Source: a virus (taxonomy: Duplodnaviria > Caudoviricetes). From it: a stretch of 64,000 nucleotides of DNA. The translations under genes were made by a program, and so were the position numbers. The stretch lies in IMG/VR virus record IMGVR_UViG_3300022074_000030, positions 2,077 to 66,076 of that record, one strand, 5' to 3'. Positions 1 to 64,000 of the stretch are shown in pieces (positions within the stretch are counted from its first letter, which is position 1; the number at the start of each line of letters is the position of its first letter). The notes beneath the pieces were generated by a model. That model was given only the letters and a program-made list of their open reading frames with translations, was not told the DNA's origin and made no database searches.

Positions 1-318
1 TGGGTGTGCTAATTTCGTAGAATCTCTGTAAAAAAACCAAACAGAATCATAAGGAGCAGTTGAATCTGCCCATTCATGGAATATATGAGCATCTATTCTA
101 ATTATAGATGATGTACTTTTAGGTGTAATATTTACAGATAAAACATCTATAGCTGTACTTGTATCAGCACTTATACTCACAGTAGTTGTGCTAGTATATT
201 GTGTAAAGAGCATTTGCAACACGTGCCCTGGTGCATATAAAACGTGTCCACTCGCAACGTTTATAGTGTTACTACTACTCGCCGAACCCTGTATATTTTG
301 AACTGTTAATGTACTCAT
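1..318 (-). CDS. Short tail-fibre-like protein, partial (runs off the left edge)
   Basis: Hand translation from ATG at 318: MSTLTVQNIQGSASSSNTINVASGHVLYAPGHVLQM...; shares SGHVLxAPGHV(L/I)Q with 3502..4005. Confidence 0.75.
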   Translation of the reverse strand, partial: MSTLTVQNIQGSASSSNTINVASGHVLYAPGHVLQMLFTQYTSTTTVSISADTSTAIDVLSVNITPKSTSSIIRIDAHIFHEWADSTAPYDSVWFFYRDSTKLAHP

Positions 319-321
319 TAT

Positions 322-573
322 TTATATCTTTAAATTTTCTAAGTGTGCTGCATACGCAGCTTTGACTTTATTAGTATGAAACTGTGTAACCATAGCCTTT
401 ACATCTGCGCTTTCGCTAGATGAATCTGAGTTTGGTGAAATGGTATGTCTGTGAAAACTTCTTGAAATCTCCACGCCATCTTCTTCAATAATAGTAGCAG
501 TTCTCACTTGAATGTGCTTGAATTCGCCTACTACTTCAATTTTATCTTGTTCTGTACGTTTTGTAATAGCCAT
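322..573 (-). CDS. Tail-fibre-associated small protein (chaperone-like)
   Basis: Likely start MAITKRTEQDKIEVVG at 573 after a GGAAGAG purine run; paralogue of 2013..2303; both follow LDDYEEG-type fibres. Confidence 0.65.
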   Translation of the reverse strand: MAITKRTEQDKIEVVGEFKHIQVRTATIIEEDGVEISRSFHRHTISPNSDSSSESADVKAMVTQFHTNKVKAAYAAHLENLKI

Positions 574-589
574 TATTTCTCTTCCTTTA

Positions 590-1453
590 TTATCCTGTTC
601 TATATGTACAAGTAAAATACATATCAGTTCCATTTTGAAATACATTACTATTAGCGGCATTAGTATTTCCACCACCAGCTGCTATGTAAAAGAATCTTAT
701 TGTCGTAGCGTTTTTCATTGGCGCTGGAGTTATAGATGAAACATTTTGAGCAAGGCCTGCACAGTGAGCAACATGGCTATCACCGTTAGCATTATATTCA
801 GTAATATTTGAAACAGCGAAAGGTAAGCCACTTATTTGACTTACTGAACCAGTCCCTTGAGTGTTAACATATACATTACATACAATAGTAACCATATTTC
901 CAACTTTAGTATACTTGCCAACTTGTGAATTATAAACAGTGTTACCGCCTAAAGAAGGTGTCCAACTTCCTTCTTCATAATCGTCCAACGTATTTGCCGA
1001 ACCTGTACCTCCGATTGCCACACCTGCACTTGCAGTAATTAAACCGGTATTAACTAATGTACCACCAACTGTTACGTTTCCACTAAATGCCGGATTACCT
1101 GATACTCCACCTGTTAAAGTTGTAGCACCCGTTACTGACAATGTTTCTGAGAGACTCATAGTTGATGCAGTTATCGCAGCATCAACTGGTAATCCTGCAG
1201 TTTGTATTGCCTTACCTTGAAATATTACATAGAAACTATCAGACGAGTTTACTGCACCTGTCATAGTCAAAGTTGTACCAGATGCATTGTAAGCAACCGC
1301 TGGTTCTTGTCTCGTATTATTTACAAAGACTTCAATATCAGAAGCTTGTGATACACTCTGTTGTAAAGTATATGATGTACCACCGTTACCTGTAATAGAT
1401 TGCTTTTCAGTTGACACATGTTGTGTGGCTGGTTTTTGACCTAGTGTTGACAC
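590..1453 (-). CDS. Short tail fibre / receptor-binding protein
   Basis: G/S/T-rich beta sequence; LDDYEEGSWTP...YTKVGNMV tip motif typical of phage fibres. Confidence 0.7.
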   Translation of the reverse strand: MSTLGQKPATQHVSTEKQSITGNGGTSYTLQQSVSQASDIEVFVNNTRQEPAVAYNASGTTLTMTGAVNSSDSFYVIFQGKAIQTAGLPVDAAITASTMSLSETLSVTGATTLTGGVSGNPAFSGNVTVGGTLVNTGLITASAGVAIGGTGSANTLDDYEEGSWTPSLGGNTVYNSQVGKYTKVGNMVTIVCNVYVNTQGTGSVSQISGLPFAVSNITEYNANGDSHVAHCAGLAQNVSSITPAPMKNATTIRFFYIAAGGGNTNAANSNVFQNGTDMYFTCTYRTG

Positions 1454-1454
1454 G

Positions 1455-1796
1455 TTATGTTTGCTCCACGAATGATACTATAATATCTAATGAATCTGAA
1501 TCCGATGATACCGCTTTTAATATATTTCCTGTTTGCATAATGATTTTATGATCACCACCTACAATAACTTCGGTACCGCCTGGTGCTATTGTAGCATTTT
1601 TTACAATATGTGCAACTTGTCCTGCTGCTCCGCCCGAATCTTGAATACCTGCACTAAAATTAACATTGTTGTTTGATAAAACATTTGCGGCAGACATGCC
1701 GATAACAATCGTTTTAGTAGCACTCGGACAAGTATATAATGTAGCAGAATCAGTACTTAATTGTGTATGCAATAAATTTTTTAATGTATTTGCCAT
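1455..1796 (-). CDS. Small virion structural/adaptor protein
   Basis: MANTLKN...LYTCPSATKTIVIG beta-sandwich type seen in myovirus fibre clusters. Confidence 0.55.
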   Translation of the reverse strand: MANTLKNLLHTQLSTDSATLYTCPSATKTIVIGMSAANVLSNNNVNFSAGIQDSGGAAGQVAHIVKNATIAPGGTEVIVGGDHKIIMQTGNILKAVSSDSDSLDIIVSFVEQT

Positions 1797-1799
1797 TTG

Positions 1800-1997
1800 T
1801 TATCCTCCGAAAATCAATGAATTAAGCAAAGCCTGATTATCGGCAATTGTTGTTACTTCTGATGAATCAGTAGAAATTAAAAGAACTTGCGATGAATCGA
1901 GTAATCCCGGAACTTCAATAGTTCTATCTATGTTGATTTTATTATCAACTACTGTGACTGCTTGTCCAAAGTCTGCTAATTCTCTTGCTTTTGTCAT
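1800..1997 (-). CDS. Small fibre adaptor protein
   Basis: MTKARELA N-terminus, SLIFGG C-terminus; directly behind a late promoter. Confidence 0.5.
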   Translation of the reverse strand: MTKARELADFGQAVTVVDNKINIDRTIEVPGLLDSSQVLLISTDSSEVTTIADNQALLNSLIFGG

Positions 1998-2002
1998 ATT
2001 GC

Positions 2003-2010
2003 TATTTATA
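2003..2010 (-). promoter_or_regulatory. T4-type late promoter TATAAATA
   Basis: Exact consensus in the short intergenic gap upstream of ATG 1997. Confidence 0.75.
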
Positions 2011-2012
2011 CC

Positions 2013-2303
2013 TTATGGTGTGGTTTGCGCTTCTATAGCAGTTTTGTAAGCTGCTTTTATATCATCAGTCCACACTGCATTGGCTACTGCTTGTACTTTG
2101 GTGTCTTCTGAACTTATGTCGGTATCTGTGTGTTTCCATGTATCGCCACTTTTTGATGATGAACATGGTTGCAGAATGTGCCTATGTCTTGACCTACTTA
2201 TTTCTGTGCCATCTTCTTTAATGACTGTATCGGTAGCTACTTGTATGCTCCAACCACCAACAACCTCAATCTTTTCTACTATTGTTTGTTTTTCTATTGC
2301 CAT
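2013..2303 (-). CDS. Tail-fibre-associated small protein (chaperone-like)
   Basis: KIEVVG...EDGxEISRS.HRH shared with 322..573. Confidence 0.65.
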   Translation of the reverse strand: MAIEKQTIVEKIEVVGGWSIQVATDTVIKEDGTEISRSRHRHILQPCSSSKSGDTWKHTDTDISSEDTKVQAVANAVWTDDIKAAYKTAIEAQTTP

Positions 2304-2315
2304 TTAAAACTCCTA

Positions 2316-3101
2316 TTATAATGCATAAGTACAAGAAAACTGTAATATCCCTGAAGTTGCACAAGAACTGTATTGAAATTCATTTACGGCAGTATTTTTT
2401 AATATAACTCCTGCACCTAAAAATCTTACTGCAACTATAGCTGTGTTATCAATTAAGTTACTAACTCTACCCATCGTAAATTGACAACTTTCTTCAGTAC
2501 TATTTCCACTAAATGGAAAACCTTCAATATTTACACTTGAACCATCTGAAGTATCAAGTCCACTAGCAACATTAATTGCACAAGTAAGATAAACAATATT
2601 ACCTATTTTAGTGTATCTTCCAGTTCTACTTGTAAAAGTAGGTGCAGAAACATTTGCAAAAGATGGAGTCCAAGTACCTTCTTCATAATCGTCAAGTAGA
2701 TTGCTATCTGCTGCAGATGTTGTGCCTAAATATATTCCATAACTACTATTACTAGGTAACCAATTACCATTTTTAAATATTTTCCATTTTGTTTCTAGTG
2801 TTCCACCATTTCGTGTTTGAAAAGCTAAGTTACCTTCATTAGAACCACTATGTGATTCACCAACAATCTTTGCAACTTCTCTCGTAGTTCCACCACTATC
2901 TTTACTTTTAAAGCTAATTGCTGGTCCTGTATTAGCTGAATGAGAACTTGTATCTTCTAATGTTAAAGTTGAAGTATCACTTGCGATATCGACTATTGTA
3001 TTTGGTGATGAAGTTCCAATGCCTAATTTTTGACCTGACGGAATCGTTACGGTGGTACCTTGAGCACCTTGTATTTGATCTGTCTTAATTATACCTGTCA
3101 T
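2316..3101 (-). CDS. Short tail fibre / receptor-binding protein
   Basis: LGIGTSSP shaft motif; LDDYEEGTWTP...YTKIGNIV tip. Confidence 0.7.
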   Translation of the reverse strand: MTGIIKTDQIQGAQGTTVTIPSGQKLGIGTSSPNTIVDIASDTSTLTLEDTSSHSANTGPAISFKSKDSGGTTREVAKIVGESHSGSNEGNLAFQTRNGGTLETKWKIFKNGNWLPSNSSYGIYLGTTSAADSNLLDDYEEGTWTPSFANVSAPTFTSRTGRYTKIGNIVYLTCAINVASGLDTSDGSSVNIEGFPFSGNSTEESCQFTMGRVSNLIDNTAIVAVRFLGAGVILKNTAVNEFQYSSCATSGILQFSCTYAL

Positions 3102-3505
3102 GCTAAGTCTCCGTGTATTGCACCACTATATTTTACTGAATCTGCCAAAGCACCATTTTGATAATGCGTGTGTTCATGTGTAGATGTTGCCATAGCTCCT
3201 GCATTTGCAAAAAAAGCATTTCCACCACTTGCAGTAGTAAATTGATGACCTATTGTTAAAGCAGAATCATCATTAGACATATTATTAGTATATGTAACTC
3301 TGATATTTCCAGTTCCTACATCTGTTAGAGAACTTGTATTAAAGCTATCAGCATAACTTGTTCCAGCTCCAACAGCTTGAACCCATGCCTTCGCCAACCC
3401 TTGATTTAATGTAGTACCAGCAGTTCCTTCACCTTGTATAGGAGATGAAACGGTGATATTAGTTCCAGTTCTTACTGCTAACTCATTGACTTCAATCTTA
3501 CTCAT
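3098..3505 (-). CDS. Short fibre-like structural protein
   Basis: QGLAKAWV...SFNTSSLTDVGTG motif common in phage fibre tips. Confidence 0.6.
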   Translation of the reverse strand: MSKIEVNELAVRTGTNITVSSPIQGEGTAGTTLNQGLAKAWVQAVGAGTSYADSFNTSSLTDVGTGNIRVTYTNNMSNDDSALTIGHQFTTASGGNAFFANAGAMATSTHEHTHYQNGALADSVKYSGAIHGDLA

Positions 3506-4005
3506 TGTGCAATCTCCATAACTGTAATAGTGGCTTGTGCTAAATCGTTACGCATTCTTACATTACCTGAGGAAACTTTTATATATAATTTGTATGTGAC
3601 TGCGTTAGTGGTTCCTACAGAGGAATCATTAACAAAAACAGGTTGTTGAGTAAGAATTCTAGAATTACTTACGCGATTATAATATTGATGGCCATCATAG
3701 GTACCTGTTCCATCACCTAAAAGCGTTCCATCTTTATGAATAGCTAACATAGCTCTATCCGTGCTTTCATAATCCATATTAATACTTGTCATGATTACCA
3801 TAGCACTATTTACGAATTTTGGTGTTATAGTTGCAAAAACAGCTGTAGCTGCATATGATGTGCTACTAAAAGTCGCCTCAGCATTGTCAGTGCCCATTGC
3901 AACCTGAATAACATGCCCTGGTGCGTTTAACACGTGTCCACTTGGTATCTCAATAGTACTACCGTGACTTGCCTGTATCTTATCTGTTTTTAATATACTA
4001 ACCAT
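3502..4005 (-). CDS. Short fibre-like structural protein
   Basis: SILKTDKIQ N-terminus, GHVIQV, ITPKF, C-terminal ITVMEIAQ. Confidence 0.6.
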   Translation of the reverse strand: MVSILKTDKIQASHGSTIEIPSGHVLNAPGHVIQVAMGTDNAEATFSSTSYAATAVFATITPKFVNSAMVIMTSINMDYESTDRAMLAIHKDGTLLGDGTGTYDGHQYYNRVSNSRILTQQPVFVNDSSVGTTNAVTYKLYIKVSSGNVRMRNDLAQATITVMEIAQ

Positions 4006-4013
4006 TTTTTACC

Positions 4014-4577
4014 TTACATATATGCTAAAGCGCAGGACCCGCCATTTAATGTCTGTCCACCAGCTTGTATTCTTACTGTTGTTATTGGATTAGAAAGAGC
4101 TTTATATCCAGCTGAATTAGAAACATAATCTTGATGTCTGATTTGTGCATGATAATAAAATTCATTTGGCACAGTACTGATCATGTGAACAAATCCAGAA
4201 ATTGCATTATTAGCTGCATTTTCGAAATATATTAAAAATATAGTTGTGCTATCTTGATGGCCACCATCATTTGTATGACCGCCGCCAGTGAATGTTACAG
4301 TTGATTTATAACCACTTGTTTCAATTCCACCACTATCTCCTATTTGAACACCTACGCTTGCAGTTGAACCAGCATGCTGAAAATCTTTTAAACTTAAAAA
4401 TATTTGTCTTGCTGAATTAGGTACTGTAAAATCTTTTGATGTACCACTCGTCGTTGCTTGTGATGCAACTTGTGTAATAATAGAGTTATTAAATGTAACA
4501 ACACCGCCACTACTTACATTCATAGCATTTGTTCCATTTGGATGTTGTATACTCTGTGTTCCTAAAATACTCGTCAT
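4014..4577 (-). CDS. Short fibre-like structural protein
   Basis: SILGTQSIQHPNG N-terminus shared with neighbours; QIGDSGGIETSGY motif. Confidence 0.6.
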   Translation of the reverse strand: MTSILGTQSIQHPNGTNAMNVSSGGVVTFNNSIITQVASQATTSGTSKDFTVPNSARQIFLSLKDFQHAGSTASVGVQIGDSGGIETSGYKSTVTFTGGGHTNDGGHQDSTTIFLIYFENAANNAISGFVHMISTVPNEFYYHAQIRHQDYVSNSAGYKALSNPITTVRIQAGGQTLNGGSCALAYM

Positions 4578-4801
4578 ACTATTGTTAACACTCCGTTAAT
4601 TTTTAAGTTTACGTCTGAATCTATACTATATGGTCCTACCACCATCGCACGTTCTGCAGAATCGATCGTAACATTGGTACCTAAGTTTGCATAGTTAATG
4701 TTAAAACTTTGTTTGATACCCTTACCTCCTGTGACTAAAACTGCAGGTGATGCTGAATCACCATCAGGATATTGTATTTCTTTTACACCTATTACGCTCA
4801 T
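4574..4801 (-). CDS. Small fibre adaptor protein
   Basis: IQYPDG N-terminus plus C-terminal VGPYSIDSDVNLKINGVLTIV shared with 6514..6900. Confidence 0.55.
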   Translation of the reverse strand: MSVIGVKEIQYPDGDSASPAVLVTGGKGIKQSFNINYANLGTNVTIDSAERAMVVGPYSIDSDVNLKINGVLTIV

Positions 4802-5094
4802 GATATTTTTATCTCATCAGATCTTTGTTTACGATTTTTATAGTCACTTCTTGCAGTTATGAGTGCAACAAAGTCTGCTTGATTGCTTGGTATAGGATCC
4901 GTAAAACTCTCGTCATTCATAAGTCTTGTGGTCCAGTCCTGTTGCATGCGCTTCCAACAGTTGTTTATTTTACCTGCTATTGCACCGTCAATCCAACTAT
5001 CTATTCCTGCATTGTCTGTATCATTATATAAATCATTAGACAAAATCTTCTGTTGTATATCTGTTAATGTTATTGTTTTCGTATAATTTGCCAT
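4798..5094 (-). CDS. Fibre-associated small helical protein
   Basis: 98-aa ORF with GGAG RBS, directly after a C1q-like fibre gene. Confidence 0.5.
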   Translation of the reverse strand: MANYTKTITLTDIQQKILSNDLYNDTDNAGIDSWIDGAIAGKINNCWKRMQQDWTTRLMNDESFTDPIPSNQADFVALITARSDYKNRKQRSDEIKIS

Positions 5095-5130
5095 TTTAAT
5101 CTCCTTTATGATTGAGCTGTTTCACTCTGG

Positions 5131-5904
5131 CTAACATATTAAAGCACCATTAAAAAACGTATGACTATGAGATATTGTTGCTTGAGCAGTACCGGCTTGC
5201 TGGTATATATGAACATATGCAGTATCACCTGCATCCATGTCTGCTAAAGCCGAACCTTGCATTGTAAAAGTACCTATATCTGAGCCAAATATACTGGATT
5301 GTACAGGAAAATCATATGTTTCGTTGCTTGTGACAATCGCAAAATACAAATATCCTGCTTCATTATCTAAGTAGTTGTAAAGATATATACCTGTATTAAG
5401 CTGATATCTACCAGTTACAGGTGCAGTAAAAGTTTTAGTTGATGTATCAAAATCTCCGTTTTGATCAAATCTCTCTACTGTAACAGGGATGTGTGTATAT
5501 ACATTAATTGGTAAAGTCGAAGTTCCAGAACCATGAGCCCCAAAAGCAGATTGATGTGGCATAGTTACATGACCATTAGCATCAATTCTGATTCTTTCTA
5601 CATTATCATCATAGATACGAAATGTACCACCAGTCGTTGCAATATCAAAAACACCATCATCATCTTTTAAAACAAGTGTTGAACTAGCTTGTGAAGCATC
5701 TCCTATTGTAGCTGTCTTACCGCCGACCACACCTTGTAAATAAGATGATGTGTTTGATCCACCTAAACCAACATTACCTGTAATATCAAGTGTACCGCCT
5801 ACGGTTGCAGCTGCACCAATAGCCAAGCTTCCACTTGAATCCAACGTCATTATATCGGTTCCGTTTGGATACTGTATCTTTTTTATTCCAAGTGTGCTTG
5901 TCAT
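5131..5904 (-). CDS. Short tail fibre with C1q/TNF-like head
   Basis: FDQNGDFDTSTKTFTAPVTGRYQ...MDAGDTAYV...FFNGALI pattern resembles C1q domains. Confidence 0.7.
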   Translation of the reverse strand: MTSTLGIKKIQYPNGTDIMTLDSSGSLAIGAAATVGGTLDITGNVGLGGSNTSSYLQGVVGGKTATIGDASQASSTLVLKDDDGVFDIATTGGTFRIYDDNVERIRIDANGHVTMPHQSAFGAHGSGTSTLPINVYTHIPVTVERFDQNGDFDTSTKTFTAPVTGRYQLNTGIYLYNYLDNEAGYLYFAIVTSNETYDFPVQSSIFGSDIGTFTMQGSALADMDAGDTAYVHIYQQAGTAQATISHSHTFFNGALIC

Positions 5905-5908
5905 GTTT

Positions 5909-6514
5909 TTATCCTACTCTGTAGCCAAGCATGTATGTCATCATTTGGGTTGAATGACCCATTACATGGTTATCTGTAGCACTGCTATTAGTATAGTTAT
6001 ACATGTTACCTCTTAAATCAACATAATCACTAGAACCATTAAAATAAACTAATGAATTTACTTGGACTTCAATTTCTTTACCTGCACCTACTTTCATGCA
6101 CATTTGACCAATAGGTCTTGAAGTATCATTAGCTGACAAATATGGAGATGCACCATTAGAATGACTATGGCTTCCATTTTTATAAAGATAAGCATTCATA
6201 TTAACGTTATCATCAGCAGCTTTAGGTCGAAAACTAAGTTTACATTCAATGTAATAAAAGCCTGCTACTTGTGGTGTGTAGCGGTAATTGGAAGTATTAA
6301 AATAACTATCTGTATCAAAAACTTTTGTATTAAGACCAACTATGTCAGTACTACTAGATGCGATATTTTGATTTGCACCTAAATATACTTGGAATAAACC
6401 TAAGTTGTTTCTAACCATATCAACTTCACCAGAACTATTAATCGTCATAGCACTTGTCCCTGCCTGATTCTTAATTGTATCAGTTTTTACTTCATTTACT
6501 TTTATATCACCCAT
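5909..6514 (-). CDS. Short tail fibre with C1q-like head
   Basis: FDTDSYFNTSNYRYTPQVAGFYYI...YFNGSSDYVD pattern. Confidence 0.65.
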   Translation of the reverse strand: MGDIKVNEVKTDTIKNQAGTSAMTINSSGEVDMVRNNLGLFQVYLGANQNIASSSTDIVGLNTKVFDTDSYFNTSNYRYTPQVAGFYYIECKLSFRPKAADDNVNMNAYLYKNGSHSHSNGASPYLSANDTSRPIGQMCMKVGAGKEIEVQVNSLVYFNGSSDYVDLRGNMYNYTNSSATDNHVMGHSTQMMTYMLGYRVG

Positions 6515-6900
6515 TATACTACCATCAATGTTCCGTTAACTGTTATCGTTACACCTGAATCCACATTAAATGGACCTACTAGCAATCCATTACTGTTTGA
6601 ATCGATAGTGTGACTTCTCGATAAATTTTTTGGATTTGTTCTCAAATCAGCTGCAATCTTTCCAGTAATTGTTGTTGTTGTTATAATTGTATTTATACTA
6701 GCTGAGTCGGCTGCATCTTGTCGTAAAGCAATATAAGCAGAATCAACTTGAAAACCAATTGCCGAATCAATCATAGACTGAGTTGCTGCAGAATCAGTTC
6801 CTGCAGTTTGTCTTGCTTGAATATAATCGGAGTCTATCAAACCTTGAACATGAGTATCAACATTTGCATGTAGGTTAAATGCTTGAATTTTTGTTGCCAT
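6514..6900 (-). CDS. Fibre adaptor protein
   Basis: Contains a ~38-aa segment duplicated in the long fibre and the VGP...NGTLMVV C-terminus. Confidence 0.55.
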   Translation of the reverse strand: MATKIQAFNLHANVDTHVQGLIDSDYIQARQTAGTDSAATQSMIDSAIGFQVDSAYIALRQDAADSASINTIITTTTITGKIAADLRTNPKNLSRSHTIDSNSNGLLVGPFNVDSGVTITVNGTLMVV

Positions 6901-9900
6901 TATGCAGGTGTCCTTATTTCTCTAAGTTTAAAACTAACATTTGTTTTTGTTGGTGTAAGTTTTAATCTGACATTACCACTATTTATATCTGCATCAAAAG
7001 TACCAAGTGTTGAATCTAATAATACTTGTCCGTAAGTTGTCATAGCCACATTTGTACCATTATGTGTTAATAAAATTTCTTCGGCATGATAGCTATTACT
7101 CGAATCATGTTCAAGTTGTGCTACATATTTCATTGTTCTAAAACTAGCTGCCGCAAATGTATGAATGATTTGATTCGAACCAGTTGTGAGTAAATCAGAA
7201 TCAATTGCTCTTATTCCATTTATTTCTACAGTAGAGGCTTTAGCGAGTGATACAACCTCTACGATACTTCCTGCGCTTACTGCAGAATCAAATACAATAG
7301 ATGTTCCATTAGTTGCAGTAAAATCTTTTCCTGTTGCGAGTCTTGCACCGTTTAAGTAAACTTCTACTTTTCCTACATCATATGCTAATGTTGTTCCAGA
7401 TGAATCCTGTCCACTTACAGAATCTGATAATGCATCTATTGTGTAAAGATAAGGTTTGTAATCTCTCAATACTAAATTAGAAGAAAGTAATTGATGTGTT
7501 CTGACTTCTATTTCTGAAGATGAATCTGGTGCAGAGTCAAGTGTTAGAGTAGTTCCGGAAATACTATATGTATTTGTGTGTTGTAATAAACCATTGACAA
7601 ATACAAATGCATCATCAGAGTCAGCTGGAGCCTCCGTTAATGTAAAAGCTTTAGTAGAATTATCGCCTGAAAAACTACTTGTTGAAACGTTATTAATTGT
7701 TCCAGTTGTACCGCTACCACCTGTTATTGTGATTGTTTTAGTTGCACCTGATCCAGTTGCAGTTACATTATCACCTACAAAGTTTAGTGTAGTTGCAGAA
7801 GTTGATAGAGAACTACCTTCTTCTTGAACTGTTATAGCTCCGCCGGATTGTCTTAATTGTATATAAGCTGAATCAACTTGAAATCCAATTGATGAATCTA
7901 TCATGGCTTGTGTTGCAGCAGAATCCGTGCCTGCAGCTGTTCGTGCTTGAACATAATCAGAATCAACTAATTGTATCACTGCGGCAGAATCAATGTTTCC
8001 ACTTAATGCAGTTACTGATGCAAATGATAAGTTACCACTACCATCAGTTCTAATTACATGATTATTAAGACCGTCTGATGTTGGGAATATCAATCCTGCT
8101 GCAGTTAGCTTATCAAACTTTGCAGAGTCAGCTGAAACTTCACCGGTTACGTTTACACCAGAATCTGTTGTTGCTAATCTTGCAAGATTATTAAAGAATA
8201 ATGATACCGCACCGCCTGATAATGCTGTAATTTGGTTTTCGGTACCTGCTGCATTTTGAACTGTTAAGTTATTTGTCTGAAGTTGTAAAGAACCTGTTCC
8301 AGCATCTTGAATTACACTGTGACTTCCAGTGTGGAATATTTTTAAATCACTATCATTACCTACTGATAACTTAGCTAAGCCACCCGCAGCTCCTCCATCT
8401 GGTGCTTGTATTCCAGCAGCATTCATAAGAGTGATTGTTGCAGCGGAATCAGTACCTGGCGATTGTCTTGCCTGCACATAGGCTGAGTCAATTAATTGTA
8501 TTGCTTCAGCTGAATCTATACTGTATTGCCTTACTCTCGCTGGTGTGTGATATAAATTAGTGCTTCCTTCAGGTAGATCATCAGTATTAACTTGGTTTGT
8601 ACCTGTACCAAAATCAATATGTGTGTCATCGATACCATCAGCTTTAAGTGTTACTGCACCTGATGATACATCAAAATGATCACTACTAAAAGATGCTATA
8701 CCTTTGTTAGATGATGTAGCATCCTCACCAGATATTGTACCACTTGAAAAATCTATGCCTTCTCCAGCATTTATATAACTTTCTACTCGTGCATTTGTAT
8801 AGTAAAGATTAGTACCTTCAGTTAAATTTGTTGTTGTGAAACCTGTAAAGTTACGTGTACCAATTTGTAATGCATGACCCATATAACCATGAGAAGAACA
8901 TTGATAATGTAATACAGGAGGAGTAGCTTCTGTTATAGCTATTTCGGCATATGTTGCTGTAGTGGTTACACCTGTTGTATACTGTGTTGTTTTTGCAGCA
9001 TCATAATAAAATCTAAATGGATGATTTGACATATCACTTGAACTAAGTGTAAAACGATATGTTCTTCCAAGTTTTAAATTTATTACTGGAGATTCTGTTC
9101 CATCTATATAATAAGCTTGTCCACTACCACCACTGTAAACATGATTAACCTTTGCAGCAACTGTTACTGCAAAATTCTTTGTATCAGAATCATGCTGATT
9201 TCTTTCAACTGCGGTGTTTGCTGAATCTTTAGCAAAGAAATAATCACTATCAAAATTGTTAGCTGTGTAAACTGATTCAACATCAAAGCTAAATTCACCA
9301 GTGCCAGAGTTATAAGATAAGTCTCCACCAGCAGAAAACATTCCACGTACATTAGCAGAGTCGATATCGATAGTTCGACTTGAAGCTATATTACCACCGC
9401 CAGTTAAACCTTTACCAGCAACTATAGAAACTCCGGTATGAGCTACATGTTCGTCTGCAACAAAGCCTGATAAATTATCGTGTCTTATTATTGGCTCATA
9501 ATATGTTAAAAGTTCAGCAGAATCAATTGCTAAATCACGAGTTGATGCAATTGTTCCACCGCCTTTTAAACCAAAACCTGCTGTTATTGATACATCGCCG
9601 TGAGCAACATGTTCATCAGCTACAAATCCTGACAGATTATCATGTCTTATTATTGGTTCATAATATGTTAAAAGTTCAGCTGAATCAATTGCTAAATCCC
9701 TGGTAGATGCAATAGTACCTCCACCTTTCAAACCAAAACCTGCTGTAACTGAAACTGAAGTATGATCTATATGTTCATTTGCAACAAATCCAGTTAAATT
9801 ATCGTGTCTTATTATTGGTTCGTAGTATGTTAAGAGTTCTGCAGAATCTATGGCAAGATCACGAGTAGATGCGATATTGCCTCCACCTTTAAGACCAAAA

Positions 9901-12590
9901 CCTGCTGTTATCGACACACCGCTGTGTGCAATGTGTTCATCTGCTACGAATCCTGATAAATTATCGTGTCTTATTATTGGTTCGTAATATGTTAAAAGTT
10001 CAGCCGAATCGATAGCCAAATCTCTTGTTGATGCAATAGTGCCTCCACCCTTTAAACCAAATCCTGCAGTTATTGAAACTCCGCTGTGTGCTACATGTTC
10101 ATCTGCCACAAAATTAGTAAGAGCGTCATGATCTATAGATGTGATATTTCCAATATCAGCAATTAATAAAGTTGGTATTCTTGCAGAATCGATAGTGCCT
10201 GTTAAAGATGCTGCAGGTAAATTAGTTAATGATGCACCGGAACCTGAAAATAATGGTGCATTTATTTCTCTATTTGAAATAAATTTAGCACCGGAATGTT
10301 GATAATTGAATGTAGGATTATTGACAATGGCTGAATCACCCCAAGTAAATCCCGCACCATTAAGTGCTGAACTATCTGCTGCGCTATCAGCTATAACAAT
10401 ATTTTTATCTTTTAATACAATGGTTGATGAATTAATTGTAGTTTGAGTACCTTCAACTTGAAGGTTGCCCATAATCTTTACTGTACCAGTAGCATCTCCA
10501 ATTGCGGCTGGATCAATTATTAATTCAGCTGGACCTCTTAATTGTGCAAATGTTGGTGTAGCCGCAGAATCCAAAGGCTGAGGACCTCGAATATCTCCTG
10601 TACTACTATTGTAAGATATGCCGTTACTTGCACTAAAATGTGCTCTAACTTCTGACGATGACGGTCCAGTGTAAGTAAATACTCCTGTTGAATTGTTATA
10701 AGAAAAGCTTCCATCACCACTTACGTCAGTTGCAGAAAATATTTTTTTAATATTTGATGAATCAACTTGTATATCATCAGCATTTGCTATTATACCTTTT
10801 CCACCAACAACATTTAAAGTTCTTGTGGATGCAATATTACCGCCGCCAGTTAAACCAGCACCTGCGGTTATTGAAACACCGCTATGAGCTACATGTTCAT
10901 CAGCTACAAAATCACCGAAATCATCATGTTTGTAAAGTGAATATAATTCTGATGAATCAATACTTAAAGTATTAGTGGTACTGTTATAAGCTAAACCAGC
11001 TCCACCAGTGCCGGCCTCATCGAGTGCAACATTGAAGTCGCTATCAAAATTAGCTTTAGTGTATACTTGTTCAACGTCAAATTCAAATCTACCTGTAGAA
11101 GAATCATAACTTAAATCACCACCTGCAGAGAAATGTGATCTAACTTCTGAAGCACTTGGTCCTGTGTATGTAAATACACCTGTTGAATTATTGTAACTAA
11201 AAGAACCATCACCACCAGCATCAGTTGCGGAAACATAGCCACGTATGGTTTGTGTAGTAGTTGATCTAGCTAGGTCTGAATCAAACCCTAAATATTCTCC
11301 ACTTATAGTGGTTGATGAAAGTGTAGTTATTGTCGCTGAATCAACAGTTGCAGCTGCAGCATTCACTGAAGCATAATTTAACGTAGAACCTGATATGTCT
11401 GTAATTAATGCGCTGTCAGCAGTAATAAGTGGAACTGTAGCTGAATCACCACGTATACTTCCTGTAACTGTTACACCAGAATCTGTTGTTTCAAACCTCT
11501 TTACGTTATTATAATAAAGTTCAACTGCTCCATCATTATTAAAGAAAGCAAAATCTTTGGTGGTTGCTGCATTTAATAATCTAACAGTATTGCCTCTTAA
11601 TTGTAGTTGACCTGTGGAATTTTGTATAATACTGTTAGAGGCGTTGTGCCAAATCTGTAAGTCATTATCATTACCAAATTTTGCTTTGTAGTTATCACCG
11701 AACTCAAGAGCTTTATCTGATTTATCAAATAATATAGCACCTGATGAATCAAATGTAACATCACCAGCAGCAGTAATATTTGTAAATGTAGGATTAGCTG
11801 CAGAGTCTAAAGGTTGTGGTAATCTAAAGTCACCTGTTGTACTATTATAATTTAAACTATTACTTGAACTGAAATAACCTCGAATGTCTTGTTTAAAGTT
11901 TGCTTCTAATTCTGCAGAGTCAATACTCAGTGTGTTAGTAGCATTATTATAAGTTAAACCTACACCTTCAAGAACAGCACTGTCAAGCGTTACATTGAAA
12001 TCAGAATCAAAGTTTTCTTTTGTGTATACCTGTTCAACATCAAATTCAAACACACCAGTGCTGGCATTATATGAAAGATCACCGCCACTGGCAAACATAT
12101 TTCTAATTTGTTGTATAGAACCTTGTAAATTAAAATTTACTGGAGCACCAACACTGTCTGTGGCTGCAAAACCTCCACTTGAATCTTTTAAATTTATGCT
12201 ACCTAAGTGTATTGTAGTTCCACTTAAATATAAATCTCTAAATTTCTTAGCACTATCACCTAAGTCAAATGAACTGTCTAATGTAGGAACAATGTGGCCT
12301 TTAGTAGTAAGACCTGTTACAACTGGTGTTTTATCTGAGTCTATGGCAATAATTAATTTATCATTACCGGGCGAATATTCTCTTGCTAAACCTTGGCCGA
12401 CATCGAATGTAAAGTTCTTAAATGCACTTTCAGCTGAATCATAGACTAATATTTGACCATCGGATTTAGTCGCAACACTGAAGTCTGAAAAGTTATCAAT
12501 GGACAATCCAGTTTGAGCAGTACTTATTGGTGTACCAACTACAATCTTTTTTATGAAAGTTTGTTGGCCTGTGACGACCTTAATTGCCAT
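6900..12590 (-). CDS. Long tail fibre / large virion structural protein (1896 aa)
   Basis: G/S/T-rich with several repeat families, TTNLTEGTNLYYT motifs and a cupredoxin-like insert. Confidence 0.85.
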   Translation of the reverse strand: MAIKVVTGQQTFIKKIVVGTPISTAQTGLSIDNFSDFSVATKSDGQILVYDSAESAFKNFTFDVGQGLAREYSPGNDKLIIAIDSDKTPVVTGLTTKGHIVPTLDSSFDLGDSAKKFRDLYLSGTTIHLGSINLKDSSGGFAATDSVGAPVNFNLQGSIQQIRNMFASGGDLSYNASTGVFEFDVEQVYTKENFDSDFNVTLDSAVLEGVGLTYNNATNTLSIDSAELEANFKQDIRGYFSSSNSLNYNSTTGDFRLPQPLDSAANPTFTNITAAGDVTFDSSGAILFDKSDKALEFGDNYKAKFGNDNDLQIWHNASNSIIQNSTGQLQLRGNTVRLLNAATTKDFAFFNNDGAVELYYNNVKRFETTDSGVTVTGSIRGDSATVPLITADSALITDISGSTLNYASVNAAAATVDSATITTLSSTTISGEYLGFDSDLARSTTTQTIRGYVSATDAGGDGSFSYNNSTGVFTYTGPSASEVRSHFSAGGDLSYDSSTGRFEFDVEQVYTKANFDSDFNVALDEAGTGGAGLAYNSTTNTLSIDSSELYSLYKHDDFGDFVADEHVAHSGVSITAGAGLTGGGNIASTRTLNVVGGKGIIANADDIQVDSSNIKKIFSATDVSGDGSFSYNNSTGVFTYTGPSSSEVRAHFSASNGISYNSSTGDIRGPQPLDSAATPTFAQLRGPAELIIDPAAIGDATGTVKIMGNLQVEGTQTTINSSTIVLKDKNIVIADSAADSSALNGAGFTWGDSAIVNNPTFNYQHSGAKFISNREINAPLFSGSGASLTNLPAASLTGTIDSARIPTLLIADIGNITSIDHDALTNFVADEHVAHSGVSITAGFGLKGGGTIASTRDLAIDSAELLTYYEPIIRHDNLSGFVADEHIAHSGVSITAGFGLKGGGNIASTRDLAIDSAELLTYYEPIIRHDNLTGFVANEHIDHTSVSVTAGFGLKGGGTIASTRDLAIDSAELLTYYEPIIRHDNLSGFVADEHVAHGDVSITAGFGLKGGGTIASTRDLAIDSAELLTYYEPIIRHDNLSGFVADEHVAHTGVSIVAGKGLTGGGNIASSRTIDIDSANVRGMFSAGGDLSYNSGTGEFSFDVESVYTANNFDSDYFFAKDSANTAVERNQHDSDTKNFAVTVAAKVNHVYSGGSGQAYYIDGTESPVINLKLGRTYRFTLSSSDMSNHPFRFYYDAAKTTQYTTGVTTTATYAEIAITEATPPVLHYQCSSHGYMGHALQIGTRNFTGFTTTNLTEGTNLYYTNARVESYINAGEGIDFSSGTISGEDATSSNKGIASFSSDHFDVSSGAVTLKADGIDDTHIDFGTGTNQVNTDDLPEGSTNLYHTPARVRQYSIDSAEAIQLIDSAYVQARQSPGTDSAATITLMNAAGIQAPDGGAAGGLAKLSVGNDSDLKIFHTGSHSVIQDAGTGSLQLQTNNLTVQNAAGTENQITALSGGAVSLFFNNLARLATTDSGVNVTGEVSADSAKFDKLTAAGLIFPTSDGLNNHVIRTDGSGNLSFASVTALSGNIDSAAVIQLVDSDYVQARTAAGTDSAATQAMIDSSIGFQVDSAYIQLRQSGGAITVQEEGSSLSTSATTLNFVGDNVTATGSGATKTITITGGSGTTGTINNVSTSSFSGDNSTKAFTLTEAPADSDDAFVFVNGLLQHTNTYSISGTTLTLDSAPDSSSEIEVRTHQLLSSNLVLRDYKPYLYTIDALSDSVSGQDSSGTTLAYDVGKVEVYLNGARLATGKDFTATNGTSIVFDSAVSAGSIVEVVSLAKASTVEINGIRAIDSDLLTTGSNQIIHTFAAASFRTMKYVAQLEHDSSNSYHAEEILLTHNGTNVAMTTYGQVLLDSTLGTFDADINSGNVRLKLTPTKTNVSFKLREIRTPA
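9360..10130 (-). repeat. Tandem 162-bp (54-aa) coding repeats, ~4.7 copies
   Basis: tgtcttattattgg recurs at 9481, 9643, 9805 and 9967; unit RHDNLSGFVADEHVAHSGVSITAGFGLKGGGTIASTRDLAIDSAELLTYYEPII; a detached partial copy lies near 10820-10930. Confidence 0.95.
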
Positions 12591-12597
12591 TATTTCC

Positions 12598-12951
12598 TCA
12601 CTTAGTTACGGATGGAGTTACTTGTATGCGCCCTTCCATAATTCTTTCGACTATGGTGTTGCCAGTTCCACTTTCGGCATGAGATAACTCAACATCATAT
12701 ACATGTCTCCCCGCCTTCAACGCATCAGTTTGTGCATTGGTAAGAGATAACGTAGCTGTGCCATCAGTGTTACTCGTTATTTGTGTAGTAAACGCTGTTG
12801 CTTCAGAACTGTCTGTGTTGAAAGTTTTCTTTATCTTACCCGCTACTGAATATCCTAAGAGATTCTTAGCTGCGCCGTTAATGTCGACTAAGTGAAGTTC
12901 TATAGTGGTGTCTGTACCTTGATCAATGGTAAATTCGTGAAATTGGGCCAT
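12598..12951 (-). CDS. Virion structural protein, BppU-N-like fibre anchor
   Basis: IDQGT...LSLTNAQT...GRHVYDVEL...RIMEGRIQVTPSVT family pattern. Confidence 0.65.
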   Translation of the reverse strand: MAQFHEFTIDQGTDTTIELHLVDINGAAKNLLGYSVAGKIKKTFNTDSSEATAFTTQITSNTDGTATLSLTNAQTDALKAGRHVYDVELSHAESGTGNTIVERIMEGRIQVTPSVTK

Positions 12952-13004
12952 GAAATACTCCAGTTGATTTCTTTGTCGGACGTCCCCGCCCCTGCCTTTA
13001 GATC

Positions 13005-13012
13005 TATTTATA
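13005..13012 (-). promoter_or_regulatory. T4-type late promoter TATAAATA
   Basis: Exact consensus, intergenic. Confidence 0.75.
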
Positions 13013-13024
13013 CAAAAAAGATTC

Positions 13025-14188
13025 TTAAAAGCCTTTAACTGAAGTTATTCCTGTATGTTGGCTGCTGTCGAGAAGTGCAGTGCCTTTGTTTAAATCATTT
13101 ATTGATAATGGATTGCCGCTTCCATCAGTATTTGGTAATGTATGTGTAATGCTATACGAACCGTCAGTTGAATTTCTTGTACCTGTAATTGATGCACCTG
13201 ATGCAACAGATGATCCACTTAAAGGATTATTGCTACCACCAACAGTAACTGTATGATCGGTATTATTAGTAAATGTAAATTTTCTACCTGTTGCTGTTTC
13301 AAAACATTTAACGTCTCTTATCTGACAGAATGCACCTCGACCATTTTCGAGCTCTACAACAGCCCTACCGTTATTAGCATCTATGTATATTGCAACACCG
13401 GTTTGACCTGCATTACCGTTATTAACACGCTGAAACGCACTAAACCACCGACAAAAACGATAAGTCGCTCCACTGTAAGTGTGTGTTGTATTTGTTGTAG
13501 GAGGAAAACTGCCGTTTACACCCGTAATTGGCCCATCAGTACGATTACCGTCTTCCATAAATGCGTGTGTAAACGTCATGCTAAAATCTGATCTTATAAC
13601 ATTAGTTAAATTTGGACCACCAAAGTTTGATGCAGTAGACGTATTATAATAAACACCATGTGTTCTATGAGATGTTCTATTGCTTCCACTGCTTGGAGGA
13701 TACGCGTGAACTGTTCCAGCACCATCTCCCCATGTTGTACCACCTCCTGAACCATAACTATTACCAGGGTCTGCCCTAATATCATTAATAGTTTGATTAG
13801 TAAACGTATGATTCGTATCAACTAGAACTTGTGTAGTGTCACCATTAGTTGCAGTTGTTGTACCAGTATGACTTGTGCTGGCTTGTGCAATCGTTGTTGT
13901 TTTTCCTGTAGCTCTTACTGCTCCGTCACCTTTTAATTCAATCTTAACACTTCCAGGCGTATCCATATCTAACGGTGCATCTGATCCATTATCGATGTCG
14001 AATCCATTTGTATCTAAGATGACTTTTTTATGATTAGTAGTTGAGTCTAATGTTAGTTGACCAGATACATTGCCTGTCAGTTTGTATAACTGTATTGGAA
14101 GATTTATTTTTGCACCGGCTTTTGAATTTAAACTTCCGGCTGAGTTAACCTCAGTGAAACCAAGATTTGAAATAAGTGGAGCACCCAT
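13025..14188 (-). CDS. Putative distal adhesin / receptor-binding protein
   Basis: G/T/N-rich 387 aa, follows a fibre-like gene as gp38-type adhesins do. Confidence 0.45.
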   Translation of the reverse strand: MGAPLISNLGFTEVNSAGSLNSKAGAKINLPIQLYKLTGNVSGQLTLDSTTNHKKVILDTNGFDIDNGSDAPLDMDTPGSVKIELKGDGAVRATGKTTTIAQASTSHTGTTTATNGDTTQVLVDTNHTFTNQTINDIRADPGNSYGSGGGTTWGDGAGTVHAYPPSSGSNRTSHRTHGVYYNTSTASNFGGPNLTNVIRSDFSMTFTHAFMEDGNRTDGPITGVNGSFPPTTNTTHTYSGATYRFCRWFSAFQRVNNGNAGQTGVAIYIDANNGRAVVELENGRGAFCQIRDVKCFETATGRKFTFTNNTDHTVTVGGSNNPLSGSSVASGASITGTRNSTDGSYSITHTLPNTDGSGNPLSINDLNKGTALLDSSQHTGITSVKGF

Positions 14189-14195
14189 ATATCAC

Positions 14196-14945
14196 CTATG
14201 ATTTAACTGTTTCAACAAAAGAGAATGCCGTACCGTTGTAGAATCCAACTGCAAGGTCAACTGAATTACCAAGTGATATACCTTGTGATACGCCACTATG
14301 AGTCCAATCGATTGTAAGATTGTTACTACCTGTAATTTTATCTACTACTACAGTTTGTCCTACGTTTAAACTACCATTTGCAATTTGTAATGTGATATCA
14401 CCTGATGTAGTATCAACTCTTACATATTGATCATCACTTGTACCCGGTGTAAATGTTTGAGAGCTCGTGATTGTTGACGGGTTAGCAACTGCACCCGGGC
14501 CTGTATATGTAAATACACCAGTTGAACTATTGTAAGCTAATGATCCACTACCACCAGCGTCTGTAACTGAAACTAATCCTCTTATTACTGATGAATCAAC
14601 TGAAAGATTACCACCTGCAAAATCAATACCATGACCTCCACTGATGTGTGAACGTACACTATCGGCACTTGGTCCAGTATAAGTTATATTTCCAGTAGCT
14701 GAATCATAAACTAATCCTCCATCACCTCCAGCATCGAGAACTTGAAGTGAATTTCTTGCTATGGTAGTAACGTCCGCTGAGTCAGTTTTATCTATCGCAA
14801 CTTTTAATTCGTTAATAGCACCTACAACATCTGAATCTACTGTTGTATTGAGATTAGTTAAATCACCAATTGTATTTGATAATTGGTTTGTCTTTGTAAC
14901 CCAGTTGGTTACGGTGTCTGTTAGGTTAACTGTAGTTTTAGCCAT
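14196..14945 (-). CDS. Short fibre / whisker-like protein
   Basis: DTVTNWVTKTN and VVGAINEL motifs; DAGG..YTGP repeats shared with the long fibre. Confidence 0.65.
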   Translation of the reverse strand: MAKTTVNLTDTVTNWVTKTNQLSNTIGDLTNLNTTVDSDVVGAINELKVAIDKTDSADVTTIARNSLQVLDAGGDGGLVYDSATGNITYTGPSADSVRSHISGGHGIDFAGGNLSVDSSVIRGLVSVTDAGGSGSLAYNSSTGVFTYTGPGAVANPSTITSSQTFTPGTSDDQYVRVDTTSGDITLQIANGSLNVGQTVVVDKITGSNNLTIDWTHSGVSQGISLGNSVDLAVGFYNGTAFSFVETVKS

Positions 14946-15144
14946 CTAATTTCTCTATAATTTGAGTTAACATTTTTTTAATATCACCGACTTCATCTTT
15001 TAAATTTTCAAACTCTTGTTCTTTTTGCTTTCTTTCAAGCTTTCTTTTTCTAGCTTCACTGATTTCATTTTTATTTATATTCAATATAGCACCAGTAGAC
15101 GTATCTCTTACTAAATCGCTATGTCCTTCTACATTTTTATACAC
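14938..15144 (-). CDS. Conserved small protein downstream of VrlC-like genes
   Basis: VEGHSDLVRDTSTGAILN plus coiled coil, typical of marine T4-like phages. Confidence 0.65.
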   Translation of the reverse strand: MYKNVEGHSDLVRDTSTGAILNINKNEISEARKRKLERKQKEQEFENLKDEVGDIKKMLTQIIEKLDG

Positions 15145-16717
15145 TTAATGCAATTACTCTTAAATTTCTTATTATTGGTGTATATGCTTGATCAGTACTT
15201 CTTAAAACAATTTTTGTTTGATACTTTTTAAAAGGAGTTAAGTCACCACCTAATCCACCATGTAAATAAGTATACTGTCTAAATGTGAGTGGATTGTCGT
15301 CACTTGGTACTGTAGTTTCTTGTGTAAGTAAAGTAAAAGTTTGTTCTCTAATATTTTCATCCGCATCACATGTTCTCACAAATACTTGAAAATCTGTAGT
15401 AGAAGGTCTATTTGCATCTATTAATATTTTAACCCCAACTGCTTCTTCTTCGAGAATAATTGGTCTAGATAAATGTTTTGAAGCAGCACTTCCTCCTACA
15501 ACTGAAGTTTCATCAACAAAGTTTAATGGTACATTGAACCCATCAGTTATACTAGATGCTTGCTTGTCAATTACATTTGATATGAGTCCAACTGAAGATC
15601 TTTGTAAATCAAGCATTGGTCCGTAATTCGAATCTTGAAATAAATCTACTTCCATTTCGAGTGATTTTACTCCCGCACCAAGTTCAGAATTTTCTGCGCT
15701 GTCGTGCGCAACTAAATTCAATCTCGGAAATGAAGTATTTTGCAATAATCTTATTGTTTTAAAATCAGTGTCTTTTTGAAAAGCAGTTCCAACTCCACCA
15801 TACGACTTAGATGAAGTGGTTTTTACAGAAAGATTAATATCAGCACCCGGCGGTACTAACGTTTGTATATTTGGAAATAATGTACTGTAAGATATGTTTT
15901 TAGTAGATTGTACGGCAGAACCTCCTGCAATAGCATCTGAATCTGCAGCAGAATCAGCAGTGAATGTATAACCCGTAAAATCCATTGCAGTAATATTATA
16001 TCTCTTATTTAATGTTGATGCAAATATTCCACCAACACCAGCTGAATCTACTCCAGATAAAACAACTGGTTGACCAACTTGCATACCGTGATGAGGATGG
16101 AATACTTTCACATTAGTTGATCCAGCTGTTGTTGTTATCGGGTTATTCTGTAACAATTGTTTTGGAACAGACGCATTCTTAAGTATTACCTTTGATGTTC
16201 TTGTTTTAAACTTAGCTCTATGAATTCTGAATGTTAAGTCTTGATTTTGTGCTGCAGTAAAAGTTTTTGAATTTTGAGAATAAAACAAACTACCTAAAGT
16301 AGGTTGTTTATTAACTCTTTTTTCAGTAGAACCTACAACAAATTCATTTATTTCTGCAACATAAACTTCATAGTCTTTTGAATCTGCAGTTATTACTAAT
16401 GCATAATCTCTTTGACCACCTAAATAAAGGGGTTCATCTAGTTCAAATGCGGTTGCTGTTGTTGCATCTGCTGAAATACTGGCACCTCCAGCAAACGTAC
16501 TTCCGGGTAAAGATTTAACGCTGCCGGGAATAACTTCACTTGAAGAAGGAAACCCATTATTCATAGGTCTTATTTCTATTTGGATAGGTGCATTTTCATC
16601 AGCTGCTTTTAAATATAAATCTACTTTCGTGATATAGATACCACTAGGTTCTGCAACATAAAATGATTGAGCTAGTGGCTGTTTACCTACTTTATATCCT
16701 GTTTTACTTACTGCCAT
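15137..16717 (-). CDS. VrlC-like structural protein, C-terminal part
   Basis: PLAQSF, ITKVDLY, GSLFYSQN and QDLTF motifs. Confidence 0.7.
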   Translation of the reverse strand: MAVSKTGYKVGKQPLAQSFYVAEPSGIYITKVDLYLKAADENAPIQIEIRPMNNGFPSSSEVIPGSVKSLPGSTFAGGASISADATTATAFELDEPLYLGGQRDYALVITADSKDYEVYVAEINEFVVGSTEKRVNKQPTLGSLFYSQNSKTFTAAQNQDLTFRIHRAKFKTRTSKVILKNASVPKQLLQNNPITTTAGSTNVKVFHPHHGMQVGQPVVLSGVDSAGVGGIFASTLNKRYNITAMDFTGYTFTADSAADSDAIAGGSAVQSTKNISYSTLFPNIQTLVPPGADINLSVKTTSSKSYGGVGTAFQKDTDFKTIRLLQNTSFPRLNLVAHDSAENSELGAGVKSLEMEVDLFQDSNYGPMLDLQRSSVGLISNVIDKQASSITDGFNVPLNFVDETSVVGGSAASKHLSRPIILEEEAVGVKILIDANRPSTTDFQVFVRTCDADENIREQTFTLLTQETTVPSDDNPLTFRQYTYLHGGLGGDLTPFKKYQTKIVLRSTDQAYTPIIRNLRVIALSV

Positions 16718-16739
16718 CTAATATCTCCTAAAATAATCA

Positions 16740-19700
16740 TTATGTCCATCCTCCGCCACCAAATCCACTATTATTGCTCTGACTGGTTTCTGTATCTTGA
16801 CAAGGATCATCACCCTGTTCAACAGTAGATGAGGCATTTAATCCACGGCTTCCATAAACACTTGAAGCATTACCATAAACACTACCTAAATTTCCGTAAG
16901 TCCCTGAAGAAGCAGTAGCGGGGTTGTATGTTCCAGCTTGCATAAGATCCATTGGCCCAGACCACACTCCATCTAAAGTATAATTGCTTAAATTTACATT
17001 AGCAAGATCTTTATTTGATACCCATGTATTACCACCATCGAATGATCTATAACCTCGATTATCCGGATTAGTTACATAATCATAATCGTCACCGCCACCA
17101 TTGCCTCCTGAGTAATAATAAGGTCTATATATTATTCTTGTTGATATATATTCCGCTTGTTTTGTATCAATAAATCCAGAGGATGTATATGGTGCTGATG
17201 ATATTGCTGCAGCATTGACTTCTTTGTCTACACTTATATCAAGTATTTTAAATTGTCGTGTACCAGTTCTTATTTTAGTTGTTTCATTATTTGGTACAAT
17301 AAACGATCCTGATATAAATCCATTTGGATCGGTGACTAATGTTGATGCGCCATCTGGGTGTGTAGTAATATTTTTTAATGTATTTCCGAAATCTGAATCG
17401 GTGTCAGAATAAAATTGAAAAGAACCTTCACCACCGGCTCCATTCGTTAAATCACTTATATTATTTCCATCTAAGAATGTGAAAACTCTTGTATTAGGTC
17501 TTAATCCTGATGCTTTGAAATAAACTTTTCGTGCTCTCATAAAATGAGATAATACTGATTCAATAACTCTGTCTTCTACTAAATTTAATATAGATTCATT
17601 TGTAACAACTCTTTCAACAGCCTGATCTGTAGTAGTACCGGCCCAATCATAGACATGATTATTGAATAAGTAAGAAGGTCTTCTTGAAATTGTTGACCCG
17701 CCAGGAACTATTTTATCTGGTAGTCTTTCAACATCTCTCCACTCGTCAGAAGCTGGTGATAATGTTATAGTTCCAGCAAATATTGAAACTGCGAATGGAT
17801 TTATTTTTATTCCTTTACTAGCAGTTGTTTGATTTATATAAACTGCTTCATCATGAGTTGGATATATGTTATCACCTTTTTTAATTGTATTTGTAGAACT
17901 TGCTGAATCATAAACCATTCTTAATTGATCTTCATTAAAAAACGCTCTCAGTTGTTGTTTTTGTAGATCAATAGATGCTCTGTATTCATTAGAAGGAGTG
18001 ATTTGAGAAAAGCTATGGTTTTTAAAGTTGTCAACTAAAAACCCACTTTTTGTTCTATTATTACCAGATGAGTCAAGGACTTCAAGATTTTTTGTATCAA
18101 GTTCTAATAAATTCAATGTAGTAAATTCTTCGAGCCTATCGACACGTTTTTCAATTCGTCCTATATCTTTCATAGTAAATCTTCTATAGTTGAATCGACT
18201 TACTGAAACATCAGAGTCATTTAACGTTGCGGGATTCATTCCAATATCAAATAAAGGAAGAGTGCCTTCAAGCTTATCTGGAAATAATGGGTTAAATGAT
18301 GGTGCACCATCTACTAAAGAAAAGTTAGAATTACGATCTATTGATAATTTACTAGCAAGGCCTAAATTATATGTAGCATCTGTTGTTATAGTTGTGCCAA
18401 CTTTAGGTAGTTCCAACATAGTTGAACCGCTTGTATTAAAATTACCGGCTGAATCTGCAACTGATCTAAAATCTATGAAATCTCTTAAATTTACAACTTC
18501 TCCGGCAGGAGTTTTGAAATCAGGTATTTTATTATAATCAACTTGACCGCTGTAAGAGTTTACAGAAAAATAGTCTCCAGATGTACTTGGTTCAAAAAAT
18601 TTATACTTAACAAAAATATCACCTGCTGGAGCAGATTGACCACCAGCCAATATTAGTCTCCCTGGTTCATACCTTGATGGTCTTTGACCGTTATCTAAAA
18701 TAAATCTACTTGAATAATTAGTACTACTATCACCAGCTTTCACTATTTCATCAACTTCAAATATATCTGCACGTTTTAAATTAATGAATTTAAAACCAGC
18801 ACCATCTGATTCAACAGTGTTAGTTAAATTAAAAGTAGTTAAAGTTTTTGTTTTTGGAGATGTTTGAGTTTTACTTATAAAAGATGCAAATTCTATATTT
18901 GATGAACTCGCAATTGTTGCAACAGGACCACTTGTTCCAAAATCTACAGTTCCGCCTGTTCCACCGCCTGTTAAATTGATAGTAGGTGATGTTATAGCCA
19001 CATCACTATCTGCTTTTGCGAAAACAAAATCATCTGTTTGTGTATAAATTTCACCAGCTGTAGTTAGTCCTGTTAAAGTTATTACACCAGAACTATTAGC
19101 TGAAAGATTAGTAAATTTTCTTTGAGCCGTATATGTTAAATCTGTAAGTGACTTCGCTCTTGGTTTAGGTAATGGAAATAAGCTGAAGTCATTAGCAGCT
19201 TCTTTCAATATTGCCTTTGAATTTTCAAGTTTAACATCAAAATAATTACTTGTTGATGTACCTATGCTTTTTACATTACGAAAAGCATTTCCTGAATTTA
19301 ATTTAATGTCTGTAAGATGCATCTTTAAGTCAGTACCACTCTTCGTAATAGCTTTAATTCTCGCAGTTCCAAGTGTACTACCACCGTGTTCTACAGCTGA
19401 TCTTAAATTCATTTCTTCCATTTCATTAAAGTTTGGAATACCGTTCGTAGTTGTAGAACCACCTACACTTACGTCTACTAAGACGTGATGACCTAATGTT
19501 GTACCTACGGGTTCATTGTTGATTACTGCCGTTTGTGAGGGTTTGAGTATTCTTAATGTGGTAGGATATCCTCTGGTTGCTCTGTAACCATCGACTACAA
19601 CCGTACCATCACTTATTTTCAATAATAAATGTGTATTTTCTGAATCTAATTCAAATCTTGCGTTAAAAGGTTTTACAATGTAGTCACCAGAATTTTCTCT

Positions 19701-20597
19701 TATACGTGTAGCGATTAAATCATTTGGTATATTATATGCATTATCAGCTTCAAGTGCTTCAAATATAGCGCCATTAAATATAGTTGCAACATGAATAAAA
19801 TTTTCGCTGGCTGATAAATCAGTGCGTTCTGCAATACTTAAAGTGATACGATATCTATCTGCGCCAGGTGCACTTACATTAGGAACCGCACCTTGATTAT
19901 CATACAATGCATTATTATCACTTGCATTGACAACTTCTTCAACAACTTTAAAACCAATATCCGTACTTGGTGTATCACTATACTTTGATATTATTTTACT
20001 TTGATCTTGAGTAAATACAAAATTACCACGTGCATAATATATACCACTACGTAGTGTAGCCTGTGTTCCTGTTCCCGTGGAAGGATCTGCTAATGTAGAA
20101 AGTTTTACTTTTAAATCTGTTCCGTCTGAAACATCCATAATTTCATTAGACGCCATTCTCTGTGTTACAACATCACCACTACTTTGTGCAGAACTGGTGT
20201 TTGTATATTTTACATAAAGTGTAGCAGGGTCACTGCCAGCTGCAGCAACTGCTTCTAATATCGTTGCAACAATACTTGAGGTTTGACCAGTAACAGTTTT
20301 GCCAACAAGTGAAGTAACATCTGTAGGCATGACGTGTGAAGGATCCGTTTCATCTAATTTAATAAATTCATACTGCGGATTGATGTTGCATCCACCGGGT
20401 TTTACAACTACACCTTCTTTAAAAACATTATTACCGAATCTTTCAATTTGTTTTTGTAATATTGTTTGTAGTTGTGTTAATTCTCTTGCTTGTAATCCTA
20501 CACCCGAATTAAATAATATTCTATGATAGTTATCACTATCACGAAAATCATCTTTATACGTACTTGATAAGGTGGTTTCTGTAAACGTTGTCGCCAT
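16740..20597 (-). CDS. VrlC/DUF4815-like structural protein, N-terminal part
   Basis: YKDDF..YHRILF..LQARELTQLQTILQ, APGADR, RFTMKDIG and KSGFLVDNF motifs. Confidence 0.8.
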   Translation of the reverse strand: MATTFTETTLSSTYKDDFRDSDNYHRILFNSGVGLQARELTQLQTILQKQIERFGNNVFKEGVVVKPGGCNINPQYEFIKLDETDPSHVMPTDVTSLVGKTVTGQTSSIVATILEAVAAAGSDPATLYVKYTNTSSAQSSGDVVTQRMASNEIMDVSDGTDLKVKLSTLADPSTGTGTQATLRSGIYYARGNFVFTQDQSKIISKYSDTPSTDIGFKVVEEVVNASDNNALYDNQGAVPNVSAPGADRYRITLSIAERTDLSASENFIHVATIFNGAIFEALEADNAYNIPNDLIATRIRENSGDYIVKPFNARFELDSENTHLLLKISDGTVVVDGYRATRGYPTTLRILKPSQTAVINNEPVGTTLGHHVLVDVSVGGSTTTNGIPNFNEMEEMNLRSAVEHGGSTLGTARIKAITKSGTDLKMHLTDIKLNSGNAFRNVKSIGTSTSNYFDVKLENSKAILKEAANDFSLFPLPKPRAKSLTDLTYTAQRKFTNLSANSSGVITLTGLTTAGEIYTQTDDFVFAKADSDVAITSPTINLTGGGTGGTVDFGTSGPVATIASSSNIEFASFISKTQTSPKTKTLTTFNLTNTVESDGAGFKFINLKRADIFEVDEIVKAGDSSTNYSSRFILDNGQRPSRYEPGRLILAGGQSAPAGDIFVKYKFFEPSTSGDYFSVNSYSGQVDYNKIPDFKTPAGEVVNLRDFIDFRSVADSAGNFNTSGSTMLELPKVGTTITTDATYNLGLASKLSIDRNSNFSLVDGAPSFNPLFPDKLEGTLPLFDIGMNPATLNDSDVSVSRFNYRRFTMKDIGRIEKRVDRLEEFTTLNLLELDTKNLEVLDSSGNNRTKSGFLVDNFKNHSFSQITPSNEYRASIDLQKQQLRAFFNEDQLRMVYDSASSTNTIKKGDNIYPTHDEAVYINQTTASKGIKINPFAVSIFAGTITLSPASDEWRDVERLPDKIVPGGSTISRRPSYLFNNHVYDWAGTTTDQAVERVVTNESILNLVEDRVIESVLSHFMRARKVYFKASGLRPNTRVFTFLDGNNISDLTNGAGGEGSFQFYSDTDSDFGNTLKNITTHPDGASTLVTDPNGFISGSFIVPNNETTKIRTGTRQFKILDISVDKEVNAAAISSAPYTSSGFIDTKQAEYISTRIIYRPYYYSGGNGGGDDYDYVTNPDNRGYRSFDGGNTWVSNKDLANVNLSNYTLDGVWSGPMDLMQAGTYNPATASSGTYGNLGSVYGNASSVYGSRGLNASSTVEQGDDPCQDTETSQSNNSGFGGGGWT

Positions 20598-20609
20598 ATT
20601 ATTATCCTA

Positions 20610-21971
20610 CTAAAGTGTAACTACTACTTTGATGTCTTCTGTTTGTGATGCATCTCTTATAACTGGTGCTCTATTTTCTATATATAAAATATCTCCAGAA
20701 GTATTTATGAGATCTTCAACGGCCGGAGCCGCATTAATTGTTCCTGTATTACCTTGTTCATCTGTTAATGTATCACCTATACCAAAAGGTGTATAACCTG
20801 TACTATCTGTTTGATGAAAGTAAACATCGCTATCCGAAACTTGGTTTACATATGCTTTTGCTGGTGGTACAGTGTTATTAAAAATTAACTCGTCAACTGC
20901 TAGATTTCCTGCAAATGTTAAGTCAGTTTTTAAGAATCTTAAAGCTTTACCTGTAGTTGCTGTTAATGTACCAGCAGCTGAATCCTTTGGATTTTTTATT
21001 AACATAACTTGTCTAAAATCTACATTAGTTCCTGCTAAAAAGTCTCCACCTTCTATTCCAGATGGTTTAGCATTAAACATTAATGATGTTGCCTTTAATT
21101 CATCTCTTGGATCAGCACCTATACCATTTGGTGGACCTAGTACTGCACGTGCCACTGCACCACTTCCTCCGCCACCTGTTATCGTTACAGATGCATTTGT
21201 AAAGTTTTTACCTGATCCTGAACTTTCATTTAGCATTTCGATCTTAACAACAGATCCTCCAGACACTGTTGCTGTGGCCTGTGCACTATCACCTATAGCT
21301 CTTGAATTTCCTGTTAATGTTATTGAAGGTGCACTTGTGTAACCGGAGCCTCCGTTAGTAACTGCTACGTTTAATATCCTACCAGCTACAGCTGAATCTT
21401 GAACTGTTGCTTGTTGAACTTCAATGGCAGTTAAACCAGTACCACCTGCCGAATCTAATATTTTTTCTACTGGCACAAAGTTAGCTGACAAGAATGCACT
21501 TGCATTTGAAGCACTTAATGCATATAAAAATTTCCACGTGTATCCATCAGATGTTTTAAATGCATTTTGAGAAGTTCCTGTTGGTTTTACGGTTGATACG
21601 TTTGCAGCTCCATTAGCATTTTTACTTTGTTGTAAACATATATAAACTTGGTTATCTTCAGTTAAAACATAATAACTGTTTGTAGGTATTGCTGCTACAT
21701 TATCATCAAATGCATCATACACAGAACCTGAAGACCAATTTCTTCTTGGTATAACAAATGATGCTCCTGCAACTGCCTTTACTGATTGCAAAGCATTTTG
21801 TGCTTCTCTGATAGTTCTCGGTGTGTCGGTTGGAGTCGGAACAGTTTCAGTAGAATTCCACTGATCATTTTTTCCAATTCCAATGTAATACCTACCAGTA
21901 AGGTTTTTCACTTCATCAAATATATTTTGCATGAATTGTTTTTTAAATGGGTCTGTAATTATTGCTGACAT
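20610..21971 (-). CDS. gp8: Baseplate wedge subunit gp8
   Basis: IPRRNW, VYICL, DGYTWKFLY, GDILYIENR..EDIKVV; synteny. Confidence 0.85.
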   Translation of the reverse strand: MSAIITDPFKKQFMQNIFDEVKNLTGRYYIGIGKNDQWNSTETVPTPTDTPRTIREAQNALQSVKAVAGASFVIPRRNWSSGSVYDAFDDNVAAIPTNSYYVLTEDNQVYICLQQSKNANGAANVSTVKPTGTSQNAFKTSDGYTWKFLYALSASNASAFLSANFVPVEKILDSAGGTGLTAIEVQQATVQDSAVAGRILNVAVTNGGSGYTSAPSITLTGNSRAIGDSAQATATVSGGSVVKIEMLNESSGSGKNFTNASVTITGGGGSGAVARAVLGPPNGIGADPRDELKATSLMFNAKPSGIEGGDFLAGTNVDFRQVMLIKNPKDSAAGTLTATTGKALRFLKTDLTFAGNLAVDELIFNNTVPPAKAYVNQVSDSDVYFHQTDSTGYTPFGIGDTLTDEQGNTGTINAAPAVEDLINTSGDILYIENRAPVIRDASQTEDIKVVVTL

Positions 21972-21981
21972 ATTCTATTCC

Positions 21982-22914
21982 TTATGATACCGTTACTTCA
22001 CCTTGGTTTCCTACTAAAAACCAGTTTGATCCGTCCCATATACAAGTACAACCATCGTTCTGTGCTAGAACAAATTTAGTACCTTGTGCAAAGTTAGTTG
22101 GTGTAACGTGCATTGCACCTGCACCTTTGTTTGTAAAAATTTTATATTCACCTACAGTTGTTCCGTCCGCTAATGATACATCTAGTTGAGAACCTTTGTT
22201 ACCTATTATTAAAGTTGCTGCCGTACTTGCTGCACCATTTGCAGTTATAGTTGAAGAACTAAAAGCTGCTTTATTAAGTTCAACAGAACCTGTGCCTTTT
22301 GGTGTCATAATAATGTTTAAATCAGTTCCACCACCTGTAGCAGAAAGTGTAGGTCCAGTTGTTGATGCACCGTTTGCAATTGTTAATTCGTTAACCGCAC
22401 TACCTGTAGTTGTAAATTTTATGAATTCGTTTCCAGCTGCATCATTAAGCGATGTACCAATCTTAGGAGTATTTATGGTTGGTGATGTTAATGTTTTATT
22501 AGTTAATGTATCGGTTGTAGCTCTTCCTACAAGTGTATCCGTTGATGTAGGTAAAGTTAAAGTACCAGTGTTTTTAATTGATGCTATAGTTGGTACTGTT
22601 AATGTTTTATTAGTTAATGTTTGAATTGTATTATTAAGAGTAACTGTACCAGTTGAATCTGGTAATGTTATAACATTATCTTGTGTTGCATTTGTAGATT
22701 TTAATCTTGTTTCAAAATCATTAGCCGAAGAACCTTCAAATACTACTGCATCATTTTCTAAAGTAATTTGTGATGATAGATTACTACTATCTCCTCCACC
22801 GAGTAATGCATATACTTCAGCAAAGTTTGCATTTATCTTGGTGCCAGCAGTTCGTAATGTATCTCCATTACCATCATTTGCTGAGCTACCTATGCCTATA
22901 TTTTGTCTAGTCAT
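21982..22914 (-). CDS. Baseplate/tail-fibre connector, gp9/gp10-like N-terminus
   Basis: IGIGSSANDGNGDTLRTAGTKINANFAEVY; TLTNKTLT repeats. Confidence 0.75.
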   Translation of the reverse strand: MTRQNIGIGSSANDGNGDTLRTAGTKINANFAEVYALLGGGDSSNLSSQITLENDAVVFEGSSANDFETRLKSTNATQDNVITLPDSTGTVTLNNTIQTLTNKTLTVPTIASIKNTGTLTLPTSTDTLVGRATTDTLTNKTLTSPTINTPKIGTSLNDAAGNEFIKFTTTGSAVNELTIANGASTTGPTLSATGGGTDLNIIMTPKGTGSVELNKAAFSSSTITANGAASTAATLIIGNKGSQLDVSLADGTTVGEYKIFTNKGAGAMHVTPTNFAQGTKFVLAQNDGCTCIWDGSNWFLVGNQGEVTVS

Positions 22915-22937
22915 TTAATCTTTCCTAATAATAGTTC

Positions 22938-22945
22938 TATTTATA
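22938..22945 (-). promoter_or_regulatory. T4-type late promoter TATAAATA
   Basis: Exact consensus, intergenic. Confidence 0.75.
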
Positions 22946-22958
22946 CTAAAAACACTCG

Positions 22959-23927
22959 TTATGAATTAAAAGATGAATCAAATTGTTCATTGTCCATAGT
23001 CTCGAGAGCAAGTGAGAAGTCTGGTCTTGCTGTTCCTGCACTGTCACCTATATCACTATCATCAAATGTAAACGATTTAACAGTTAATATTTCATTAACA
23101 CTACCATAGATAGTATTTAATTGATTAGCAGGTATAGATTGATATTTATCAATTGTTTGACCAAGCTGTGATCTAAGACCTCCGCTATCAATTGATAATC
23201 CGCCTGATAAAAGTGTCATTTGAGTAAATGGTGCAATAGCACTCATAACTGCAGATGATATAACACCGGGGTTACCACTATCTGGAGATGCTAATGGTGC
23301 ACTTAATGTTCCTACAGCTTCTACATCCGTTTGGACTGAACCTGCAATATAAAACCCTGCAGGATGCACAAACTTTTTATATAGTTCTATCCAAGTGGTT
23401 TGCGCTAATGGACTTTTAATTAATATAGAATAAATTTGGTATAATGCATTATTTCTAATAAATTTATTTGATTCAGCACCAATTCTGCTCAACGGTCCAG
23501 CAGAATCATGACCTACAGTGAATATATCATTCTTAGGATATTCTACTTCTACATTTTGTTGATAGAAAGCTCTAAAAAATTCTTCAATAGAAAACCTGCT
23601 TCCTTTAGTTCTATGCAGTTCATGTATTCTTTGTGCATAGAAATTAGGATCAGTAAAGTTGTCTCCAGTATTACCTGCGGCTATTTCAGATATTAATGTG
23701 CTCAAAAGCTTTGAAGGTACTTCTTGAGTATCACGTGTTTGATATATTTGTCTTAGTTGATTATCAAAGGAACTAACATCATCTGAATCTAAGTAGTCAT
23801 AATACTTTTCTAAAAAAGTGACGAGCTTTGGAAAATCTTGTGTAAAAAATTCAGGTAAAGCATCACGTACTTTTCTATGAAGAAAGTTACGTGGTCTACG
23901 ATTTTGATGATATTTAATTTCAGCCAT
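22959..23927 (-). CDS. gp7: Baseplate wedge initiator, short gp7-like
   Basis: LPEF..FLEKYYDYL, TKGS, YQIYSILIKS, VHPAGF; follows gp6. Confidence 0.75.
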   Translation of the reverse strand: MAEIKYHQNRRPRNFLHRKVRDALPEFFTQDFPKLVTFLEKYYDYLDSDDVSSFDNQLRQIYQTRDTQEVPSKLLSTLISEIAAGNTGDNFTDPNFYAQRIHELHRTKGSRFSIEEFFRAFYQQNVEVEYPKNDIFTVGHDSAGPLSRIGAESNKFIRNNALYQIYSILIKSPLAQTTWIELYKKFVHPAGFYIAGSVQTDVEAVGTLSAPLASPDSGNPGVISSAVMSAIAPFTQMTLLSGGLSIDSGGLRSQLGQTIDKYQSIPANQLNTIYGSVNEILTVKSFTFDDSDIGDSAGTARPDFSLALETMDNEQFDSSFNS

Positions 23928-25783
23928 TAATAACTCGAACTCGTTGTTGCTGAGGTTGAACCTCCACCTAGAGAAACTTGAGTTTCTTGATAGTCAAGTA
24001 CTGCAGATGCCTTTGAAGCTGTAGTATCAATATCTAAAACCGTAGCTCTCAATGGACGTATTGTACTTTGATTTGCAGGTGTAGCTGAAAGTTTAATTGC
24101 ATCTCCTGAAAAACTTGTAGGATTAAATCCAACTAAATCAACTCTTCCAGCTGCAGTGTTGTAAGAACCTATATTATCAACTTCTACTCCTCCACCTGTA
24201 TTTACTATCTGTAAAACGTTAGAGTTTAATCTATTTTCAATAGTACATTCTTTTGAATTAAAAGTAAATCTTGAAGATGTTATAATTTTAAATGTGTCAT
24301 CTGATACGGCTAACGCTACAGGAAAAGTTATATTGTAATTTTTAGCTATGCCTAAAGACGGTATTAATCTTTGTTGAACCTTTATCGACATTTTTGTATT
24401 TAATATAGCTTCGTCTATTTCATCAATGATAGTTAATAAGTTTGATCTTCTAAAAACACTTCCAAATTTTTTCAAGTTATTTGAAAAGAATGTATTGATG
24501 CTTGTTTGTACTGTGTCTTGTGTAGCTCCTGATGTACTACTCGTTAAATCTGGATCAAAGTTAAATGTAGTAGATAATTCCAAAAATGTAGTTTGCGGAT
24601 CTATAAACTCAGTATCGATACTGGCAACTGCAAAGTTATTTGTTAACTCACTTATAATTCGTGATTTGACATCTAACTGAGTTGCATCATCTACATCTGA
24701 TTTAAATTTTAATGACACATACACTCTGCCGTAAACAGGAGGATCGTTGTCCGCTCCACCCCAAGATGTAACATCATCGATGTATGATCCGTAGTTAGTT
24801 AAAATTTGTGCTGTATAATCTTCAGCCGTTACCATTCGTCTTTGAGATGTAAAATACAAAGGAGCATTTTGTCTGATTGATTCTATGCCTTCTCTAAATG
24901 ATCCACCTGCTGCAGCCGATGTAGTAGTACTTACAATATTAACACCACTTACTTGCGCTGTTGTTGAAAAGATACTTGCACCGTTAGCATCAGGTCCTTT
25001 TGTAGATAAGTAATCTATTACAATTTTATTACCTGCTTCTGGAGCTTTACCTGTGCTTATACCATCTCCGAATATTACTTCATAATATCCATTAGGTACT
25101 TCTTTAATTTGATAGTGTGTAGAAGCAGCAGTTATTCTAGTTGCTTCTTTAATGTTAGTGTAAGTATCAAAGGTAGAACCACCTGCATCATCAAATACTC
25201 TAACACGTATTGTAGTCGTATCCATAGTTAAATCAGGTATGACATATATTTGCGAATCAGTTGTGTCACCTACAAAGAATGTTTTTGTTTTTTCTATTCC
25301 TTCATAAATTGGAATATCCGATAAGCCTTGAGATGTTTTAAATGTATATGTACCTGACGAATTAGGCACTGCAGTGTATGCTTCTCTCGTTTGAAAAGTA
25401 TAACTAACACTATCTATTGAAGTTGTGAATTGTGTGTTTCTTGGTAAAGTAATCAAACTCGGTCTGTTAACATCTGCTATAGTGATGGTGATTGCAAGTT
25501 TAGCTAATGATGAGGCATAAGATCTTGGAACATAACCTAAAGCTTCTGCATGAGATATAATAGAACTTCTTAATTGTGCGGTATTTAAAAAACTTTCATT
25601 AAGTGCAAAGTTAGTTGTCAATCCATTAAAGTGTGTATTGTAAGCTAATACATCTAGTATGTTACTTAAACCAGAAGCTTCAAAATCATAATCAGCAAAT
25701 TCATTTTGTCTTTTAAAATAATCTTTAAGTCTTGTTTTGATGGTATCAAAATCGAGATCTGTTGATGTTATTGTTGTTGCCAT
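23927..25783 (-). CDS. gp6: Baseplate wedge subunit gp6
   Basis: LDFDTIK, DYDFEASGL..LDVLAYNTH, NESFL, QRRMVTAEDY. Confidence 0.92.
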   Translation of the reverse strand: MATTITSTDLDFDTIKTRLKDYFKRQNEFADYDFEASGLSNILDVLAYNTHFNGLTTNFALNESFLNTAQLRSSIISHAEALGYVPRSYASSLAKLAITITIADVNRPSLITLPRNTQFTTSIDSVSYTFQTREAYTAVPNSSGTYTFKTSQGLSDIPIYEGIEKTKTFFVGDTTDSQIYVIPDLTMDTTTIRVRVFDDAGGSTFDTYTNIKEATRITAASTHYQIKEVPNGYYEVIFGDGISTGKAPEAGNKIVIDYLSTKGPDANGASIFSTTAQVSGVNIVSTTTSAAAGGSFREGIESIRQNAPLYFTSQRRMVTAEDYTAQILTNYGSYIDDVTSWGGADNDPPVYGRVYVSLKFKSDVDDATQLDVKSRIISELTNNFAVASIDTEFIDPQTTFLELSTTFNFDPDLTSSTSGATQDTVQTSINTFFSNNLKKFGSVFRRSNLLTIIDEIDEAILNTKMSIKVQQRLIPSLGIAKNYNITFPVALAVSDDTFKIITSSRFTFNSKECTIENRLNSNVLQIVNTGGGVEVDNIGSYNTAAGRVDLVGFNPTSFSGDAIKLSATPANQSTIRPLRATVLDIDTTASKASAVLDYQETQVSLGGGSTSATTSSSY

Positions 25784-26257
25784 TTATCTTAACCTTGTTA
25801 AATTTAATTCTACTGAATCTTGTTGTAAAGTAGCTACTATTAAAAAATTTACTTTGACTCTTACTTCGTGTCTATCTGGACTTACTACGCTCGTAATATT
25901 TATTACTCGAGCTCTTGGTTCAAACATTTCAATGGCTCTTGCAATATCACTTTCTAAATTTACATCATCTATTTCAGTGCTTAATCTAAACAACATGGCA
26001 GAAAGGTTACCACCAAACCTATGCATAAAAGGTCTTTCGGTGAAATTAGTTAATAATAAATTTCTTACTGCTTGTTTTACAGCAGCTCCACTTGTTTTTT
26101 TAAAAACATCTGCACGTAAATTTGTTCCATCACTATCTAATCCTATAAATTTTGCAGCAAAGGATAAATCAATATCTTGATCAACACGTGTTCGCGAAAC
26201 AGCTATACTGGTTTTATTAAGATTTCCATCTTCATTTGAAAAAACTCTTGTAGGCAT
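25784..26257 (-). CDS. gp25: Baseplate wedge subunit gp25
   Basis: AVKQAVRNLLLTN..ERPF...FEPR; precedes gp6. Confidence 0.9.
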   Translation of the reverse strand: MPTRVFSNEDGNLNKTSIAVSRTRVDQDIDLSFAAKFIGLDSDGTNLRADVFKKTSGAAVKQAVRNLLLTNFTERPFMHRFGGNLSAMLFRLSTEIDDVNLESDIARAIEMFEPRARVINITSVVSPDRHEVRVKVNFLIVATLQQDSVELNLTRLR

Positions 26258-26280
26258 TCTGTTTCCTTAAGTATATGTTC

Positions 26281-26288
26281 TATTTATA
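26281..26288 (-). promoter_or_regulatory. T4-type late promoter TATAAATA
   Basis: Exact consensus, intergenic. Confidence 0.75.
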
Positions 26289-26295
26289 CATAAAA

Positions 26296-27246
26296 TTACG
26301 TATAACCACCCGATGAACCTCCTGATGAACCTCCTGATGAACCTCCTGCTGATGATCCACCTACTTCATTAGAAGGATACAGCGTATATAAATTTGCATT
26401 GTAACTTTTTACTCCATGATTTTGATTAGACAATGGCATCCAAAATTCTATCTCAGGATATTCTATAAATGTATGTTTATGAAAACTTTCTCCAACTTTA
26501 CTTTGATCCAGATATATCGGATAAAAATAACCCTTTTGGCCAGATGAACCGCCGAAGTTACTAGTTCCAAATACTGCATATACTTTATCTTCGTCTAAAG
26601 GTTGTGGTGCAGTAGTTTTCGGTTCTTCTTGACCAACTTCTAAAAATTCACCTGTAGCTTGAACGGCATTGTTAAATCGTGTTTCTATTACTTCATCATA
26701 TGTTACACTCCAAGGTGCTATTATTTCAGGCATTATTAGTACAATATCTACATGCAATCTACCATCAGGTGTGTAGCTGTCATAGTTAAGTATTATTTTA
26801 TCATAGTTAATATTGTTTTTAAGATAAACAGCTAAATCGAATGTTTTATCAAATGCTATTTGACCATCTTCTCCTATGAGTTCATATACTACTGCTCTTC
26901 CATTAGTCTTTAAATAATTTATACCATCTGTTACATCTAAATTTTCTGTAGGTCCTTCTCTGTAATATCCTTCAGACACAACTAATCTAAACTTTTCAAA
27001 TCCTTTTGCACCTCGTAATCCTGGCGATGAGTTGATAGTTTGCATCACTTGAGCGTGTAAATAATATTGCTTAGCTAACAATAACCTATCTGCTGTAGTT
27101 AAATGATTTATACTAGTAGGATCGCCATAACTACCTAAGAATTTAGATAGTGTAATGCTTTGTGCTAATCGAGTACGACGTGTTATTTCAGGTTGAAACG
27201 TAGGATCGTACTGAGCGTCTGGTATTATGTCTAACGTAAGTGCCAT
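26296..27246 (-). CDS. Baseplate hub-associated protein in the gp5 locus
   Basis: Lies between the gp5 spike gene and gp25; C-terminal GGSS repeats. Confidence 0.5.
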   Translation of the reverse strand: MALTLDIIPDAQYDPTFQPEITRRTRLAQSITLSKFLGSYGDPTSINHLTTADRLLLAKQYYLHAQVMQTINSSPGLRGAKGFEKFRLVVSEGYYREGPTENLDVTDGINYLKTNGRAVVYELIGEDGQIAFDKTFDLAVYLKNNINYDKIILNYDSYTPDGRLHVDIVLIMPEIIAPWSVTYDEVIETRFNNAVQATGEFLEVGQEEPKTTAPQPLDEDKVYAVFGTSNFGGSSGQKGYFYPIYLDQSKVGESFHKHTFIEYPEIEFWMPLSNQNHGVKSYNANLYTLYPSNEVGGSSAGGSSGGSSGGSSGGYT

Positions 27247-28622
27247 TATGTTTGATATACTTTCGATTTAGGATTAGAAGGTCCCATAGGTTCACTTCCT
27301 CTTTGTGATTTATCTTTAATACTAACTGACTTTCCAAATTGCGGAGGTATAGTGTTTGCAAAGTTTTTAGAAACTAAACCTTCTGATATAGCCTCACCAA
27401 CAAACGTTTCATTTGCAATTGTATTTGGATCACGTAATTTAGATCTAACTGATTTTGTATTTAATTCTGTTTCTGAAATTCCGCCATAGTTTCTACTTTT
27501 GTTGATAGTATATTTTAAATCTTCAAATGTATCTACTTCAACTTGTCGTATTCCTACAATTGGTGATGTAGTTAATGCATCGTTAATGACAGTAGCATTA
27601 AGTGTTTTATCATTTCCAGTTGTGTCTGTTACAGTGTTTGTTGGAGCTGATGCTGATCCACTTGCACCAATAGATCCAGCTGTTCCAGCTTTTTGTGATT
27701 CTACTGCTTTATCAGCTGTGCCTTTAACGTCACCTGTAAATGTTGGTCCGGTCACACCTGCTGTAAAAGTAGCCGAAGTTGCAAATATATTTTTAGCACG
27801 TTTAGTTACGTTGGCTCCACCCATAAGTCCAGTTTCTCCAATGACGGTTATGTCAGTTGCAGTTATAGAAGTGTTAGGTGATGATGAAATAATTTTAGAT
27901 TCACTCGTCATTACTAAGTCACCAGCTGCATCCATTTCAATTATGCCTTTAACTATATTATCATAGTTACCTTTTATTATTTGTGTTTTATTACTTAAAA
28001 CTGTTTGTGTATCTGCGCCTACGATTGTTTCAGCTTTATTTTGTCCTATTTCTGTGGTTTTGTTTTTAGCAATGGTTTGTATTGAATTACTTTTTATAAC
28101 TTCTTCCTTATCCCCTACAACATTTACATTAAAGTCACCACCAACTTCTAAGTCAAAATCACCTGCAACTTTCATTTTTAAGTTACCATTGTATACTACT
28201 TCACCATCACCTTCAACAATAACTTTTTCATTAGCTGCCACGATTCTTATTGCATTGTTAGTAGAACTATAAATCACAGTTCCATCCGCACGCATCTCTA
28301 CGCCTGAACCAGTTCTGTGCCGAATCATAACTCTTTCACGGCCATTAGTATCATCATACTCTATTATATGACCTGATGATGTTTCTTTAACTTGGTTCTC
28401 AGGATATTGCGTAGAAGGCTCATCATTTAATTCTAAATCGACACCGGGTACACTTCCACCAATATATACATTAGCAACTCTTGTACCACGTGCAATGTTG
28501 TTTACTCCAGAAACACCTACGTATTCTTTCCTAGGAAATCTTTTGTCTGGATCAGATCTTCCATCATCTGGATTAATTAAATCACTAAATTCATTTGGAT
28601 CTACATTATCGATATCAGCCAT
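27246..28622 (-). CDS. gp5 C-terminal beta-helix spike part
   Basis: YPENQVKETSSGHIIEYDDT..ERV..HRTG, then VxG repeats. Confidence 0.8.
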   Translation of the reverse strand: MADIDNVDPNEFSDLINPDDGRSDPDKRFPRKEYVGVSGVNNIARGTRVANVYIGGSVPGVDLELNDEPSTQYPENQVKETSSGHIIEYDDTNGRERVMIRHRTGSGVEMRADGTVIYSSTNNAIRIVAANEKVIVEGDGEVVYNGNLKMKVAGDFDLEVGGDFNVNVVGDKEEVIKSNSIQTIAKNKTTEIGQNKAETIVGADTQTVLSNKTQIIKGNYDNIVKGIIEMDAAGDLVMTSESKIISSSPNTSITATDITVIGETGLMGGANVTKRAKNIFATSATFTAGVTGPTFTGDVKGTADKAVESQKAGTAGSIGASGSASAPTNTVTDTTGNDKTLNATVINDALTTSPIVGIRQVEVDTFEDLKYTINKSRNYGGISETELNTKSVRSKLRDPNTIANETFVGEAISEGLVSKNFANTIPPQFGKSVSIKDKSQRGSEPMGPSNPKSKVYQT

Positions 28623-30739
28623 TATCTACCTCTATTTTGTTTTAAGGTTGAGCCGAGTGTTTTAACACTGTTTGCATCTGTGTTTACTTTATTAACAATG
28701 TTATTAATCAACTTATTGTTTTCTTTCATTTTAGCTTGAGCTGCTTTATAATCTCTGTCAAAATTTGCTTTAACATCACCGTCTGGTAAATTTTCTGCAC
28801 CTCGTTTTGCTGCGACTGCACTTAAACTTTCGCCATTCAGTAAATCTATAGTCGCACCTGCTTTTTTAATCGCTCCGTTTACATCATTATTTAATCTTCT
28901 ACTTTCACTTAATTCAGTTATGGCTGCATTACTTGAAGAATATGATATAGGTTTTGTTATAGTAGATGAAGTGCTGGCAATAATTGCGGGTTTTGTAACT
29001 GCAGTTTGCAGCTTAGGTGGAAATTCATCAAGGTTAGTAAGATCATCATAACGATAAACAAACCTATATTTAGATCTTATATTTTGTCTTACATCAAAAG
29101 TATTTTGTACACGGTCACTCGCTTCACTAGTAGAATACACACCGCAATCTGGAAATACAGTGAACCATGCTTTTAAAAATCTATCATATGTTTCAAATTG
29201 TTTAGCGTTAGGAGGTGTTCCACCAGAAAGTATAGTTAATTGAGCACCAGTTTTATAAAATCTTGGATACGCCGAAGGTGTACGAGTTTTATCTATTGGC
29301 CTTCCTCTTTGTAAACTTCCATCTGTTAGAATTATATAGTGAGAGTTTATTCCGTATTCATTAGGCCTTATTGATATTCTTTCTATTGCTGTTTCAGCTG
29401 CTGTTTTACCATCAGATGCAGTATTAGTATCATAAATTTCTCTAGTTAACACACGCAGTTGAGCCCTTTTAACTCTTTCTTGCATATCTTTAGCATTAGC
29501 TTTTTCAGGTGGTCCAGTATATTTTGCGGGTTCATGAATAAACAATCCTCCTATAAAATCATCACCTGTATTTTTTGGCCCTCTTCGACTTTCTTGAAAC
29601 TCTGTGACTAACTCTTCAACTGAATTTACAAATGTATATTCGTAGCTTTCAGGAGTTGCGTATCCAGCATAAGCATTTTGATCTTGTAATACATATGAAA
29701 TAGTAGGAGTACCTACACTCACCAAGCTACCTTTGTTTACATAATTAGAAATATTAGTTTGTGATCCACCCGCTTCAATTAAATCGGATGTTATTCCATT
29801 AAAAGAAGGAATTCCATTTTTAATATCACTAAATATAGAACCTACTTTATTTAGTAGATTGCCAATAACTTGTGGAAATAAGTTTTGTTTACTTCTACCT
29901 AATCCTGAAAATGCGCTGAGAGGATTAAAATTTAAAAATGCAGAATTTTGTAAAGATTTTAATTTATCTTTGTATATTTTAGATGATGCCTGTACAGCAA
30001 CGGTAGAAGGATTGTTTTCAGGTTTTAAAGATTCAATAGTTCTTGATGGACTAATAGAAACATTTGACGCGTATGTTCTTATTTTTTGTGGAGGAAGACT
30101 TGCAAAGTTTTTCTGCAGCTGTTTAAGTAGAGCTGCAGGAGATCCGCTTGTAACAATTTTCTTTAATGATGATGTTCCGGTTGGAGCAAATCCAAAAGCT
30201 TTTGTTAATTCACTTTGACTTGATGTAGTCGGTAATAAACTACCATCACCTGCAGAAGCAGTAAATATTACAGGCATAGTTCTTTTAGTTATAGTTTCAC
30301 CTTCTTTAGCAAAAGGTGTTAAAGATTTAAATCCACCAGTTTCATTATAGTTTCCTATAGTTGCGCCATCATTACTAATTTTATCAGTTTGTGTATTTTC
30401 TAATTTAGTAGAGAAAAACGGTTGATTATTTTTAGCCGCGCGATTGACATCTTCTTTTGTTATTAATTTTCCAAACTGATCTCTTTGTGGAAGGGTAGAG
30501 GCTTCGTAGTCAATCTCTAACTCTGTATCAAAATTTTTTCTAATCGTTAAAATTAATGTTGTTGAATTAAATTTCCACAAACTGCCAGGAATTTTTGTGT
30601 ATCTATGAGTTGGTCCAGAATTATTTAAATAAATTCTTCTATACTCTGGATTAATAAGACGCCTCATTTGAACCATACTAACCTGAAAAGTACCTGATGG
30701 TAATTGTATTTTGTCTCCTCTAGCTATAAATTTTGCCAT
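28622..30739 (-). CDS. Baseplate hub protein with degenerate amidase/PGRP-like domain
   Basis: FIH...YGINSHYIILTDGSLQRGRP resembles Amidase_2; lies within the gp5 locus. Confidence 0.5.
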   Translation of the reverse strand: MAKFIARGDKIQLPSGTFQVSMVQMRRLINPEYRRIYLNNSGPTHRYTKIPGSLWKFNSTTLILTIRKNFDTELEIDYEASTLPQRDQFGKLITKEDVNRAAKNNQPFFSTKLENTQTDKISNDGATIGNYNETGGFKSLTPFAKEGETITKRTMPVIFTASAGDGSLLPTTSSQSELTKAFGFAPTGTSSLKKIVTSGSPAALLKQLQKNFASLPPQKIRTYASNVSISPSRTIESLKPENNPSTVAVQASSKIYKDKLKSLQNSAFLNFNPLSAFSGLGRSKQNLFPQVIGNLLNKVGSIFSDIKNGIPSFNGITSDLIEAGGSQTNISNYVNKGSLVSVGTPTISYVLQDQNAYAGYATPESYEYTFVNSVEELVTEFQESRRGPKNTGDDFIGGLFIHEPAKYTGPPEKANAKDMQERVKRAQLRVLTREIYDTNTASDGKTAAETAIERISIRPNEYGINSHYIILTDGSLQRGRPIDKTRTPSAYPRFYKTGAQLTILSGGTPPNAKQFETYDRFLKAWFTVFPDCGVYSTSEASDRVQNTFDVRQNIRSKYRFVYRYDDLTNLDEFPPKLQTAVTKPAIIASTSSTITKPISYSSSNAAITELSESRRLNNDVNGAIKKAGATIDLLNGESLSAVAAKRGAENLPDGDVKANFDRDYKAAQAKMKENNKLINNIVNKVNTDANSVKTLGSTLKQNRGR

Positions 30740-31590
30740 TATCCATTCACCAATTTATCGAATACTTCTTTTGCGTAGCTTATTCTTTTTTCTGTATGTG
30801 CAAATTGTTTATTAGGTCTTTCATAATTATCTTGAAATAACTCAGCTGCTCTCTTGACCGTAGTTGATTTTCTTAATGGGCCATCACCTAGGTAGTTAAA
30901 TGTTTCTAATTCGTACTTAGTAAATAATAGTTGTGCACCTAGCGTTAAATGATCTAAACCTAAGTTAGCTGAATATTCTCTTAGTTGACCTAATCTATTG
31001 CCAGCCGCTTTTGCTGGATTCCATTGTGCTATTCCAACTGAACCTTCACCTTGAAATCCTGATACTGTTGTTGGGTCAAGTGATGGACCACATTCTACAC
31101 AAAAGTTACCTATAATACCACAAGCTTGTTCTACAGTATAATCACCACCTTCTTCTGAAACAAAGAAATTAAATGCTTTTTCAATGTTAGTGTTTCCATC
31201 TAAATCTATATCTATATTTCCTATTCCAGATTTTTTATTAAACGATGGATATGATGGATCAGCATCACCGCTTTGGTTAGCATAAGTTTCTATCTTAGGT
31301 ATTGATCCTATGACTAAAGGCAATTGTGAATTTCTTCCATCTAAAAATATACCGTATACTTGTGCTCTTGGTTTTAAACTACTGTTAGCACCTAAACCTG
31401 AACTACCGCCTTCTGTTACAGGTATTGCGACTTGAGCCCAAGGTAAGTCTGCATTAGGTATTAATGTAGTATCTGGAGTATGTATACCTTGTATACGAAC
31501 TTTGACTCTATCGAGTTTAAGTGGATCATTCACATCTATAACTAATCCTATAAACCATCTACTGTGATCACCATAAAAGATTTGACTCAT
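30739..31590 (-). CDS. gp5: gp5 N-terminal OB domain fused to a phage tail lysozyme
   Basis: WFIGLV.D.NDP.KL.RVKVRI.G.H, LPWA, FLDG; GIIGNF..E, GIAQW, YERP. Confidence 0.85.
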   Translation of the reverse strand: MSQIFYGDHSRWFIGLVIDVNDPLKLDRVKVRIQGIHTPDTTLIPNADLPWAQVAIPVTEGGSSGLGANSSLKPRAQVYGIFLDGRNSQLPLVIGSIPKIETYANQSGDADPSYPSFNKKSGIGNIDIDLDGNTNIEKAFNFFVSEEGGDYTVEQACGIIGNFCVECGPSLDPTTVSGFQGEGSVGIAQWNPAKAAGNRLGQLREYSANLGLDHLTLGAQLLFTKYELETFNYLGDGPLRKSTTVKRAAELFQDNYERPNKQFAHTEKRISYAKEVFDKLVNG

Positions 31591-32939
31591 AATGAAAAAT
31601 CCTCTTCTAATGAAGCAAGTCTACCACACAACAACGTGGTAGTGTAAAAAGCTTCGAATGCGTGCCTTGCAGAAACAATTACGTAATCACCTGATTTTTT
31701 AGTATCAAATTTTAGTATGTCACTGTTTTGTGCTGAACTTTCATTATCTATAAACAGCACTCTTATAGTTTTCCCTATCGTGTAGTTTTCATCTCCAGTC
31801 AAAAACTCTCGACCTCTTACAGTTATTTCTATAGGTGATTTAGCTAAAAATGATTTTAAAGCTCCTGATATTATTTTCTTTCTATGATTTCCTGCATTAT
31901 CATCATCATGTAAACTTCTAAAATTTTGTAATCCATTTACATATGCGCCTGATTGCGATATTTGTGTTACAGACCTAGCATTATACGTAGAAATATTTTT
32001 ACCATTTAACTTATATTCAGGTGCATATACATATCTTTCATTCCTGCCGCCTAATAAATTGTTAGAAGCTAATTCTTGAAACACATCTTCTACATCAAAT
32101 TTAACTCTATATGGTACTGCCGTCATTGTATTATAAAAATAATATTCTGCTCCAACAAATCCATCATCTATAAGTGAATGCAGATTTTCTGTATCTGCTA
32201 TTTTGAAATTTAAAATATTGTAATGTTTAGTTGAAACAACTGGATTTGTATCCAAACTTGGAGCGTATATAAAAGGTACTGCAGTGTTCAACACTGGATC
32301 ACTTAATATTGAACCTAAATCTCTCATTATTAGATTTTCAGTTCCTAATACTGAATACAAATAATACGGCATACCAGTTTGACTCAATGCTCGTGATTTT
32401 AACCAATTACTTGCTTCTATAGGATTTAAATTTGGTATTATAACTTTTAAATCATTTATTAATTCATCACCTAAAACTAAAAGTTCTCTATCAAGATATT
32501 CACTCATAATTTTACTAATAATAGATCCTGGACTACCGGTGTAAGATCTACTTATATTCTGCAAAGATGATTTAAAAGTGTGATATTCTGTACAGTGAAT
32601 CATAACTGATTCTGCTGCTTCATCAACTTTGACAATCTTTTCAATACGATCTATTAAAAATTCTTTTGTAATAAAATTTCCTTCATTAACCTCTTCAGAT
32701 TGAGCTAATGATAGTGTTAGTTTTTCTCCACCTTGAAAATCTATATCTTGAACTATATTATTCGTGTCTGCAAAGACAACTTCAGCCGTTAAATACGGAT
32801 TATCAATATGCTCAAATATTTGAAATGAAGCTATCAATCTTTGAATATCAGCTTTGAAATCAGGAGATCTATCGCTATTAGTTATAAACGCAGATACTAT
32901 TTGATAATCGGTTTGGGCATCAATTGGAAATTCAGACAC
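31587..32939 (-). CDS. Baseplate hub, gp27-like
   Basis: Between gp53 and gp5; IFEHI..PYLT, GGEKL, SGDYVI motifs. Confidence 0.65.
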   Translation of the reverse strand: MSEFPIDAQTDYQIVSAFITNSDRSPDFKADIQRLIASFQIFEHIDNPYLTAEVVFADTNNIVQDIDFQGGEKLTLSLAQSEEVNEGNFITKEFLIDRIEKIVKVDEAAESVMIHCTEYHTFKSSLQNISRSYTGSPGSIISKIMSEYLDRELLVLGDELINDLKVIIPNLNPIEASNWLKSRALSQTGMPYYLYSVLGTENLIMRDLGSILSDPVLNTAVPFIYAPSLDTNPVVSTKHYNILNFKIADTENLHSLIDDGFVGAEYYFYNTMTAVPYRVKFDVEDVFQELASNNLLGGRNERYVYAPEYKLNGKNISTYNARSVTQISQSGAYVNGLQNFRSLHDDDNAGNHRKKIISGALKSFLAKSPIEITVRGREFLTGDENYTIGKTIRVLFIDNESSAQNSDILKFDTKKSGDYVIVSARHAFEAFYTTTLLCGRLASLEEDFSL

Positions 32940-32940
32940 A

Positions 32941-33684
32941 TCATTCTCTTATTGCTTTTTTGTAACTAGTTACTAATGTATTTATTAAGTTAGGTCTTAT
33001 GACTCTTATTAACCTTAAGCTTTCATTTACATTGTAGTATGCTTGTTCGTTAGTTATTTCATTTTTAGTTGCGCCAGGAGCTAACAAATTTCCGTCACCA
33101 TCAACTCCTAAATCAACAATTCCGCCTGAAGTGTCAGTGTAATAGTTAGCTGCTTTATGTTCATCGGATGTAGAAACAATTGATAACGATTCAAGAGCAC
33201 TTGCACTATTCGTAGAAGTAACTGTTTCACCTGATGTTGAAAAAGAAACTTTACCTTCAATTATAATTTGACCTAGATCAAGATTTCTTCTTATGATTTT
33301 TCCTGATGCACCAGAAGTATTACCTGAAACTATTTGACCAACTTTAAACTTAGTTGAAATATTTTCTCTGGTTGTTAATACCGTGTTTGGAAATATCTTT
33401 TTAATATATGTTTGAAATTCGTTATTAATTAAAGGCCAACCTTGTTGTCTTATATTATCATTTAATAAGTAAAAAGTCCAGTAATGCAGTGGTGTATCAT
33501 AGAGTTCTATGGAGACTTGATCTGGTCTATAACCTTCTTGTATATTATAAAAAGTTAAAAAAGATATATCATCTTTTATTTGATCTATAACATCAACGTA
33601 TCTACTTAAATTTGTTGTTACTACCGATCCGGCTTCATTACCATATAGGTAATTAATCTTTTGAAAGTTTTTAAAATATTGCAT
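32941..33684 (-). CDS. gp53: Baseplate wedge subunit gp53
   Basis: YFKNF, RPDQVS.ELY...HYW...N..WP. Confidence 0.85.
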   Translation of the reverse strand: MQYFKNFQKINYLYGNEAGSVVTTNLSRYVDVIDQIKDDISFLTFYNIQEGYRPDQVSIELYDTPLHYWTFYLLNDNIRQQGWPLINNEFQTYIKKIFPNTVLTTRENISTKFKVGQIVSGNTSGASGKIIRRNLDLGQIIIEGKVSFSTSGETVTSTNSASALESLSIVSTSDEHKAANYYTDTSGGIVDLGVDGDGNLLAPGATKNEITNEQAYYNVNESLRLIRVIRPNLINTLVTSYKKAIRE

Positions 33685-35084
33685 TAGTAACCTTCCTGAA
33701 TATCATCTTTGGAAAGAGTTTTGTATTCTACAAAACTTAAAGTTAAATCTATTTCGTTTGGCGAACCATCTCTTCGCATAGCACCACCAGTTGGATTAAC
33801 TGTTGTACTTACAGTTCTTAAGTAACAATAATGTATTCTAGGAATATTTCTATTATGTACGCCGTTATAGTAAAAGTTTAATTTAAACATATTTGGAAAT
33901 TTAAATCCAATATCAGCTGTTCCTATTTTATAAACGTCTGGATACATTTGTTCTCTAAAATGTTTTACAATTTGTCTTACTTCTTCAGACTCACGCTGAG
34001 ATCTAGCAATCATTTTAAATTGAAATGTGAATTCTCTTAAACCTACGCCTCTAAATAGTGCTCTCATATTAGGATTTATTATAGCTCTATTTTGTAGTGT
34101 CAAAGCATTAGCAACACCGGATGAAAGCATACTAACTTTATCTATTATTCTAGCCGCACCTAATTTAAACGCTGTCTCACCTAATTCGTCATTACCTGTA
34201 GCTACATCTATCATGCTTGTAAAAGATTTACCAGCTTGGCTGATTGCTGCTTCTAATGCACCTTGTCCACCTTGCAGTGCAGATTCAACGCCTGCACCTA
34301 ATGCTCCTAACGGTGCATTATCATATTGTGCGTTATCATTAAATTGCATTGTAAGAGGAAAGTACATATCGACTACAGGTGCACCTTGAACTTCAACTGG
34401 ATGAAGTCTGCCACTTAACGTATTTCCTAATTCTTTTACTGCATTAGAACTTGCAACTTCGTCATATTTATTTGAAACATAACTTGAGACGGTATTTGCT
34501 GCAGCCTTTGCTCCTCCTATAGCAGTGTCTACTAATGTTGCACCTTTACCAGAAGCGTCTGCATTAGTATTGCTTTTTCCAGATGATGTTGCAACTGCTC
34601 CACCATAAGCTCCAGGACTAAGCCTAGGTCCAGTTTCTCTAAAGTCATCCACTACAAGTTGAGCTTTTTGATCAGCCGATTTTGCAACAGATTTAGCACC
34701 TTTAGTGTTATCAGTAGCTATTTTGTTAAATCGTTTTTGTGTATTTCCATCTTGTATTACTTTCATTTCAAACATTCTAAATTGAACTCGTGCTTGATAT
34801 GCTCCGCCTTCAGTTTCAAGTGGATACTTCAAATCAGATTTTCGAGAAAATCCTGAAAGTAAACCTCCTAAAACATCTCTTGCACTATTTAATAGATCTG
34901 ATAAACCCTCGGTATCTACATTTTTAACTACATCACCTACATCATTTATGGCTTTTGTATTCCCAGGGCCAAAAGGCGATAAAGGCGATGTTGTATCACT
35001 AACACCACCAGCTAAAGTTTCTCCATTAGGTCCAATTTTATTTAAAGATGTGGTTGAAACACCTGCTAATCCTATATCTGACAT
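33684..35084 (-). CDS. gp48: Baseplate tail-tube cap gp48
   Basis: INPN...LF.GV.LREFTFQFKM..RS..E, FP..F, L.F.E. Confidence 0.85.
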   Translation of the reverse strand: MSDIGLAGVSTTSLNKIGPNGETLAGGVSDTTSPLSPFGPGNTKAINDVGDVVKNVDTEGLSDLLNSARDVLGGLLSGFSRKSDLKYPLETEGGAYQARVQFRMFEMKVIQDGNTQKRFNKIATDNTKGAKSVAKSADQKAQLVVDDFRETGPRLSPGAYGGAVATSSGKSNTNADASGKGATLVDTAIGGAKAAANTVSSYVSNKYDEVASSNAVKELGNTLSGRLHPVEVQGAPVVDMYFPLTMQFNDNAQYDNAPLGALGAGVESALQGGQGALEAAISQAGKSFTSMIDVATGNDELGETAFKLGAARIIDKVSMLSSGVANALTLQNRAIINPNMRALFRGVGLREFTFQFKMIARSQRESEEVRQIVKHFREQMYPDVYKIGTADIGFKFPNMFKLNFYYNGVHNRNIPRIHYCYLRTVSTTVNPTGGAMRRDGSPNEIDLTLSFVEYKTLSKDDIQEGY

Positions 35085-35120
35085 GATAATCCTTATAGAT
35101 ATTATTAAATATTATTTTTC

Positions 35121-35128
35121 TATTTATA
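35121..35128 (-). promoter_or_regulatory. T4-type late promoter TATAAATA
   Basis: Exact consensus in the divergent gp48/gp4 gap; a TATAGATA variant at 35094-35101 (+) may serve gp4. Confidence 0.75.
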
Positions 35129-35137
35129 ACAAAAAAC

Positions 35138-35641
35138 ATGGCTTATTCGGGTAGATACACAATCAAAAATGCATCAAAATACAAAGGTGATGCTAATAAT
35201 GTTATATACAGATCTTTATGGGAAAAAGCTGTGTTTCAATGGTGTGATAAAAATCCTAAAGTAAAGCACTGGAGTTCTGAAGAAATTGTAGTTCCATATT
35301 ACTATGAAGTAGATAAAAGGTACCACAGATATTTTGTTGATATGAAAATAGTGTTTGAAGATAAAACGTTATTAGTTGAGATAAAACCTGAGAAAGAAAC
35401 ACTTCCACCTACAGGCCCGCGAAGAACTAAACAGTATATATCTGAAGGATTATCATATGTTAAGAACATGAATAAATGGGAAGCTGCTACAGAATATGCA
35501 AGAGATAGGGGTTGGCAGTTTCAAATATGGACAGAAAAAACATTACAAGAAATGAAATTACTAAAAGGACCGGTTCCCGGAAAACTAAAGAAGCTAACAC
35601 CATACAAACCTTTTCGAAAAAAGCGTAGAAAAAAGTTATAA
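35138..35641 (+). CDS. gp4: Head completion nuclease gp4
   Basis: YSG...KYKGD...YRSLWE, WSSEE, HRYFVD, EIKP, NKWEAA. Confidence 0.92.
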   Translation: MAYSGRYTIKNASKYKGDANNVIYRSLWEKAVFQWCDKNPKVKHWSSEEIVVPYYYEVDKRYHRYFVDMKIVFEDKTLLVEIKPEKETLPPTGPRRTKQYISEGLSYVKNMNKWEAATEYARDRGWQFQIWTEKTLQEMKLLKGPVPGKLKKLTPYKPFRKKRRKKL

Positions 35642-35644
35642 ATA
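35637..35644 (+). promoter_or_regulatory. T4-type late promoter TATAAATA
   Basis: Exact consensus just before the gp2 ATG. Confidence 0.75.
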
Positions 35645-35649
35645 GTCTT

Positions 35650-36240
35650 ATGAGTAACTTATTTCAAAAACTAGAACTTGAAGCTTTTCGTGCAGGAATT
35701 AATCCTCGTACACAAGAATCACGTGAATGGTTTCGTAAAAGAATTCAAAAACTTACAAGAGTCAACCGTGATGCTTTAATGAGAGAAGATGAAATTAATC
35801 GTAGAGCATCTCATAGTTATGGTTCTATGTTTATGTACTTTTATGATCCTAAGCATAAAGACAAATTACCTTTTTACGACAGGTTTCCATTAACCATACC
35901 AGTTGAACCAGCTCCTGGCGGATTCAGAGGAATAAATTTACATTATCTACCTCCAGTGTTGAGAGCAAAGTTTTTAGATGCATTATTAGATGCAACCAAT
36001 AACAAAAAATATGATGAATCTACGAGATTTAAATTAACATACGATTTGTTAAAAGGTGCACGTAAAATGAGATATTTTCAACCATGTTTTAAACATTATT
36101 TGCTTGCACACGTTAAATCACGATTTGCTGAAGTGCCTGCACCTGAATGGGAAATAGCAGCATTTTTACCTACTGCACAATGGGAGAAAGCATCTGCAGG
36201 AACAGTTTATCAGAATTCAAGGATGAAAGTAAATGGCTAA
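35650..36240 (+). CDS. gp2: DNA end protector gp2
   Basis: YDPKHKDKLPFYDRFPL, GINLHYLP. Confidence 0.92.
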   Translation: MSNLFQKLELEAFRAGINPRTQESREWFRKRIQKLTRVNRDALMREDEINRRASHSYGSMFMYFYDPKHKDKLPFYDRFPLTIPVEPAPGGFRGINLHYLPPVLRAKFLDALLDATNNKKYDESTRFKLTYDLLKGARKMRYFQPCFKHYLLAHVKSRFAEVPAPEWEIAAFLPTAQWEKASAGTVYQNSRMKVNG

Positions 36241-36913
36241 TACTATTGAAGATCTTAAAGCATTAATGAACACCAAGTTAGGTTTTGCAAGACCTAACAA
36301 GTTTTTGGTTACATTACCTACTGTAGGAGTTGGTGGTGGTTTGCTAAGTGGTATAATAGGTGCATTCAGTGGAATGGGTGGAGGAGCAAGTCCAAGAGAA
36401 TTAAATATATTATGTTCAAATGCAACCATGCCAGCAAAACAGGTACTCACTAATGATAGAAGAATTGGAATGGAATTTCAAAAAGTAGCTTATGGCTATG
36501 CTGTAGATGATGTAAGCATGACATTCTATTTAATGAATGACTATGGAATAAAAGATTATTTTGATAGTTGGAGAAGTACTATACTCGATGAGTTTGGTCA
36601 AGCATCTAACTACAAGAACGAATATGCTAAAACAGTAACTATACATCAATTAAGACAACCATTGAAAGGTTTTAGCAAACAAGTCGGACCAATAAGATTT
36701 AATGCTGGTCTCGGCGGAGGAAGTGTTTATTCAGTAGATTTATTGGATGCTTTTCCAATAGCATCTAGTGCAATTGAATTAAACAATGAACTCGACGGTT
36801 TAGTGCAATTAACAGTTACATTTGCATATACAAACTGGAGAAGAGCTAGTGGTGGACAAAACTTTATCAACATGGATATTGACACACCACTTGGCGGAAT
36901 TGATATAATATAG
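36233..36913 (+). CDS. Tail tube-like protein (gp19/gp54 fold)
   Basis: ARPNKF.V, C....MP, YFDSW, AFP, VTFAY; synteny. Confidence 0.75.
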   Translation: MANTIEDLKALMNTKLGFARPNKFLVTLPTVGVGGGLLSGIIGAFSGMGGGASPRELNILCSNATMPAKQVLTNDRRIGMEFQKVAYGYAVDDVSMTFYLMNDYGIKDYFDSWRSTILDEFGQASNYKNEYAKTVTIHQLRQPLKGFSKQVGPIRFNAGLGGGSVYSVDLLDAFPIASSAIELNNELDGLVQLTVTFAYTNWRRASGGQNFINMDIDTPLGGIDII

Positions 36914-36923
36914 GAGTGAATTA

Positions 36924-37640
36924 ATGAGCTTATTGCCAAAACTAAATGATGTTCCAAAGTATAACATTATAATACCATCAAACAATCAAGACATAACAGT
37001 AAGGCCTTTCTTAGTTAAAGAAGAGAAAATAATGTTAATAGCTTTGGAATCACAAGATCCAAAACAAATAGCTGGTGCCGTTTTAGATACTGTAACATCT
37101 TGCATAATGGATGACGTCAATGTAAATGCACTTACATCATATGACGTTGAATATCTATTTTTACAATTAAGATGCAAATCAGTAGGTGAAACTACAGACT
37201 TATTATTAAAGTGTGATGATTGTGCACATGAAAATAAAGTTAATTTTAATTTAAATGATATTAAAATGAATGTTAAAAGCATTCAAAATAAAGTTAAGAT
37301 AACAGATCAGATTGTATTAGAAATGAGACATCCTTCTTTCGTGTCACTAGCTAATAATGAAAAAATAACTAGTGAAAAAACTACTACTACCGAACAAATA
37401 TTTTCTTTAATAAAAGAATCAGTAATTTCAGTTATTAACGGCGATAGTAGAATAGATATGAAAGAAGTAAACATTGATGAATTTCAAGAATTTTTAGAAT
37501 CTATGACTCAAGAACAATTTTCAAATATTAGAAGCTATATTGAAAACATTCCAAAGTTAAGCCATGGCATTAAATTTGAATGTGAAAAGTGTAGTCATAA
37601 TAATGAAATAGCAGTAGAAGGATTGCAAAGTTTTTTATAA
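36924..37640 (+). CDS. gp26: Baseplate hub assembly chaperone gp26
   Basis: LPKL..P.Y, RPFLVKEEK, DVEYLFLQLR.KSVGE, two CxxC, EGLQSF. Confidence 0.9.
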   Translation: MSLLPKLNDVPKYNIIIPSNNQDITVRPFLVKEEKIMLIALESQDPKQIAGAVLDTVTSCIMDDVNVNALTSYDVEYLFLQLRCKSVGETTDLLLKCDDCAHENKVNFNLNDIKMNVKSIQNKVKITDQIVLEMRHPSFVSLANNEKITSEKTTTTEQIFSLIKESVISVINGDSRIDMKEVNIDEFQEFLESMTQEQFSNIRSYIENIPKLSHGIKFECEKCSHNNEIAVEGLQSFL

Positions 37641-37819
37641 TTAGTCTATCTCATACATCGTTGCAAAACCATTATAAAACTCATTTTGATTTAATGCAAC
37701 ATCATAAATATTCATTGAGTGAGATAGACGGATTGATACCATGGGAAAAAGACGTATATATTAGTATGCTAGTAGATTACATTAAAGAAAAAGAAATGGA
37801 AAACTCAAATAGGAATTAA
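37631..37819 (+). CDS. gp51: gp51-like hub assembly catalyst (-1 frame of gp26)
   Basis: Hand translation: SHTSLQNHYKTHFDLMQHHKYSLSEIDGLIPWEKDVYI; first ATG only at 37694. Confidence 0.85.
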   Translation, partial: FFIISLSHTSLQNHYKTHFDLMQHHKYSLSEIDGLIPWEKDVYISMLVDYIKEKEMENSNRN

Positions 37820-37823
37820 GTAA

Positions 37824-39542
37824 ATGGCTCCAAGAAAAACTTTAAATGATGTAGTAGAACAGTTAAAAGTTAATAACCAAACTACTGTTGATATAGACAC
37901 TGGTATAGCTGGTTTAGAGAATCAATTTGGAAAATTTTTCACAGATTTAAAAAGACAAAAGCTGGAAGATAGTAGAGAAGCAAAAGCGGCCAAGAGCGTA
38001 AACGTAGCTCCGGCTGTTAAACAAGCTGCAGGCGGCAAAGGCGGATCTGGATCAAGTATTTTTGGCGGTGTAGGAAAACTTGGTTTCTTAGGAGGATTGG
38101 GTGCGTTAGCTGCAGGTATAGGTTCAGCTGCAGGTGCAATATTAGCAGGACTAGGCCCAGCCGGTGTAGGACTAGGTGCTTTCTTTTTAGGATTAGCTGG
38201 TGCTGAGGCTATAATAAACAAGTTTGCATCAGCTGACGCTGGTGAAGGTATAAAAAAATTATTAATTAATTTATCTGAAGGTTTAAGTTCATTTAGCAAT
38301 AGATCATTTATTGCACTTGGAACAGTATTAGCTGCAGGTGTTCTGTTTCCAAAATCTACAGTAAAAGGTTTAGCTGCAGTAGGTTTAGGCCTAGCTGCAT
38401 TTTTTACTGCTCTCGCAGGATCAGATAAATTAATACAAATGATGAATGGTGATGGTGGTGCGAATTTAAACACACTATTAACAAATATCGCAGGAGGCTT
38501 AGACGCATTTAGCACTAAATCATTTCTAGCTCTTGGAGCAGCTATGAGTGCAGGTGCACTTCTTTCATTATTTCCCGGTGGGACTAAAGCAGCAACACTT
38601 GGTTTAGCAGCAATTGGAATCGGTATTGGAGCTTTTATTACATCTATAGCCGGCATATCTAAGTTAGGAGCGGTGTTAGGCATCGATGGAAGTGCATTTA
38701 AAGTTCTAATGACTAATATGGCTGCAGGTTTAAATGAGCTTACCGCTCTTGAAACTGAAGGATTATTGACAAAAGTTGGAGCAATAGGATTAATAGGGCC
38801 TGCCGTACTTGCGGCTATAACGAGTTTCACTGCAGCACAAGGCGTTGATAGTTTAATAAATGGTGCTAAAAAAGTTATAAACTTTATAACATTTGGTGCA
38901 GCTGGATTAGAAGACCAAGCTACTGCACGAAAAGGAATGATTCGAGATCTTGTAGATGCTATGAAACCTTTACAAGAAATACCATCTAATCTTGGAACTC
39001 AACTCGACTTATTAAGTTCTGGTTTACTAAAATTTGTTAAATCATTTAACCAAGCTGCTAACGATTTAGACATTGAAAAAATTACTAAAACATTTTTAGA
39101 GCTCGGAGCTACATTATCTATGACTCGTAATTTAGTTTTTGCTATGGCTAACGGTGGTGAATTTAAAAAACCCGGATTACTTAATAAAATAGCACGAGGT
39201 CTAAATTTAGGTGGAAAAATAGAGTTTGGAGAAGAAGGAAGTGGCGGACTTTTAGATCCTGCATTAAAGACAGACGATTTAGTAAAACAAGTACAAAAGA
39301 TTAATTTTACTCTTGGCAAAACAAATATAGTACCGACTGCTGGTCCAGCAATTACACCAAGTAGTAAACCAGTGACTGCTAGTAGCAATCCATCAGAAGG
39401 TGGAGGTAATGTTATTTCTACAAACACAGTAAACTCAGGTAATGTATACAACAGCGCCGGATTTGCTATTAACTCATCCGGCGCCAATGATCCTAGAAAT
39501 ATGTTTGGTACTCAAGCGCATAACGCAGCTGGATTATTCTAA
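37824..39542 (+). CDS. Tape-measure-like hub protein (gp29 position)
   Basis: 572 aa, A/G/L-rich amphipathic repeats; follows gp26/gp51. Confidence 0.65.
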   Translation: MAPRKTLNDVVEQLKVNNQTTVDIDTGIAGLENQFGKFFTDLKRQKLEDSREAKAAKSVNVAPAVKQAAGGKGGSGSSIFGGVGKLGFLGGLGALAAGIGSAAGAILAGLGPAGVGLGAFFLGLAGAEAIINKFASADAGEGIKKLLINLSEGLSSFSNRSFIALGTVLAAGVLFPKSTVKGLAAVGLGLAAFFTALAGSDKLIQMMNGDGGANLNTLLTNIAGGLDAFSTKSFLALGAAMSAGALLSLFPGGTKAATLGLAAIGIGIGAFITSIAGISKLGAVLGIDGSAFKVLMTNMAAGLNELTALETEGLLTKVGAIGLIGPAVLAAITSFTAAQGVDSLINGAKKVINFITFGAAGLEDQATARKGMIRDLVDAMKPLQEIPSNLGTQLDLLSSGLLKFVKSFNQAANDLDIEKITKTFLELGATLSMTRNLVFAMANGGEFKKPGLLNKIARGLNLGGKIEFGEEGSGGLLDPALKTDDLVKQVQKINFTLGKTNIVPTAGPAITPSSKPVTASSNPSEGGGNVISTNTVNSGNVYNSAGFAINSSGANDPRNMFGTQAHNAAGLF

Positions 39543-40426
39543 GCATCTTCCTTTGCTAACTTAGCAAAATAAGACATGGTGTCTTCATCTTCAGAACTGA
39601 TTTCTTCAACTGTAACAGGTTCAACTGCTGCAACTGGATCATTCATCTTGATTTCTTCTTTTACTGAATATGAACCTGCATTCATTTCTTCACCAAGAAC
39701 TCTCATCAATTTAGCTTTAAGTTCATCATATGTCTTGTAGTTCTTTGGATTAGTGAACTCAGTAATATCGTGCATTTGGTTATACACTTCTTCAAGTTTA
39801 GCTTCATCACTTTCAAGAAAAGGAGATGGAGAAGCAAACTCTGACTTATCATAGTTTCTATAACCTTCAACATTTCTTATCTTAAGTTTGAAGTTAGCAC
39901 CTTCCCAAAAATCAAATGCATCCATTGGAGTTTCATCTGCAAACTCCGGATTCATTTTATCCATAATCTTATCGAAGATTTTCTTTCCAAATTTATATAG
40001 AAATACTTTACCTTCGTTTTGAGGTGCTGATGGATCTTGAACTACATATATGTTTGTAGCATAATGTAATCTTCTTTTTTGAGATCTTGCTTTTTCTTTA
40101 TCGGCATCAATACCAGAATTCCAAAGCCTTGAATTTAATTCACCGACTGGATCGGTTTGACCTATTGATGTAAGTGAGTTTTCAATATACCATAAACCAG
40201 TTGGACCTTTAAAGCCGTGATCCCAATATCTTACAAATGGTATTGCACCATCTGCACCCGGAAGAAATCTGATAACGGCATAACCATTACCTGCTTTATC
40301 AACTGTAGGTTTCCACACTCTTTCATCTACGTAAGACTTTTGTTCGCCTCCGCCAACGGATTGTGCTGCTTCTATAATTTTATTGATGTTTGAACCGCGA
40401 TTGCGTTTTAATGTTTCAAATGACAT
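39539..40426 (-). CDS. gp32: Single-stranded DNA-binding protein gp32
   Basis: DKAGNGYAVIRFLP, WYIENSLT, GKKIFDKI, DFWEGANFKLKIR, YFAKLA. Confidence 0.97.
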   Translation of the reverse strand: MSFETLKRNRGSNINKIIEAAQSVGGGEQKSYVDERVWKPTVDKAGNGYAVIRFLPGADGAIPFVRYWDHGFKGPTGLWYIENSLTSIGQTDPVGELNSRLWNSGIDADKEKARSQKRRLHYATNIYVVQDPSAPQNEGKVFLYKFGKKIFDKIMDKMNPEFADETPMDAFDFWEGANFKLKIRNVEGYRNYDKSEFASPSPFLESDEAKLEEVYNQMHDITEFTNPKNYKTYDELKAKLMRVLGEEMNAGSYSVKEEIKMNDPVAAVEPVTVEEISSEDEDTMSYFAKLAKEDA

Positions 40427-40492
40427 AGTATTGTCTCCTTATTTGCTGAAATATTAACTGTATTATTACATTGTGTAGTATTATATATACGA

Positions 40493-40735
40493 CTACTCAA
40501 ATAGTGATGAGTCAATGGAATTCTTTTTAGGTAAAAAGTTTAAGTCCATTGCCTCTGCTTCAAGCTTATCTTTAATGACAGGTGATATGAACTTTCGGAT
40601 ATCTTCTATTTCGATATCATTAGTTTCACAGACTTTAATGATAGCATCCATATATGGTATCTTAAGTTCACCAACTGTACTTTCGATAAGCTTTGTAAAT
40701 TTAGACTTTGTTAAAAATTGTTCTTCTATTTTCAT
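40493..40735 (-). CDS. gp33: Late transcription coactivator gp33
   Basis: YMDAI...C....IE, KDKLEAEA..LNFL. Confidence 0.9.
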   Translation of the reverse strand: MKIEEQFLTKSKFTKLIESTVGELKIPYMDAIIKVCETNDIEIEDIRKFISPVIKDKLEAEAMDLNFLPKKNSIDSSLFE

Positions 40736-41877
40736 TTGTCTAAAACCCTTAGTAAGATTGTATCTTTATTGATTCTACCATTAGGTACTTTCGTTTTAGT
40801 TTTAAGAGTTTCCCAAGCATCATTTATTTGCTTTGGTGTTTTCTGTAAAACAATCGGTAAGAAATCAAGTGGTTTACGTAAACACACTGTTCTACTTAAA
40901 CCTGTTGAAATATTCTTAATGGTTGAACCAGATATTTCAAATCCATTAGGACTTTCGGTAACATATTCAATAATCATTTTACTTTTAGTATTGAATGCAT
41001 ATAACCTTGTCTTTGTAGGTATTTGAATTGGATTGATTGATACGATTTTGAAATCGATATCTTCTTTCTTATATTGTACTTTAGCAACTTGCTTATCAAC
41101 TGACTTAGGTCTTTTGATTTTAACATTTCTTGATGCTTTAGTTGCAGACCTAATTCTTTCTAAGTCTTCCAACATTGCAGTACATATTTTAATTCGTTGA
41201 TTGAGAGTTGACCTTTTTAGGTGGGAGTAACCTTCAACTGCTTGATCACATCGTTTGTGGTAAGCATCCTCATAGTCAAGGAGCCAACCCTCAATCATAG
41301 GCTTAACGTGGCTTATAGCTGTATTCGTTAGGCCGTGGTACTTGAATCTATCATATATATTGATTGTGGCTTCGTCACCATCGATCCACTTGTCTTCTAG
41401 TTCAAGTAATTCTTGCATAATAGTATTATTAATCTTACGTACTAATTTTTCTTGTGGTGATATAGTAATTATATTACTTTTAGCTTTTCTTTCAGCTTGC
41501 TTTTCTTTGTAAATGATTTTACCTTTTTCGATTAATGGTATCATCTTGTCAAACAAATGAGATAAGAAATCTGGAGCTTTATCAGACTCAACTGTTTTAT
41601 TTAAATCGTTGTTATACCAAAAAGCTGTAGCTGCATGATGTGTCATAGTAAAATGATATTCTGGATTAGCTAAAATATATTTAGATGGTTGTGGAAAGTT
41701 TTTCTTAATCCAAGTTTTAATTTGACTTATGCAATCTTTCTTATCAACTTGTAAATGAAAATAATCTTTTACTGCATCAAATCCTTTATCAATTGGAACA
41801 CCAGCTAAACCAGTTCTAGCTCTTGCTCTTAATACTTTCTTTTTAGTCTTTTTACCTTTTAGTGCTTGTAAACCCAT
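40732..41877 (-). CDS. Conserved hypothetical protein of T4-like phages
   Basis: 381-aa ORF with RBS; EGYSHL, LRKP, NGRIN..TILL motifs. Confidence 0.7.
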   Translation of the reverse strand: MGLQALKGKKTKKKVLRARARTGLAGVPIDKGFDAVKDYFHLQVDKKDCISQIKTWIKKNFPQPSKYILANPEYHFTMTHHAATAFWYNNDLNKTVESDKAPDFLSHLFDKMIPLIEKGKIIYKEKQAERKAKSNIITISPQEKLVRKINNTIMQELLELEDKWIDGDEATINIYDRFKYHGLTNTAISHVKPMIEGWLLDYEDAYHKRCDQAVEGYSHLKRSTLNQRIKICTAMLEDLERIRSATKASRNVKIKRPKSVDKQVAKVQYKKEDIDFKIVSINPIQIPTKTRLYAFNTKSKMIIEYVTESPNGFEISGSTIKNISTGLSRTVCLRKPLDFLPIVLQKTPKQINDAWETLKTKTKVPNGRINKDTILLRVLDK

Positions 41878-41891
41878 ATTAAACTCCCATT

Positions 41892-42137
41892 CTATATGTT
41901 ATGTGTTTTGATGTAATCATGTGTAGCGCCAATAACCATATTAGGATATTCGCCTAAGTATGTACCAGCATCTAACATTTCTCTAGTAACTAAGTGTTTA
42001 TGCATATGTTGTATATTATCATAGTTAGCAAGAATGTCTTTACCTAACTGATCAAACTCGTGATCAGTTATTAAATTTTTATCCAGCTTATAATATGCAT
42101 AAGAACACATTAGATATTTTGCTATAGGATTTTTCAT
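41892..42137 (-). CDS. Small protein resembling the NAD-ligase Ia helical domain
   Basis: SYAYY....LITDHEFD motif. Confidence 0.5.
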   Translation of the reverse strand: MKNPIAKYLMCSYAYYKLDKNLITDHEFDQLGKDILANYDNIQHMHKHLVTREMLDAGTYLGEYPNMVIGATHDYIKTHNI

Positions 42138-42337
42138 TATGCATGACCTCTTAATTTAAGAGACTCTTGCATTGCTTCAGTATCGGTGTAATACTTATCC
42201 TGATGAGCAATGTTGATTTTAGTAGATATGGCTGCTGCCAATCCACTGTTCTTTTCGATGAGCTTTTGTGCAAACTCATCTTGGTGAATTGGTGACATAG
42301 CTTCTAGTTGTTTGATAATTGTATCATAATTAAACAT
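42137..42337 (-). CDS. Early hypothetical protein
   Basis: Start reassigned to ATG 42337 after GGGAG RBS and promoter. Confidence 0.6.
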   Translation of the reverse strand: MFNYDTIIKQLEAMSPIHQDEFAQKLIEKNSGLAAAISTKINIAHQDKYYTDTEAMQESLKLRGHA

Positions 42338-42369
42338 AATATAAACTCCCGATTTTTTATTATAGTTAT

Positions 42370-42410
42370 ATTCTACCACAGTTTTACGTAAATGTAAAGG
42401 AAAAAATGCA
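42370..42410 (-). promoter_or_regulatory. Early sigma70-type promoter
   Basis: TTTACA-17 bp-TAGAAT with TG extension and conserved upstream TGCATTTTTTCC. Confidence 0.8.
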
Positions 42411-42421
42411 CAAAATGCAAA

Positions 42422-42784
42422 TTAATTTCTCCTCATTGTTGAGTACTCTTTAGGATCTGCATCTTTAGTTACAGGTACCATGTTAGATTTATGCATGGTG
42501 GCGATACCTGTAATGAATGTACCTGTGTACGCATTTGTTTTAGACTTACCAACAACTTTACCTACATAGTTGCTTGTTGGTAGAGAACGTGAGTGTTCCT
42601 TGTAATTAGGAGCACTAATGCCTGAATCTTTCTTTTTGTTTTTAAGTTGACTAGGATGTACACCGCGTGACATAAGCCACTTATCATGTTCAGCTTGAGC
42701 TTTTTGCCAACCGGCTTTGCGGAAAGGCTTTTTCTTTTTAGTACTATTGTTATTGTAATAAACTGGTAACAGATGCATTGTCAT
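42422..42784 (-). CDS. Conserved hypothetical protein
   Basis: YTG..I.GIATMHKSN.VPV motif of T4-like phages. Confidence 0.7.
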   Translation of the reverse strand: MTMHLLPVYYNNNSTKKKKPFRKAGWQKAQAEHDKWLMSRGVHPSQLKNKKKDSGISAPNYKEHSRSLPTSNYVGKVVGKSKTNAYTGTFITGIATMHKSNMVPVTKDADPKEYSTMRRN

Positions 42785-42995
42785 AATTTACGGCTCCAAA
42801 TAATTTAGTTAAATCAATATATCCATAGTTGATTGCAAATAGTATACCTACAACAATCATGATAATTAGTGCATTACGAAAGAACCAACCAACTATGGAA
42901 AAGAATACTCCTACAATCAATGCTCCAGCTACCGCGAAGAAGAGGAGTTGAAAAAATAGTGGAAGCATTGATTGTATCTCGGAAGGACTAGGCAT
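42750..42995 (-). CDS. Small membrane protein
   Basis: Two hydrophobic segments; overlaps both neighbours. Confidence 0.55.
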   Translation of the reverse strand: MPSPSEIQSMLPLFFQLLFFAVAGALIVGVFFSIVGWFFRNALIIMIVVGILFAINYGYIDLTKLFGAVNYDNASVTSLLQ

Positions 42996-43185
42996 AAAGC
43001 TCTAGCTCCTTTTGTGCCTCCTCAGGAGTGGCAAAGTAACCACTGTACCTGTTGTACGGCTGGATAAATCCTTCGGACTTATCTATCTTGCCAACATACC
43101 AACCGGCAGCTGAGGCCATAACGATGGCTTCTGATACACCATCATTATCGAATTGAATATCTTTGATTTCTTTTTGAATTTGCAT
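42988..43185 (-). CDS. Early hypothetical protein
   Basis: SAAGWYVG...PYNR.SGYF motif; GGAG RBS; promoter upstream. Confidence 0.65.
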   Translation of the reverse strand: MQIQKEIKDIQFDNDGVSEAIVMASAAGWYVGKIDKSEGFIQPYNRYSGYFATPEEAQKELELYA

Positions 43186-43221
43186 TTTAGTTTCTCCGCT
43201 TTTTTAATTTTTAATAGATAT

Positions 43222-43274
43222 ATTATACCATATTTTTTAGCAGATGTAAAGGAAAAAATGCATTTAATTTAAAA
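43222..43274 (-). promoter_or_regulatory. Early sigma70-type promoter
   Basis: TTTACA-17 bp-TATAAT, TG extension, AT-rich UP-like tract. Confidence 0.85.
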
Positions 43275-43293
43275 AAAGTGATTAACATGTTAA

Positions 43294-43476
43294 TTATGTT
43301 TTATCTCTTTGAATAGCATCTGGTCCAGAGTTAGATGATAACTCTGAACTTTTATTTTGCAAAGCATCCAGCTGCGCTCTAAGTTCTTTTATACGATTAT
43401 ATAAAGTATACTTTTCTTTAGTTTCTTCAGCTAGTTGCTTTTTAAGTAGATCAATATTAGTGAAAGGTTTCTTCAT
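43294..43476 (-). CDS. Small coiled-coil hypothetical protein
   Basis: Likely start MKKPF at 43476 with GGAGG upstream. Confidence 0.5.
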   Translation of the reverse strand: MKKPFTNIDLLKKQLAEETKEKYTLYNRIKELRAQLDALQNKSSELSSNSGPDAIQRDKT

Positions 43477-43657
43477 CTTCAACTTCCTCCAACTTAAATA
43501 TAAATTCGATACCGTTATCATTATGAGATTGATGAACCATTTCGCCAAGCTCATAGTCTTGATCTTCAACGGTAAAAACTATTTCATTTTCGTCATTAAA
43601 TTTTTTAGCGGTTGCTTTTTTGAAATCGATAATATTGGATTTATTTTTTTTAGACAT
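43457..43657 (-). CDS. Small acidic hypothetical protein
   Basis: AGGAG RBS; NIIDF motif. Confidence 0.55.
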   Translation of the reverse strand: MSKKNKSNIIDFKKATAKKFNDENEIVFTVEDQDYELGEMVHQSHNDNGIEFIFKLEEVEDEETFH

Positions 43658-43742
43658 TAGTTTCTCCTGTATTTAGTTACTATGTTCCTGTACCAATTGC
43701 TGGTGCAGATGTGTTCTAAATACTTTTTTACTTTATAGATCT

Positions 43743-43780
43743 ATTATACTATAGTTTTCAACAAAAGTAAAGGAAAAAGT
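43743..43780 (-). promoter_or_regulatory. Early sigma70-type promoter
   Basis: TTTACT-17 bp-TATAAT with the same upstream TTTTTCC. Confidence 0.75.
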
Positions 43781-43782
43781 GA

Positions 43783-44184
43783 TTAACTTGTTAAATGCTT
43801 CGCGTGTATTTTACAACCTATAAAGTTGTTATAATAATCTTCACGTAATAGTACATCATTATCAAATTGTAGTTTTGCTTCATGATATGACATATCACCT
43901 TTAGTCTTACAGAGTCTTAAGATCTTTCGACTGAAGGTTTTCTCTCCTCGTGATTCCACAAGTCTACGTACTTCATCTGATGATCCGTAATATTCTTTCC
44001 AGTCAGATTCAGTACGTGTTCGTACGCGTCTCTTACGTGTTTTAGTGATGGGGAGCGTTTTAGGTTTCCAGAAATTCTTCTTTCCAATATATTTTTTACC
44101 GGTGTCGATTTCTGTGATTTCGTATACAAAGCCTTGATACTCCTCTGGCGTAGTTTCAAATAGTTTATTATTGTAATGCCACAT
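43783..44184 (-). CDS. GIY-YIG family nuclease
   Basis: GFVY(9)YIGKK, YYGSS, E..LQF, YYN. Confidence 0.75.
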   Translation of the reverse strand: MWHYNNKLFETTPEEYQGFVYEITEIDTGKKYIGKKNFWKPKTLPITKTRKRRVRTRTESDWKEYYGSSDEVRRLVESRGEKTFSRKILRLCKTKGDMSYHEAKLQFDNDVLLREDYYNNFIGCKIHAKHLTS

Positions 44185-44192
44185 AATGTTAT

Positions 44193-44321
44193 TTATTCAG
44201 ATGATTCAACTTCCTCTGGCTCTGCTCTTCTTCCACACATTGAACAGAAAGTAGGTTCTTTGTAAGATGCTACATATGTTATTTCATCACACTCTTCACA
44301 CTCTATTTTGTAATCCTTCAA
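44193..44321 (-). CDS. 42-aa zinc-ribbon protein
   Basis: Hand translation from TTG: MKDYKIECEECDEITYVASYKEPTFCSMCGRRAEPEEVESSE (CxxC..CxxC). Confidence 0.6.
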   Translation of the reverse strand: MKDYKIECEECDEITYVASYKEPTFCSMCGRRAEPEEVESSE

Positions 44322-44502
44322 TGATCTCTCTCTTTCTTCTATCAGATGCTTTAAACCACTCAGCTATTTCATGAGTAGTTCTTCCACATCCAATACATAG
44401 TTCATTTTCAACTTTACATATTTTTACGCAAGGTGAAACTATCTTAGAAGTCGATTTCACAGGCACCACCTGCGCATGCGGCTGCAGCGAGTGTATCAAC
44501 AT
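44296..44502 (-). CDS. DUF1289-like Cys-rich protein (true start probably downstream)
   Basis: SPCVKIC....CIGCGRT..EI..W. Confidence 0.75.
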   Translation of the reverse strand: MLIHSLQPHAQVVPVKSTSKIVSPCVKICKVENELCIGCGRTTHEIAEWFKASDRRKREIIEGLQNRV

Positions 44503-46657
44503 CGGTATACTTCTTTTCTGTTATATCTTCTTTCCAATCAATTTGTTTTAAATTTGATTGAATCTTTTTCCATTTATGCAATAGGTATGCGTCTTTTAGA
44601 CAACCTTCAGATACTTTAGTATCTCCATCACAATAATTATCTGCAAAGTTTTCAAATCTACGCACCCAATCTTTTCTAGCAGAATTCTCTGAAGACTCTA
44701 CTGATAAGTCTAAACCAAAGCCTTGTGCAGTTGAACATGCATCCCATAGGTTTGGATATACTTTAAGTGCATCTACAACTAAGCCTGAAGCAAATATAGA
44801 TGCATCACCATATTTCTTAACCATAGTCTTGGAATCAATGACACCTGTATTAGGAGCTTGATTATAGTCTTTATCGCCAGTCATTGCTAAAAATGAAATA
44901 CCTGCAAATGCATCACGATTTTCATAAACATATTTTTCTACATTATCCCAATCATCTACAATGATAGTATTTGATACGTTATGTCTTATACCTTTATCTG
45001 CACAAAGATCTTCATTAGTACCAGTTTCAACCCAATGCTTTTGAGCTTTCTTAACAAGTTCAAGGTGTTTAATACCTAGCAAATCATCTTTATACATTGA
45101 ACCTTTCTTAGGTAGTATTGGAAATGAAACAACTACATCAGTACCTGTTGATGACCATACTGACTCTTCAACCATATATGGATTAGTCTTCATGATTGCT
45201 TGAGTAATTTCTGATTCTTTATTCATCTGCACATTTCTAATGTACATATTCGAATGTTCGGCATGAATACCCGACGCTGTTTGTAATAATACGGATGCAT
45301 TACCACTTGGTTTTACACAAGTTGTTCTTGCAGCTGCATTAATACCTATTATCTGTGCAACTTCTTTGTTAACTTCTTTAACAATTTTTGCACCTTTTTC
45401 AAGTATCTTTTCATTAAAAAGAATATCTGGATTATTCATCCATCCAGTTATGGAGACTCCAAGTAATGCTTCTCTATCGAATATCAATTTAGAAGTATCG
45501 GTTAAAAACTTAAAGTCTGTGTACCCTGCTTGTAGGGTACCGAGGATAGACGCTGCTCGGCATGCCTTATAAAAGTCCTCCTCGGTATTGCATTTGCCTC
45601 CGTTGATTTCAGTTAGGTTGCAACCTTGCCAACCTGACTTTTTATTGATCTGAGGATACATACCAATCTCCACACATGGATTTGTAGTATGTTCTGTAGA
45701 CTCAACGAAAACGAATCCGGGTTCACCAAATTGCTTGACTGATTCCATGATCTTTCCAAACTCTTCTGGTGTGGTCTTATCTCTTACAATAACTGCAGAG
45801 TTATTTGACCTTCCTCTTTGAGGATTATCCATGAACCAATTACCAGTTTTAGCATTCATCATTTCTTCATCATCTGGTGAGAAAAGACAAATTGTTGCTG
45901 ACCTACGTACGCCACCCGACAATACAGCATCAGCTGCATGCATTGTAATATCATATGCGTTTATAGGTTTTAACGGTGTTGGTTCTTTGGAATCTAATAC
46001 AATACCTTGAAGTAAATGTTCTATTTTATCTAGTGATTTACGTAAACCTTCTGGTCCTGGTGCTTTAAAGCCGCCAGATATTTTAGCACCTTTAGGTCTT
46101 ATTTGCGATAAATCAAAGAAAACTCTTCTTCCTTCGTAGTCTGGATATTTACCTCCACCAACGAAAAAAGATGACATTAAAATGTCTAATGCTGAAGCCC
46201 AACCTTCAATTGAATCTTCAACTATATAACCTTTCGCTTGTTTAGTTCTATTTTGAATTTTCGGTAATTTTTTGATATGATGCTTTTGTACAGAGAAACC
46301 TGCACCAGCACCACATAACAAGATATAGAATACCTCGCCAAAAAATTCCGGCCTATTAATATATGAAGATGTACAGTTGTACATTCTCATTTGATGTTTC
46401 ATTAATTGATCACCACCAAACTGTAGAGCTCTTTGAGCACCAAGAACACGCTGTTCTTTATATGCTGTACGTGCTTCTTCTACAAATGGTTGTAGTCTAT
46501 TATTATTAGTAATATAGTTTTGTTCGTGCATATCGATTACACGATCTACAGCCTCATCCCAAGTTTCATATCTTCCTTCGCTCTCTTTATATCTTGAGTA
46601 GCCTTCGTAAAACTTCGTTTGAGACAAAAAATTCCTTGTGTCAACAAATTGTTGCAT
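44444..46657 (-). CDS. nrdJ: Class II (adenosylcobalamin) ribonucleotide reductase
   Basis: NC, GGVRRSA, SNNS, NPCVEI, CNLTEIN, TCVKPSG, C-terminal CxGGxC; no nrdB nearby. Confidence 0.9.
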   Translation of the reverse strand: MQQFVDTRNFLSQTKFYEGYSRYKESEGRYETWDEAVDRVIDMHEQNYITNNNRLQPFVEEARTAYKEQRVLGAQRALQFGGDQLMKHQMRMYNCTSSYINRPEFFGEVFYILLCGAGAGFSVQKHHIKKLPKIQNRTKQAKGYIVEDSIEGWASALDILMSSFFVGGGKYPDYEGRRVFFDLSQIRPKGAKISGGFKAPGPEGLRKSLDKIEHLLQGIVLDSKEPTPLKPINAYDITMHAADAVLSGGVRRSATICLFSPDDEEMMNAKTGNWFMDNPQRGRSNNSAVIVRDKTTPEEFGKIMESVKQFGEPGFVFVESTEHTTNPCVEIGMYPQINKKSGWQGCNLTEINGGKCNTEEDFYKACRAASILGTLQAGYTDFKFLTDTSKLIFDREALLGVSITGWMNNPDILFNEKILEKGAKIVKEVNKEVAQIIGINAAARTTCVKPSGNASVLLQTASGIHAEHSNMYIRNVQMNKESEITQAIMKTNPYMVEESVWSSTGTDVVVSFPILPKKGSMYKDDLLGIKHLELVKKAQKHWVETGTNEDLCADKGIRHNVSNTIIVDDWDNVEKYVYENRDAFAGISFLAMTGDKDYNQAPNTGVIDSKTMVKKYGDASIFASGLVVDALKVYPNLWDACSTAQGFGLDLSVESSENSARKDWVRRFENFADNYCDGDTKVSEGCLKDAYLLHKWKKIQSNLKQIDWKEDITEKKYTDVDTLAAAACAGGACEIDF

Positions 46658-46693
46658 CTCGTTTACCTCTTACCTTTTTGATTATTTGTATCT

Positions 46694-46722
46694 ATTATAT
46701 ATTAAAAATGAATCTTTGTAAA
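46694..46722 (-). promoter_or_regulatory. Sigma70-type promoter for nrdJ
   Basis: TTTACA-17 bp-TATAAT. Confidence 0.7.
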
Positions 46723-46729
46723 GGACTTT

Positions 46730-46945
46730 TTAATCATTTTTTGAAAAATATTTTTCTATCATTTCAATTCTATCATGTGCCGAAGCCATCTTATCGAGTT
46801 CTGCAATTACAGCTTCAGTTACATCACTGTGTTCTCCTATACCGGCCGGCATAGTTTGGTATACTTTAATGTTAGCCTTATGTACTTCAAGTTGTCCTTC
46901 AGCATGTTTCTTAGCTGCTAATAATAAATGATCGCCTGCTTTCAA
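46730..46945 (-). CDS. Conserved small protein of marine phages
   Basis: HKANI.VY...PAGIGEHSD motif. Confidence 0.7.
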   Translation of the reverse strand: MKAGDHLLLAAKKHAEGQLEVHKANIKVYQTMPAGIGEHSDVTEAVIAELDKMASAHDRIEMIEKYFSKND

Positions 46946-46954
46946 TTTAATCTC

Positions 46955-47545
46955 CTATATGATTTTTGCGTTTACTTTTCTATGTTTATTCCAAGCAACA
47001 AATCCACCTATTCTTAAAGCCCAATAAGCTAATTTATTTAATAGATGAAATCCATTTTGCTCAATGTTAATATCACGAAATATTAGATCTGCTTTTTTCT
47101 GAGTAATATTTCCTATAGTTTTCTTTTTAGTTTTAGTATTTTTCAATAATGTTTCATACTTGTATGCAAAGTCATGTACTAATCCACCCATTAACAATAC
47201 GCCTGTAGGTGATAGCCACGTATGTAAGAATTTTGGAATAGATGCACCGTCAAAAGTAAATCCTGCTGGAATGACATACCAATCTCCTTCCATTCTAAAA
47301 ACCCAGTCTTCTGCAACCGTCCAATTACGTGTACCCATTAGCCACATCCATATTGCTCCCCAAAAACCTTTACCTGCTGTAGGTATTGCTATAGGTTGTA
47401 GCTTTGGCATTTCTTTATATTCAAATCCAATAATGACATCATCACAATCAACACCGAACATGTTAACTATAAATCCAATAATAATTAGTACACCAACCAC
47501 AGTAAATTGCCACCACGTGACAAGTTGATCTATTATAAATTCCAT
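46955..47545 (-). CDS. DUF1353-like membrane protein
   Basis: IPAGFTFDGASIP, LVHDFAY, AD.IF, ALRIGG; N-terminal TM segment. Confidence 0.8.
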   Translation of the reverse strand: MEFIIDQLVTWWQFTVVGVLIIIGFIVNMFGVDCDDVIIGFEYKEMPKLQPIAIPTAGKGFWGAIWMWLMGTRNWTVAEDWVFRMEGDWYVIPAGFTFDGASIPKFLHTWLSPTGVLLMGGLVHDFAYKYETLLKNTKTKKKTIGNITQKKADLIFRDINIEQNGFHLLNKLAYWALRIGGFVAWNKHRKVNAKII

Positions 47546-47940
47546 TACTTTTTCTCCTCTTTAGGTTTTACAGCTTTCTCATAATAAATTATGATTTCTT
47601 TCTGTTGATTTAAGTATCTTCTCATTTCTGCAATATTTATTGCTAAGTTTTCATAATCTTTCATACTTAATGCAACATAAGCTAAGTCACCGTAAACTTC
47701 TTTAAAGTCCTTTACAAACTCTTCGTAATTATCTTTAGTGACTACAAAAACTCGAGTATTATTTAGTCTTAATGGTTTTGGTCTCGCTACTACTGGTATC
47801 GTTATTTGTTCTATCTTCGTTACCGTCTTTATTTCCGGTTCCATCCTCAGGCCGCTGCAACCAGCTAGGCTTGTTAGACTTATCAACATTACGACCAGTT
47901 TCTTCCATGATACCTTGCCACAATTTAAAACTTGCGCCAT
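47545..47940 (-). CDS. Outer-membrane spanin (Rz1-like lipoprotein)
   Basis: Hydrophobic stretch ending in lipobox LAGC; overlaps the 3' end of the TM/coiled-coil gene. Confidence 0.7.
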   Translation of the reverse strand: MAQVLNCGKVSWKKLVVMLISLTSLAGCSGLRMEPEIKTVTKIEQITIPVVARPKPLRLNNTRVFVVTKDNYEEFVKDFKEVYGDLAYVALSMKDYENLAINIAEMRRYLNQQKEIIIYYEKAVKPKEEKK

Positions 47941-48265
47941 TCATCTTTCCTTCTAAAACTTTTGAATCTTTTAAAGCTTCTACTACTAAATCTAGTTTAC
48001 TTAATTTTTCTCTAAGTTCATCACCATAAGCTTCTGCATTTTGTAATTTAATTTGCAGTTTGTTATTTAGATCAGACATCTTTTGAATATTACCCTTTAA
48101 AGCTGTAATACTTTTTTCAGATGTTTCAACTGCCGCTGTAAGCGTAGCATTATTTTTAGTGAGAACTGCTATTCTGTTTTGAGTAGTGTCATAGTAATAT
48201 TTTGCGCCATAACCTACTATACCGATTATGCCGATAATGAATATTAGAATATATAGCCTAGCCAT
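47759..48265 (-). CDS. Inner-membrane spanin (Rz-like)
   Basis: N-terminal TM helix followed by a long coiled coil. Confidence 0.7.
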   Translation of the reverse strand: MARLYILIFIIGIIGIVGYGAKYYYDTTQNRIAVLTKNNATLTAAVETSEKSITALKGNIQKMSDLNNKLQIKLQNAEAYGDELREKLSKLDLVVEALKDSKVLEGKMNGASFKLWQGIMEETGRNVDKSNKPSWLQRPEDGTGNKDGNEDRTNNDTSSSETKTIKTK

Positions 48266-49052
48266 AATGGTCTTCGATGTATTTTCTAAATTTCTTTAAG
48301 AGCACTGGAAATTTATCTCTACGTAATCTTTTATCGTGTACATGCCTTGGACCCATGGCTGTCGTTGCGGGGTTTGGAATTGATGCAGTACTCGTTGAAG
48401 GGACATCTTCACTCGCAGCTTGAGCTGATCTCATGTTTTCTGGAGAAGGTGCACCTTTTTCACCTTTCTTTCTCATTCTTTTTCCAGATGCTCTACGCAT
48501 ACGAATGTTATGCCATAAACCTTTATTTTTTTCTTCAATGTTTTCTTTTTGCATAGCTTTTGTCTTCTTCTTCATTTTGTTTATAAATGCTCGATAAACA
48601 GCTGCTGGTCCGGCTTTACCCATAACTCTCGCTCTTTGTTCCATTGCAATTGCTGCTTGTATTTGATGAGCATGTTTTTTACCTGAGTTTTTTATTTTAG
48701 CTACCGATGCTTTAGCATCATCAACAGTAGCAAACTTCAAACCATGAATCGTGCCTTTTGGATTCTCATCAGTATATAAATCACTATGTTTTTTACTATT
48801 AGCTGCTTGGCCTTTCTTTCTTGGTATTCTTTTTGTGGCTTCCATCATATCGGTTTTTGCGCTTTTACCTGATTGTTTTACAACTCGTAAAGGATTGCCT
48901 ACTAAAGGTTCATATTTTTTCTGTGCAGCTTTAGCTTTCGTTTCAGAACTATAATATGCAAATGTATAACGAGACTTTGGAGCACTTGGTTGTACCACAA
49001 CATGTGTATATTGTTTTACTTTGTCACCTTTTTGTCTACCAGCTATTCTCAT
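48258..49052 (-). CDS. Basic modular protein, probable head-internal polyprotein
   Basis: Modules (DLYTDENPKGTI; GLWHNI..R; DVPSTST) separated by MME, IEE and ASE. Confidence 0.55.
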   Translation of the reverse strand: MRIAGRQKGDKVKQYTHVVVQPSAPKSRYTFAYYSSETKAKAAQKKYEPLVGNPLRVVKQSGKSAKTDMMEATKRIPRKKGQAANSKKHSDLYTDENPKGTIHGLKFATVDDAKASVAKIKNSGKKHAHQIQAAIAMEQRARVMGKAGPAAVYRAFINKMKKKTKAMQKENIEEKNKGLWHNIRMRRASGKRMRKKGEKGAPSPENMRSAQAASEDVPSTSTASIPNPATTAMGPRHVHDKRLRRDKFPVLLKKFRKYIEDHYG

Positions 49053-49630
49053 CTAATTAATTCGCTTGCAGTTACATATACTTGTTTGTTTGTATTTACG
49101 TGTAATGCTTCATATATATCTACACCAAAGACATCACCTACAGGATAACATTCATCTTGTATTCGTACTTGATCTTTTGGCCAAACTAACTCTGCACAAG
49201 ATTCATTTATAAGTTTAGCATTCTTAACTCTGTAAATGCCCGGTGATAATTGTTTTTCATCTAGCACAAACCATTCATTCTTCTCATTTAAAAAATCTAA
49301 TACTTCGATGTGACATTTTTCACAAATATTTTCTATTCCTTTTTGTCCGACTTTTTCTTTAATGAGGAAAAGCGCTGACGCAAAAGATCCGAGTTTACTT
49401 CCACCTCCTGGAAGTTTTGCAACGAGCCTTTTAAGGTTAGCGGCAAGGCGAATAAAAGGAGTATAAGCAGACTTTTTTTCATCGTCGTCCAATTTTACAT
49501 CTTTCTGTCTTTTACCGTTTTCATCAATGATACCTAATTTATAAGCGTCCCAATCTTTCCAATCCATAGCCATCATGCGTATGAATCGAAAAGTGTATGT
49601 AATGTCTGCCGCTCTTTTTAGTATTCCCAT
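49049..49630 (-). CDS. Conserved hypothetical protein of T4-like phages
   Basis: FRFIR....W....AYKLGIIDENG, NLKRL, FASALFLIKE. Confidence 0.7.
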   Translation of the reverse strand: MGILKRAADITYTFRFIRMMAMDWKDWDAYKLGIIDENGKRQKDVKLDDDEKKSAYTPFIRLAANLKRLVAKLPGGGSKLGSFASALFLIKEKVGQKGIENICEKCHIEVLDFLNEKNEWFVLDEKQLSPGIYRVKNAKLINESCAELVWPKDQVRIQDECYPVGDVFGVDIYEALHVNTNKQVYVTASELIR

Positions 49631-49998
49631 TAAATCTTCCTTAAAACATCAACCACATTAGGATCCATCGTAATTCCTGTATATTGATCATTTGTAATAT
49701 AATTTAAAAATATTAAAAATGGTTTCACTACTGGCCAATGCTTTTCTTCTAATTTTAAATCTAATATATTCAAAGCAGCTTCAATACCAAACATATTAAA
49801 AATCACTATTAAATGATTTAATATAAGTCGTTCAGATAATTCGTCTGATTCGATATAACGATTCAATAATCTCTTGATATATTTGAATCTTTTCAAATCT
49901 TCATTGAAATCATCTATATCAGAAAACTTTGGGTTACTATAGTGCTTAGCTGCATACAGTATCAAATTCTTTTCAGTTAGTTCTTTAAATCTTAACAT
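49630..49998 (-). CDS. Conserved hypothetical protein of T4-like phages
   Basis: YA.KHY.NP, F.EDLKRFKYIKRL, ERLILNH. Confidence 0.75.
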   Translation of the reverse strand: MLRFKELTEKNLILYAAKHYSNPKFSDIDDFNEDLKRFKYIKRLLNRYIESDELSERLILNHLIVIFNMFGIEAALNILDLKLEEKHWPVVKPFLIFLNYITNDQYTGITMDPNVVDVLRKI

Positions 49999-50017
49999 AA
50001 AAATATATATTCAAAAT

Positions 50018-50353
50018 TTAAAGTACTTCTTTAAGCTCCTGAATTAAATCTGCCTTATTTTTTCTTCTATCAAGTTCAACGCCGTGTTCACGTCCTATTG
50101 CTTCAAGTTCTATCTTTGTCATAGACCCTAACTCACTTGGGAGTGTATCATCTACAATAAGTTCTGCAGTAGCTTCTTCCATTGTTGTAGGAGATTCCTT
50201 TAGCATAGAGACTGTAGGTTTAACACCGTAATATTCATCTATTTGATCACTTGTTATTTTCCTTGAAACCAATAGTTCATTTGTCCTAGGATGTCTCCAA
50301 CCAGATGGAGTAGGTACTGCATCTTTTTGAAAGTTAGGTGGTGATATTGCCAT
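50018..50353 (-). CDS. Hypothetical protein with C-terminal Rho-N/HeH-like motif
   Basis: GW.HPRT.ELLV; MTK.ELE..GREHGVELDRRK.KADLI. Confidence 0.6.
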   Translation of the reverse strand: MAISPPNFQKDAVPTPSGWRHPRTNELLVSRKITSDQIDEYYGVKPTVSMLKESPTTMEEATAELIVDDTLPSELGSMTKIELEAIGREHGVELDRRKNKADLIQELKEVL

Positions 50354-50364
50354 ATTATTTCCTT

Positions 50365-51492
50365 TTACTTATAAATTTCAGGGTGCATTGTTTTATGCTC
50401 CCCATCATAATGTTTCTTTAAGTACTTTTGTAAGTTAGCTTTAGTACCAGTAGCATCTACTGCCATTGGACCAGCTTTTGGATTTTTCTTGATAGTGATA
50501 CCATGCTTTTTTTCATGGCTACCTGCTTTGCCTGTAGTGTGATCAATATCAACAGTATGAATTTTATTCATGTCTTCAACCATTGCTACAGCATCTAATA
50601 AGCTATTGTTTATCTTCTTTCCAAACATTCCGTATTCTTCGGCTGTAACTATTTTTGCAGATGGATCTTTTACTGGTGTTGCACTAGGTTTGATACTAAG
50701 ATCACCTTTGTTCTGATCACCTTTTCTCATCTTCTTTCCGGGTGCACTTTTCTTGATAGCATCTGCAGTATCTTTTGCAGCTTTCATACCATCGGCTTCA
50801 ACACTCTTTGGTGTTTTCATCATGTCCATTGCACCTTTAGAAGACTTTTGCTTTTCATCATACTCTTCTGGTTTAGTTGCACTCTTATAATGAGCTGCTC
50901 TATCACCTTCGTATAATGACATTAGTTTTTCTCTAAAAGACATTGTGCTCTCTTTAGCGAGTTTAGTGTGCGACACTAGCTTCGGAAAACTATGCTTAGG
51001 TTTACCTGTCTTAAATTTTCCAGCGTCTTTAGTTGTTCCAATAGCTGTCTGACTTAATGAATGAGCATCTTTAGCAGCTTTCTTATATTCTCCTTTACTA
51101 TCATAAGAAGATAAATTACGAGCTTGTATATGAGCAGCATGTGCTTGTTTATGAATATCGATAGCGCGGCCGTGCATATCTTCGTCATCATAATTATGAT
51201 TTCCATGATGAAATTCGGAATTATGACGCATAGCGTGGCTTTTATGAGCCTTTGCCATGTCATTATGATAACTAAAGCTTTCGTTAACTGATTCTTTTTG
51301 ATCTGCAATTTTATTTGCTAAATCTTTTTTCATAGTGACCGGATGAGTCTTTCCACCAAAGCTGAAATTCTTCTTTCCGTCTTTTGCCGCTGCAGCTGCC
51401 GCGCCATGGAAGGCAGTTCTTTCATTTGCTGGAATATCTTCAGGTATATGATACTTGAAACTTTCTTCCATTTTTTTCTCCTTTACATCCAT
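50365..51492 (-). CDS. His/Lys-rich modular protein, probable head-internal polyprotein
   Basis: Modules separated by xxE sites; internal MSFREKLMSLYE. Confidence 0.55.
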   Translation of the reverse strand: MDVKEKKMEESFKYHIPEDIPANERTAFHGAAAAAAKDGKKNFSFGGKTHPVTMKKDLANKIADQKESVNESFSYHNDMAKAHKSHAMRHNSEFHHGNHNYDDEDMHGRAIDIHKQAHAAHIQARNLSSYDSKGEYKKAAKDAHSLSQTAIGTTKDAGKFKTGKPKHSFPKLVSHTKLAKESTMSFREKLMSLYEGDRAAHYKSATKPEEYDEKQKSSKGAMDMMKTPKSVEADGMKAAKDTADAIKKSAPGKKMRKGDQNKGDLSIKPSATPVKDPSAKIVTAEEYGMFGKKINNSLLDAVAMVEDMNKIHTVDIDHTTGKAGSHEKKHGITIKKNPKAGPMAVDATGTKANLQKYLKKHYDGEHKTMHPEIYK

Positions 51493-51764
51493 ACGTGAGT
51501 TACGTAGGTTCCTATTGCTGCGGCAACAGCCACATATACAACTTTATTTATAATACTAACAGTCCTTGCGTTTTCATCACAAGTTTTCTGTATCTCGTCT
51601 AGTTTAACAGAGAGTTTATTCATACGATCTCTCATATTATCGTGGTCGTCTTGTAATGCTATTATCTTCTCCTCTGCTCTTGCTAAAGATATCATAGCAT
51701 CTGCTAACTTATCTATTTTAGACTCTATCCTGTCGAGTCTTGTTTCATTTGTTTCTGTGGCCAC
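51483..51764 (-). CDS. Coiled-coil protein with C-terminal TM (XhlA/holin-like)
   Basis: RLDRIE.KIDKL..LARAEE; hydrophobic C-terminus. Confidence 0.55.
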   Translation of the reverse strand: MATETNETRLDRIESKIDKLADAMISLARAEEKIIALQDDHDNMRDRMNKLSVKLDEIQKTCDENARTVSIINKVVYVAVAAAIGTYVTHVWM

Positions 51765-51904
51765 TACCTTTTTCCTTGTCCTCTATATCGTTTTAAACTT
51801 CTTCTTTTATGTTTATTCATAGTGGAAGTAGTTGGCTTACGACCAATAGATGTACCATGTTTTATTGTTTCATGTTCTAAAACAGTTTTAAAAGCTTTTG
51901 CCAT
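51764..51904 (-). CDS. 46-aa basic peptide
   Basis: Hand translation: MAKAFKTVLEHETIKHGTSIGRKPTTSTMNKHKRRSLKRYRGQGKR; fills the gap with overlapping start and stop codons. Confidence 0.7.
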   Translation of the reverse strand: MAKAFKTVLEHETIKHGTSIGRKPTTSTMNKHKRRSLKRYRGQGKR

Positions 51905-52092
51905 TACTCACTCTTCCAAATAGTCCAAACACCATAGGCAATTGCAATGCCTGCTGCAATCTTTGCGAGTGGTGATAAAAATAAAATCATAAGACCAAGA
52001 GCAATACAAACTGCTCCGTCCATACTTGTTCTTTCTTTAATTCTTTCGTTTATCCAACCTTTGACCATTACCATTTCTCCTTGTCTGCCCAA
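51904..52092 (-). CDS. Small two-TM membrane protein (holin candidate)
   Basis: RIKERTS.DG followed by two hydrophobic helices. Confidence 0.55.
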   Translation of the reverse strand: MGRQGEMVMVKGWINERIKERTSMDGAVCIALGLMILFLSPLAKIAAGIAIAYGVWTIWKSE

Positions 52093-52382
52093 TACGCAGC
52101 TGACATCTTTCCTTTAGCGATGTTCTTGCCATGACGAGCTTTAAATGATTTACGTTTTGCTTTCATTCTATCGGACTCTCCTTTCTTAGGAGCGCCTGCA
52201 GTTTCAGCACCTTGTTGACCAAATCGTATAGTCTTAACTTTATCACCTTGTTTAGCAACCACGATATGACTACTTGTAGGATGCCCGGGTGTTCGTTTAG
52301 CTTTATTAAATCCAGCAACTCCTGCTCTTTTTAGTCTAGGGTCTTTTTCTTCTATAAACTTTTTAAATCTATCCAAACTCAT
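52068..52382 (-). CDS. Basic protein (DUF6321-like) with CTS-like N-terminus
   Basis: MSLDRFKKFIEE; IRFGQQG, RKSFKARH, SAAYWA. Confidence 0.65.
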   Translation of the reverse strand: MSLDRFKKFIEEKDPRLKRAGVAGFNKAKRTPGHPTSSHIVVAKQGDKVKTIRFGQQGAETAGAPKKGESDRMKAKRKSFKARHGKNIAKGKMSAAYWADKEKW

Positions 52383-53280
52383 GACCTGCAATCCTTTTCA
52401 TTTGTTTATTAAATTCGGCTTGACCGGGTTTTGTTTTGTATAATTTTTTAGTAAGGCTACTATCTTTCTTACCTTTGATTCTATACTTAAATCCTTTTTC
52501 TTTATGTTCAGGATCTGTAGTCTTTACGAGTCTTCTCTTATATTGTGATTCATAAGACTCTGGACCTTTAGGTGCATCTGTAGCTTCCTTTTGACCGGGT
52601 GTTATTTTCTTCATAAGCTTTACAGATTCTGGTGTACCATAATCATATTTGTATTCTTTAACTTCTCTACCCTGTGCTTTATCTCTATAAGCTTTCTTAA
52701 CTTTAGACACTTCTATTCTATCAACATCTTTTATTAATGAAGGTTGTTTAACAATCTTACGTAATTGTTGTTTAAGTTCACCGGGTGTTTTGGCTTTCAT
52801 GTACATTGTTGGAAGACCATCGATCTCTACTTTAAAGTTTGTATCTTCTCTCCTTAAAGCACGTTTAGCAAGTGCCATTTTAGTATCATCAGCTTTTTTA
52901 AGTATTGTAATAGCATCAGCTTTCTTTTGCATGTCTCTAGCATCTTTACCCATAGTCCTAAACATTAATGGTTTCTTCTTAGTGCTTGGGCCTACTAAAG
53001 CTCTTCGTGTTTTAGCTTTAAACCTCTTCATCATAGACAGTTCGTTCTTTGGTTCGTTTCTATCGAGTTCTGGTTTTGTACCATTACGATTTAATTGCCC
53101 AAATAACTTTAATGCATTACCTGCAAGCTTAGCTTCTTGTGGTCCACGCTTAGCATCAAGATATGCAGCGATCGCCATGTCTCTTCTTTTCTTATCGCTC
53201 TTACCCTTAAACTGAGGAGCCTTAGACTTCTTAAAGTCTTTGATGTAAGAACCGATTCCGTCTTTTGGATCTAATGGCAT
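52369..53280 (-). CDS. Basic modular protein, probable head-internal polyprotein
   Basis: DFKKSKAPQFKGKS..KRR.MAIAAY; YGTPE..MKKITPGQ modules. Confidence 0.6.
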   Translation of the reverse strand: MPLDPKDGIGSYIKDFKKSKAPQFKGKSDKKRRDMAIAAYLDAKRGPQEAKLAGNALKLFGQLNRNGTKPELDRNEPKNELSMMKRFKAKTRRALVGPSTKKKPLMFRTMGKDARDMQKKADAITILKKADDTKMALAKRALRREDTNFKVEIDGLPTMYMKAKTPGELKQQLRKIVKQPSLIKDVDRIEVSKVKKAYRDKAQGREVKEYKYDYGTPESVKLMKKITPGQKEATDAPKGPESYESQYKRRLVKTTDPEHKEKGFKYRIKGKKDSSLTKKLYKTKPGQAEFNKQMKRIAGHEFG

Positions 53281-53619
53281 TTACTTTTCTTTCTTGTATG
53301 TATGCTGACCATCAACATGATCGTCAGAATGTGTCATACCTTTTTTATGATAATTTAAATCGCCTAATCCTTTTTTATCATCAGAGTGATGAATTTGTAA
53401 AGCTTTATGTATTTGATGATCACTTCCATGAAAAGACATTGTGCTACCATCTTTATGATGCTTAACTGTAGCGCCTGTATTTTTATTAATATACTTTGCA
53501 AATTTTTTATTATCTGGACCATCACCTTCATCATAGCCATGTTTAATAGTCATAGACGCTTTATTTGTTTTACTATGTTCTTCATTCATTTGCTGTCTTA
53601 ATTCAAAGAAATCTCTCAT
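53281..53619 (-). CDS. His-rich protein with CTS-like N-terminus
   Basis: MRDFFELRQQMNEE; many His residues. Confidence 0.6.
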   Translation of the reverse strand: MRDFFELRQQMNEEHSKTNKASMTIKHGYDEGDGPDNKKFAKYINKNTGATVKHHKDGSTMSFHGSDHQIHKALQIHHSDDKKGLGDLNYHKKGMTHSDDHVDGQHTYKKEK

Positions 53620-53628
53620 TTTTAGCTC

Positions 53629-53862
53629 CTATTTTGCGTTCATCGCCTTTGTCATTTGAGTGATGACTCTTTTCATATCACTCTTTGGAATTTGTATATG
53701 TTTACCTTTACCTCTTCCGTAATTGATTTGAAAGCTAGGTCCTTTTTTACCAGCAAATCTATCAATCTGAAAACCAGTTATGTCATCGGTATACATGTTA
53801 GTAGCTTCTTCTAAAGGTTGTGAATTTTCACGTACCTCTTCTATTGCTCTTCTTAAACTCAT
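53629..53862 (-). CDS. Small protein with Glu-rich leader
   Basis: MSLRRAIEEVRE...LEE. Confidence 0.55.
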   Translation of the reverse strand: MSLRRAIEEVRENSQPLEEATNMYTDDITGFQIDRFAGKKGPSFQINYGRGKGKHIQIPKSDMKRVITQMTKAMNAK

Positions 53863-54899
53863 TTCATGCTCCTAACTTTTTTCTTAGTTCCAAAATCCTT
53901 TGTATCAGCTTTGGATATCATACCTTTGATACCTGCGCCAGGATCTGCTTTACCGTGGTAGCCATCAGCGTATCCGGGTGGAAGTTTTTTTACTTTGCCA
54001 CCTTTCATTTTAAATGCTGCAATTGCTGCGTCATGTGCTTTCTTTTCAGCATCAGACATTGCTTCTTTTTTCATAAGTCTGTTTGTAGCTCTGTCTATAC
54101 CGCGTACACGCATTGCAGCTTTTCTTTCAGGACTTTTCATATAATCTTGATCCGGACCGCCTAAACGACTTATTGCATCTTTATTACCTTGATCTTGTCC
54201 TTTATGATACATATCCCTTGCAGCCTTACCCATATAACTCTTTGCTAGATTTTTAGATATTTCTTTTACAGTAGCTTCTGCAGCAACTTTAGCAGGTTTC
54301 ATTTTAGCTTTAGCTAATTCAATACCTTTGTTACGTTTTACTTGATTCTTATGTGCGTCATCTCTTGATATCTTACCTACGTCTGCTCGTACATGCTTTT
54401 TAGATTTATCAATATCAGCCTTTTTAATATATCTGTCTAATGCGCTTTTTGATATTTCTTTTACAGTAGCTTCATTTTGTTTTCTAAGAACTGCTGCAAC
54501 CTGAGGATGTTTATCGATATCTTTGGAAATTTTATTCATAGCTTTAACCGCACCAGTCATATTACCTTTTTTATATCGAGGATCAGATGCAATACCGATA
54601 GCTTGCTTTACATGTTTAGGATCATGTGCTTCACCTACTGATTCTGTTTTCTTCTTACCTTTACCACTAAGATCAGAATCGGCACCGTAGTAAGTACCTT
54701 TACCTTTTCCAATGTATGAATTGACTCTTGCCATTCCCCATTGTTGCGGTGTAGTTCCCGGTCTGTGACCTGTTCTCCAAGCAGCCATGCCTCTATTGTA
54801 TACCTTTTTAAGCGTTCCATAAGATATACCAGACTTAGCCGATTTCTTTTTGAGTCCTTCATTCTCAAGTAACTCATCAAAGGTTTTAAATTTAAGCAT
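53859..54899 (-). CDS. Modular basic protein (DUF5824-like first module)
   Basis: MLKFKTFDELLENE; VYNRGMAAW..GHRPG..QQW..ARVNS; EATVKEISK twice. Confidence 0.65.
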   Translation of the reverse strand: MLKFKTFDELLENEGLKKKSAKSGISYGTLKKVYNRGMAAWRTGHRPGTTPQQWGMARVNSYIGKGKGTYYGADSDLSGKGKKKTESVGEAHDPKHVKQAIGIASDPRYKKGNMTGAVKAMNKISKDIDKHPQVAAVLRKQNEATVKEISKSALDRYIKKADIDKSKKHVRADVGKISRDDAHKNQVKRNKGIELAKAKMKPAKVAAEATVKEISKNLAKSYMGKAARDMYHKGQDQGNKDAISRLGGPDQDYMKSPERKAAMRVRGIDRATNRLMKKEAMSDAEKKAHDAAIAAFKMKGGKVKKLPPGYADGYHGKADPGAGIKGMISKADTKDFGTKKKVRSMK

Positions 54900-56082
54900 C
54901 TGCTTTACTCCTGTTTTTAATTTTTCTTACTTTTGCTCGATCTAACATTCTAGCATGTTTTATTTTATCGACCATTTTTTCTCTTTCAATTTTTTTCTTT
55001 GCGAACTCAACTGCATCTTCACCGTACATTCTTCTATATTTTAAAGTATGTTTACTTGGTTTAGTTTTTGCAGTTGCATCACCAGGTGCTTTTTTATAAG
55101 CAGCTGGATTGTCATCATCATATTTAGAATACTTTTTAAAATGTGCTAATCTTTTTTTCTTAGTTGATTTAGATAGTCCACCATAGTAAGGTGCAGGTTG
55201 TGTACCCGGTGCTTTCTTGACATCTGGGTCTTGCCTAACTTTTTTAGGTGCTTCTTTTTTCTTTTCTACTAGTTGAATATCAGTTAACCATTTTCTATAA
55301 GTCTTTCCATTAGATTCTACAATGACATAATTGCTTCCAAGATTGGTAACATTACCGAGTTCGTCACTGCCCACGAAAGCAACATTATCGCCAATATCAA
55401 ACAGATTTCCTTTAACATATGCCTCTCTTTCTTCAGAGACTGGAGTAAAGTGTAATGTAGTTTTATATTCTTTTTGTTCTTTTAATCCCATTCCACGGCG
55501 TACTTCATTATATACTTTCTTAGCTTCATTATTCGAAACACTTCTAGGTAATCCTTGTGAGAATTGTGTAAAGTCTCCTTTACTCGCCAAACTTCTCATC
55601 TTTGATGCTGACATACCTGATACGTCATCTGCATCCGGATCACGGTCTCCAGCTGAAATTACATTTATTTTGTTAAACTTATAAAGTCCGTGTCTTCCTT
55701 TTACACCATTGTATTTTTCTAATAACTTTTTAAATTCATTAATCCTGTCTGAGCCAACAACCATATTGATATTCTTATATCCTTCTGAATACAATTTAGT
55801 TGCTGCATCAAATACATTCTTAACTTTCTTATCAAGCATTACACTTCTGGCATGCTTTGGAAAAAATTTACGGACTGTCTTAATTTTATAGTTATAGTTC
55901 AAAGGGTTTTTCTTGTTATCTGTAGATTGAGATAGATACACTCTATATGGGTTACTACCTGATTTTTTAGATAACTCATTCATTAACTTTTCATGACCTG
56001 ATGTAGGTGGATTCATACGTCCAAACGTAAAGTATACGGTTTTGTCTTCTTCAATAAGAAATGATCTAAACGAATTTATCAT
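54892..56082 (-). CDS. HIGH-superfamily (cytidylyltransferase-like) nucleotidyltransferase
   Basis: FGRMNPPTSGH, KNPL, VVGSDR, MSASKMR; N-terminus MINSFRSFLIEE. Confidence 0.85.
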   Translation of the reverse strand: MINSFRSFLIEEDKTVYFTFGRMNPPTSGHEKLMNELSKKSGSNPYRVYLSQSTDNKKNPLNYNYKIKTVRKFFPKHARSVMLDKKVKNVFDAATKLYSEGYKNINMVVGSDRINEFKKLLEKYNGVKGRHGLYKFNKINVISAGDRDPDADDVSGMSASKMRSLASKGDFTQFSQGLPRSVSNNEAKKVYNEVRRGMGLKEQKEYKTTLHFTPVSEEREAYVKGNLFDIGDNVAFVGSDELGNVTNLGSNYVIVESNGKTYRKWLTDIQLVEKKKEAPKKVRQDPDVKKAPGTQPAPYYGGLSKSTKKKRLAHFKKYSKYDDDNPAAYKKAPGDATAKTKPSKHTLKYRRMYGEDAVEFAKKKIEREKMVDKIKHARMLDRAKVRKIKNRSKADA

Positions 56083-57176
56083 TAACCTTTTTTCCTCTGT
56101 ACTTCTTTCTTACGTACGTCCTTAAATAATCTTTTAGCTAGTCTTTTTATTCTCTGCTGTAGCGCCGGCTTTTCTAATCTCTTTTCGATTTCTTTCTTCC
56201 TAGCAAATGTCAATTCGCCTTTAGGTATACCACGTGTAAGTTTCTTTGCAATTTGTGCACGGGCTTGTCGATTTGATCTTTTTTCAAGAGTCTTTTTATT
56301 AGCCATCTTTCTCATAGCTCTTTGACGACCAATTTTAATTCTCGTCTTTAAACGCTTCATAAGTCTTGAGCGTTTCATTCTTTGTTGTAGGTTTAACGCT
56401 TCATCTACATCATTTGGCATCTCATCTGGCCAAGTAGCTTCAATACTTTCTTTTTTAATACCTCTGCCAAGAGCCGTGAGATTAATATCGAGACGACCAT
56501 ACTTTCCATACATAGAACCTGGTCCTCCCAGATCCTTTACAAATTGTTTAGCATTATTTTCATTTTTGAAATATGCTGTAATATCATCTTCTGGATATGC
56601 AACACCTTTATTTTTTTTCAAGCTTGAAAAAATAAGTTCTGATTGAGAATCATTAAGACGATCTAAATACTCATCATCAATCATAACATAAGCTTTATAG
56701 TCTTTATGACTAGCTCCTAGTTCATTATCAATTAGTCTTTTGTTTTTTCTCATTACTTTTACAATAGGTAACATTTTTTCATTAATTGACATGTCTTCTT
56801 TCATCAAACCGTTTAAGCTTTCCTTAGGATACATTCTAAATACTTTAGCACGAGCTTTATCAATATACTTTTTCTTATTACGTTCATAATCACCAGGATT
56901 TTTTGCTAGTGTTCTAGCGTGTTTAGTTATGTCAGATGGTTTAGTTGGTTTAAGAACCGAGGCTTCTTTTTTGACAATTTCTTTGTCAGTCTTAACCATA
57001 CGTATGCCGACCTTACCGTCAGGCTTAACATATTTTTCTGGTTTTCTATCTGCTGATTGTACGCTCTCATTTCCGTGATATTGCTTCTTACGTTTCTGAG
57101 CGTAGTATTTGACTTCATCTGGTTCGCCTGGCTTATAATCTACAGACGTCATATGTTTAAAATCTAATGGTGCCAT
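56082..57176 (-). CDS. Modular basic protein
   Basis: Start probably ATG 57176 (TAATG coupling); C-terminal EALNLQQRMKR Arg/Lys-rich module. Confidence 0.6.
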   Translation of the reverse strand: MAPLDFKHMTSVDYKPGEPDEVKYYAQKRKKQYHGNESVQSADRKPEKYVKPDGKVGIRMVKTDKEIVKKEASVLKPTKPSDITKHARTLAKNPGDYERNKKKYIDKARAKVFRMYPKESLNGLMKEDMSINEKMLPIVKVMRKNKRLIDNELGASHKDYKAYVMIDDEYLDRLNDSQSELIFSSLKKNKGVAYPEDDITAYFKNENNAKQFVKDLGGPGSMYGKYGRLDINLTALGRGIKKESIEATWPDEMPNDVDEALNLQQRMKRSRLMKRLKTRIKIGRQRAMRKMANKKTLEKRSNRQARAQIAKKLTRGIPKGELTFARKKEIEKRLEKPALQQRIKRLAKRLFKDVRKKEVQRKKG

Positions 57177-58405
57177 TAGTTCCTCCCCGGCTTGTCCCAT
57201 CCTTTTATAATTTCTGGTGAAAAGTTGGCATATGAGAATTCCATACGATCAACTATTTTCACTGCATCACCACCAAGTTTGTCAATGGCCACATACCCTT
57301 CTTGACCCGTTACCTTATACCCATCGCGAGTCTTAAGAAACGTTTGCGCGCCATTTAACTTATTAAGTATATTTATAATTTTTAATTTTGCTAGAACTAT
57401 AGATTTTTGTAATTCAAACATCATTTCTAAACTTATTTTATTTTGTGGTGAAAAGAATTTAAGTATATCGTTTAATTTTTGTACTTGAGCTGATTTACCT
57501 TTTTCGCTCTTTCTACTATCTATCTCTTTTTGAAACTTCAATTTTATGTGTGATATTAACTTCGTAACGTGGGATCTGGTGTTACCAATGACTTCACCTT
57601 TTCGTACAAATGTATTATTAAACGTTTCAATAAGTTGAGCAAGCTTTTCGTTATTTTCGAGAGTACGTAAGGTAGTACTAGAAATTTTATTAAAAATTTT
57701 GCCAGCATTGCTAAGATGTGCATTGACTTCCTCCGTATCTTTTTTAGTCATAGTAAATTGAGTCATATCTCTAAGCATTGCATCTTGTGACCAAACATTT
57801 TTAGTATTCTTAAACTTTGTAGTATCTACACCGTATGATGCTTTCATAGTTTCAAATGTTTTACCTGTATATGTAGTATGCCATACTATACCAATTTTTG
57901 CAGCCTTAACTTTTTTAGCAGCTTCAGTTCCAGCAGGTACTGCATATACTATTGTATTGGGATGAAAGGTAACATAAGGTTTACCTTTTAGTTTTTTAGT
58001 TTTAACATCGCTTGAATCAAATAAGAAGTCACCTTGTACTACTCCTTTGATACCGAGTTCCGGTAAATACTGAAGAGCTTTTTTTAGTTTAGCATTAAGA
58101 TCACCGCCAGTGTCGTCGTCAATGTCAGAATTAGTTTTATATACCTTTGGCGTGGCGTTGAAGATGCCTTTCTTAGCGACAAAAAATTTACCGTCACGAG
58201 GATCAGTACCAGCGAAAACAGCGGGTGCACCGTCCCACTTAACACTAACGTTTCCATCTTTAACTCCTGCTAACATGTCTCTCAATGAACGTAACGCAAG
58301 TATAGCTTGCCTTGTTCCATCAACACCGCCGTATAGAACCTTGTCCTCGATGTGAGTCATGTGTGTATTCTTTTGTTCTGATATATATTCTTTAAAATTA
58401 ATCAT
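57176..58405 (-). CDS. DUF6267-like protein with ATP-dependent ligase-type motifs
   Basis: KNTHMTHIED, VKWDGAPA (KxDG), QGDFLF, EGYV, VKIVDR.EFS; N-terminus MINFKEYISE. Confidence 0.7.
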   Translation of the reverse strand: MINFKEYISEQKNTHMTHIEDKVLYGGVDGTRQAILALRSLRDMLAGVKDGNVSVKWDGAPAVFAGTDPRDGKFFVAKKGIFNATPKVYKTNSDIDDDTGGDLNAKLKKALQYLPELGIKGVVQGDFLFDSSDVKTKKLKGKPYVTFHPNTIVYAVPAGTEAAKKVKAAKIGIVWHTTYTGKTFETMKASYGVDTTKFKNTKNVWSQDAMLRDMTQFTMTKKDTEEVNAHLSNAGKIFNKISSTTLRTLENNEKLAQLIETFNNTFVRKGEVIGNTRSHVTKLISHIKLKFQKEIDSRKSEKGKSAQVQKLNDILKFFSPQNKISLEMMFELQKSIVLAKLKIINILNKLNGAQTFLKTRDGYKVTGQEGYVAIDKLGGDAVKIVDRMEFSYANFSPEIIKGWDKPGRN

Positions 58406-59832
58406 TATACGTATGCCTTTATATAAACTGAAGAATCTTCAGTTTGTGATGCTGCAATATTAAATACGTTTGTAGCAAAATTATTTCTTGCAGAACTATT
58501 TGCTTTCATAATAGCATCACAAACATATGTTGTTGCTAACTTTGAATGAACATCTGCTGCTTTTCTAGTTTTTGGATAGTCATAAAAATCTACTTCTTTT
58601 ATATTAGTATCTGCTCTCTGTACTGCACTCCAAAAGTTTTTTGTTTCAGCACCGATTTTTCCTGTAGATAACTGCGTATGAATTTTTCTAGCATCCATTG
58701 CTAACTTTTGGTTGTCAGGTAAATTTCTTGCTCTTAAAAATTCTTTTGCAGCAAATCTAATTTGATCATAACCAACTTTACCACCTCTTGCGGTTTTACC
58801 GCCAATTTCCATATTCACTGCAGTGAAATCACTGAATGATCTAAAATCGAGTTCTTGTCCATCAATGTAAACTGTTGCACTTTTACTTGACCAAAATGTT
58901 TTCTTTGCTAGTACAAGTTTATTAAACTTTCTTTGTTTTTCTGGTAACCTATCTAAATTATATACGTCTAATTTTATTTTACCATCAAGTTTAAATTCCG
59001 GAACTAACTTAAGAGATATAGGAACGATATCACGATCTCTAAAAGCTTTAGATAAACTTATATTTAATGAAGCAACTGAATGGCTTTGCAATACTTTACT
59101 AACATCGACATTTCTTTTAATTGCATAAATATCTCCAGGATTCCACTTATCATTACTTAACCCAGGTCTTCCTTCAGATTTATAAGCTGCAGCTTTCAGA
59201 TTATAAATTTCTTTCATTTTAGTTTTACCACGATATAAAATATGATCTTTATTTACGTATCCTTTTTGAATTAATTTTTTACCTATCATATAACCTGATC
59301 TATGCCATTGTGGATGATCATCAGTTAACTTAAGAAGAAGATCGAATTTTGTATCAACGTCAACGTCTCTATAAGCATCTTCCATTACACTCTTTTGCGT
59401 ATAAAATTCATAAGGTTTATTTGTTCCATTTTTTATAAGTGCTGCTAACATAACACATTGTAAAGATTCGCCTTCAGATGTTTTACCTGATTCTCCACCG
59501 CCTTTACCTTTACCACCAAAATATGTTGACTTTGCTATCTTAGGCAATTCTATTTTGCCTATATCAGTATCAACTTCTATAGAAGGTAATTGCTTAACTA
59601 GTTTAATATCTTTTTGAACTGCAGCTTTGTAATCATTAATGATTTTTTTATTATCACTAGTATTTTTAATAATAAATTCTTTTTGGTCTGGAGATCTAAT
59701 AAGTTTTATTTTTCCAATAGCTGACATCACTAAATCGAATCTTTCGGGTCTATCACGCCAACCAGAATTATCAAGTGCGTTAAACCCCATGCGCTCCTCC
59801 AAGTATCTCATGTATGATTTGAATTTTAACAT
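58405..59832 (-). CDS. Putative PD-(D/E)XK-like nuclease
   Basis: ESLQC, DKWNPGDIY, PISLK; N-terminus MLKFKSYMRYLEE. Confidence 0.5.
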   Translation of the reverse strand: MLKFKSYMRYLEERMGFNALDNSGWRDRPERFDLVMSAIGKIKLIRSPDQKEFIIKNTSDNKKIINDYKAAVQKDIKLVKQLPSIEVDTDIGKIELPKIAKSTYFGGKGKGGGESGKTSEGESLQCVMLAALIKNGTNKPYEFYTQKSVMEDAYRDVDVDTKFDLLLKLTDDHPQWHRSGYMIGKKLIQKGYVNKDHILYRGKTKMKEIYNLKAAAYKSEGRPGLSNDKWNPGDIYAIKRNVDVSKVLQSHSVASLNISLSKAFRDRDIVPISLKLVPEFKLDGKIKLDVYNLDRLPEKQRKFNKLVLAKKTFWSSKSATVYIDGQELDFRSFSDFTAVNMEIGGKTARGGKVGYDQIRFAAKEFLRARNLPDNQKLAMDARKIHTQLSTGKIGAETKNFWSAVQRADTNIKEVDFYDYPKTRKAADVHSKLATTYVCDAIMKANSSARNNFATNVFNIAASQTEDSSVYIKAYV

Positions 59833-59837
59833 GATTC

Positions 59838-59845
59838 TATTTATA
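59838..59845 (-). promoter_or_regulatory. T4-type late promoter TATAAATA
   Basis: Exact consensus immediately upstream of ATG 59832. Confidence 0.8.
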
Positions 59846-59859
59846 ATAGTTTACAACTT

Positions 59860-59892
59860 AAAAAAGCGCCTCAGACTCGCATTGAGGCGCTT
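59860..59892 (-). terminator. Rho-independent terminator
   Basis: AAGCGCCTCA/TGAGGCGCTT stem followed by a T run on the minus strand. Confidence 0.85.
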
Positions 59893-59915
59893 CTTATCAC
59901 CGAAAGGAGGGTGAA

Positions 59916-60383
59916 TTAAAATCTTCCGAGAAATCTTGCGATGTGATGTACCCAAGGTAAGAGCATTACTGCCATAAAGAGATTTGCACCACTATGAGCT
60001 ATAGCTATTCGTAGCGTATCACCTTTTGGCATGCCGTCTGATACAAAGAAACCTGCGAGCCATATAGTACCAGTAGTTCCTATGTTTGCTCCAAGAACTG
60101 CGGCAATGGCTGCTGGTAGTGGGAGAGCTCCACTTGCAACAAGAGCTATGATTGCAGTGGTAGATAATGATGAAGATTGCCAGAGCAGTGTCATAACAAT
60201 TCCACCTATAAACATATAAATCGGATTACCTAAAAAGAAGTTTAAGTGTTCTAAGTTTCCCATGGATTTCATTCCACCGGAAAACATTTTAAGACCTATA
60301 TAAAAAACTATAAGTCCAACAAGCGCCGTTATAACGGGATTACCTAGTTCCATCTTACATACCTTTTTAATTAATTCGTTCAT
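59916..60383 (-). CDS. Na+/phosphate cotransporter family protein, single repeat
   Basis: GLKMFS.GMK, WQSSS, VLGANIGTT, AIAH; hydrophobic helices. Confidence 0.8.
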   Translation of the reverse strand: MNELIKKVCKMELGNPVITALVGLIVFYIGLKMFSGGMKSMGNLEHLNFFLGNPIYMFIGGIVMTLLWQSSSLSTTAIIALVASGALPLPAAIAAVLGANIGTTGTIWLAGFFVSDGMPKGDTLRIAIAHSGANLFMAVMLLPWVHHIARFLGRF

Positions 60384-60394
60384 ACTAATATGTA

Positions 60395-60553
60395 TTACTT
60401 GCGTCTATCTCGGTATGTTACACTTTTATTAAACTTTTTTCTATGAGAAGATTTTTTTCTATCTTCTGCACGGTATTGTGGATCATAGTGTTCGTATCCG
60501 CGGATACCATTCTCTTTAGCCCAAGCAGCAATCATTTCTGGTCTATGTTTCAT
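60395..60553 (-). CDS. 52-aa basic hypothetical protein
   Basis: Hand translation MKHRPEMIAAWAKENGIRGYEHYDP...; fills the gap. Confidence 0.55.
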   Translation of the reverse strand: MKHRPEMIAAWAKENGIRGYEHYDPQYRAEDRKKSSHRKKFNKSVTYRDRRK

Positions 60554-60558
60554 TCTAC

Positions 60559-60966
60559 TCATTTTTGAAACCTGACTGTATACGTTTTTCCTTCGTACTG
60601 GAAAGTGATTGACGAATGAGAGTAGACTGTTCGAGACTCTTCCTTATAACGCGTTTGATTCCTGCAGTATCTCTTAACACCGCCACTAGCGCTACTATTT
60701 GAATGACCAAGCATGCCACCAATAATAGCTCCGATTGCACCACCATCTTTTTCTCCTTTGATGTTGTTACCTAATATTCCACCGATAATTGCTCCGGCAA
60801 GAGCATCTCCGGTCTTGTCACCCGATGTGACTTGATCTCTACAAACTTCAACTGTATAAGGTGTTTGACTTATGACAGACTTATAGTGATCTCGTACTTG
60901 ATTAGCGTATGCAGAACCTGTAAAAAATACTAAGCTTGCACATGCAATATACGTTAATCTATTCAT
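60559..60966 (-). CDS. Glycine-zipper 2TM envelope protein with signal peptide
   Basis: GAIIGGILGNNI..GAIIGGMLG; AYA signal-peptidase-like site. Confidence 0.75.
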   Translation of the reverse strand: MNRLTYIACASLVFFTGSAYANQVRDHYKSVISQTPYTVEVCRDQVTSGDKTGDALAGAIIGGILGNNIKGEKDGGAIGAIIGGMLGHSNSSASGGVKRYCRNQTRYKEESRTVYSHSSITFQYEGKTYTVRFQK

Positions 60967-61193
60967 AATTGGTTTATCTCCTTCAACTGATCTACTAAAC
61001 TTTTTGACTCTTTAGGATTTTCTTTAAGTTGTAAACGAGCTGCATACAATCTTTCAAGTCTTTTCTTTACTGACTTGACTTTTTTGGATTTACTTTCCCA
61101 AAAATTAATTTCATTTAATACTCTATCCATTCCCATTGACATGGCTAGAGTATCTCTAACTACGCTTCTTCCTATCACTTCTTTAACTTCCAT
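60963..61193 (-). CDS. Hypothetical protein
   Basis: ORF overlapping neighbours in the same operon. Confidence 0.55.
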   Translation of the reverse strand: MEVKEVIGRSVVRDTLAMSMGMDRVLNEINFWESKSKKVKSVKKRLERLYAARLQLKENPKESKSLVDQLKEINQL

Positions 61194-61363
61194 AAAATAT
61201 ATTCTTCACCATTAGATTTCATGGTGATTGCAGGAACACCCGATGCTTTTGTCTTACCGACGTATTCCCATTCGTAGCCTTCTTTCATTTGAGAGTTGGC
61301 TGTGTTTCTAAAATCTTGAGTGTCCATACTGAACATACCAAGAACTAGTGCGATAATACCCAT
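61175..61363 (-). CDS. Small hypothetical protein
   Basis: GGAGG RBS; hydrophobic N-terminus. Confidence 0.55.
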   Translation of the reverse strand: MGIIALVLGMFSMDTQDFRNTANSQMKEGYEWEYVGKTKASGVPAITMKSNGEEYILWKLKK

Positions 61364-61391
61364 ATTTTCCTCCTAAGGTAAGAGAAGTAGC

Positions 61392-62351
61392 CTAAGCTAC
61401 TTCCGCAAATTTTAATGCTGTATTAAGAGCATTTCTTTTTTTAATTTGGTTTCCACCAAACCATGATGAGTAAAGTCTGTTGTCAGAATTTCTACCTTGT
61501 AGATGATCTGTAACATACGTTACTGAATTAAATGCCTGCCACCAAGAACCTTCAGCAAACTTTGCGCCAGGTTGTTGCTCTAATGCATCATAACATGCAA
61601 TGGCATTCTTGGAAAGAGTTTCCATAGAAAGAGATTTATTTTGTACTCTCTTATCCGCAGTTCTTGGATAAACTGTATTGTAGAACTCAATAAGAGAATC
61701 AATGTTGTATCTCTTAGAACCAAGAAACTCAGCCATTTCTTTATAAGTCTTCAACTTATCGGAAGCGATGCCAAGAGCTTTCTTAACTTCGTTTGCGTTG
61801 AATTCAACTCTATGGCCGACTTTTACAGACCTTTGAGCCTGTGCCTCGAGTGAAAGTGAAAGTGTATTGTTACATACAACTCTGATTGGTGTAAATCTAA
61901 TATCGATAGACTTACCATATAAGTGAGGGTTTGAGAAAAGCAAGTAAGACTCAACTTTATCACCGCCGAAGATATCAAATGACTCTTTGACTTTAGCCAA
62001 AGCCCATACCATCTGTCCGCCTTTCAATGAACCTGCTGTATGCATTTCCATATCACCGGCGAGAACATACTCTGAAAAGAATTCAAAAGCTTGTTCGTTC
62101 TGAACTGGATTCCAGATCTGACCGATGTTAGTCAAGACTTTATCGTCTGAACTTCTTACTAAGGCTTTCATGCCTGTAGCAACTTTCTTACCGTTTGGTA
62201 GAGTTGCGTATGAATCAATCTGATCGACCGTCCAGTCAAGACCAGCTTTCTTCATCATTTGGTTCGGTGTAAGATCGTTGCTGACTTCTACACCTAGGCC
62301 GTGCCACGGTACTTCACCTGCATACGCCATTGTTTCAACTTGATGTGCCAT
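61392..62351 (-). CDS. DUF932 / TIGR03299-like protein
   Basis: MAH.VETMAY..PWHGLG, AGLDW, PVQN..AF.F, TPIRVVCNNTL, W.AFN.VT. Confidence 0.85.
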   Translation of the reverse strand: MAHQVETMAYAGEVPWHGLGVEVSNDLTPNQMMKKAGLDWTVDQIDSYATLPNGKKVATGMKALVRSSDDKVLTNIGQIWNPVQNEQAFEFFSEYVLAGDMEMHTAGSLKGGQMVWALAKVKESFDIFGGDKVESYLLFSNPHLYGKSIDIRFTPIRVVCNNTLSLSLEAQAQRSVKVGHRVEFNANEVKKALGIASDKLKTYKEMAEFLGSKRYNIDSLIEFYNTVYPRTADKRVQNKSLSMETLSKNAIACYDALEQQPGAKFAEGSWWQAFNSVTYVTDHLQGRNSDNRLYSSWFGGNQIKKRNALNTALKFAEVA

Positions 62352-62369
62352 AATATATTCCTCCTAAGG

Positions 62370-62492
62370 CTATTGATTTGAATTTGTTTCGATACAACCG
62401 GGTGCAAGACCTTCGGTAGTACATGGATCTTCGATTGCGCCAATAATCATGACACAAGCGAAAAGAATAAAGATTGTTGCTAACATTTTCAT
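62370..62492 (-). CDS. 40-aa membrane or secreted peptide
   Basis: Hand translation MKMLATIFILFACVMIIGAIEDPCTTEGLAPGCIETNSNQ; GGGAG RBS. Confidence 0.55.
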   Translation of the reverse strand: MKMLATIFILFACVMIIGAIEDPCTTEGLAPGCIETNSNQ

Positions 62493-62527
62493 AATAAAAT
62501 AAACTCCCTTTTTAATTTTATAGTACT

Positions 62528-62580
62528 ATTATACCACAGTTTTTCTAAGATGTAAAGGAAAAAATGCATTTAATTTAAAA
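62528..62580 (-). promoter_or_regulatory. Early sigma70-type promoter
   Basis: TTTACA-17 bp-TATAAT, TG extension. Confidence 0.85.
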
Positions 62581-62701
62581 ATTTTTCAATTATTTCTTTA
62601 AAGAATACGAAAGCACCGTAGCAATAAATTGCTACGATTACTGTCTTTAAAGTTTTATTCATGGAATCGTCGGCCGCGTAAACCCAGTGATGGTATTTCA
62701 T
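62570..62701 (-). CDS. 43-aa membrane peptide
   Basis: Hand translation MKYHHWVYAADDSMNKTLKTVIVAIYCYGAFVFFKEIIEKFLN; TAATG coupling with GGAGG upstream. Confidence 0.5.
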   Translation of the reverse strand: MKYHHWVYAADDSMNKTLKTVIVAIYCYGAFVFFKEIIEKFLN

Positions 62702-62997
62702 TACGCTACCTCCTTAAAACCAATTCTTGCAACTTCAAACTTTGTAGCCGCTCCGTCAGCATCGAATACAGTAAACTCATCTCCAACCATTGAGCTGCGA
62801 AGAGGTGTACCATCAAAGTTGTGATGGCATACTGTTACGCCGGCTGCTGGCTTTTCGGACCAAGAACAAAAAACATTTTGTGTTTTACCGAAGGCATCTT
62901 CCAAGGCACGTTGAGTATCAGTATGTTCGGATACTATCGATGCGGCTGAGTAAGGAACTGCACCGTAATTATTTTTAAAGGTAATTGAAACTATCAT
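62701..62997 (-). CDS. Early hypothetical protein
   Basis: LE.AF..TQN...SW, LRSSMVGD, V...GF motif; RBS and promoter. Confidence 0.65.
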   Translation of the reverse strand: MIVSITFKNNYGAVPYSAASIVSEHTDTQRALEDAFGKTQNVFCSWSEKPAAGVTVCHHNFDGTPLRSSMVGDEFTVFDADGAATKFEVARIGFKEVA

Positions 62998-63042
62998 TAT
63001 ATAAACTCCCGTTAAATAGTTAATTTTTTATTTTATAGTACT

Positions 63043-63090
63043 ATTATACCACACTTTTAACTTAATGTAAAGGAAAAAATGCATTTAATT
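63043..63090 (-). promoter_or_regulatory. Early sigma70-type promoter
   Basis: TTTACA-17 bp-TATAAT, TG extension. Confidence 0.85.
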
Positions 63091-63300
63091 TGAAATTAAT
63101 TTCTGTATAGCTTCGAAAGCTTCCCAAGTTTTATCTTTCTCAGCTTGACTTAATTCATGAGATACAGAAACATTCCATAAAGGTCGATCTTTCAAAAAGA
63201 TTTCAATATCGGATTTTATCATACCGAGTGCGTGCTTCGCATCTTTACATTCGCATACGTGTACAAGCTCATTCAGATCGTCATATAGTTTTACAAACAT
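63085..63300 (-). CDS. Early hypothetical protein
   Basis: ORF with AGGAG RBS. Confidence 0.55.
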   Translation of the reverse strand: MFVKLYDDLNELVHVCECKDAKHALGMIKSDIEIFLKDRPLWNVSVSHELSQAEKDKTWEAFEAIQKLISN

Positions 63301-63309
63301 CGGCGACTC

Positions 63310-63531
63310 CTAAACTAAGTTAGGAAGCTTGGGCCAGTCTTCGCCCTTGCCGTTGATGCCCATCTTTTTGTCAAGGTGAGCGCATACGAGTTCGAGCATG
63401 AAAGCCGGATGATCGGTGCAGTATAAGTCAAAAGCGATCAAGCCTACAATACCGTCATATACGAAATCATCGACCTGATGAGTCTCCATATAGTGTTCGA
63501 TTGCATTGCGTTCGGTGGTAATATTAAACAT
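63310..63531 (-). CDS. Early hypothetical protein
   Basis: ORF with GGGAG RBS behind a promoter. Confidence 0.55.
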   Translation of the reverse strand: MFNITTERNAIEHYMETHQVDDFVYDGIVGLIAFDLYCTDHPAFMLELVCAHLDKKMGINGKGEDWPKLPNLV

Positions 63532-63562
63532 AGATTTTTCTCCCTTTAAAAAAATATAATTT

Positions 63563-63600
63563 ATTATACCATAGTTTTCCGTGTTTGTAAAGGTTTTTTT
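63563..63600 (-). promoter_or_regulatory. Early sigma70-type promoter
   Basis: TTTACA-17 bp-TATAAT, TG extension. Confidence 0.8.
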
Positions 63601-63646
63601 TCATTTAAGTCGCATTTTTTTCGCAGAAATTTTTTTTATACTTCCG

Positions 63647-63925
63647 TTACAGATAGTAGGGATCCACAGTCGAGTTCGGATCTTCCACACCCTTGACCGC
63701 GGTGACTTCCTTGACGTAGTACGTGAGCATGTTCTCGATACCCATATGTAGTGTCTGAGAAGACATGGCACATCCACTACATGCACCGGTCATGAAGATG
63801 GTGGCCACACCGTCCTCGAATGACTGGAGAGACACGGATCCCCCGTGCATATTGACGGAGGGTTGTACGTAGTCTTCCAGTATCTGGTTGATGTCGGCCA
63901 TGATTTCTTCGTTTGATCTCAGCAT
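63647..63925 (-). CDS. NifU/NfuA C-terminal domain Fe-S carrier protein
   Basis: V.P....HGG.V, GACSGC.MS..TL..GIE. Confidence 0.85.
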   Translation of the reverse strand: MLRSNEEIMADINQILEDYVQPSVNMHGGSVSLQSFEDGVATIFMTGACSGCAMSSQTLHMGIENMLTYYVKEVTAVKGVEDPNSTVDPYYL

Positions 63926-64000
63926 CCTTGATTCAGCACTCCGTGACTCGGTACGGTATCATCATCTTTATTGATCCACTTCGGACTGATATCATAGTAC

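What the first reader, a model, noticed from the sequence alone, without database searches (positions are those of the whole stretch)
1455..23927. Strong Asp-Ser (DSA/DSS/DSD) enrichment confined to virion stalk, adaptor and wedge proteins
Seen (hand counts, approximate): ~53 DS in the 1896-aa fibre, 7 in the 128-aa adaptor, 3 in the 75-aa adaptor, 4 in the 113-aa protein, 5 in 14196..14945, 6 in gp8 and 7 in gp7. By contrast there are ~2 in gp6 (618 aa), ~3 in NrdJ (737 aa) and few in the receptor-tip proteins. The motif occurs in unrelated contexts and with varied codons, so selection appears to act on the protein. Established: D-(S/T)-(A/I/L/V/M/T) is the Bacteroidota O-glycosylation sequon, and some phages glycosylate virion proteins. 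Inference: DS is a sequon for a virion-wide modification (glycan shield or similar), or a repeated cation-binding or capping motif. No modifying enzyme is visible in this window.
Basis: partly seen in the sequence, partly recalled or inferred. Interest (0 to 1): 0.78.

Follow-up and report, generated by a model that had tools for sequence, protein, structure and literature searches.

The report
Asp-Ser-small motif on phage fibres
The tail fibres and outer baseplate of this uncultured marine T4-like phage carry the three-residue motif Asp-Ser-(Ala/Asp/Ser) about seven times more often than chance; it most likely caps the short helices and turns of the fibre building blocks, and a role as a modification tag is not excluded.

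Summary
In detail: every hand count is exact (53 DS in the 1896-aa fibre against 16.9 expected). DS is the most enriched dipeptide of the fibre/wedge block (118 vs 51.3) and the most depleted one of the inner baseplate block (5 vs 20.2).

The real motif is hydrophobic-D-S-[A/D/S]: 92 sites vs 13.1 expected. DT, ES, NS and SD followed by A/D/S are not enriched. Selection acts on the protein, since Ser codons look like background and GANTC is not enriched in other frames. The excess survives repeat removal (80 vs 39.5). Several small proteins are paralogues of fibre modules, so "unrelated contexts" is only partly true.

The pattern is specific to a clade: present in relatives with gp6 45-99% identical, absent in HTVC008M and weak in C48C1.

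Models put six of 12 sites at a helix start. A trimer model puts the residue before D on the fibre axis.

The Bacteroidota sequon does not fit. No transferase was found in this contig, and a sugar/GT25 island found in relatives is missing at the syntenic site here.

Best reading: a structural cap or turn motif (0.5). A tag read in trans remains possible (0.3), because the inner-baseplate depletion and the strict D-S are unexplained.

This scan noted the same pattern in at least 15 other windows, with split verdicts.

The parts
6900..12590 (-). 1896-aa modular tail fibre, with four near-identical 54-aa repeats around residues 840-1060
   Evidence: 53 DS vs 16.9 expected. 48 DS[A/D/S] vs 5.0. 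PHROG tail fibre and virion structural protein families, and Pfam DUF4183. One module matches the fibre gp28 of cyanophage P-SCSP1u, 8i4m_e, E 7e-10.
6514..6900 (-). 128-aa fibre-associated protein, a paralogue of fibre residues 1529-1606
   Evidence: 7 DS vs 1.0. 55% identity to the fibre. D23-S24, D100-S101 and D114-S115 are invariant and D36-S37 is at least 90% conserved in 29 homologues. A trimer model passes.
4574..4801 (-). 75-aa protein, a paralogue of the C-terminus of the 128-aa protein
   Evidence: 3 DS vs 0.5. 38% identity over 65 residues.
3098..3505 (-). 135-aa small fibre-cluster protein
   Evidence: 3 DS vs 0.6, p 0.01.
1455..1997 (-). 113-aa and 65-aa small fibre-cluster proteins
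   Evidence: 4 vs 0.6 and 2 vs 0.6. The 65-aa protein resembles the 249-aa protein.
14196..14945 (-). 249-aa protein built of modules shared with fibre residues 367-767
   Evidence: 5 DS vs 2.5. Paralogy shown. AlphaFold model with pLDDT 72.8: helices start at S56 and S118, and one residue after S38.
15137..20597 (-). VrlC-like outer baseplate protein, present as two ORFs (1285 aa with DUF4815, then 526 aa)
   Evidence: Both match phrog_358. DS[A/D/S] is 8 vs 2.2 and 4 vs 0.7. DS sites are kept in 70% and 58% of clade orthologues.
20610..21971 (-). gp8-like baseplate wedge protein with a fibre-like insert
   Evidence: Matches phrog_438 and Pfam Phage-Gp8. 6 DS vs 2.3; DS[A/D/S] 5 vs 0.6.
22959..23927 (-). 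322-aa gp7-like wedge protein
   Evidence: Matches Pfam Baseplate_wedge. 7 DS vs 2.4; DS[A/D/S] 5 vs 0.6.
23927..35084 (-). Inner baseplate and tail block that avoids the motif: gp6, gp25, hub/gp5-like, gp53-like, gp48-like and two unnamed proteins
   Evidence: 5 DS vs 20.2, the most depleted dipeptide. DS[A/D/S] is 1 vs 4.5. Names from PHROGs.

Best explanation
The enriched unit is the short motif hydrophobic-Asp-Ser-(Ala/Asp/Ser). It most likely works as a built-in cap-and-turn element of the modular, trimeric fibre and outer-baseplate domains.

Proposed mechanism: the hydrophobic residue sits in the core or on the three-fold axis. The Asp (in some sites the Ser) caps the N-terminus of the short helix that follows, or closes a beta-hairpin turn. 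The small third residue leaves room for this. The motif would thus set where each short building block starts.

The excess arises for two reasons. These proteins are made of very many such short blocks, partly spread by duplication and module exchange between the fibre and its small partner proteins. This phage clade has also fixed Asp-Ser as its preferred cap.

Shown: the motif, its statistics, its conservation and its restriction to the clade. Model-based: its position at helix starts and next to the trimer axis. Inferred: that capping is its function and that nothing reads it in trans.
For: Context of the motif:
- Position -1 is I/L/M/F/V/W/Y in 47% of 118 sites, against a background of 29%.
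- Position +2 is A (48), D (22) or S (22).
- Glu is threefold enriched at +3.
- Hydrophobic peaks at +4 (39%) and +7/+8 (51%/41%) give a helical spacing.

AlphaFold models:
- 128-aa protein (pLDDT 58.2, low): helices start at S24, S37 and S54, each the Ser of a DS.
- 249-aa protein (pLDDT 72.8): helices start at S56 and S118 and one residue after S38. DS95-96 lies in a first helical turn. DS81-82 lies at a hairpin turn.
- Together, 6 of 12 sites are at a helix start, against a chance of about 0.06 per site.

Trimer model of the 128-aa protein:
- Score 0.75, best of 3 controls 0.00.
- That mark was reached by 20 of 30 proteins solved as pairs and 1 of 23 solved as single chains.
- The runs agree in at least 81% of contacts, and the partner pLDDT is at least 83.
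- The calibration holds only roughly here, because I used my own alignment and three copies.
- I22 and I44, each directly before a DS, touch their own copies across chains. This places them on the axis.

Conservation:
- DS pairs are invariant or nearly so in 29 homologues of the 128-aa protein.
- In clade orthologues of the wedge proteins, DS pairs are kept in 44-72% of sequences. Independent D and S conservation would give about 20-36%.

Paralogy and distribution:
- The small proteins are paralogues of fibre modules.
- The same module types occur in tail fibres of 152 phage records from cyanobacterial, Roseobacter and Pelagibacter hosts.
- Remote homologues of the 249-aa protein still carry DS[A/D/S] at 2.6 times expectation.

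Precedent: N-capping layers in trimeric fibres, including phage fibres, consist of a hydrophobic core residue followed two residues later by a D/N/T/S cap (PMC4786415, passages read).
Against: 1. A generic cap should accept S, T, D or N. Here only D-S is enriched: DT[A/D/S] 12 vs 14.2, NS[A/D/S] 11 vs 13.1, ES[A/D/S] 3 vs 6.3, SD[A/D/S] 10 vs 13.3.

2. The enrichment is specific to a clade, not to fibres in general. HTVC008M outer proteins have DS[A/D/S] at 15 vs 13.5, and C48C1 at 49 vs 27.0. Close relatives of the 249-aa protein have DS at 2.49 times expectation, remote ones at 1.06.

3. In four non-repetitive wedge/VrlC proteins DS[A/D/S] is 22 vs 4.1. The HTVC008M and C48C1 orthologues have DS at only 1 of about 46 aligned window sites. 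Those alignments are at about 35% identity and so are uncertain.

4. Capping does not explain why DS is the most depleted dipeptide of the inner baseplate.
- Window: 5 vs 20.2.
- Complete relative G001: 13 vs 24.9.
- 53 clade loci: upstream block 251 vs 485.5, gp6 75 vs 216.8.
- gp6 homologues of 36% identity or less have 339 vs 288.2.

5. Only half of the modelled sites are at helix starts. One model has low confidence, and no solved structure covers these modules.
Confidence: 0.5

Rival explanations
1. D-S-[A/D/S] is a tag read in trans. The most plausible form is a sequon at which a phage-encoded (or host cytoplasmic) enzyme modifies the Ser of outward-facing virion proteins, for example with a sugar. 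Inner baseplate proteins would then lose the motif because modification there would disturb assembly. The motif may sit at helix starts simply because these are exposed.
For: - Strict three-residue specificity: D not E or N, S not T, third residue A/D/S.
- A two-way pattern that is specific to the clade. Outer proteins are at about twice expectation and the inner baseplate at 0.35-0.65, in 53 loci with gp6 47-99% identical.
- The same pattern holds in G001, G009 and G010.
- The DS ratio in gp6 rises from 0.60-0.73 in close representatives to 1.18 in remote ones.
- New motif sites appear in non-repetitive orthologous proteins.
- In gp6, DS sites of the outgroups are replaced in the window, once by the cap-like N-T.
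- Candidate enzymes exist in the clade. The complete relative G001 has two NAD-dependent sugar epimerase/dehydratases, a GT25 glycosyltransferase (57.1 bits, cut-off 24) and a weak GT8-like ORF.
- GT25 is present in G001 and G002 but not in HTVC008M or C48C1.
- Of 10 large GT25-bearing IMG/VR contigs, 9 carry a gp6 that is 45-54% identical to the window's.
- Only 1 of 50,697 phage records has a homologue of this GT25.
Against: - No modification has been shown.
- No glycosyltransferase was found in the own contig. PF00535 and PF01755 searches and BLAST with the C48C1 and HTVC008M enzymes were negative. The contig is only 37% complete.
- The 20-kb island that carries GT25 in G001 (74-94 kb) is missing at the syntenic junction of the window (42784-43783), although this window has the strongest enrichment, 6.9 times.
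- The co-occurrence of GT25 with the clade is a single phylogenetic event, tested against two outgroups only.
- Pelagimyophage glycosyltransferases are read in print as modifiers of host LPS (PMC7029224, passages read).
- Capsid, sheath and portal of G001 are not depleted: 14 vs 15.0.
- Many sites are invariant and lie next to core residues.
Confidence: 0.3
2. The motif forms cation-binding layers. Three Asp residues next to the axis residue of the trimer, helped by the Ser hydroxyls, would hold Ca2+ or Mg2+ from seawater and stiffen the fibre.
For: - The residue before D lies on the three-fold axis in the trimer model.
- The strict need for Asp rather than Asn or Glu, and for small neighbours, would fit a coordination site.
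- The phages are marine.
Against: - No ion was modelled and no solved structure is available.
- Several sites lie in hairpin turns or in regions outside the modelled interface, for example S101 and S115 of the 128-aa protein.
- The reading does not explain the inner-baseplate depletion.
Confidence: 0.08
3. The motif is the Bacteroidota general O-glycosylation sequon, used by the host's machinery on phage proteins.
For: D-S-A, the commonest form (48 of 118 sites), fits D-(S/T)-(A/I/L/V/M/T). With the broader Tannerella motif, 89 of 118 sites fit (PMC8550257).
Against:
- Thr is not used.
- Export to the periplasm is required for that glycosylation (PMC8550257, passages read). T4-like virions assemble in the cytoplasm (general knowledge).
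- The cultured relatives with a named host infect SAR11 and OM43, and the shared fibre modules occur in phages of cyanobacteria, Roseobacter and Pelagibacter.
Confidence: 0.02
4. The excess is a by-product, either of repeats and paralogy alone or of DNA-level selection for GANTC sites (GAY-TCN encodes Asp-Ser).
For: - The fibre has internal repeats, and four small proteins are its paralogues.
- GANTC is two to three times enriched in 1-16000.
Against: - After repeat removal, 80 vs 39.5 remain.
- Four non-repetitive proteins have DS[A/D/S] at 22 vs 4.1.
- GANTC by frame is 93/9/9. 27% of the Ser codons after D are AGY, which cannot form GANTC. Asp codons are as in the background.
Confidence: 0.03

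Closest known systems
Helix N-cap with hydrophobic staple and capping box (general protein-structure motif; recalled, no paper read here)
   Same: - A hydrophobic residue before the cap.
- Asp or Ser at the helix start, Glu enriched three residues on, and a hydrophobic residue at +4.
- Helices start at the Ser in the models.
   Different: Generic caps accept S, T, D or N. Here only D-S followed by A/D/S is enriched, and only in one phage clade.
N-capping beta-layers of trimeric alpha/beta coiled coils, including phage fibres (Hartmann et al. 2016, PMC4786415; passages read)
   Same: - A trimeric fibre.
- A hydrophobic residue on the axis, followed two residues later by a D/N/T/S residue that caps the next helix.
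- Repeated at short intervals. DS spacings of 8, 9, 12 and 13 residues are the commonest here.
   Different: - The published consensus is [aliphatic]-A-T-K-[polar]-[D/E], with a small hydrophobic central residue.
- Here the central residue is Asp, and there is no K/R or D/E at the expected places.
- No beta-layer was seen directly.
Host recognition cluster of pelagimyophages and cyanomyophages (Zaragoza-Solas et al. 2020, PMC7029224; passages read)
   Same: - A hypervariable block of fibre genes downstream of VrlC in marine T4-like phages.
- In relatives it contains glycosyltransferase and radical-SAM cassettes. A radical-SAM/SPASM-like ORF lies in the fibre block of G001.
   Different: - The paper does not describe an Asp-Ser motif in the passages I read.
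- It reads the transferases as modifiers of host LPS.
- The part of the cluster in this window holds no enzyme gene that I could find.
Bacteroidota general protein O-glycosylation, sequon D-(S/T)-(A/I/L/V/M/T) (PMC8550257; passages read)
   Same: A three-residue motif that starts with Asp and has the hydroxyl residue second. D-S-A fits.
   Different: The third-residue spectrum differs, Thr is not used, export is required, and the host group does not fit.
Virus-encoded glycosylation of virion proteins: mycobacteriophage capsid and tail glycosylation, and mimivirus collagen glycosyltransferases (search listings and abstracts only); SdgA/SdgB glycosylation of staphylococcal Ser-Asp repeats (recalled)
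   Same: The virus or cell modifies Ser/Thr or hydroxylysine of surface fibres in the cytoplasm. The Ser-Asp context resembles the D-S-D form (22 of 118 sites).
   Different: - No modification has been shown here.
- No GT1/GT4-type gene (PF00534) was found in the five related records searched, including the complete G001. The own contig was not searched with PF00534.
- The sites are isolated motifs, not long Ser-Asp repeats.

Membership tests
Bacteroidota general O-glycosylation sequon | Third residue is A/I/L/V/M/T | tested here: not met
   58 of 118 sites fit.
Bacteroidota general O-glycosylation sequon | Ser or Thr is accepted at the second place | tested here: not met
   DT is 36 vs 55.0 and DT[A/D/S] is 12 vs 14.2 in the outer block.
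Bacteroidota general O-glycosylation sequon | The substrate is exported to the periplasm | not tested
   The requirement is stated in PMC8550257. I did not test for signal peptides. Cytoplasmic assembly of T4-like virions is general knowledge.
Bacteroidota general O-glycosylation sequon | The host is a Bacteroidota | tested here: inconclusive
   The host is unknown. The cultured relatives with a named host infect SAR11 and OM43. There are no tRNA genes in the window.
Helix N-cap / hydrophobic staple | The motif lies directly before a helix | tested here: inconclusive
   6 of 12 sites in two AlphaFold models (pLDDT 58 and 73), against a chance of about 0.06 per site. These are models only.
Helix N-cap / hydrophobic staple | Hydrophobic residues before the cap and at +4 | tested here: met
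   47% at -1 and 39% at +4, against a 29% background over 118 sites.
Helix N-cap / hydrophobic staple | Cap residues S, T, D and N are interchangeable | tested here: not met
   Only D-S is enriched. DT, NS, ES and SD followed by A/D/S are at 0.48-0.85 of expectation.
N-capping beta-layer of trimeric coiled coils (PMC4786415) | A homotrimer with the first motif residue on the axis | tested here: met
   The trimer model scores 0.75 vs 0.00 for the best control. Contacts 22:22 and 44:44 form across chains. This is a model, not a structure.
N-capping beta-layer of trimeric coiled coils (PMC4786415) | Consensus [aliphatic]-A-T-K-[polar]-[D/E] | tested here: not met
   The second residue is Asp, and the following positions are A/D/S and variable.
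Phage-encoded virion glycosylation | A glycosyltransferase gene in the phage genome | tested here: inconclusive
   None was found in the own contig, which is 37% complete. GT25 is present in the relatives G001 and G002. The GT25 island is missing at the syntenic site of the window.
Phage-encoded virion glycosylation | A glycan is attached to virion proteins | not testable with these tools
   This needs mass spectrometry or a glycan stain of virions or of recombinant protein.

The most novel reading that the evidence does not exclude
D-S-[A/D/S] is a clade-specific attachment code. A phage-encoded enzyme would mark the Ser on every outward-facing tail, baseplate and fibre protein of an abundant group of uncultured marine T4-like phages. 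The enzyme could be the GT25/sugar-nucleotide island seen in relatives, or one not yet recognised. Selection would remove the motif from the inner baseplate. This would be the first sequon-directed virion modification system described for marine myophages.
Probability: 0.3. Interest if true: 0.85.

Novelty: new variant of a known kind. Interest (0 to 1): 0.58.

Why it matters
If the motif is structural, it gives a simple sequence rule for finding and delimiting the building blocks of the very large, unannotated fibres of marine T4-like phages. No solved structure covers these modules.

If it is a tag, these phages would coat their host-recognition apparatus in a programmed way. That would bear on host range, on virion persistence in seawater and on how phage glycosyltransferases are read; they are currently assigned to host LPS modification.

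Either way, the clade-specific enrichment outside and depletion inside the baseplate is a clear and testable signature.

Tried and rejected
DNA-level cause (GANTC, which is GAY-TCN): rejected. The sites are in frame 0 only (93/9/9), and Ser and Asp codon use is like the background.

Repeat artefact: rejected. 80 vs 39.5 remain after tile removal, and four non-repetitive proteins carry 22 vs 4.1.

Depletion as a property of the gp6 fold: rejected. 121 remote gp6 representatives have 515 vs 464. The ratio falls only in representatives of 40% identity or more (6 fragments under 450 aa left out). Part of the depletion outside the baseplate is a family baseline: non-fibre proteins are at 0.76 in HTVC008M and 0.83 in G001.

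Solved structures:
- The only sequence hit is the fibre of cyanophage P-SCSP1u. According to the paper, its distal part, where the match lies, was not resolved.
- The profile of the 128-aa family found nothing.
- Foldseek with the 249-aa model found nothing at E 0.001 or better. The best weak rows were phage tailspike and baseplate proteins.

Searches that found nothing or nothing relevant:
- tblastn of the 128-aa protein against phage records: no match.
- A literature search for phage tail-fibre O-glycosylation: 7 papers listed, none relevant. I did not search the literature for the Asp-Ser motif itself, so I do not claim that it is not in print.
- GT2 and GT1 (PF00535, PF00534): absent from five related records, including the complete G001.
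- Homologues of the C48C1 and HTVC008M glycosyltransferases: absent from G001 and from the own contig.

Rows left out of counts: I analysed 53 of the 80 loci. I left out 27 by eye because they were short or held only part of gp6.

Supplementary tables of the papers were not available. Table S1 of PMC8550257, which lists the glycosylation sites, could bear on the third-residue comparison.

Full report
WHAT THE WINDOW IS. All long ORFs in 1-35084 lie on the minus strand, and GC is 33-39%. PHROGs and Pfam name the following:
- gp6 (23927..25783).
- A gp7-like wedge protein (22959..23927).
- gp8 (20610..21971).
- A VrlC/DUF4815-like protein in two ORFs (16740..20597 and 15137..16717).
- A 1896-aa tail fibre (6900..12590).
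- Upstream of gp6: gp25, hub/gp5-like, gp53-like and gp48-like proteins.

The gp6 protein is 43% identical to that of phage C48C1, 36% to Pelagibacter phage HTVC008M and 35% to the Methylophilales Melnitz phages. The contig is a 66-kb fragment estimated at 37% complete. The region downstream of VrlC corresponds to the 'host recognition cluster' described for pelagimyophages (PMC7029224, passages read).

THE OBSERVATION.
- In block 1455-23927, DS occurs 118 times against 51.3 expected. It is the most enriched of 294 dipeptides tested (z 9.3, next 4.3).
- SD is at expectation (52 vs 51.3) and DT is below it (36 vs 55.0).
- The signal is a tripeptide. D-S-[A/D/S] occurs 92 times against 13.1 in within-protein shuffles (sd 3.6, maximum 25 of 1000). 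DS followed by any other residue is 26 vs 38.0.
- DT, ES, NS and SD followed by A/D/S are at 0.48-0.85 of expectation.
- The residue before D is hydrophobic in 47% of sites, against a 29% background.

IS IT AN ARTEFACT? It is not a DNA-level effect. GAY-TCN contains GANTC, and GANTC is two to three times enriched in 1-16000. However, the sites are in frame 0 only (93/9/9). 27% of the Ser codons after D are AGY, and Asp codons are as elsewhere.

It is not only repeats, though repeats contribute. The 128-aa, 75-aa, 249-aa and 65-aa proteins are paralogues of fibre modules or of each other, and the fibre has four near-identical 54-aa repeats. So 'unrelated contexts' is only partly right. After dropping every 30-aa tile that resembles earlier sequence, 80 vs 39.5 remain. 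The four non-repetitive wedge/VrlC proteins carry DS[A/D/S] at 22 vs 4.1.

THE OTHER HALF OF THE PATTERN. In the inner baseplate block 23927-35084, DS is the most depleted of 255 dipeptides (5 vs 20.2). In the remaining minus-strand genes it is 15 vs 27.1.

Part of this is a family baseline. Non-fibre proteins of HTVC008M are at 0.76 (115 vs 151, with ES also low), and those of the complete relative G001 are at 0.83.

The inner-baseplate value goes beyond that baseline and is conserved.
- In 53 IMG/VR loci with gp6 47-99% identical, the upstream block has 251 vs 485.5, gp6 has 75 vs 216.8, and the downstream wedge/fibre genes have 1220 vs 587.8. 27 of the 80 loci were left out as short or partial.
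- In G001 (152.7 kb, terminal repeats, gp6 60% identical), DS is the most enriched dipeptide of the outer block (180 vs 105.2) and the most depleted one of the inner baseplate (13 vs 24.9). The terminase-to-capsid block is at 14 vs 15.0.
- G009 and G010 show the same pattern. One fibre has 102 vs 37.0 and another 40 vs 10.5, while gp6 has 1 vs 4.2 and 1 vs 4.6.

The depletion is not a property of the gp6 fold. Among 144 full-length gp6 representatives, the DS ratio by identity to the window is as follows:
- at least 47%: 0.73
- 43-46%: 0.60
- 40-42%: 0.86
- 37-39%: 1.00
- 36% or less: 1.18

CLADE SPECIFICITY OF THE ENRICHMENT.
- HTVC008M outer proteins have DS[A/D/S] at 15 vs 13.5.
- C48C1 outer proteins have 49 vs 27.0.
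- G001 outer proteins have 121 vs 28.0, and the window has 92 vs 13.3.
- Close relatives of the 249-aa protein have DS at 2.49 times expectation, and remote ones at 1.06. The remote ones still carry DS[A/D/S] at 2.6 times.
- At the window's DS sites in gp8, VrlC and the gp7-like protein, the HTVC008M and C48C1 orthologues have DS at 1 of about 46 aligned sites. These alignments are at about 35% identity.
- Within the clade, DS pairs are kept in 44-72% of orthologues. That is more than independent conservation of D and S predicts. gp8 orthologues keep a mean of 7.4 DS (3.0 expected) although only 44% of the window's sites are kept, so there is some turnover at constant density.

WHERE THE MOTIF SITS.
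- In 29 homologues of the 128-aa protein, D23-S24, D100-S101 and D114-S115 are invariant and D36-S37 is nearly so.
- The AlphaFold model of that protein (pLDDT 58, low) starts helices at S24, S37 and S54.
- The model of the 249-aa protein (pLDDT 73) starts helices at S56 and S118 and one residue after S38. It places DS95-96 in a first helical turn and DS81-82 at a hairpin turn.
- In total, 6 of 12 sites are at helix starts, against a chance of about 0.06 per site. The rest are turns, coil or inside a helix.
- Over all 118 sites, Glu is enriched at +3, and hydrophobic residues peak at +4 and +7/+8.
- A three-copy model of the 128-aa protein scored 0.75, with the best of 3 controls at 0.00. That mark was reached by 20 of 30 proteins solved as pairs and 1 of 23 solved as single chains. 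The runs agree in at least 81% of contacts and pLDDT is at least 83. The calibration holds only roughly here. I22 and I44, the residues directly before two DS pairs, touch their own copies across chains.
- This resembles the N-capping layers of trimeric fibres described by Hartmann et al. (PMC4786415), but the published consensus is not met.
- No solved structure covers these modules.

THE SEQUON READING. The Bacteroidota sequon fails on the third residue, on Thr and on the need for export. The cultured relatives with a named host infect SAR11 and OM43.

A phage-directed modification cannot be excluded. Evidence that keeps it open:
- The complete relative G001 has a 20-kb island with two sugar epimerase/dehydratases, a GT25 transferase and a weak GT8-like ORF.
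- GT25 is in G001 and G002, but not in HTVC008M or C48C1.
- Only 1 of 50,697 phage records has a homologue. 290 IMG/VR stretches encode one.
- 9 of 10 large GT25-bearing contigs hold a gp6 45-54% identical to the window's.

Evidence against GT25 as the writer:
- This co-occurrence is one clade against two outgroups.
- The own contig has no GT2, no GT25 and no homologue of the two phage transferases.
- Gene order is collinear with G001, yet the island (G001 74-94 kb) is missing at the junction 42784-43783 of the window. The window nevertheless has the strongest enrichment.
- Since 63% of the genome is unseen, this weakens GT25 as the writer but does not rule it out.

VERDICT.
- Shown: the motif is real, acts at the protein level, is specific to a clade and is conserved.
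- Best supported but only model-based: it works as a cap or turn element of short fibre modules next to the trimer core.
- Unexplained by that reading: the strict D-S, the gain of sites in non-repetitive proteins, and the depletion in the inner baseplate. Together these keep a tag read in trans at about 0.3.

Other agents of this scan reported the same pattern on at least 15 other windows and were split in the same way. I used their notes as leads to three papers and tested the claims myself.

Noticed in passing
window 42784-43783, against G001 74-94 kb (loci L091-L092): Gene order is collinear with the complete relative G001. A 20-kb island of G001 is absent here. It holds PhoH, two sugar epimerase/dehydratases, GT25 and a GT8-like ORF. 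Only one of its genes has a homologue elsewhere in the window (60559..60966).
   Followed up: partly
L094:8070-9284 (-), inside the fibre block of G001: A 404-aa ORF on the opposite strand with weak radical-SAM (27.9 bits, below the cut-off of 29.5) and SPASM (21.7 bits, cut-off 21.5) matches. It could be a protein-modifying enzyme inside a fibre gene block. It has no counterpart in this window.
   Followed up: no
window 53859-56082 (-): Two neighbouring ORFs match the PHROG families called 'cytidyltransferase' (phrog_3041, phrog_395). They are 57% identical to the C48C1 gene of that name. Next to them lie DUF6267 and unnamed proteins. Function was not examined.
   Followed up: no
window 15137-20597 (-): The VrlC-like protein, a single gene of about 2000 aa in HTVC008M, is present as two ORFs of 1285 and 526 aa. 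G001 is split in a similar way.
   Followed up: no
window 9400-10100 (-), fibre residues about 840-1060: Four near-identical 54-aa tandem repeats. Each holds an H-x-H-like stretch, a G-G-G turn and one I-D-S-A-E motif.
   Followed up: partly
window 1-16000: GANTC sites (the CcrM/HinfI-type site) are two to three times over expectation, as a by-product of in-frame GAY-TCN codons. If the host methylates or cuts GANTC, the fibre genes would be hot spots.
   Followed up: partly
window 35138-35641 (+): A 167-aa ORF with a TnsA-like endonuclease N-terminal domain (PF08722, E 9e-17), lying between the baseplate block and the plus-strand structural genes.
   Followed up: no
window 59916-60383 (-): A 155-aa ORF that matches about two thirds of the Na+/Pi cotransporter domain (PF02690).
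   Followed up: no

What the first reader, a model, noticed from the sequence alone, without database searches (positions are those of the whole stretch)
54892..59832. Nuclease-like, ligase-like and HIGH nucleotidyltransferase triad, all with CTS-like leaders
Seen: 57176..58405 has KWDG, QGDF, EGYV and VKIV in the order of motifs I, III, IV and V of covalent (ligase/capping) nucleotidyltransferases. 54892..56082 has TxGH and SASKMR of NMNAT/PPAT-like enzymes. 58405..59832 has PGD..ISLK, resembling PD-(D/E)XK nucleases. Inference: a virion-delivered module for nucleic-acid cut/repair or nucleotide cofactor restoration, for example countering anticodon nucleases or NAD-depleting defences. I know of no assigned function for the DUF6267 plus cytidylyltransferase pair.
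Basis: partly seen in the sequence, partly recalled or inferred. Interest (0 to 1): 0.78.

Follow-up and report, generated by a model that had tools for sequence, protein, structure and literature searches.

The report
Head-tagged ligase-like and nucleotidyltransferase phage operon
A marine T4-like phage has a late operon whose core is an unrecognised ligase-type enzyme paired with a nucleotide-transferring enzyme, both carrying the short tag that phage T4 uses to load proteins into its head, so they are probably injected with the DNA, but what they act on is untested.

Summary
All motifs lie where stated, and they are invariant across relatives. DUF6267 (57176-58405) folds as the nucleotidyltransferase domain of ATP-dependent polynucleotide ligases. 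RNA ligases are its best structural matches. K56, D126, E369-G370 and K383 are invariant in 68 sequences. It has no OB domain and carries a roughly 130-residue helical insert. The 54892-56082 protein is a divergent HIGH-type nucleotidyltransferase, and published proteomes find its cyanophage orthologues in virions. Both genes, and the 475-aa gene, begin with leaders matching the T4 IPII/IPIII capsid-targeting peptide. The operon follows a TATAAATA box.

The ligase-like/transferase pair is obligate: 54 of 54 testable loci, and fused in 7 of 150 representatives. The 475-aa "nuclease-like" gene is not an obligate partner. It sits upstream in 18 of 64 loci, in a slot that holds many unrelated, often leader-bearing genes. 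Its fold matched nothing solved, so the nuclease reading is unproven.

Four complete relatives have no recognised ligase gene. NAD rescue and anticodon-nuclease repair remain untested guesses.

This scan reached much the same reading earlier on other phage DNA. I found no paper naming DUF6267.

The parts
59861..59895 (-). Terminator-like hairpin (13-bp stem followed by a U run) that ends the upstream Na/Pi-cotransporter-like gene
   Evidence: -19 kcal/mol, z -3.0, 0 of 200 shuffles fold as well. Sequence.
59838..59845 (-). TATAAATA box 5 nt upstream of the first ATG of the operon. That this is the T4 late-promoter consensus is recalled, not tested.
   Evidence: 12 of the 13 TATAAATA matches in the window lie on the coding (minus) strand, but the total of 13 is not above chance (10.96 expected).
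58405..59832 (-). 475-aa protein (PHROG 1462; homologue of cyanophage T4-GC533, for example Syn1_159). Confident predicted fold with no solved match. Invariant ExxQC, DKWNPGDI, ISLK, E342 and ARGG. A facultative occupant of the variable slot upstream of DUF6267.
59794..59832 (-). Leader MLKFKSYMRYLEE of the 475-aa protein. It is CTS-like and ends in L-E-E.
   Evidence: By the strict regex, 18 of 46 distinct N-termini in the family are CTS-like. This longer-spaced variant does not fit the regex.
57176..58405 (-). DUF6267 protein, 409 aa. It has a ligase-superfamily nucleotidyltransferase domain (about residues 12-210 plus 354-395), a helical insert (about 221-350) and no OB domain.
58376..58405 (-). 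Leader MINFKEYISE of DUF6267: aromatic residues at positions 4 and 7, I at 8, E at 10, as in T4 IPIII. pLDDT is below 50 for residues 1-11.
   Evidence: 29 of 39 distinct N-termini CTS-like
58229..58240 (-). Motif I, KWDG. K56 is the predicted AMP-accepting lysine.
57251..57301 (-). Motifs IV (EGYV, residues 369-372) and V (VKIV, residues 382-385), with R387 nearly invariant
56082..57200 (-). 372-aa very basic protein with no family. Its C-terminal part of about 110 residues is a conserved Lys/Arg-rich module found just upstream of the transferase gene in relatives.
   Evidence: (93 K+R); matched in 71 of 80 loci, mostly over residues 263-372.
54892..56082 (-). Divergent HIGH-type (T/HxGH ... 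SxSKxR) nucleotidyltransferase (PHROG 3041/395; orthologue of cyanophage T4-GC190), followed by a small domain (about residues 222-276) and a basic tail
56047..56082 (-). Leader MINSFRSFLIEE of the transferase
   Evidence: 31 of 34 distinct N-termini CTS-like. F5, L9 and E11 conserved in at least 90% of sequences.
53859..54899 (-). DUF5824 protein, 346 aa, with leader MLKFKTFDELLENE. In many relatives this domain is fused to the C-terminus of the transferase.
   Evidence: PHROG 3041 spans both; P0246; 18 of 32 transferase relatives carry DUF5824

Best explanation
This is a late, translationally coupled operon of head-targeted cargo proteins in a marine T4-like (Kyanoviridae) myophage.

Its fixed core is a pair of enzymes:
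- DUF6267 is a previously unassigned member of the ATP-dependent polynucleotide-ligase (covalent nucleotidyltransferase) superfamily. It has an RNA-ligase-like catalytic domain, no OB domain and a large helical insert.
- Its partner is a divergent HIGH-motif nucleotidyltransferase.

In this lineage both enzymes, and the 475-aa protein upstream, carry a T4-type capsid-targeting leader. They would be built into the prohead core, trimmed after (L/I)-x-E by the gp21-type protease, and ejected with the DNA.

In the host, DUF6267 would take AMP on Lys56 and seal breaks in nucleic acid. The substrate could be nicks in the incoming genome or cut RNA. The HIGH enzyme would act in the same pathway, making, recycling or transferring a nucleotide-linked cofactor or end.

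The 475-aa protein is one of many alternative leader-bearing proteins found in a hypervariable slot upstream of the pair. Its activity is unknown.

Shown here: the fold, the invariant motifs, the linkage and fusions, the similarity of the leaders to T4's, and the absence of other recognisable ligases in relatives.

Inferred: catalysis, packaging of DUF6267, injection, the substrate, and the role of the partner.
For: Fold:
- The AlphaFold2 model of DUF6267 has pLDDT 93.5 and pTM 0.90.
- In the search of 48,161 chains, all 11 of the 11 listed rows with at least 160 aligned residues are ATP-dependent ligases. They include REL1 (Z 8.2, 184 aligned), NgrRnl (7.9, 185), T4 Rnl2 (7.6, 170), Trl1 (7.6, 195), T4 Rnl1 (6.8, 164) and a DNA ligase (6.6, 170).
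- In the second look, 41 of 50 rows are ligases.

Motifs: K56, D58, G59, D126, E369, G370 and K383 are invariant in 68 sequences.

Partnership with the transferase:
- The transferase lies downstream of DUF6267 in 54 of 54 loci with at least 2.5 kb downstream.
- It follows in 72 of 80 loci chosen through the 475-aa family.
- 7 of 150 representative DUF6267 proteins are fused to the transferase domain, in either order.
- S-PM2 p139 joins the C-terminal half of DUF6267 to the transferase.

Leaders:
- They match T4 IPII/IPIII and IPI.
- They fit the published rules: residues 4 and 7 matter for targeting, residues 8 and 10 for processing, and gp21 cuts after L/I-x-E (PMC9026906, passages read).
- They are conserved in 29 of 39 DUF6267 N-termini and 31 of 34 transferase N-termini, against 25 of 696 background ORFs.

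Protease: a gp21-type protease (Peptidase_S77) is present in 2 of 2 complete relatives.

Virion proteomes (passages read):
- Transferase orthologues were found in virions of S-SM1 (PMC3037559), S-SZBM1 (PMC9146016) and S-CREM2 (PMC10665884).
- S-SZBM1_140, which carries a leader, was detected. S-SZBM1_141 (DUF6267), which lacks one, is not among the rows I read.

Operon: a TATAAATA box lies directly before the operon, and consecutive genes overlap by 1-25 nt.

No other ligase: the Pfam models for DNA ligase, Rnl1, Rnl2 and NAD-dependent ligase hit 0 of 4 complete Kyanoviridae genomes. The first three hit the T4 control.
Against: - Foldseek alone gave no PDB match at E <= 0.001 for DUF6267. The Z scores of about 8 are in the range the tool calls middling.
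- No Pfam ligase model and no PDB sequence profile detects the family.
- Motif V has one lysine, not two.
- There is no OB or other known nucleic-acid-binding domain.
- Cyanophage DUF6267 orthologues lack the leader: 0 of 4 examined, namely S-SZBM1_141, Syn1_160, S-PM2 p138 and Syn9 gp183.
- DUF6267 is not among the virion proteins I could read for S-SZBM1 and S-CREM2. Packaging of DUF6267 is therefore at most lineage-specific and has no direct proof.
- The window's own contig is a 66-kb fragment with no protease gene on it.
- The transferase matches no solved structure by sequence profile.
Confidence: 0.5

Rival explanations
1. DUF6267 is simply the phage's intracellular nick-sealing ligase, standing in for T4 gp30 in replication and recombination. 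It is not an injected protein. The N-terminal peptide is either not a working targeting signal or only leads to incidental packaging.
For: - No other ligase-family gene is found in 4 of 4 complete Kyanoviridae genomes, whereas T4 has three.
- In cyanophages the block follows the replication genes gp43-uvsX-gp41-mazG.
- Cyanophage orthologues have no leader.
- They are not in the virion lists I read.
- DNA ligases also appear among the structural matches (Z 6.0-6.6).
Against: - In this lineage the leader is conserved immediately before the catalytic domain in 29 of 39 distinct N-termini.
- The operon has a TATAAATA box and sits among other leader-bearing basic proteins.
- There is no OB domain.
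- RNA ligases score highest, although within about 2 Z units of the DNA ligases.
- The obligate HIGH-transferase partner has no counterpart in replicative ligation.
Confidence: 0.2
2. The pair is specifically an RNA (tRNA) repair kit against host anticodon nucleases, like T4 Pnk plus Rnl1.
For: - The best structural matches are RNA ligases: REL1, NgrRnl, Rnl2 and Trl1.
- HTVC008M has a P-loop kinase (gp129) between DUF6267 and the transferase.
- One of 10 long representatives (P0241) fuses an AAA_33/Zeta-type kinase to DUF6267.
- RNA ligases in phages usually travel with kinases and nucleotidyltransferases (PMC7824862, passages read).
Against: - The kinase is rare: 1 of 80 loci. It is absent from this window.
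- The kinase domain matches no polynucleotide kinase in the PDB by sequence.
- No 2',3'-phosphoesterase was seen.
- There are no tRNA genes in the window.
- Z differences between RNA and DNA ligases are small.
Confidence: 0.12
3. The transferase is an NMNAT that restores NAD+ against NAD-depleting defences.
For: - It has the HIGH motif and an SxSKxR motif.
- There are weak NCBIfam hits to NadD/NMNAT models at the HIGH motif.
- The S-CREM2 paper calls it an NMNAT homologue (PMC10665884, section read).
Against: - NCBIfam scores are 12-19 bits against cut-offs of 112-397.
- There is no PDB NMNAT match by profile.
- No Nampt or Nudix partner appears in the operon.
- The constant partner is a ligase-fold enzyme, not an NAD-salvage enzyme.
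Confidence: 0.07
4. The proteins are mainly structural or DNA-condensing internal head proteins whose enzyme folds are relics.
For: All are Lys/Arg-rich (66-93 K+R each). They lie among small basic proteins, as the T4 internal proteins do.
Against: Every catalytic-motif residue is invariant across 68 and 32 diverse sequences. That is not expected of relic enzymes.
Confidence: 0.04

Closest known systems
ATP-dependent RNA ligases without an OB domain: T. brucei REL1 (1xdn), Naegleria NgrRnl (5cot, 6vt3), T4 Rnl2 (2hvq), fungal Trl1 ligase domain (6n0t, 8rbj)
   Same: The predicted nucleotidyltransferase fold is the same (Z 7.2-8.2 over 170-208 residues). Motif I KxDG, an acidic motif III, motif IV EG(Y/F)V and a motif V lysine are colinear and invariant.
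   Different: - A helical insert of about 130 residues (221-350) lies between the front and back halves of the domain.
- An N-terminal helix carries an invariant H18 in HxxHxED.
- Motif V has one Lys plus R387 instead of KxK.
- It has none of the accessory domains of Rnl1, Rnl2 or Rnl5.
- It is invisible to the Pfam ligase models.
- It has an obligate HIGH-transferase partner.
- In this lineage it carries a capsid-targeting leader.
T4 internal proteins IPI, IPII and IPIII and Alt, loaded through the capsid-targeting sequence
   Same: There is an N-terminal peptide of about 10 residues with aromatic residues at positions 4 and 7, I/L at 8 and E at 10. The proteins are basic, the promoter is of the late type, and the genes sit in a variable locus.
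   Different: The cargo here comprises two nucleotidyltransferase-type enzymes of about 400 aa, not small inhibitors or an ADP-ribosyltransferase. Packaging and cleavage have not been shown for this phage.
HIGH-superfamily nucleotidyltransferases (Pfam CTP_transf_like: NMNAT/NadD, PPAT, glycerol-3-phosphate cytidylyltransferase)
   Same: It has a (T/H)xGH motif and a distal SxSKxR motif, which corresponds to ISSTxxR (that correspondence is recalled). 25 of 32 family members hit CTP_transf_like at E <= 0.01.
   Different: - The window protein is below Pfam's cut-off (17.2 against 21 bits).
- No equivalog-level match exists.
- It has an extra small domain, a basic tail and often DUF5824.
- Its substrate is unknown.
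T4 Pnk-Rnl1 tRNA repair and bacterial Pnkp-Rnl-Hen1
   Same: A ligase-fold enzyme is associated with a P-loop kinase in some relatives (HTVC008M gp129 and the P0241 fusion).
   Different: The kinase is absent from this window and rare elsewhere (1 of 80 loci). No phosphoesterase or methyltransferase is present.
Type II restriction endonucleases with a PD...SxK active site (Cfr10I/NgoMIV type; recalled, not fetched)
   Same: The 475-aa family has an invariant PGD at the start of a strand and an invariant SLK at the end of a later strand. The nearest named ESM Atlas clusters are HpaII-type and HaeIII-type endonucleases, at score 0.85, which is a lead only.
   Different: No fold, Pfam or PDB-profile match was found. 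Helices separate the two strands, unlike the usual hairpin. The acidic residue of (D/E)xK is a serine.

Membership tests
Covalent nucleotidyltransferase (ATP-dependent ligase/capping) superfamily: DUF6267 | Nucleotidyltransferase-domain fold | tested here: met
   The model has pLDDT 93.5. All 11 of the 11 listed rows with at least 160 aligned residues are ligases (Z 6.2-8.2). 41 of 50 rows are ligases in the second look. Foldseek alone gave none at E <= 0.001.
Covalent nucleotidyltransferase (ATP-dependent ligase/capping) superfamily: DUF6267 | Motif I KxDG with an invariant lysine, and colinear motifs III, IV and V | tested here: met
   K56, D58, G59, G125, D126, E369, G370 and K383 are invariant in 68 sequences. 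Motif V has a single lysine.
Covalent nucleotidyltransferase (ATP-dependent ligase/capping) superfamily: DUF6267 | Formation of a covalent lysyl-NMP intermediate | not testable with these tools
   Needs a labelling assay with alpha-32P ATP, NAD+ or GTP and a K56A control.
DNA ligase / mRNA capping enzyme branch | C-terminal OB-fold domain with motif VI | tested here: not met
   The protein ends 24 residues after motif V (VKIV 382-385 of 409 aa). The model shows only one short helix after it.
Known RNA/DNA ligase sequence families (Pfam PF01068, PF09414, PF09511, PF01653) | Match to the family model | tested here: not met
   The Pfam scan gives only DUF6267. Six-frame searches of 4 complete relatives with the four models gave 0 of 4, although DUF6267 genes are present there.
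T4-type CTS-loaded internal head proteins | N-terminal peptide of about 10 residues with aromatic residues at 4 and 7 and (L/I)-x-E at 8-10 | tested here: met
   MINFKEYISE compares with T4 MKTYQEFIAE. The rules come from PMC9026906. Conservation is 29 of 39 and 31 of 34 distinct N-termini, against 25 of 696 background ORFs.
T4-type CTS-loaded internal head proteins | gp21-type prohead protease encoded by the phage | tested here: inconclusive
   None on the window's own 66-kb fragment. Present in 2 of 2 complete relatives, C48C1 and HTVC008M.
T4-type CTS-loaded internal head proteins | Presence in virions with the leader removed | not testable with these tools
   Published only for transferase orthologues of cyanophages. 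DUF6267 and T4-GC533 orthologues are not in the lists I could read. Table S8 of Sullivan 2010 is closed.
HIGH-superfamily nucleotidyltransferases (Pfam CTP_transf_like) | Pfam model above the gathering score | tested here: inconclusive
   The window protein scores 17.2 bits, below 21. 25 of 32 relatives match at E <= 0.01, best 5.2e-8. Fused relatives score 30.3 and 30.5 bits.
HIGH-superfamily nucleotidyltransferases (Pfam CTP_transf_like) | (H/T)xGH motif and distal ISSTxxR-like motif | tested here: met
   T27, G29, H30, S158, K161 and R163 are invariant in 32 sequences.
HIGH-superfamily nucleotidyltransferases (Pfam CTP_transf_like) | Rossmann-like fold of the family | not tested
NMN/NaMN adenylyltransferase (NadD/NadR/NadM) | Equivalog-level match to curated NMNAT models | tested here: not met
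   The window protein scores 12.4 bits against a cut-off of 167. Its relative P0304 scores 19.3 against 112.
PD-(D/E)XK nucleases: 475-aa protein | Restriction-endonuclease-like fold | tested here: inconclusive
   The whole 475-residue model (pLDDT 89.5) gave no match: Foldseek none at E <= 0.001, VIA best Z 3.8. The tool warns that single domains of models over 400 residues can be missed.
PD-(D/E)XK nucleases: 475-aa protein | Catalytic D ... (D/E)xK motif | tested here: inconclusive
   D234 and K275 are invariant, but the middle acidic residue is an invariant serine, S273. A relocated glutamate (E122 or E342, both invariant) is possible but unshown.

The most novel reading that the evidence does not exclude
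DUF6267 is the 'missing' polynucleotide ligase of the ocean's T4-like phages. In this pelagiphage-like lineage it is delivered ready-made from the capsid with its HIGH-type partner. The partner makes or recycles the adenylyl donor (an NAD-like dinucleotide), so that the pair can reseal nicked incoming DNA, or cut RNA, before any phage gene is expressed. This would be the first virion-injected ligase. The slot upstream of the pair would be a hypervariable arsenal of injected proteins, equivalent to the T4 internal-protein loci.
Probability: 0.25. Interest if true: 0.85.

Novelty: new variant of a known kind. Interest (0 to 1): 0.66.

Why it matters
DUF6267 is very widespread in marine viral sequence:
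- All 8000 scored candidates in the 90%-identity clusters matched at E <= 1e-5.
- 2571 clusters at 50% identity matched at E <= 0.001.
- 417 phage records hold it.

Yet no paper in the searched library names it.

If it is an active ligase, it fills a gap in the replication and repair gene set of the Kyanoviridae. Four complete genomes of that family have no recognised ligase.

It would also define a new ligase family with an unusual insert and an obligate nucleotidyltransferase partner. That could be useful as an enzyme and as a test of how ligases choose AMP donors.

The conserved T4-type leaders also suggest that marine T4-like phages inject enzymes and swap such cargo in a variable slot. 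That would extend the T4 internal-protein model to the most abundant ocean myophages.

Tried and rejected
Sequence searches against solved structures:
- Single sequences gave nothing useful. DUF6267 hit only HsdR at E 0.047. The transferase and the 475-aa protein hit nothing.
- Profiles A1, A2, A3 and A4 gave none, or only spurious hits: eS8, S-layer proteins, and MJ0951 at E 0.1.

The 475-aa protein:
- Foldseek against the PDB, the VIA wide search and the VIA second look gave no match.
- BFVD returned only uncharacterised cyanophage and Campylobacter-phage proteins.
- A Pfam scan of all 55 family members gave no nuclease family.
- NCBIfam gave nothing.
- The ESM Atlas gave only a 0.85 lead to restriction-enzyme clusters.
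- The genome-contig scan gave 3 MAG contigs, probably phage DNA, so there is no cellular context.

The transferase: the ESM Atlas returned only viral CTP_transf_like clusters.

Kinase fusion P0241: it matched only shikimate kinase and zeta toxin weakly in the PDB.

Complex prediction of DUF6267 with the transferase domain: no verdict, score 0.01. I do not use this either way.

Regulatory and RNA scans:
- Sigma-70-type promoters were not above shuffles (19 against 25.1), and the terminator scan missed the 9-nt-loop hairpin.
- There are no tRNA or tmRNA genes in the window.

Literature:
- 'DUF6267' gave 0 papers.
- 'cytitidyltransferase' gave 0 papers.
- 'cyanophage + virion + RNA ligase + proteome' gave nothing on this family.
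- A search for the RNA-repair survey by title did not find it.
- PMC7238727 mentions only a glycerol-3-phosphate cytidylyltransferase.
- PMC12801897 did not list the transferase in its virion proteome.
- Supplements are closed. Table S8 of PMC3037559, which lists virion detection per T4-GC, may bear on whether T4-GC71 and T4-GC533 are packaged.

I considered and rejected treating the three genes as a fixed triad.

Full report
**What the window is.** The window is a fragment of an uncultured virus. The record is 66,076 bases, and CheckV estimates it as 37% complete. Its nearest annotated records are marine T4-like myophages of the family Kyanoviridae: Phage C48C1, Pelagibacter phage HTVC008M, the Methylophilales phage Melnitz and the cyanomyophages. 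G+C is 30-40% throughout, and nearly all genes lie on the minus strand.

**The observation.** Every quoted motif is present at the residues and coordinates listed in the observation check.

Pfam identifies 57176-58405 as DUF6267 (E 1.5e-101). It gives 54892-56082 a sub-threshold CTP_transf_like hit (17.2 bits against a cut-off of 21) and gives 58405-59832 nothing.

PHROGs place the three in families 455, 3041/395 ('cytidyltransferase') and 1462. The profile of PHROG 455 holds DUF6267 and the transferase in one protein. The profile of PHROG 3041 holds the transferase and the DUF5824 domain of the next gene, 53859-54899.

**DUF6267 has a ligase fold.**
- A search of 1.84 billion representatives found 2571 clusters at E <= 0.001.
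- In an alignment of 68 members (34-60% identical), these residues are invariant: H18, K56, D58, G59, P61, G66, K79, G125, D126, N150, Y154, G172, H176, T177, N264, E369, G370, K383, F390 and N394. The lysine and aspartate-glycine of motif I, the acidic residue of motif III, the EG of motif IV and the lysine of motif V are therefore all fixed.
- The AlphaFold2 model is confident (pLDDT 93.5, pTM 0.90), and only residues 1-11 fall below pLDDT 50.
- Foldseek found no PDB match at E <= 0.001. Its weak rows included archaeal DNA ligases and the Naegleria RNA ligase.
- The Foldseek-independent search of 48,161 chains listed 50 rows. All 11 rows with at least 160 aligned residues are ATP-dependent ligases:
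  - REL1 1xdn: Z 8.2, rmsd 4.5, 184 aligned
  - NgrRnl 5cot: 7.9, 4.0, 185
  - T4 Rnl2 2hvq: 7.6, 3.9, 170
  - Trl1 6n0t: 7.6, 4.0, 195
  - Trl1 9r3w: 7.3, 4.6, 210
  - 9qw7: 6.8, 4.2, 193
  - T4 Rnl1 9do4: 6.8, 3.6, 164
  - Sulfolobus DNA ligase 2hiv: 6.6, 4.3, 170
  - Rnl3 5d1o: 6.4, 4.8, 199
  - 8uce: 6.3, 4.7, 188
  - 3qwu: 6.2, 5.0, 197
- The other 39 rows are short alignments (55-130 aligned residues) to unrelated proteins, most of them small helical bundles or designed helical proteins.
- The second look at Foldseek's top 1000 gave ligases in 41 of 50 rows.
- These Z values are in the range the tool calls middling, so the fold alone is not decisive. The fold together with the invariant colinear motifs makes the superfamily assignment strong.

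The protein differs from known ligases in several ways:
- It ends 24 residues after motif V and has no OB domain.
- It has a helical insert (about residues 221-350) and an N-terminal helix with HxxHxED.
- Motif V has one lysine.
- No Pfam ligase model or PDB sequence profile detects it.

**The transferase.** In 32 relatives, F20, G21, R22, N24, P25, T27, G29, H30, G110, D112, R113, G145, R147, D148, S158, K161 and R163 are invariant. 25 of the 32 hit CTP_transf_like at E <= 0.01, and 18 of the 32 carry DUF5824 on the same chain.

Nothing more specific could be shown:
- NCBIfam NMNAT models score 12-19 bits against cut-offs above 100.
- Profiles found no solved relative.

It is a HIGH-type nucleotidyltransferase of unknown substrate. 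Calling it an NMNAT is not justified by my tests.

**The 475-aa protein.**
- It has 153 relatives at E <= 0.001 in the 90% clusters.
- Its invariant motifs are ExxQC at 122-126, DKWNPGDI at 228-235, ISLK at 272-275, E342 and ARGG at 348-351.
- Its model is confident (pLDDT 89.5).
- No solved structure matched: Foldseek gave none at E <= 0.001, VIA gave a best Z of 3.8, and the second look gave a best Z of 2.5. The tool warns that domains of models over 400 residues can be missed.
- BFVD shows the fold is shared by uncharacterised proteins of cyanomyophages and of Campylobacter phages.
- My profile hits Syn1_159 (T4-GC533, E 1.8e-37) and Syn9 gp182 (E 3.9e-10).
- In the model, PGD lies at the start of strand 235-239 and SLK at the end of strand 269-274, with two helices between them. 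This is not the usual hairpin.
- The only positive hint of a nuclease is that the nearest named ESM Atlas clusters are HpaII-type and HaeIII-type endonucleases, at score 0.85, which the tool calls a lead only.

The nuclease reading is therefore open. I put it at roughly even odds or below.

**Linkage.** Among the 80 best viral loci found through the 475-aa family:
- All 80 have DUF6267 next downstream on the same strand.
- 72 of 80 have the transferase after that. The 8 without it have under 2.1 kb of contig left.

Among the 80 best loci found through DUF6267 itself:
- The transferase follows in 54 of 54 loci with at least 2.5 kb downstream.
- The 475-aa family lies upstream in only 18 of 64 loci with at least 1.5 kb upstream.

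In the other 46 loci the upstream ORFs fall into at least 24 unrelated groups, the largest with 9 members. 15 of the 46 carry a leader-like N-terminus, against 25 of 696 background ORFs.

Both samples are the best matches to this window. They contain near-duplicates and are not independent.

Fusions:
- 7 of the 150 best DUF6267 representatives contain the transferase domain, before or after DUF6267. None contains the 475-aa family.
- P0246 has DUF6267, the transferase and DUF5824 in the window's gene order.
- S-PM2 p139 joins the C-terminal half of DUF6267 to the transferase.

In annotated cyanophages the block follows gp43-uvsX-gp41-mazG. So the pair is obligate, and the 'triad' is the pair plus a variable neighbour.

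**Leaders and packaging.** From the T4 record, IPII and IPIII begin MKTYQEFIAE and IPI begins MKTFKEF.

The review PMC9026906 (passages read) states three things:
- The first 10 residues of IPIII suffice for head targeting.
- Residues 4 and 7 matter for targeting, and residues 8 and 10 for processing.
- gp21 cuts after L/I-x-E.

DUF6267 begins MINFKEYISE, directly followed by the conserved KNTHMTHIED. The transferase begins MINSFRSFLIEE, the 475-aa protein MLKFKSYMRYLEE and the DUF5824 protein MLKFKTFDELLENE.

In the related loci the leader is kept in these proportions of distinct N-termini:
- DUF6267: 29 of 39
- Transferase: 31 of 34
- 475-aa family: 18 of 46 by the strict regex
- Background ORFs: 25 of 696

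A Peptidase_S77 (gp21) gene is present in C48C1 and HTVC008M (2 of 2). It is not on the window's own fragment.

The operon starts after a terminator-like hairpin (-19 kcal/mol, z -3.0) with a TATAAATA box 5 nt before the ATG. That this box is the T4 late-promoter consensus is recalled. Its count in the window, 13, is not above chance, though 12 of the 13 lie on the coding strand. Consecutive genes overlap by 1, 25, 1 and 8 nt.

Published proteomes found transferase orthologues in virions:
- T4-GC190 in S-SM1 (PMC3037559, passages read)
- S-SZBM1_140, with its downstream neighbour 139 (PMC9146016, passages and table rows read)
- S-CREM2 ORF154, with ORFs 155 and 156 (PMC10665884, section and table read)

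There is a useful natural contrast. S-SZBM1_140 and Syn9 gp184 carry leaders (MRFRQFIIE, MKKFSAFLSE). The cyanophage DUF6267 proteins do not: they begin at the conserved KN(T)HLEHLED block, or in Syn9 gp183 after an unrelated N-terminal stretch (0 of 4 with a leader). DUF6267 is also absent from the virion lists I read.

This fits the leader being the packaging signal. It implies that packaging of DUF6267 and of the 475-aa protein is specific to the pelagiphage-like lineage of this window. No experiment shows it.

**No other ligase.** I took a lead from earlier notes of this scan and tested it. The Pfam models for ATP-dependent DNA ligase, Rnl2-type ligase, Rnl1-type ligase and NAD-dependent ligase hit 0 of 4 complete Kyanoviridae genomes (C48C1, HTVC008M, Syn9, Syn1). 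The first three hit the T4 control. DUF6267 is thus the only ligase-superfamily gene recognisable in these phages. This supports real catalytic use, and it also feeds the rival that DUF6267 is simply the replicative or repair ligase.

**Other partners.**
- HTVC008M gp129, between DUF6267 and the transferase, is a P-loop kinase.
- P0241 fuses a similar AAA_33/Zeta-type kinase to DUF6267.
- The kinase is absent from the window and found in 1 of 80 loci.
- The C-terminal part (about 110 residues) of the window's 372-aa protein is a Lys/Arg-rich module. It recurs just upstream of the transferase in 71 of 80 loci.

**Mechanism.** I commit to the following, at about 0.5 confidence.
- The pair is a nucleic-acid break-sealing system.
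- The ligase-like enzyme uses Lys56.
- In this lineage the pair is loaded into the head by the T4-type leader and injected.
- The HIGH enzyme acts on the nucleotide donor or on an adenylylated end.

The substrate (DNA nick or RNA), the donor (ATP or a dinucleotide) and the packaging of DUF6267 are inferences. The rivals are listed separately.

**Comparison and novelty.** The closest known enzymes are the OB-less RNA ligases (REL1, NgrRnl, Rnl2, Trl1). The closest known delivery system is the T4 CTS/internal-protein system. This case is a new variant of both: an unassigned ligase family with an insert and an obligate HIGH-type partner, carried as CTS cargo.

'DUF6267' occurs in 0 papers of the searched library. 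The cytidylyltransferase is known as a core cyanophage gene and as a virion protein.

Earlier follow-ups of this scan on other genomes reached much the same reading. I used them as leads and tested two of their claims here: the absence of other ligases, and the claim that the nuclease-like gene is not a constant partner.

Noticed in passing
window 59916-60383 (-): A 155-aa ORF matches only the first part of the Na+/Pi cotransporter family (Pfam Na_Pi_cotrans, E 3.2e-16, profile positions 2-89 of 137). It ends at the hairpin before the operon. It may be a half-size auxiliary phosphate-transport gene.
   Followed up: no
window 61392-62351 (-): A DUF932 protein (E 1.7e-36; PHROG 1221) lies upstream of the operon among small ORFs.
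   Followed up: no
L094-L172: ORF directly upstream of DUF6267: The slot upstream of DUF6267 is hypervariable. There are at least 24 unrelated ORF groups in 46 loci, and 15 of the 46 have T4 CTS-like N-termini. This recalls the variable internal-protein loci of T-even phages.
   Followed up: partly
L002 (HTVC008M) 9717-10379 (-), gp129: A P-loop kinase (GGPGSGKT) is annotated as hypothetical. It lies between the DUF6267 gene (gp127) and the cytidyltransferase gene (gp130). A similar kinase is fused to DUF6267 in P0241.
   Followed up: partly
L007 (S-PM2) 5004-6783, p138 and p139: DUF6267 is split over two annotated genes. The second gene, annotated Cytitidyltransferase, is the C-terminal half of DUF6267 fused to the transferase. 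This could be a frameshift, a sequencing error or a real split.
   Followed up: partly
L001 (C48C1) 6212-7555 (-), CDS0089: The annotated start of the cytidyltransferase falls inside the conserved FGRxNPPTxGH motif (the protein begins MNPPTIGH). The true start is probably further upstream.
   Followed up: no
window 56082-57200 (-), residues about 263-372: The Lys/Arg-rich C-terminal module of the 372-aa ORF is conserved in 71 of 80 related loci, just upstream of the transferase gene. In C48C1 it is a separate 123-aa gene with its own CTS-like leader (MLSFKQFVSE).
   Followed up: partly
window 52068-52391 (-): A small basic protein with leader MSLDRFKKFIEE matches PHROG 7595. It also matches PHROG 220 ('minor head protein and DNA pilot') weakly (E 1.1e-5).
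   Followed up: no
window, all TATAAATA sites: 12 of the 13 TATAAATA matches are on the minus (coding) strand, and several lie just upstream of start codons (for example 2003-2010, 22938-22945, 26281-26288, 35121-35128). The total is not above shuffles.
   Followed up: no
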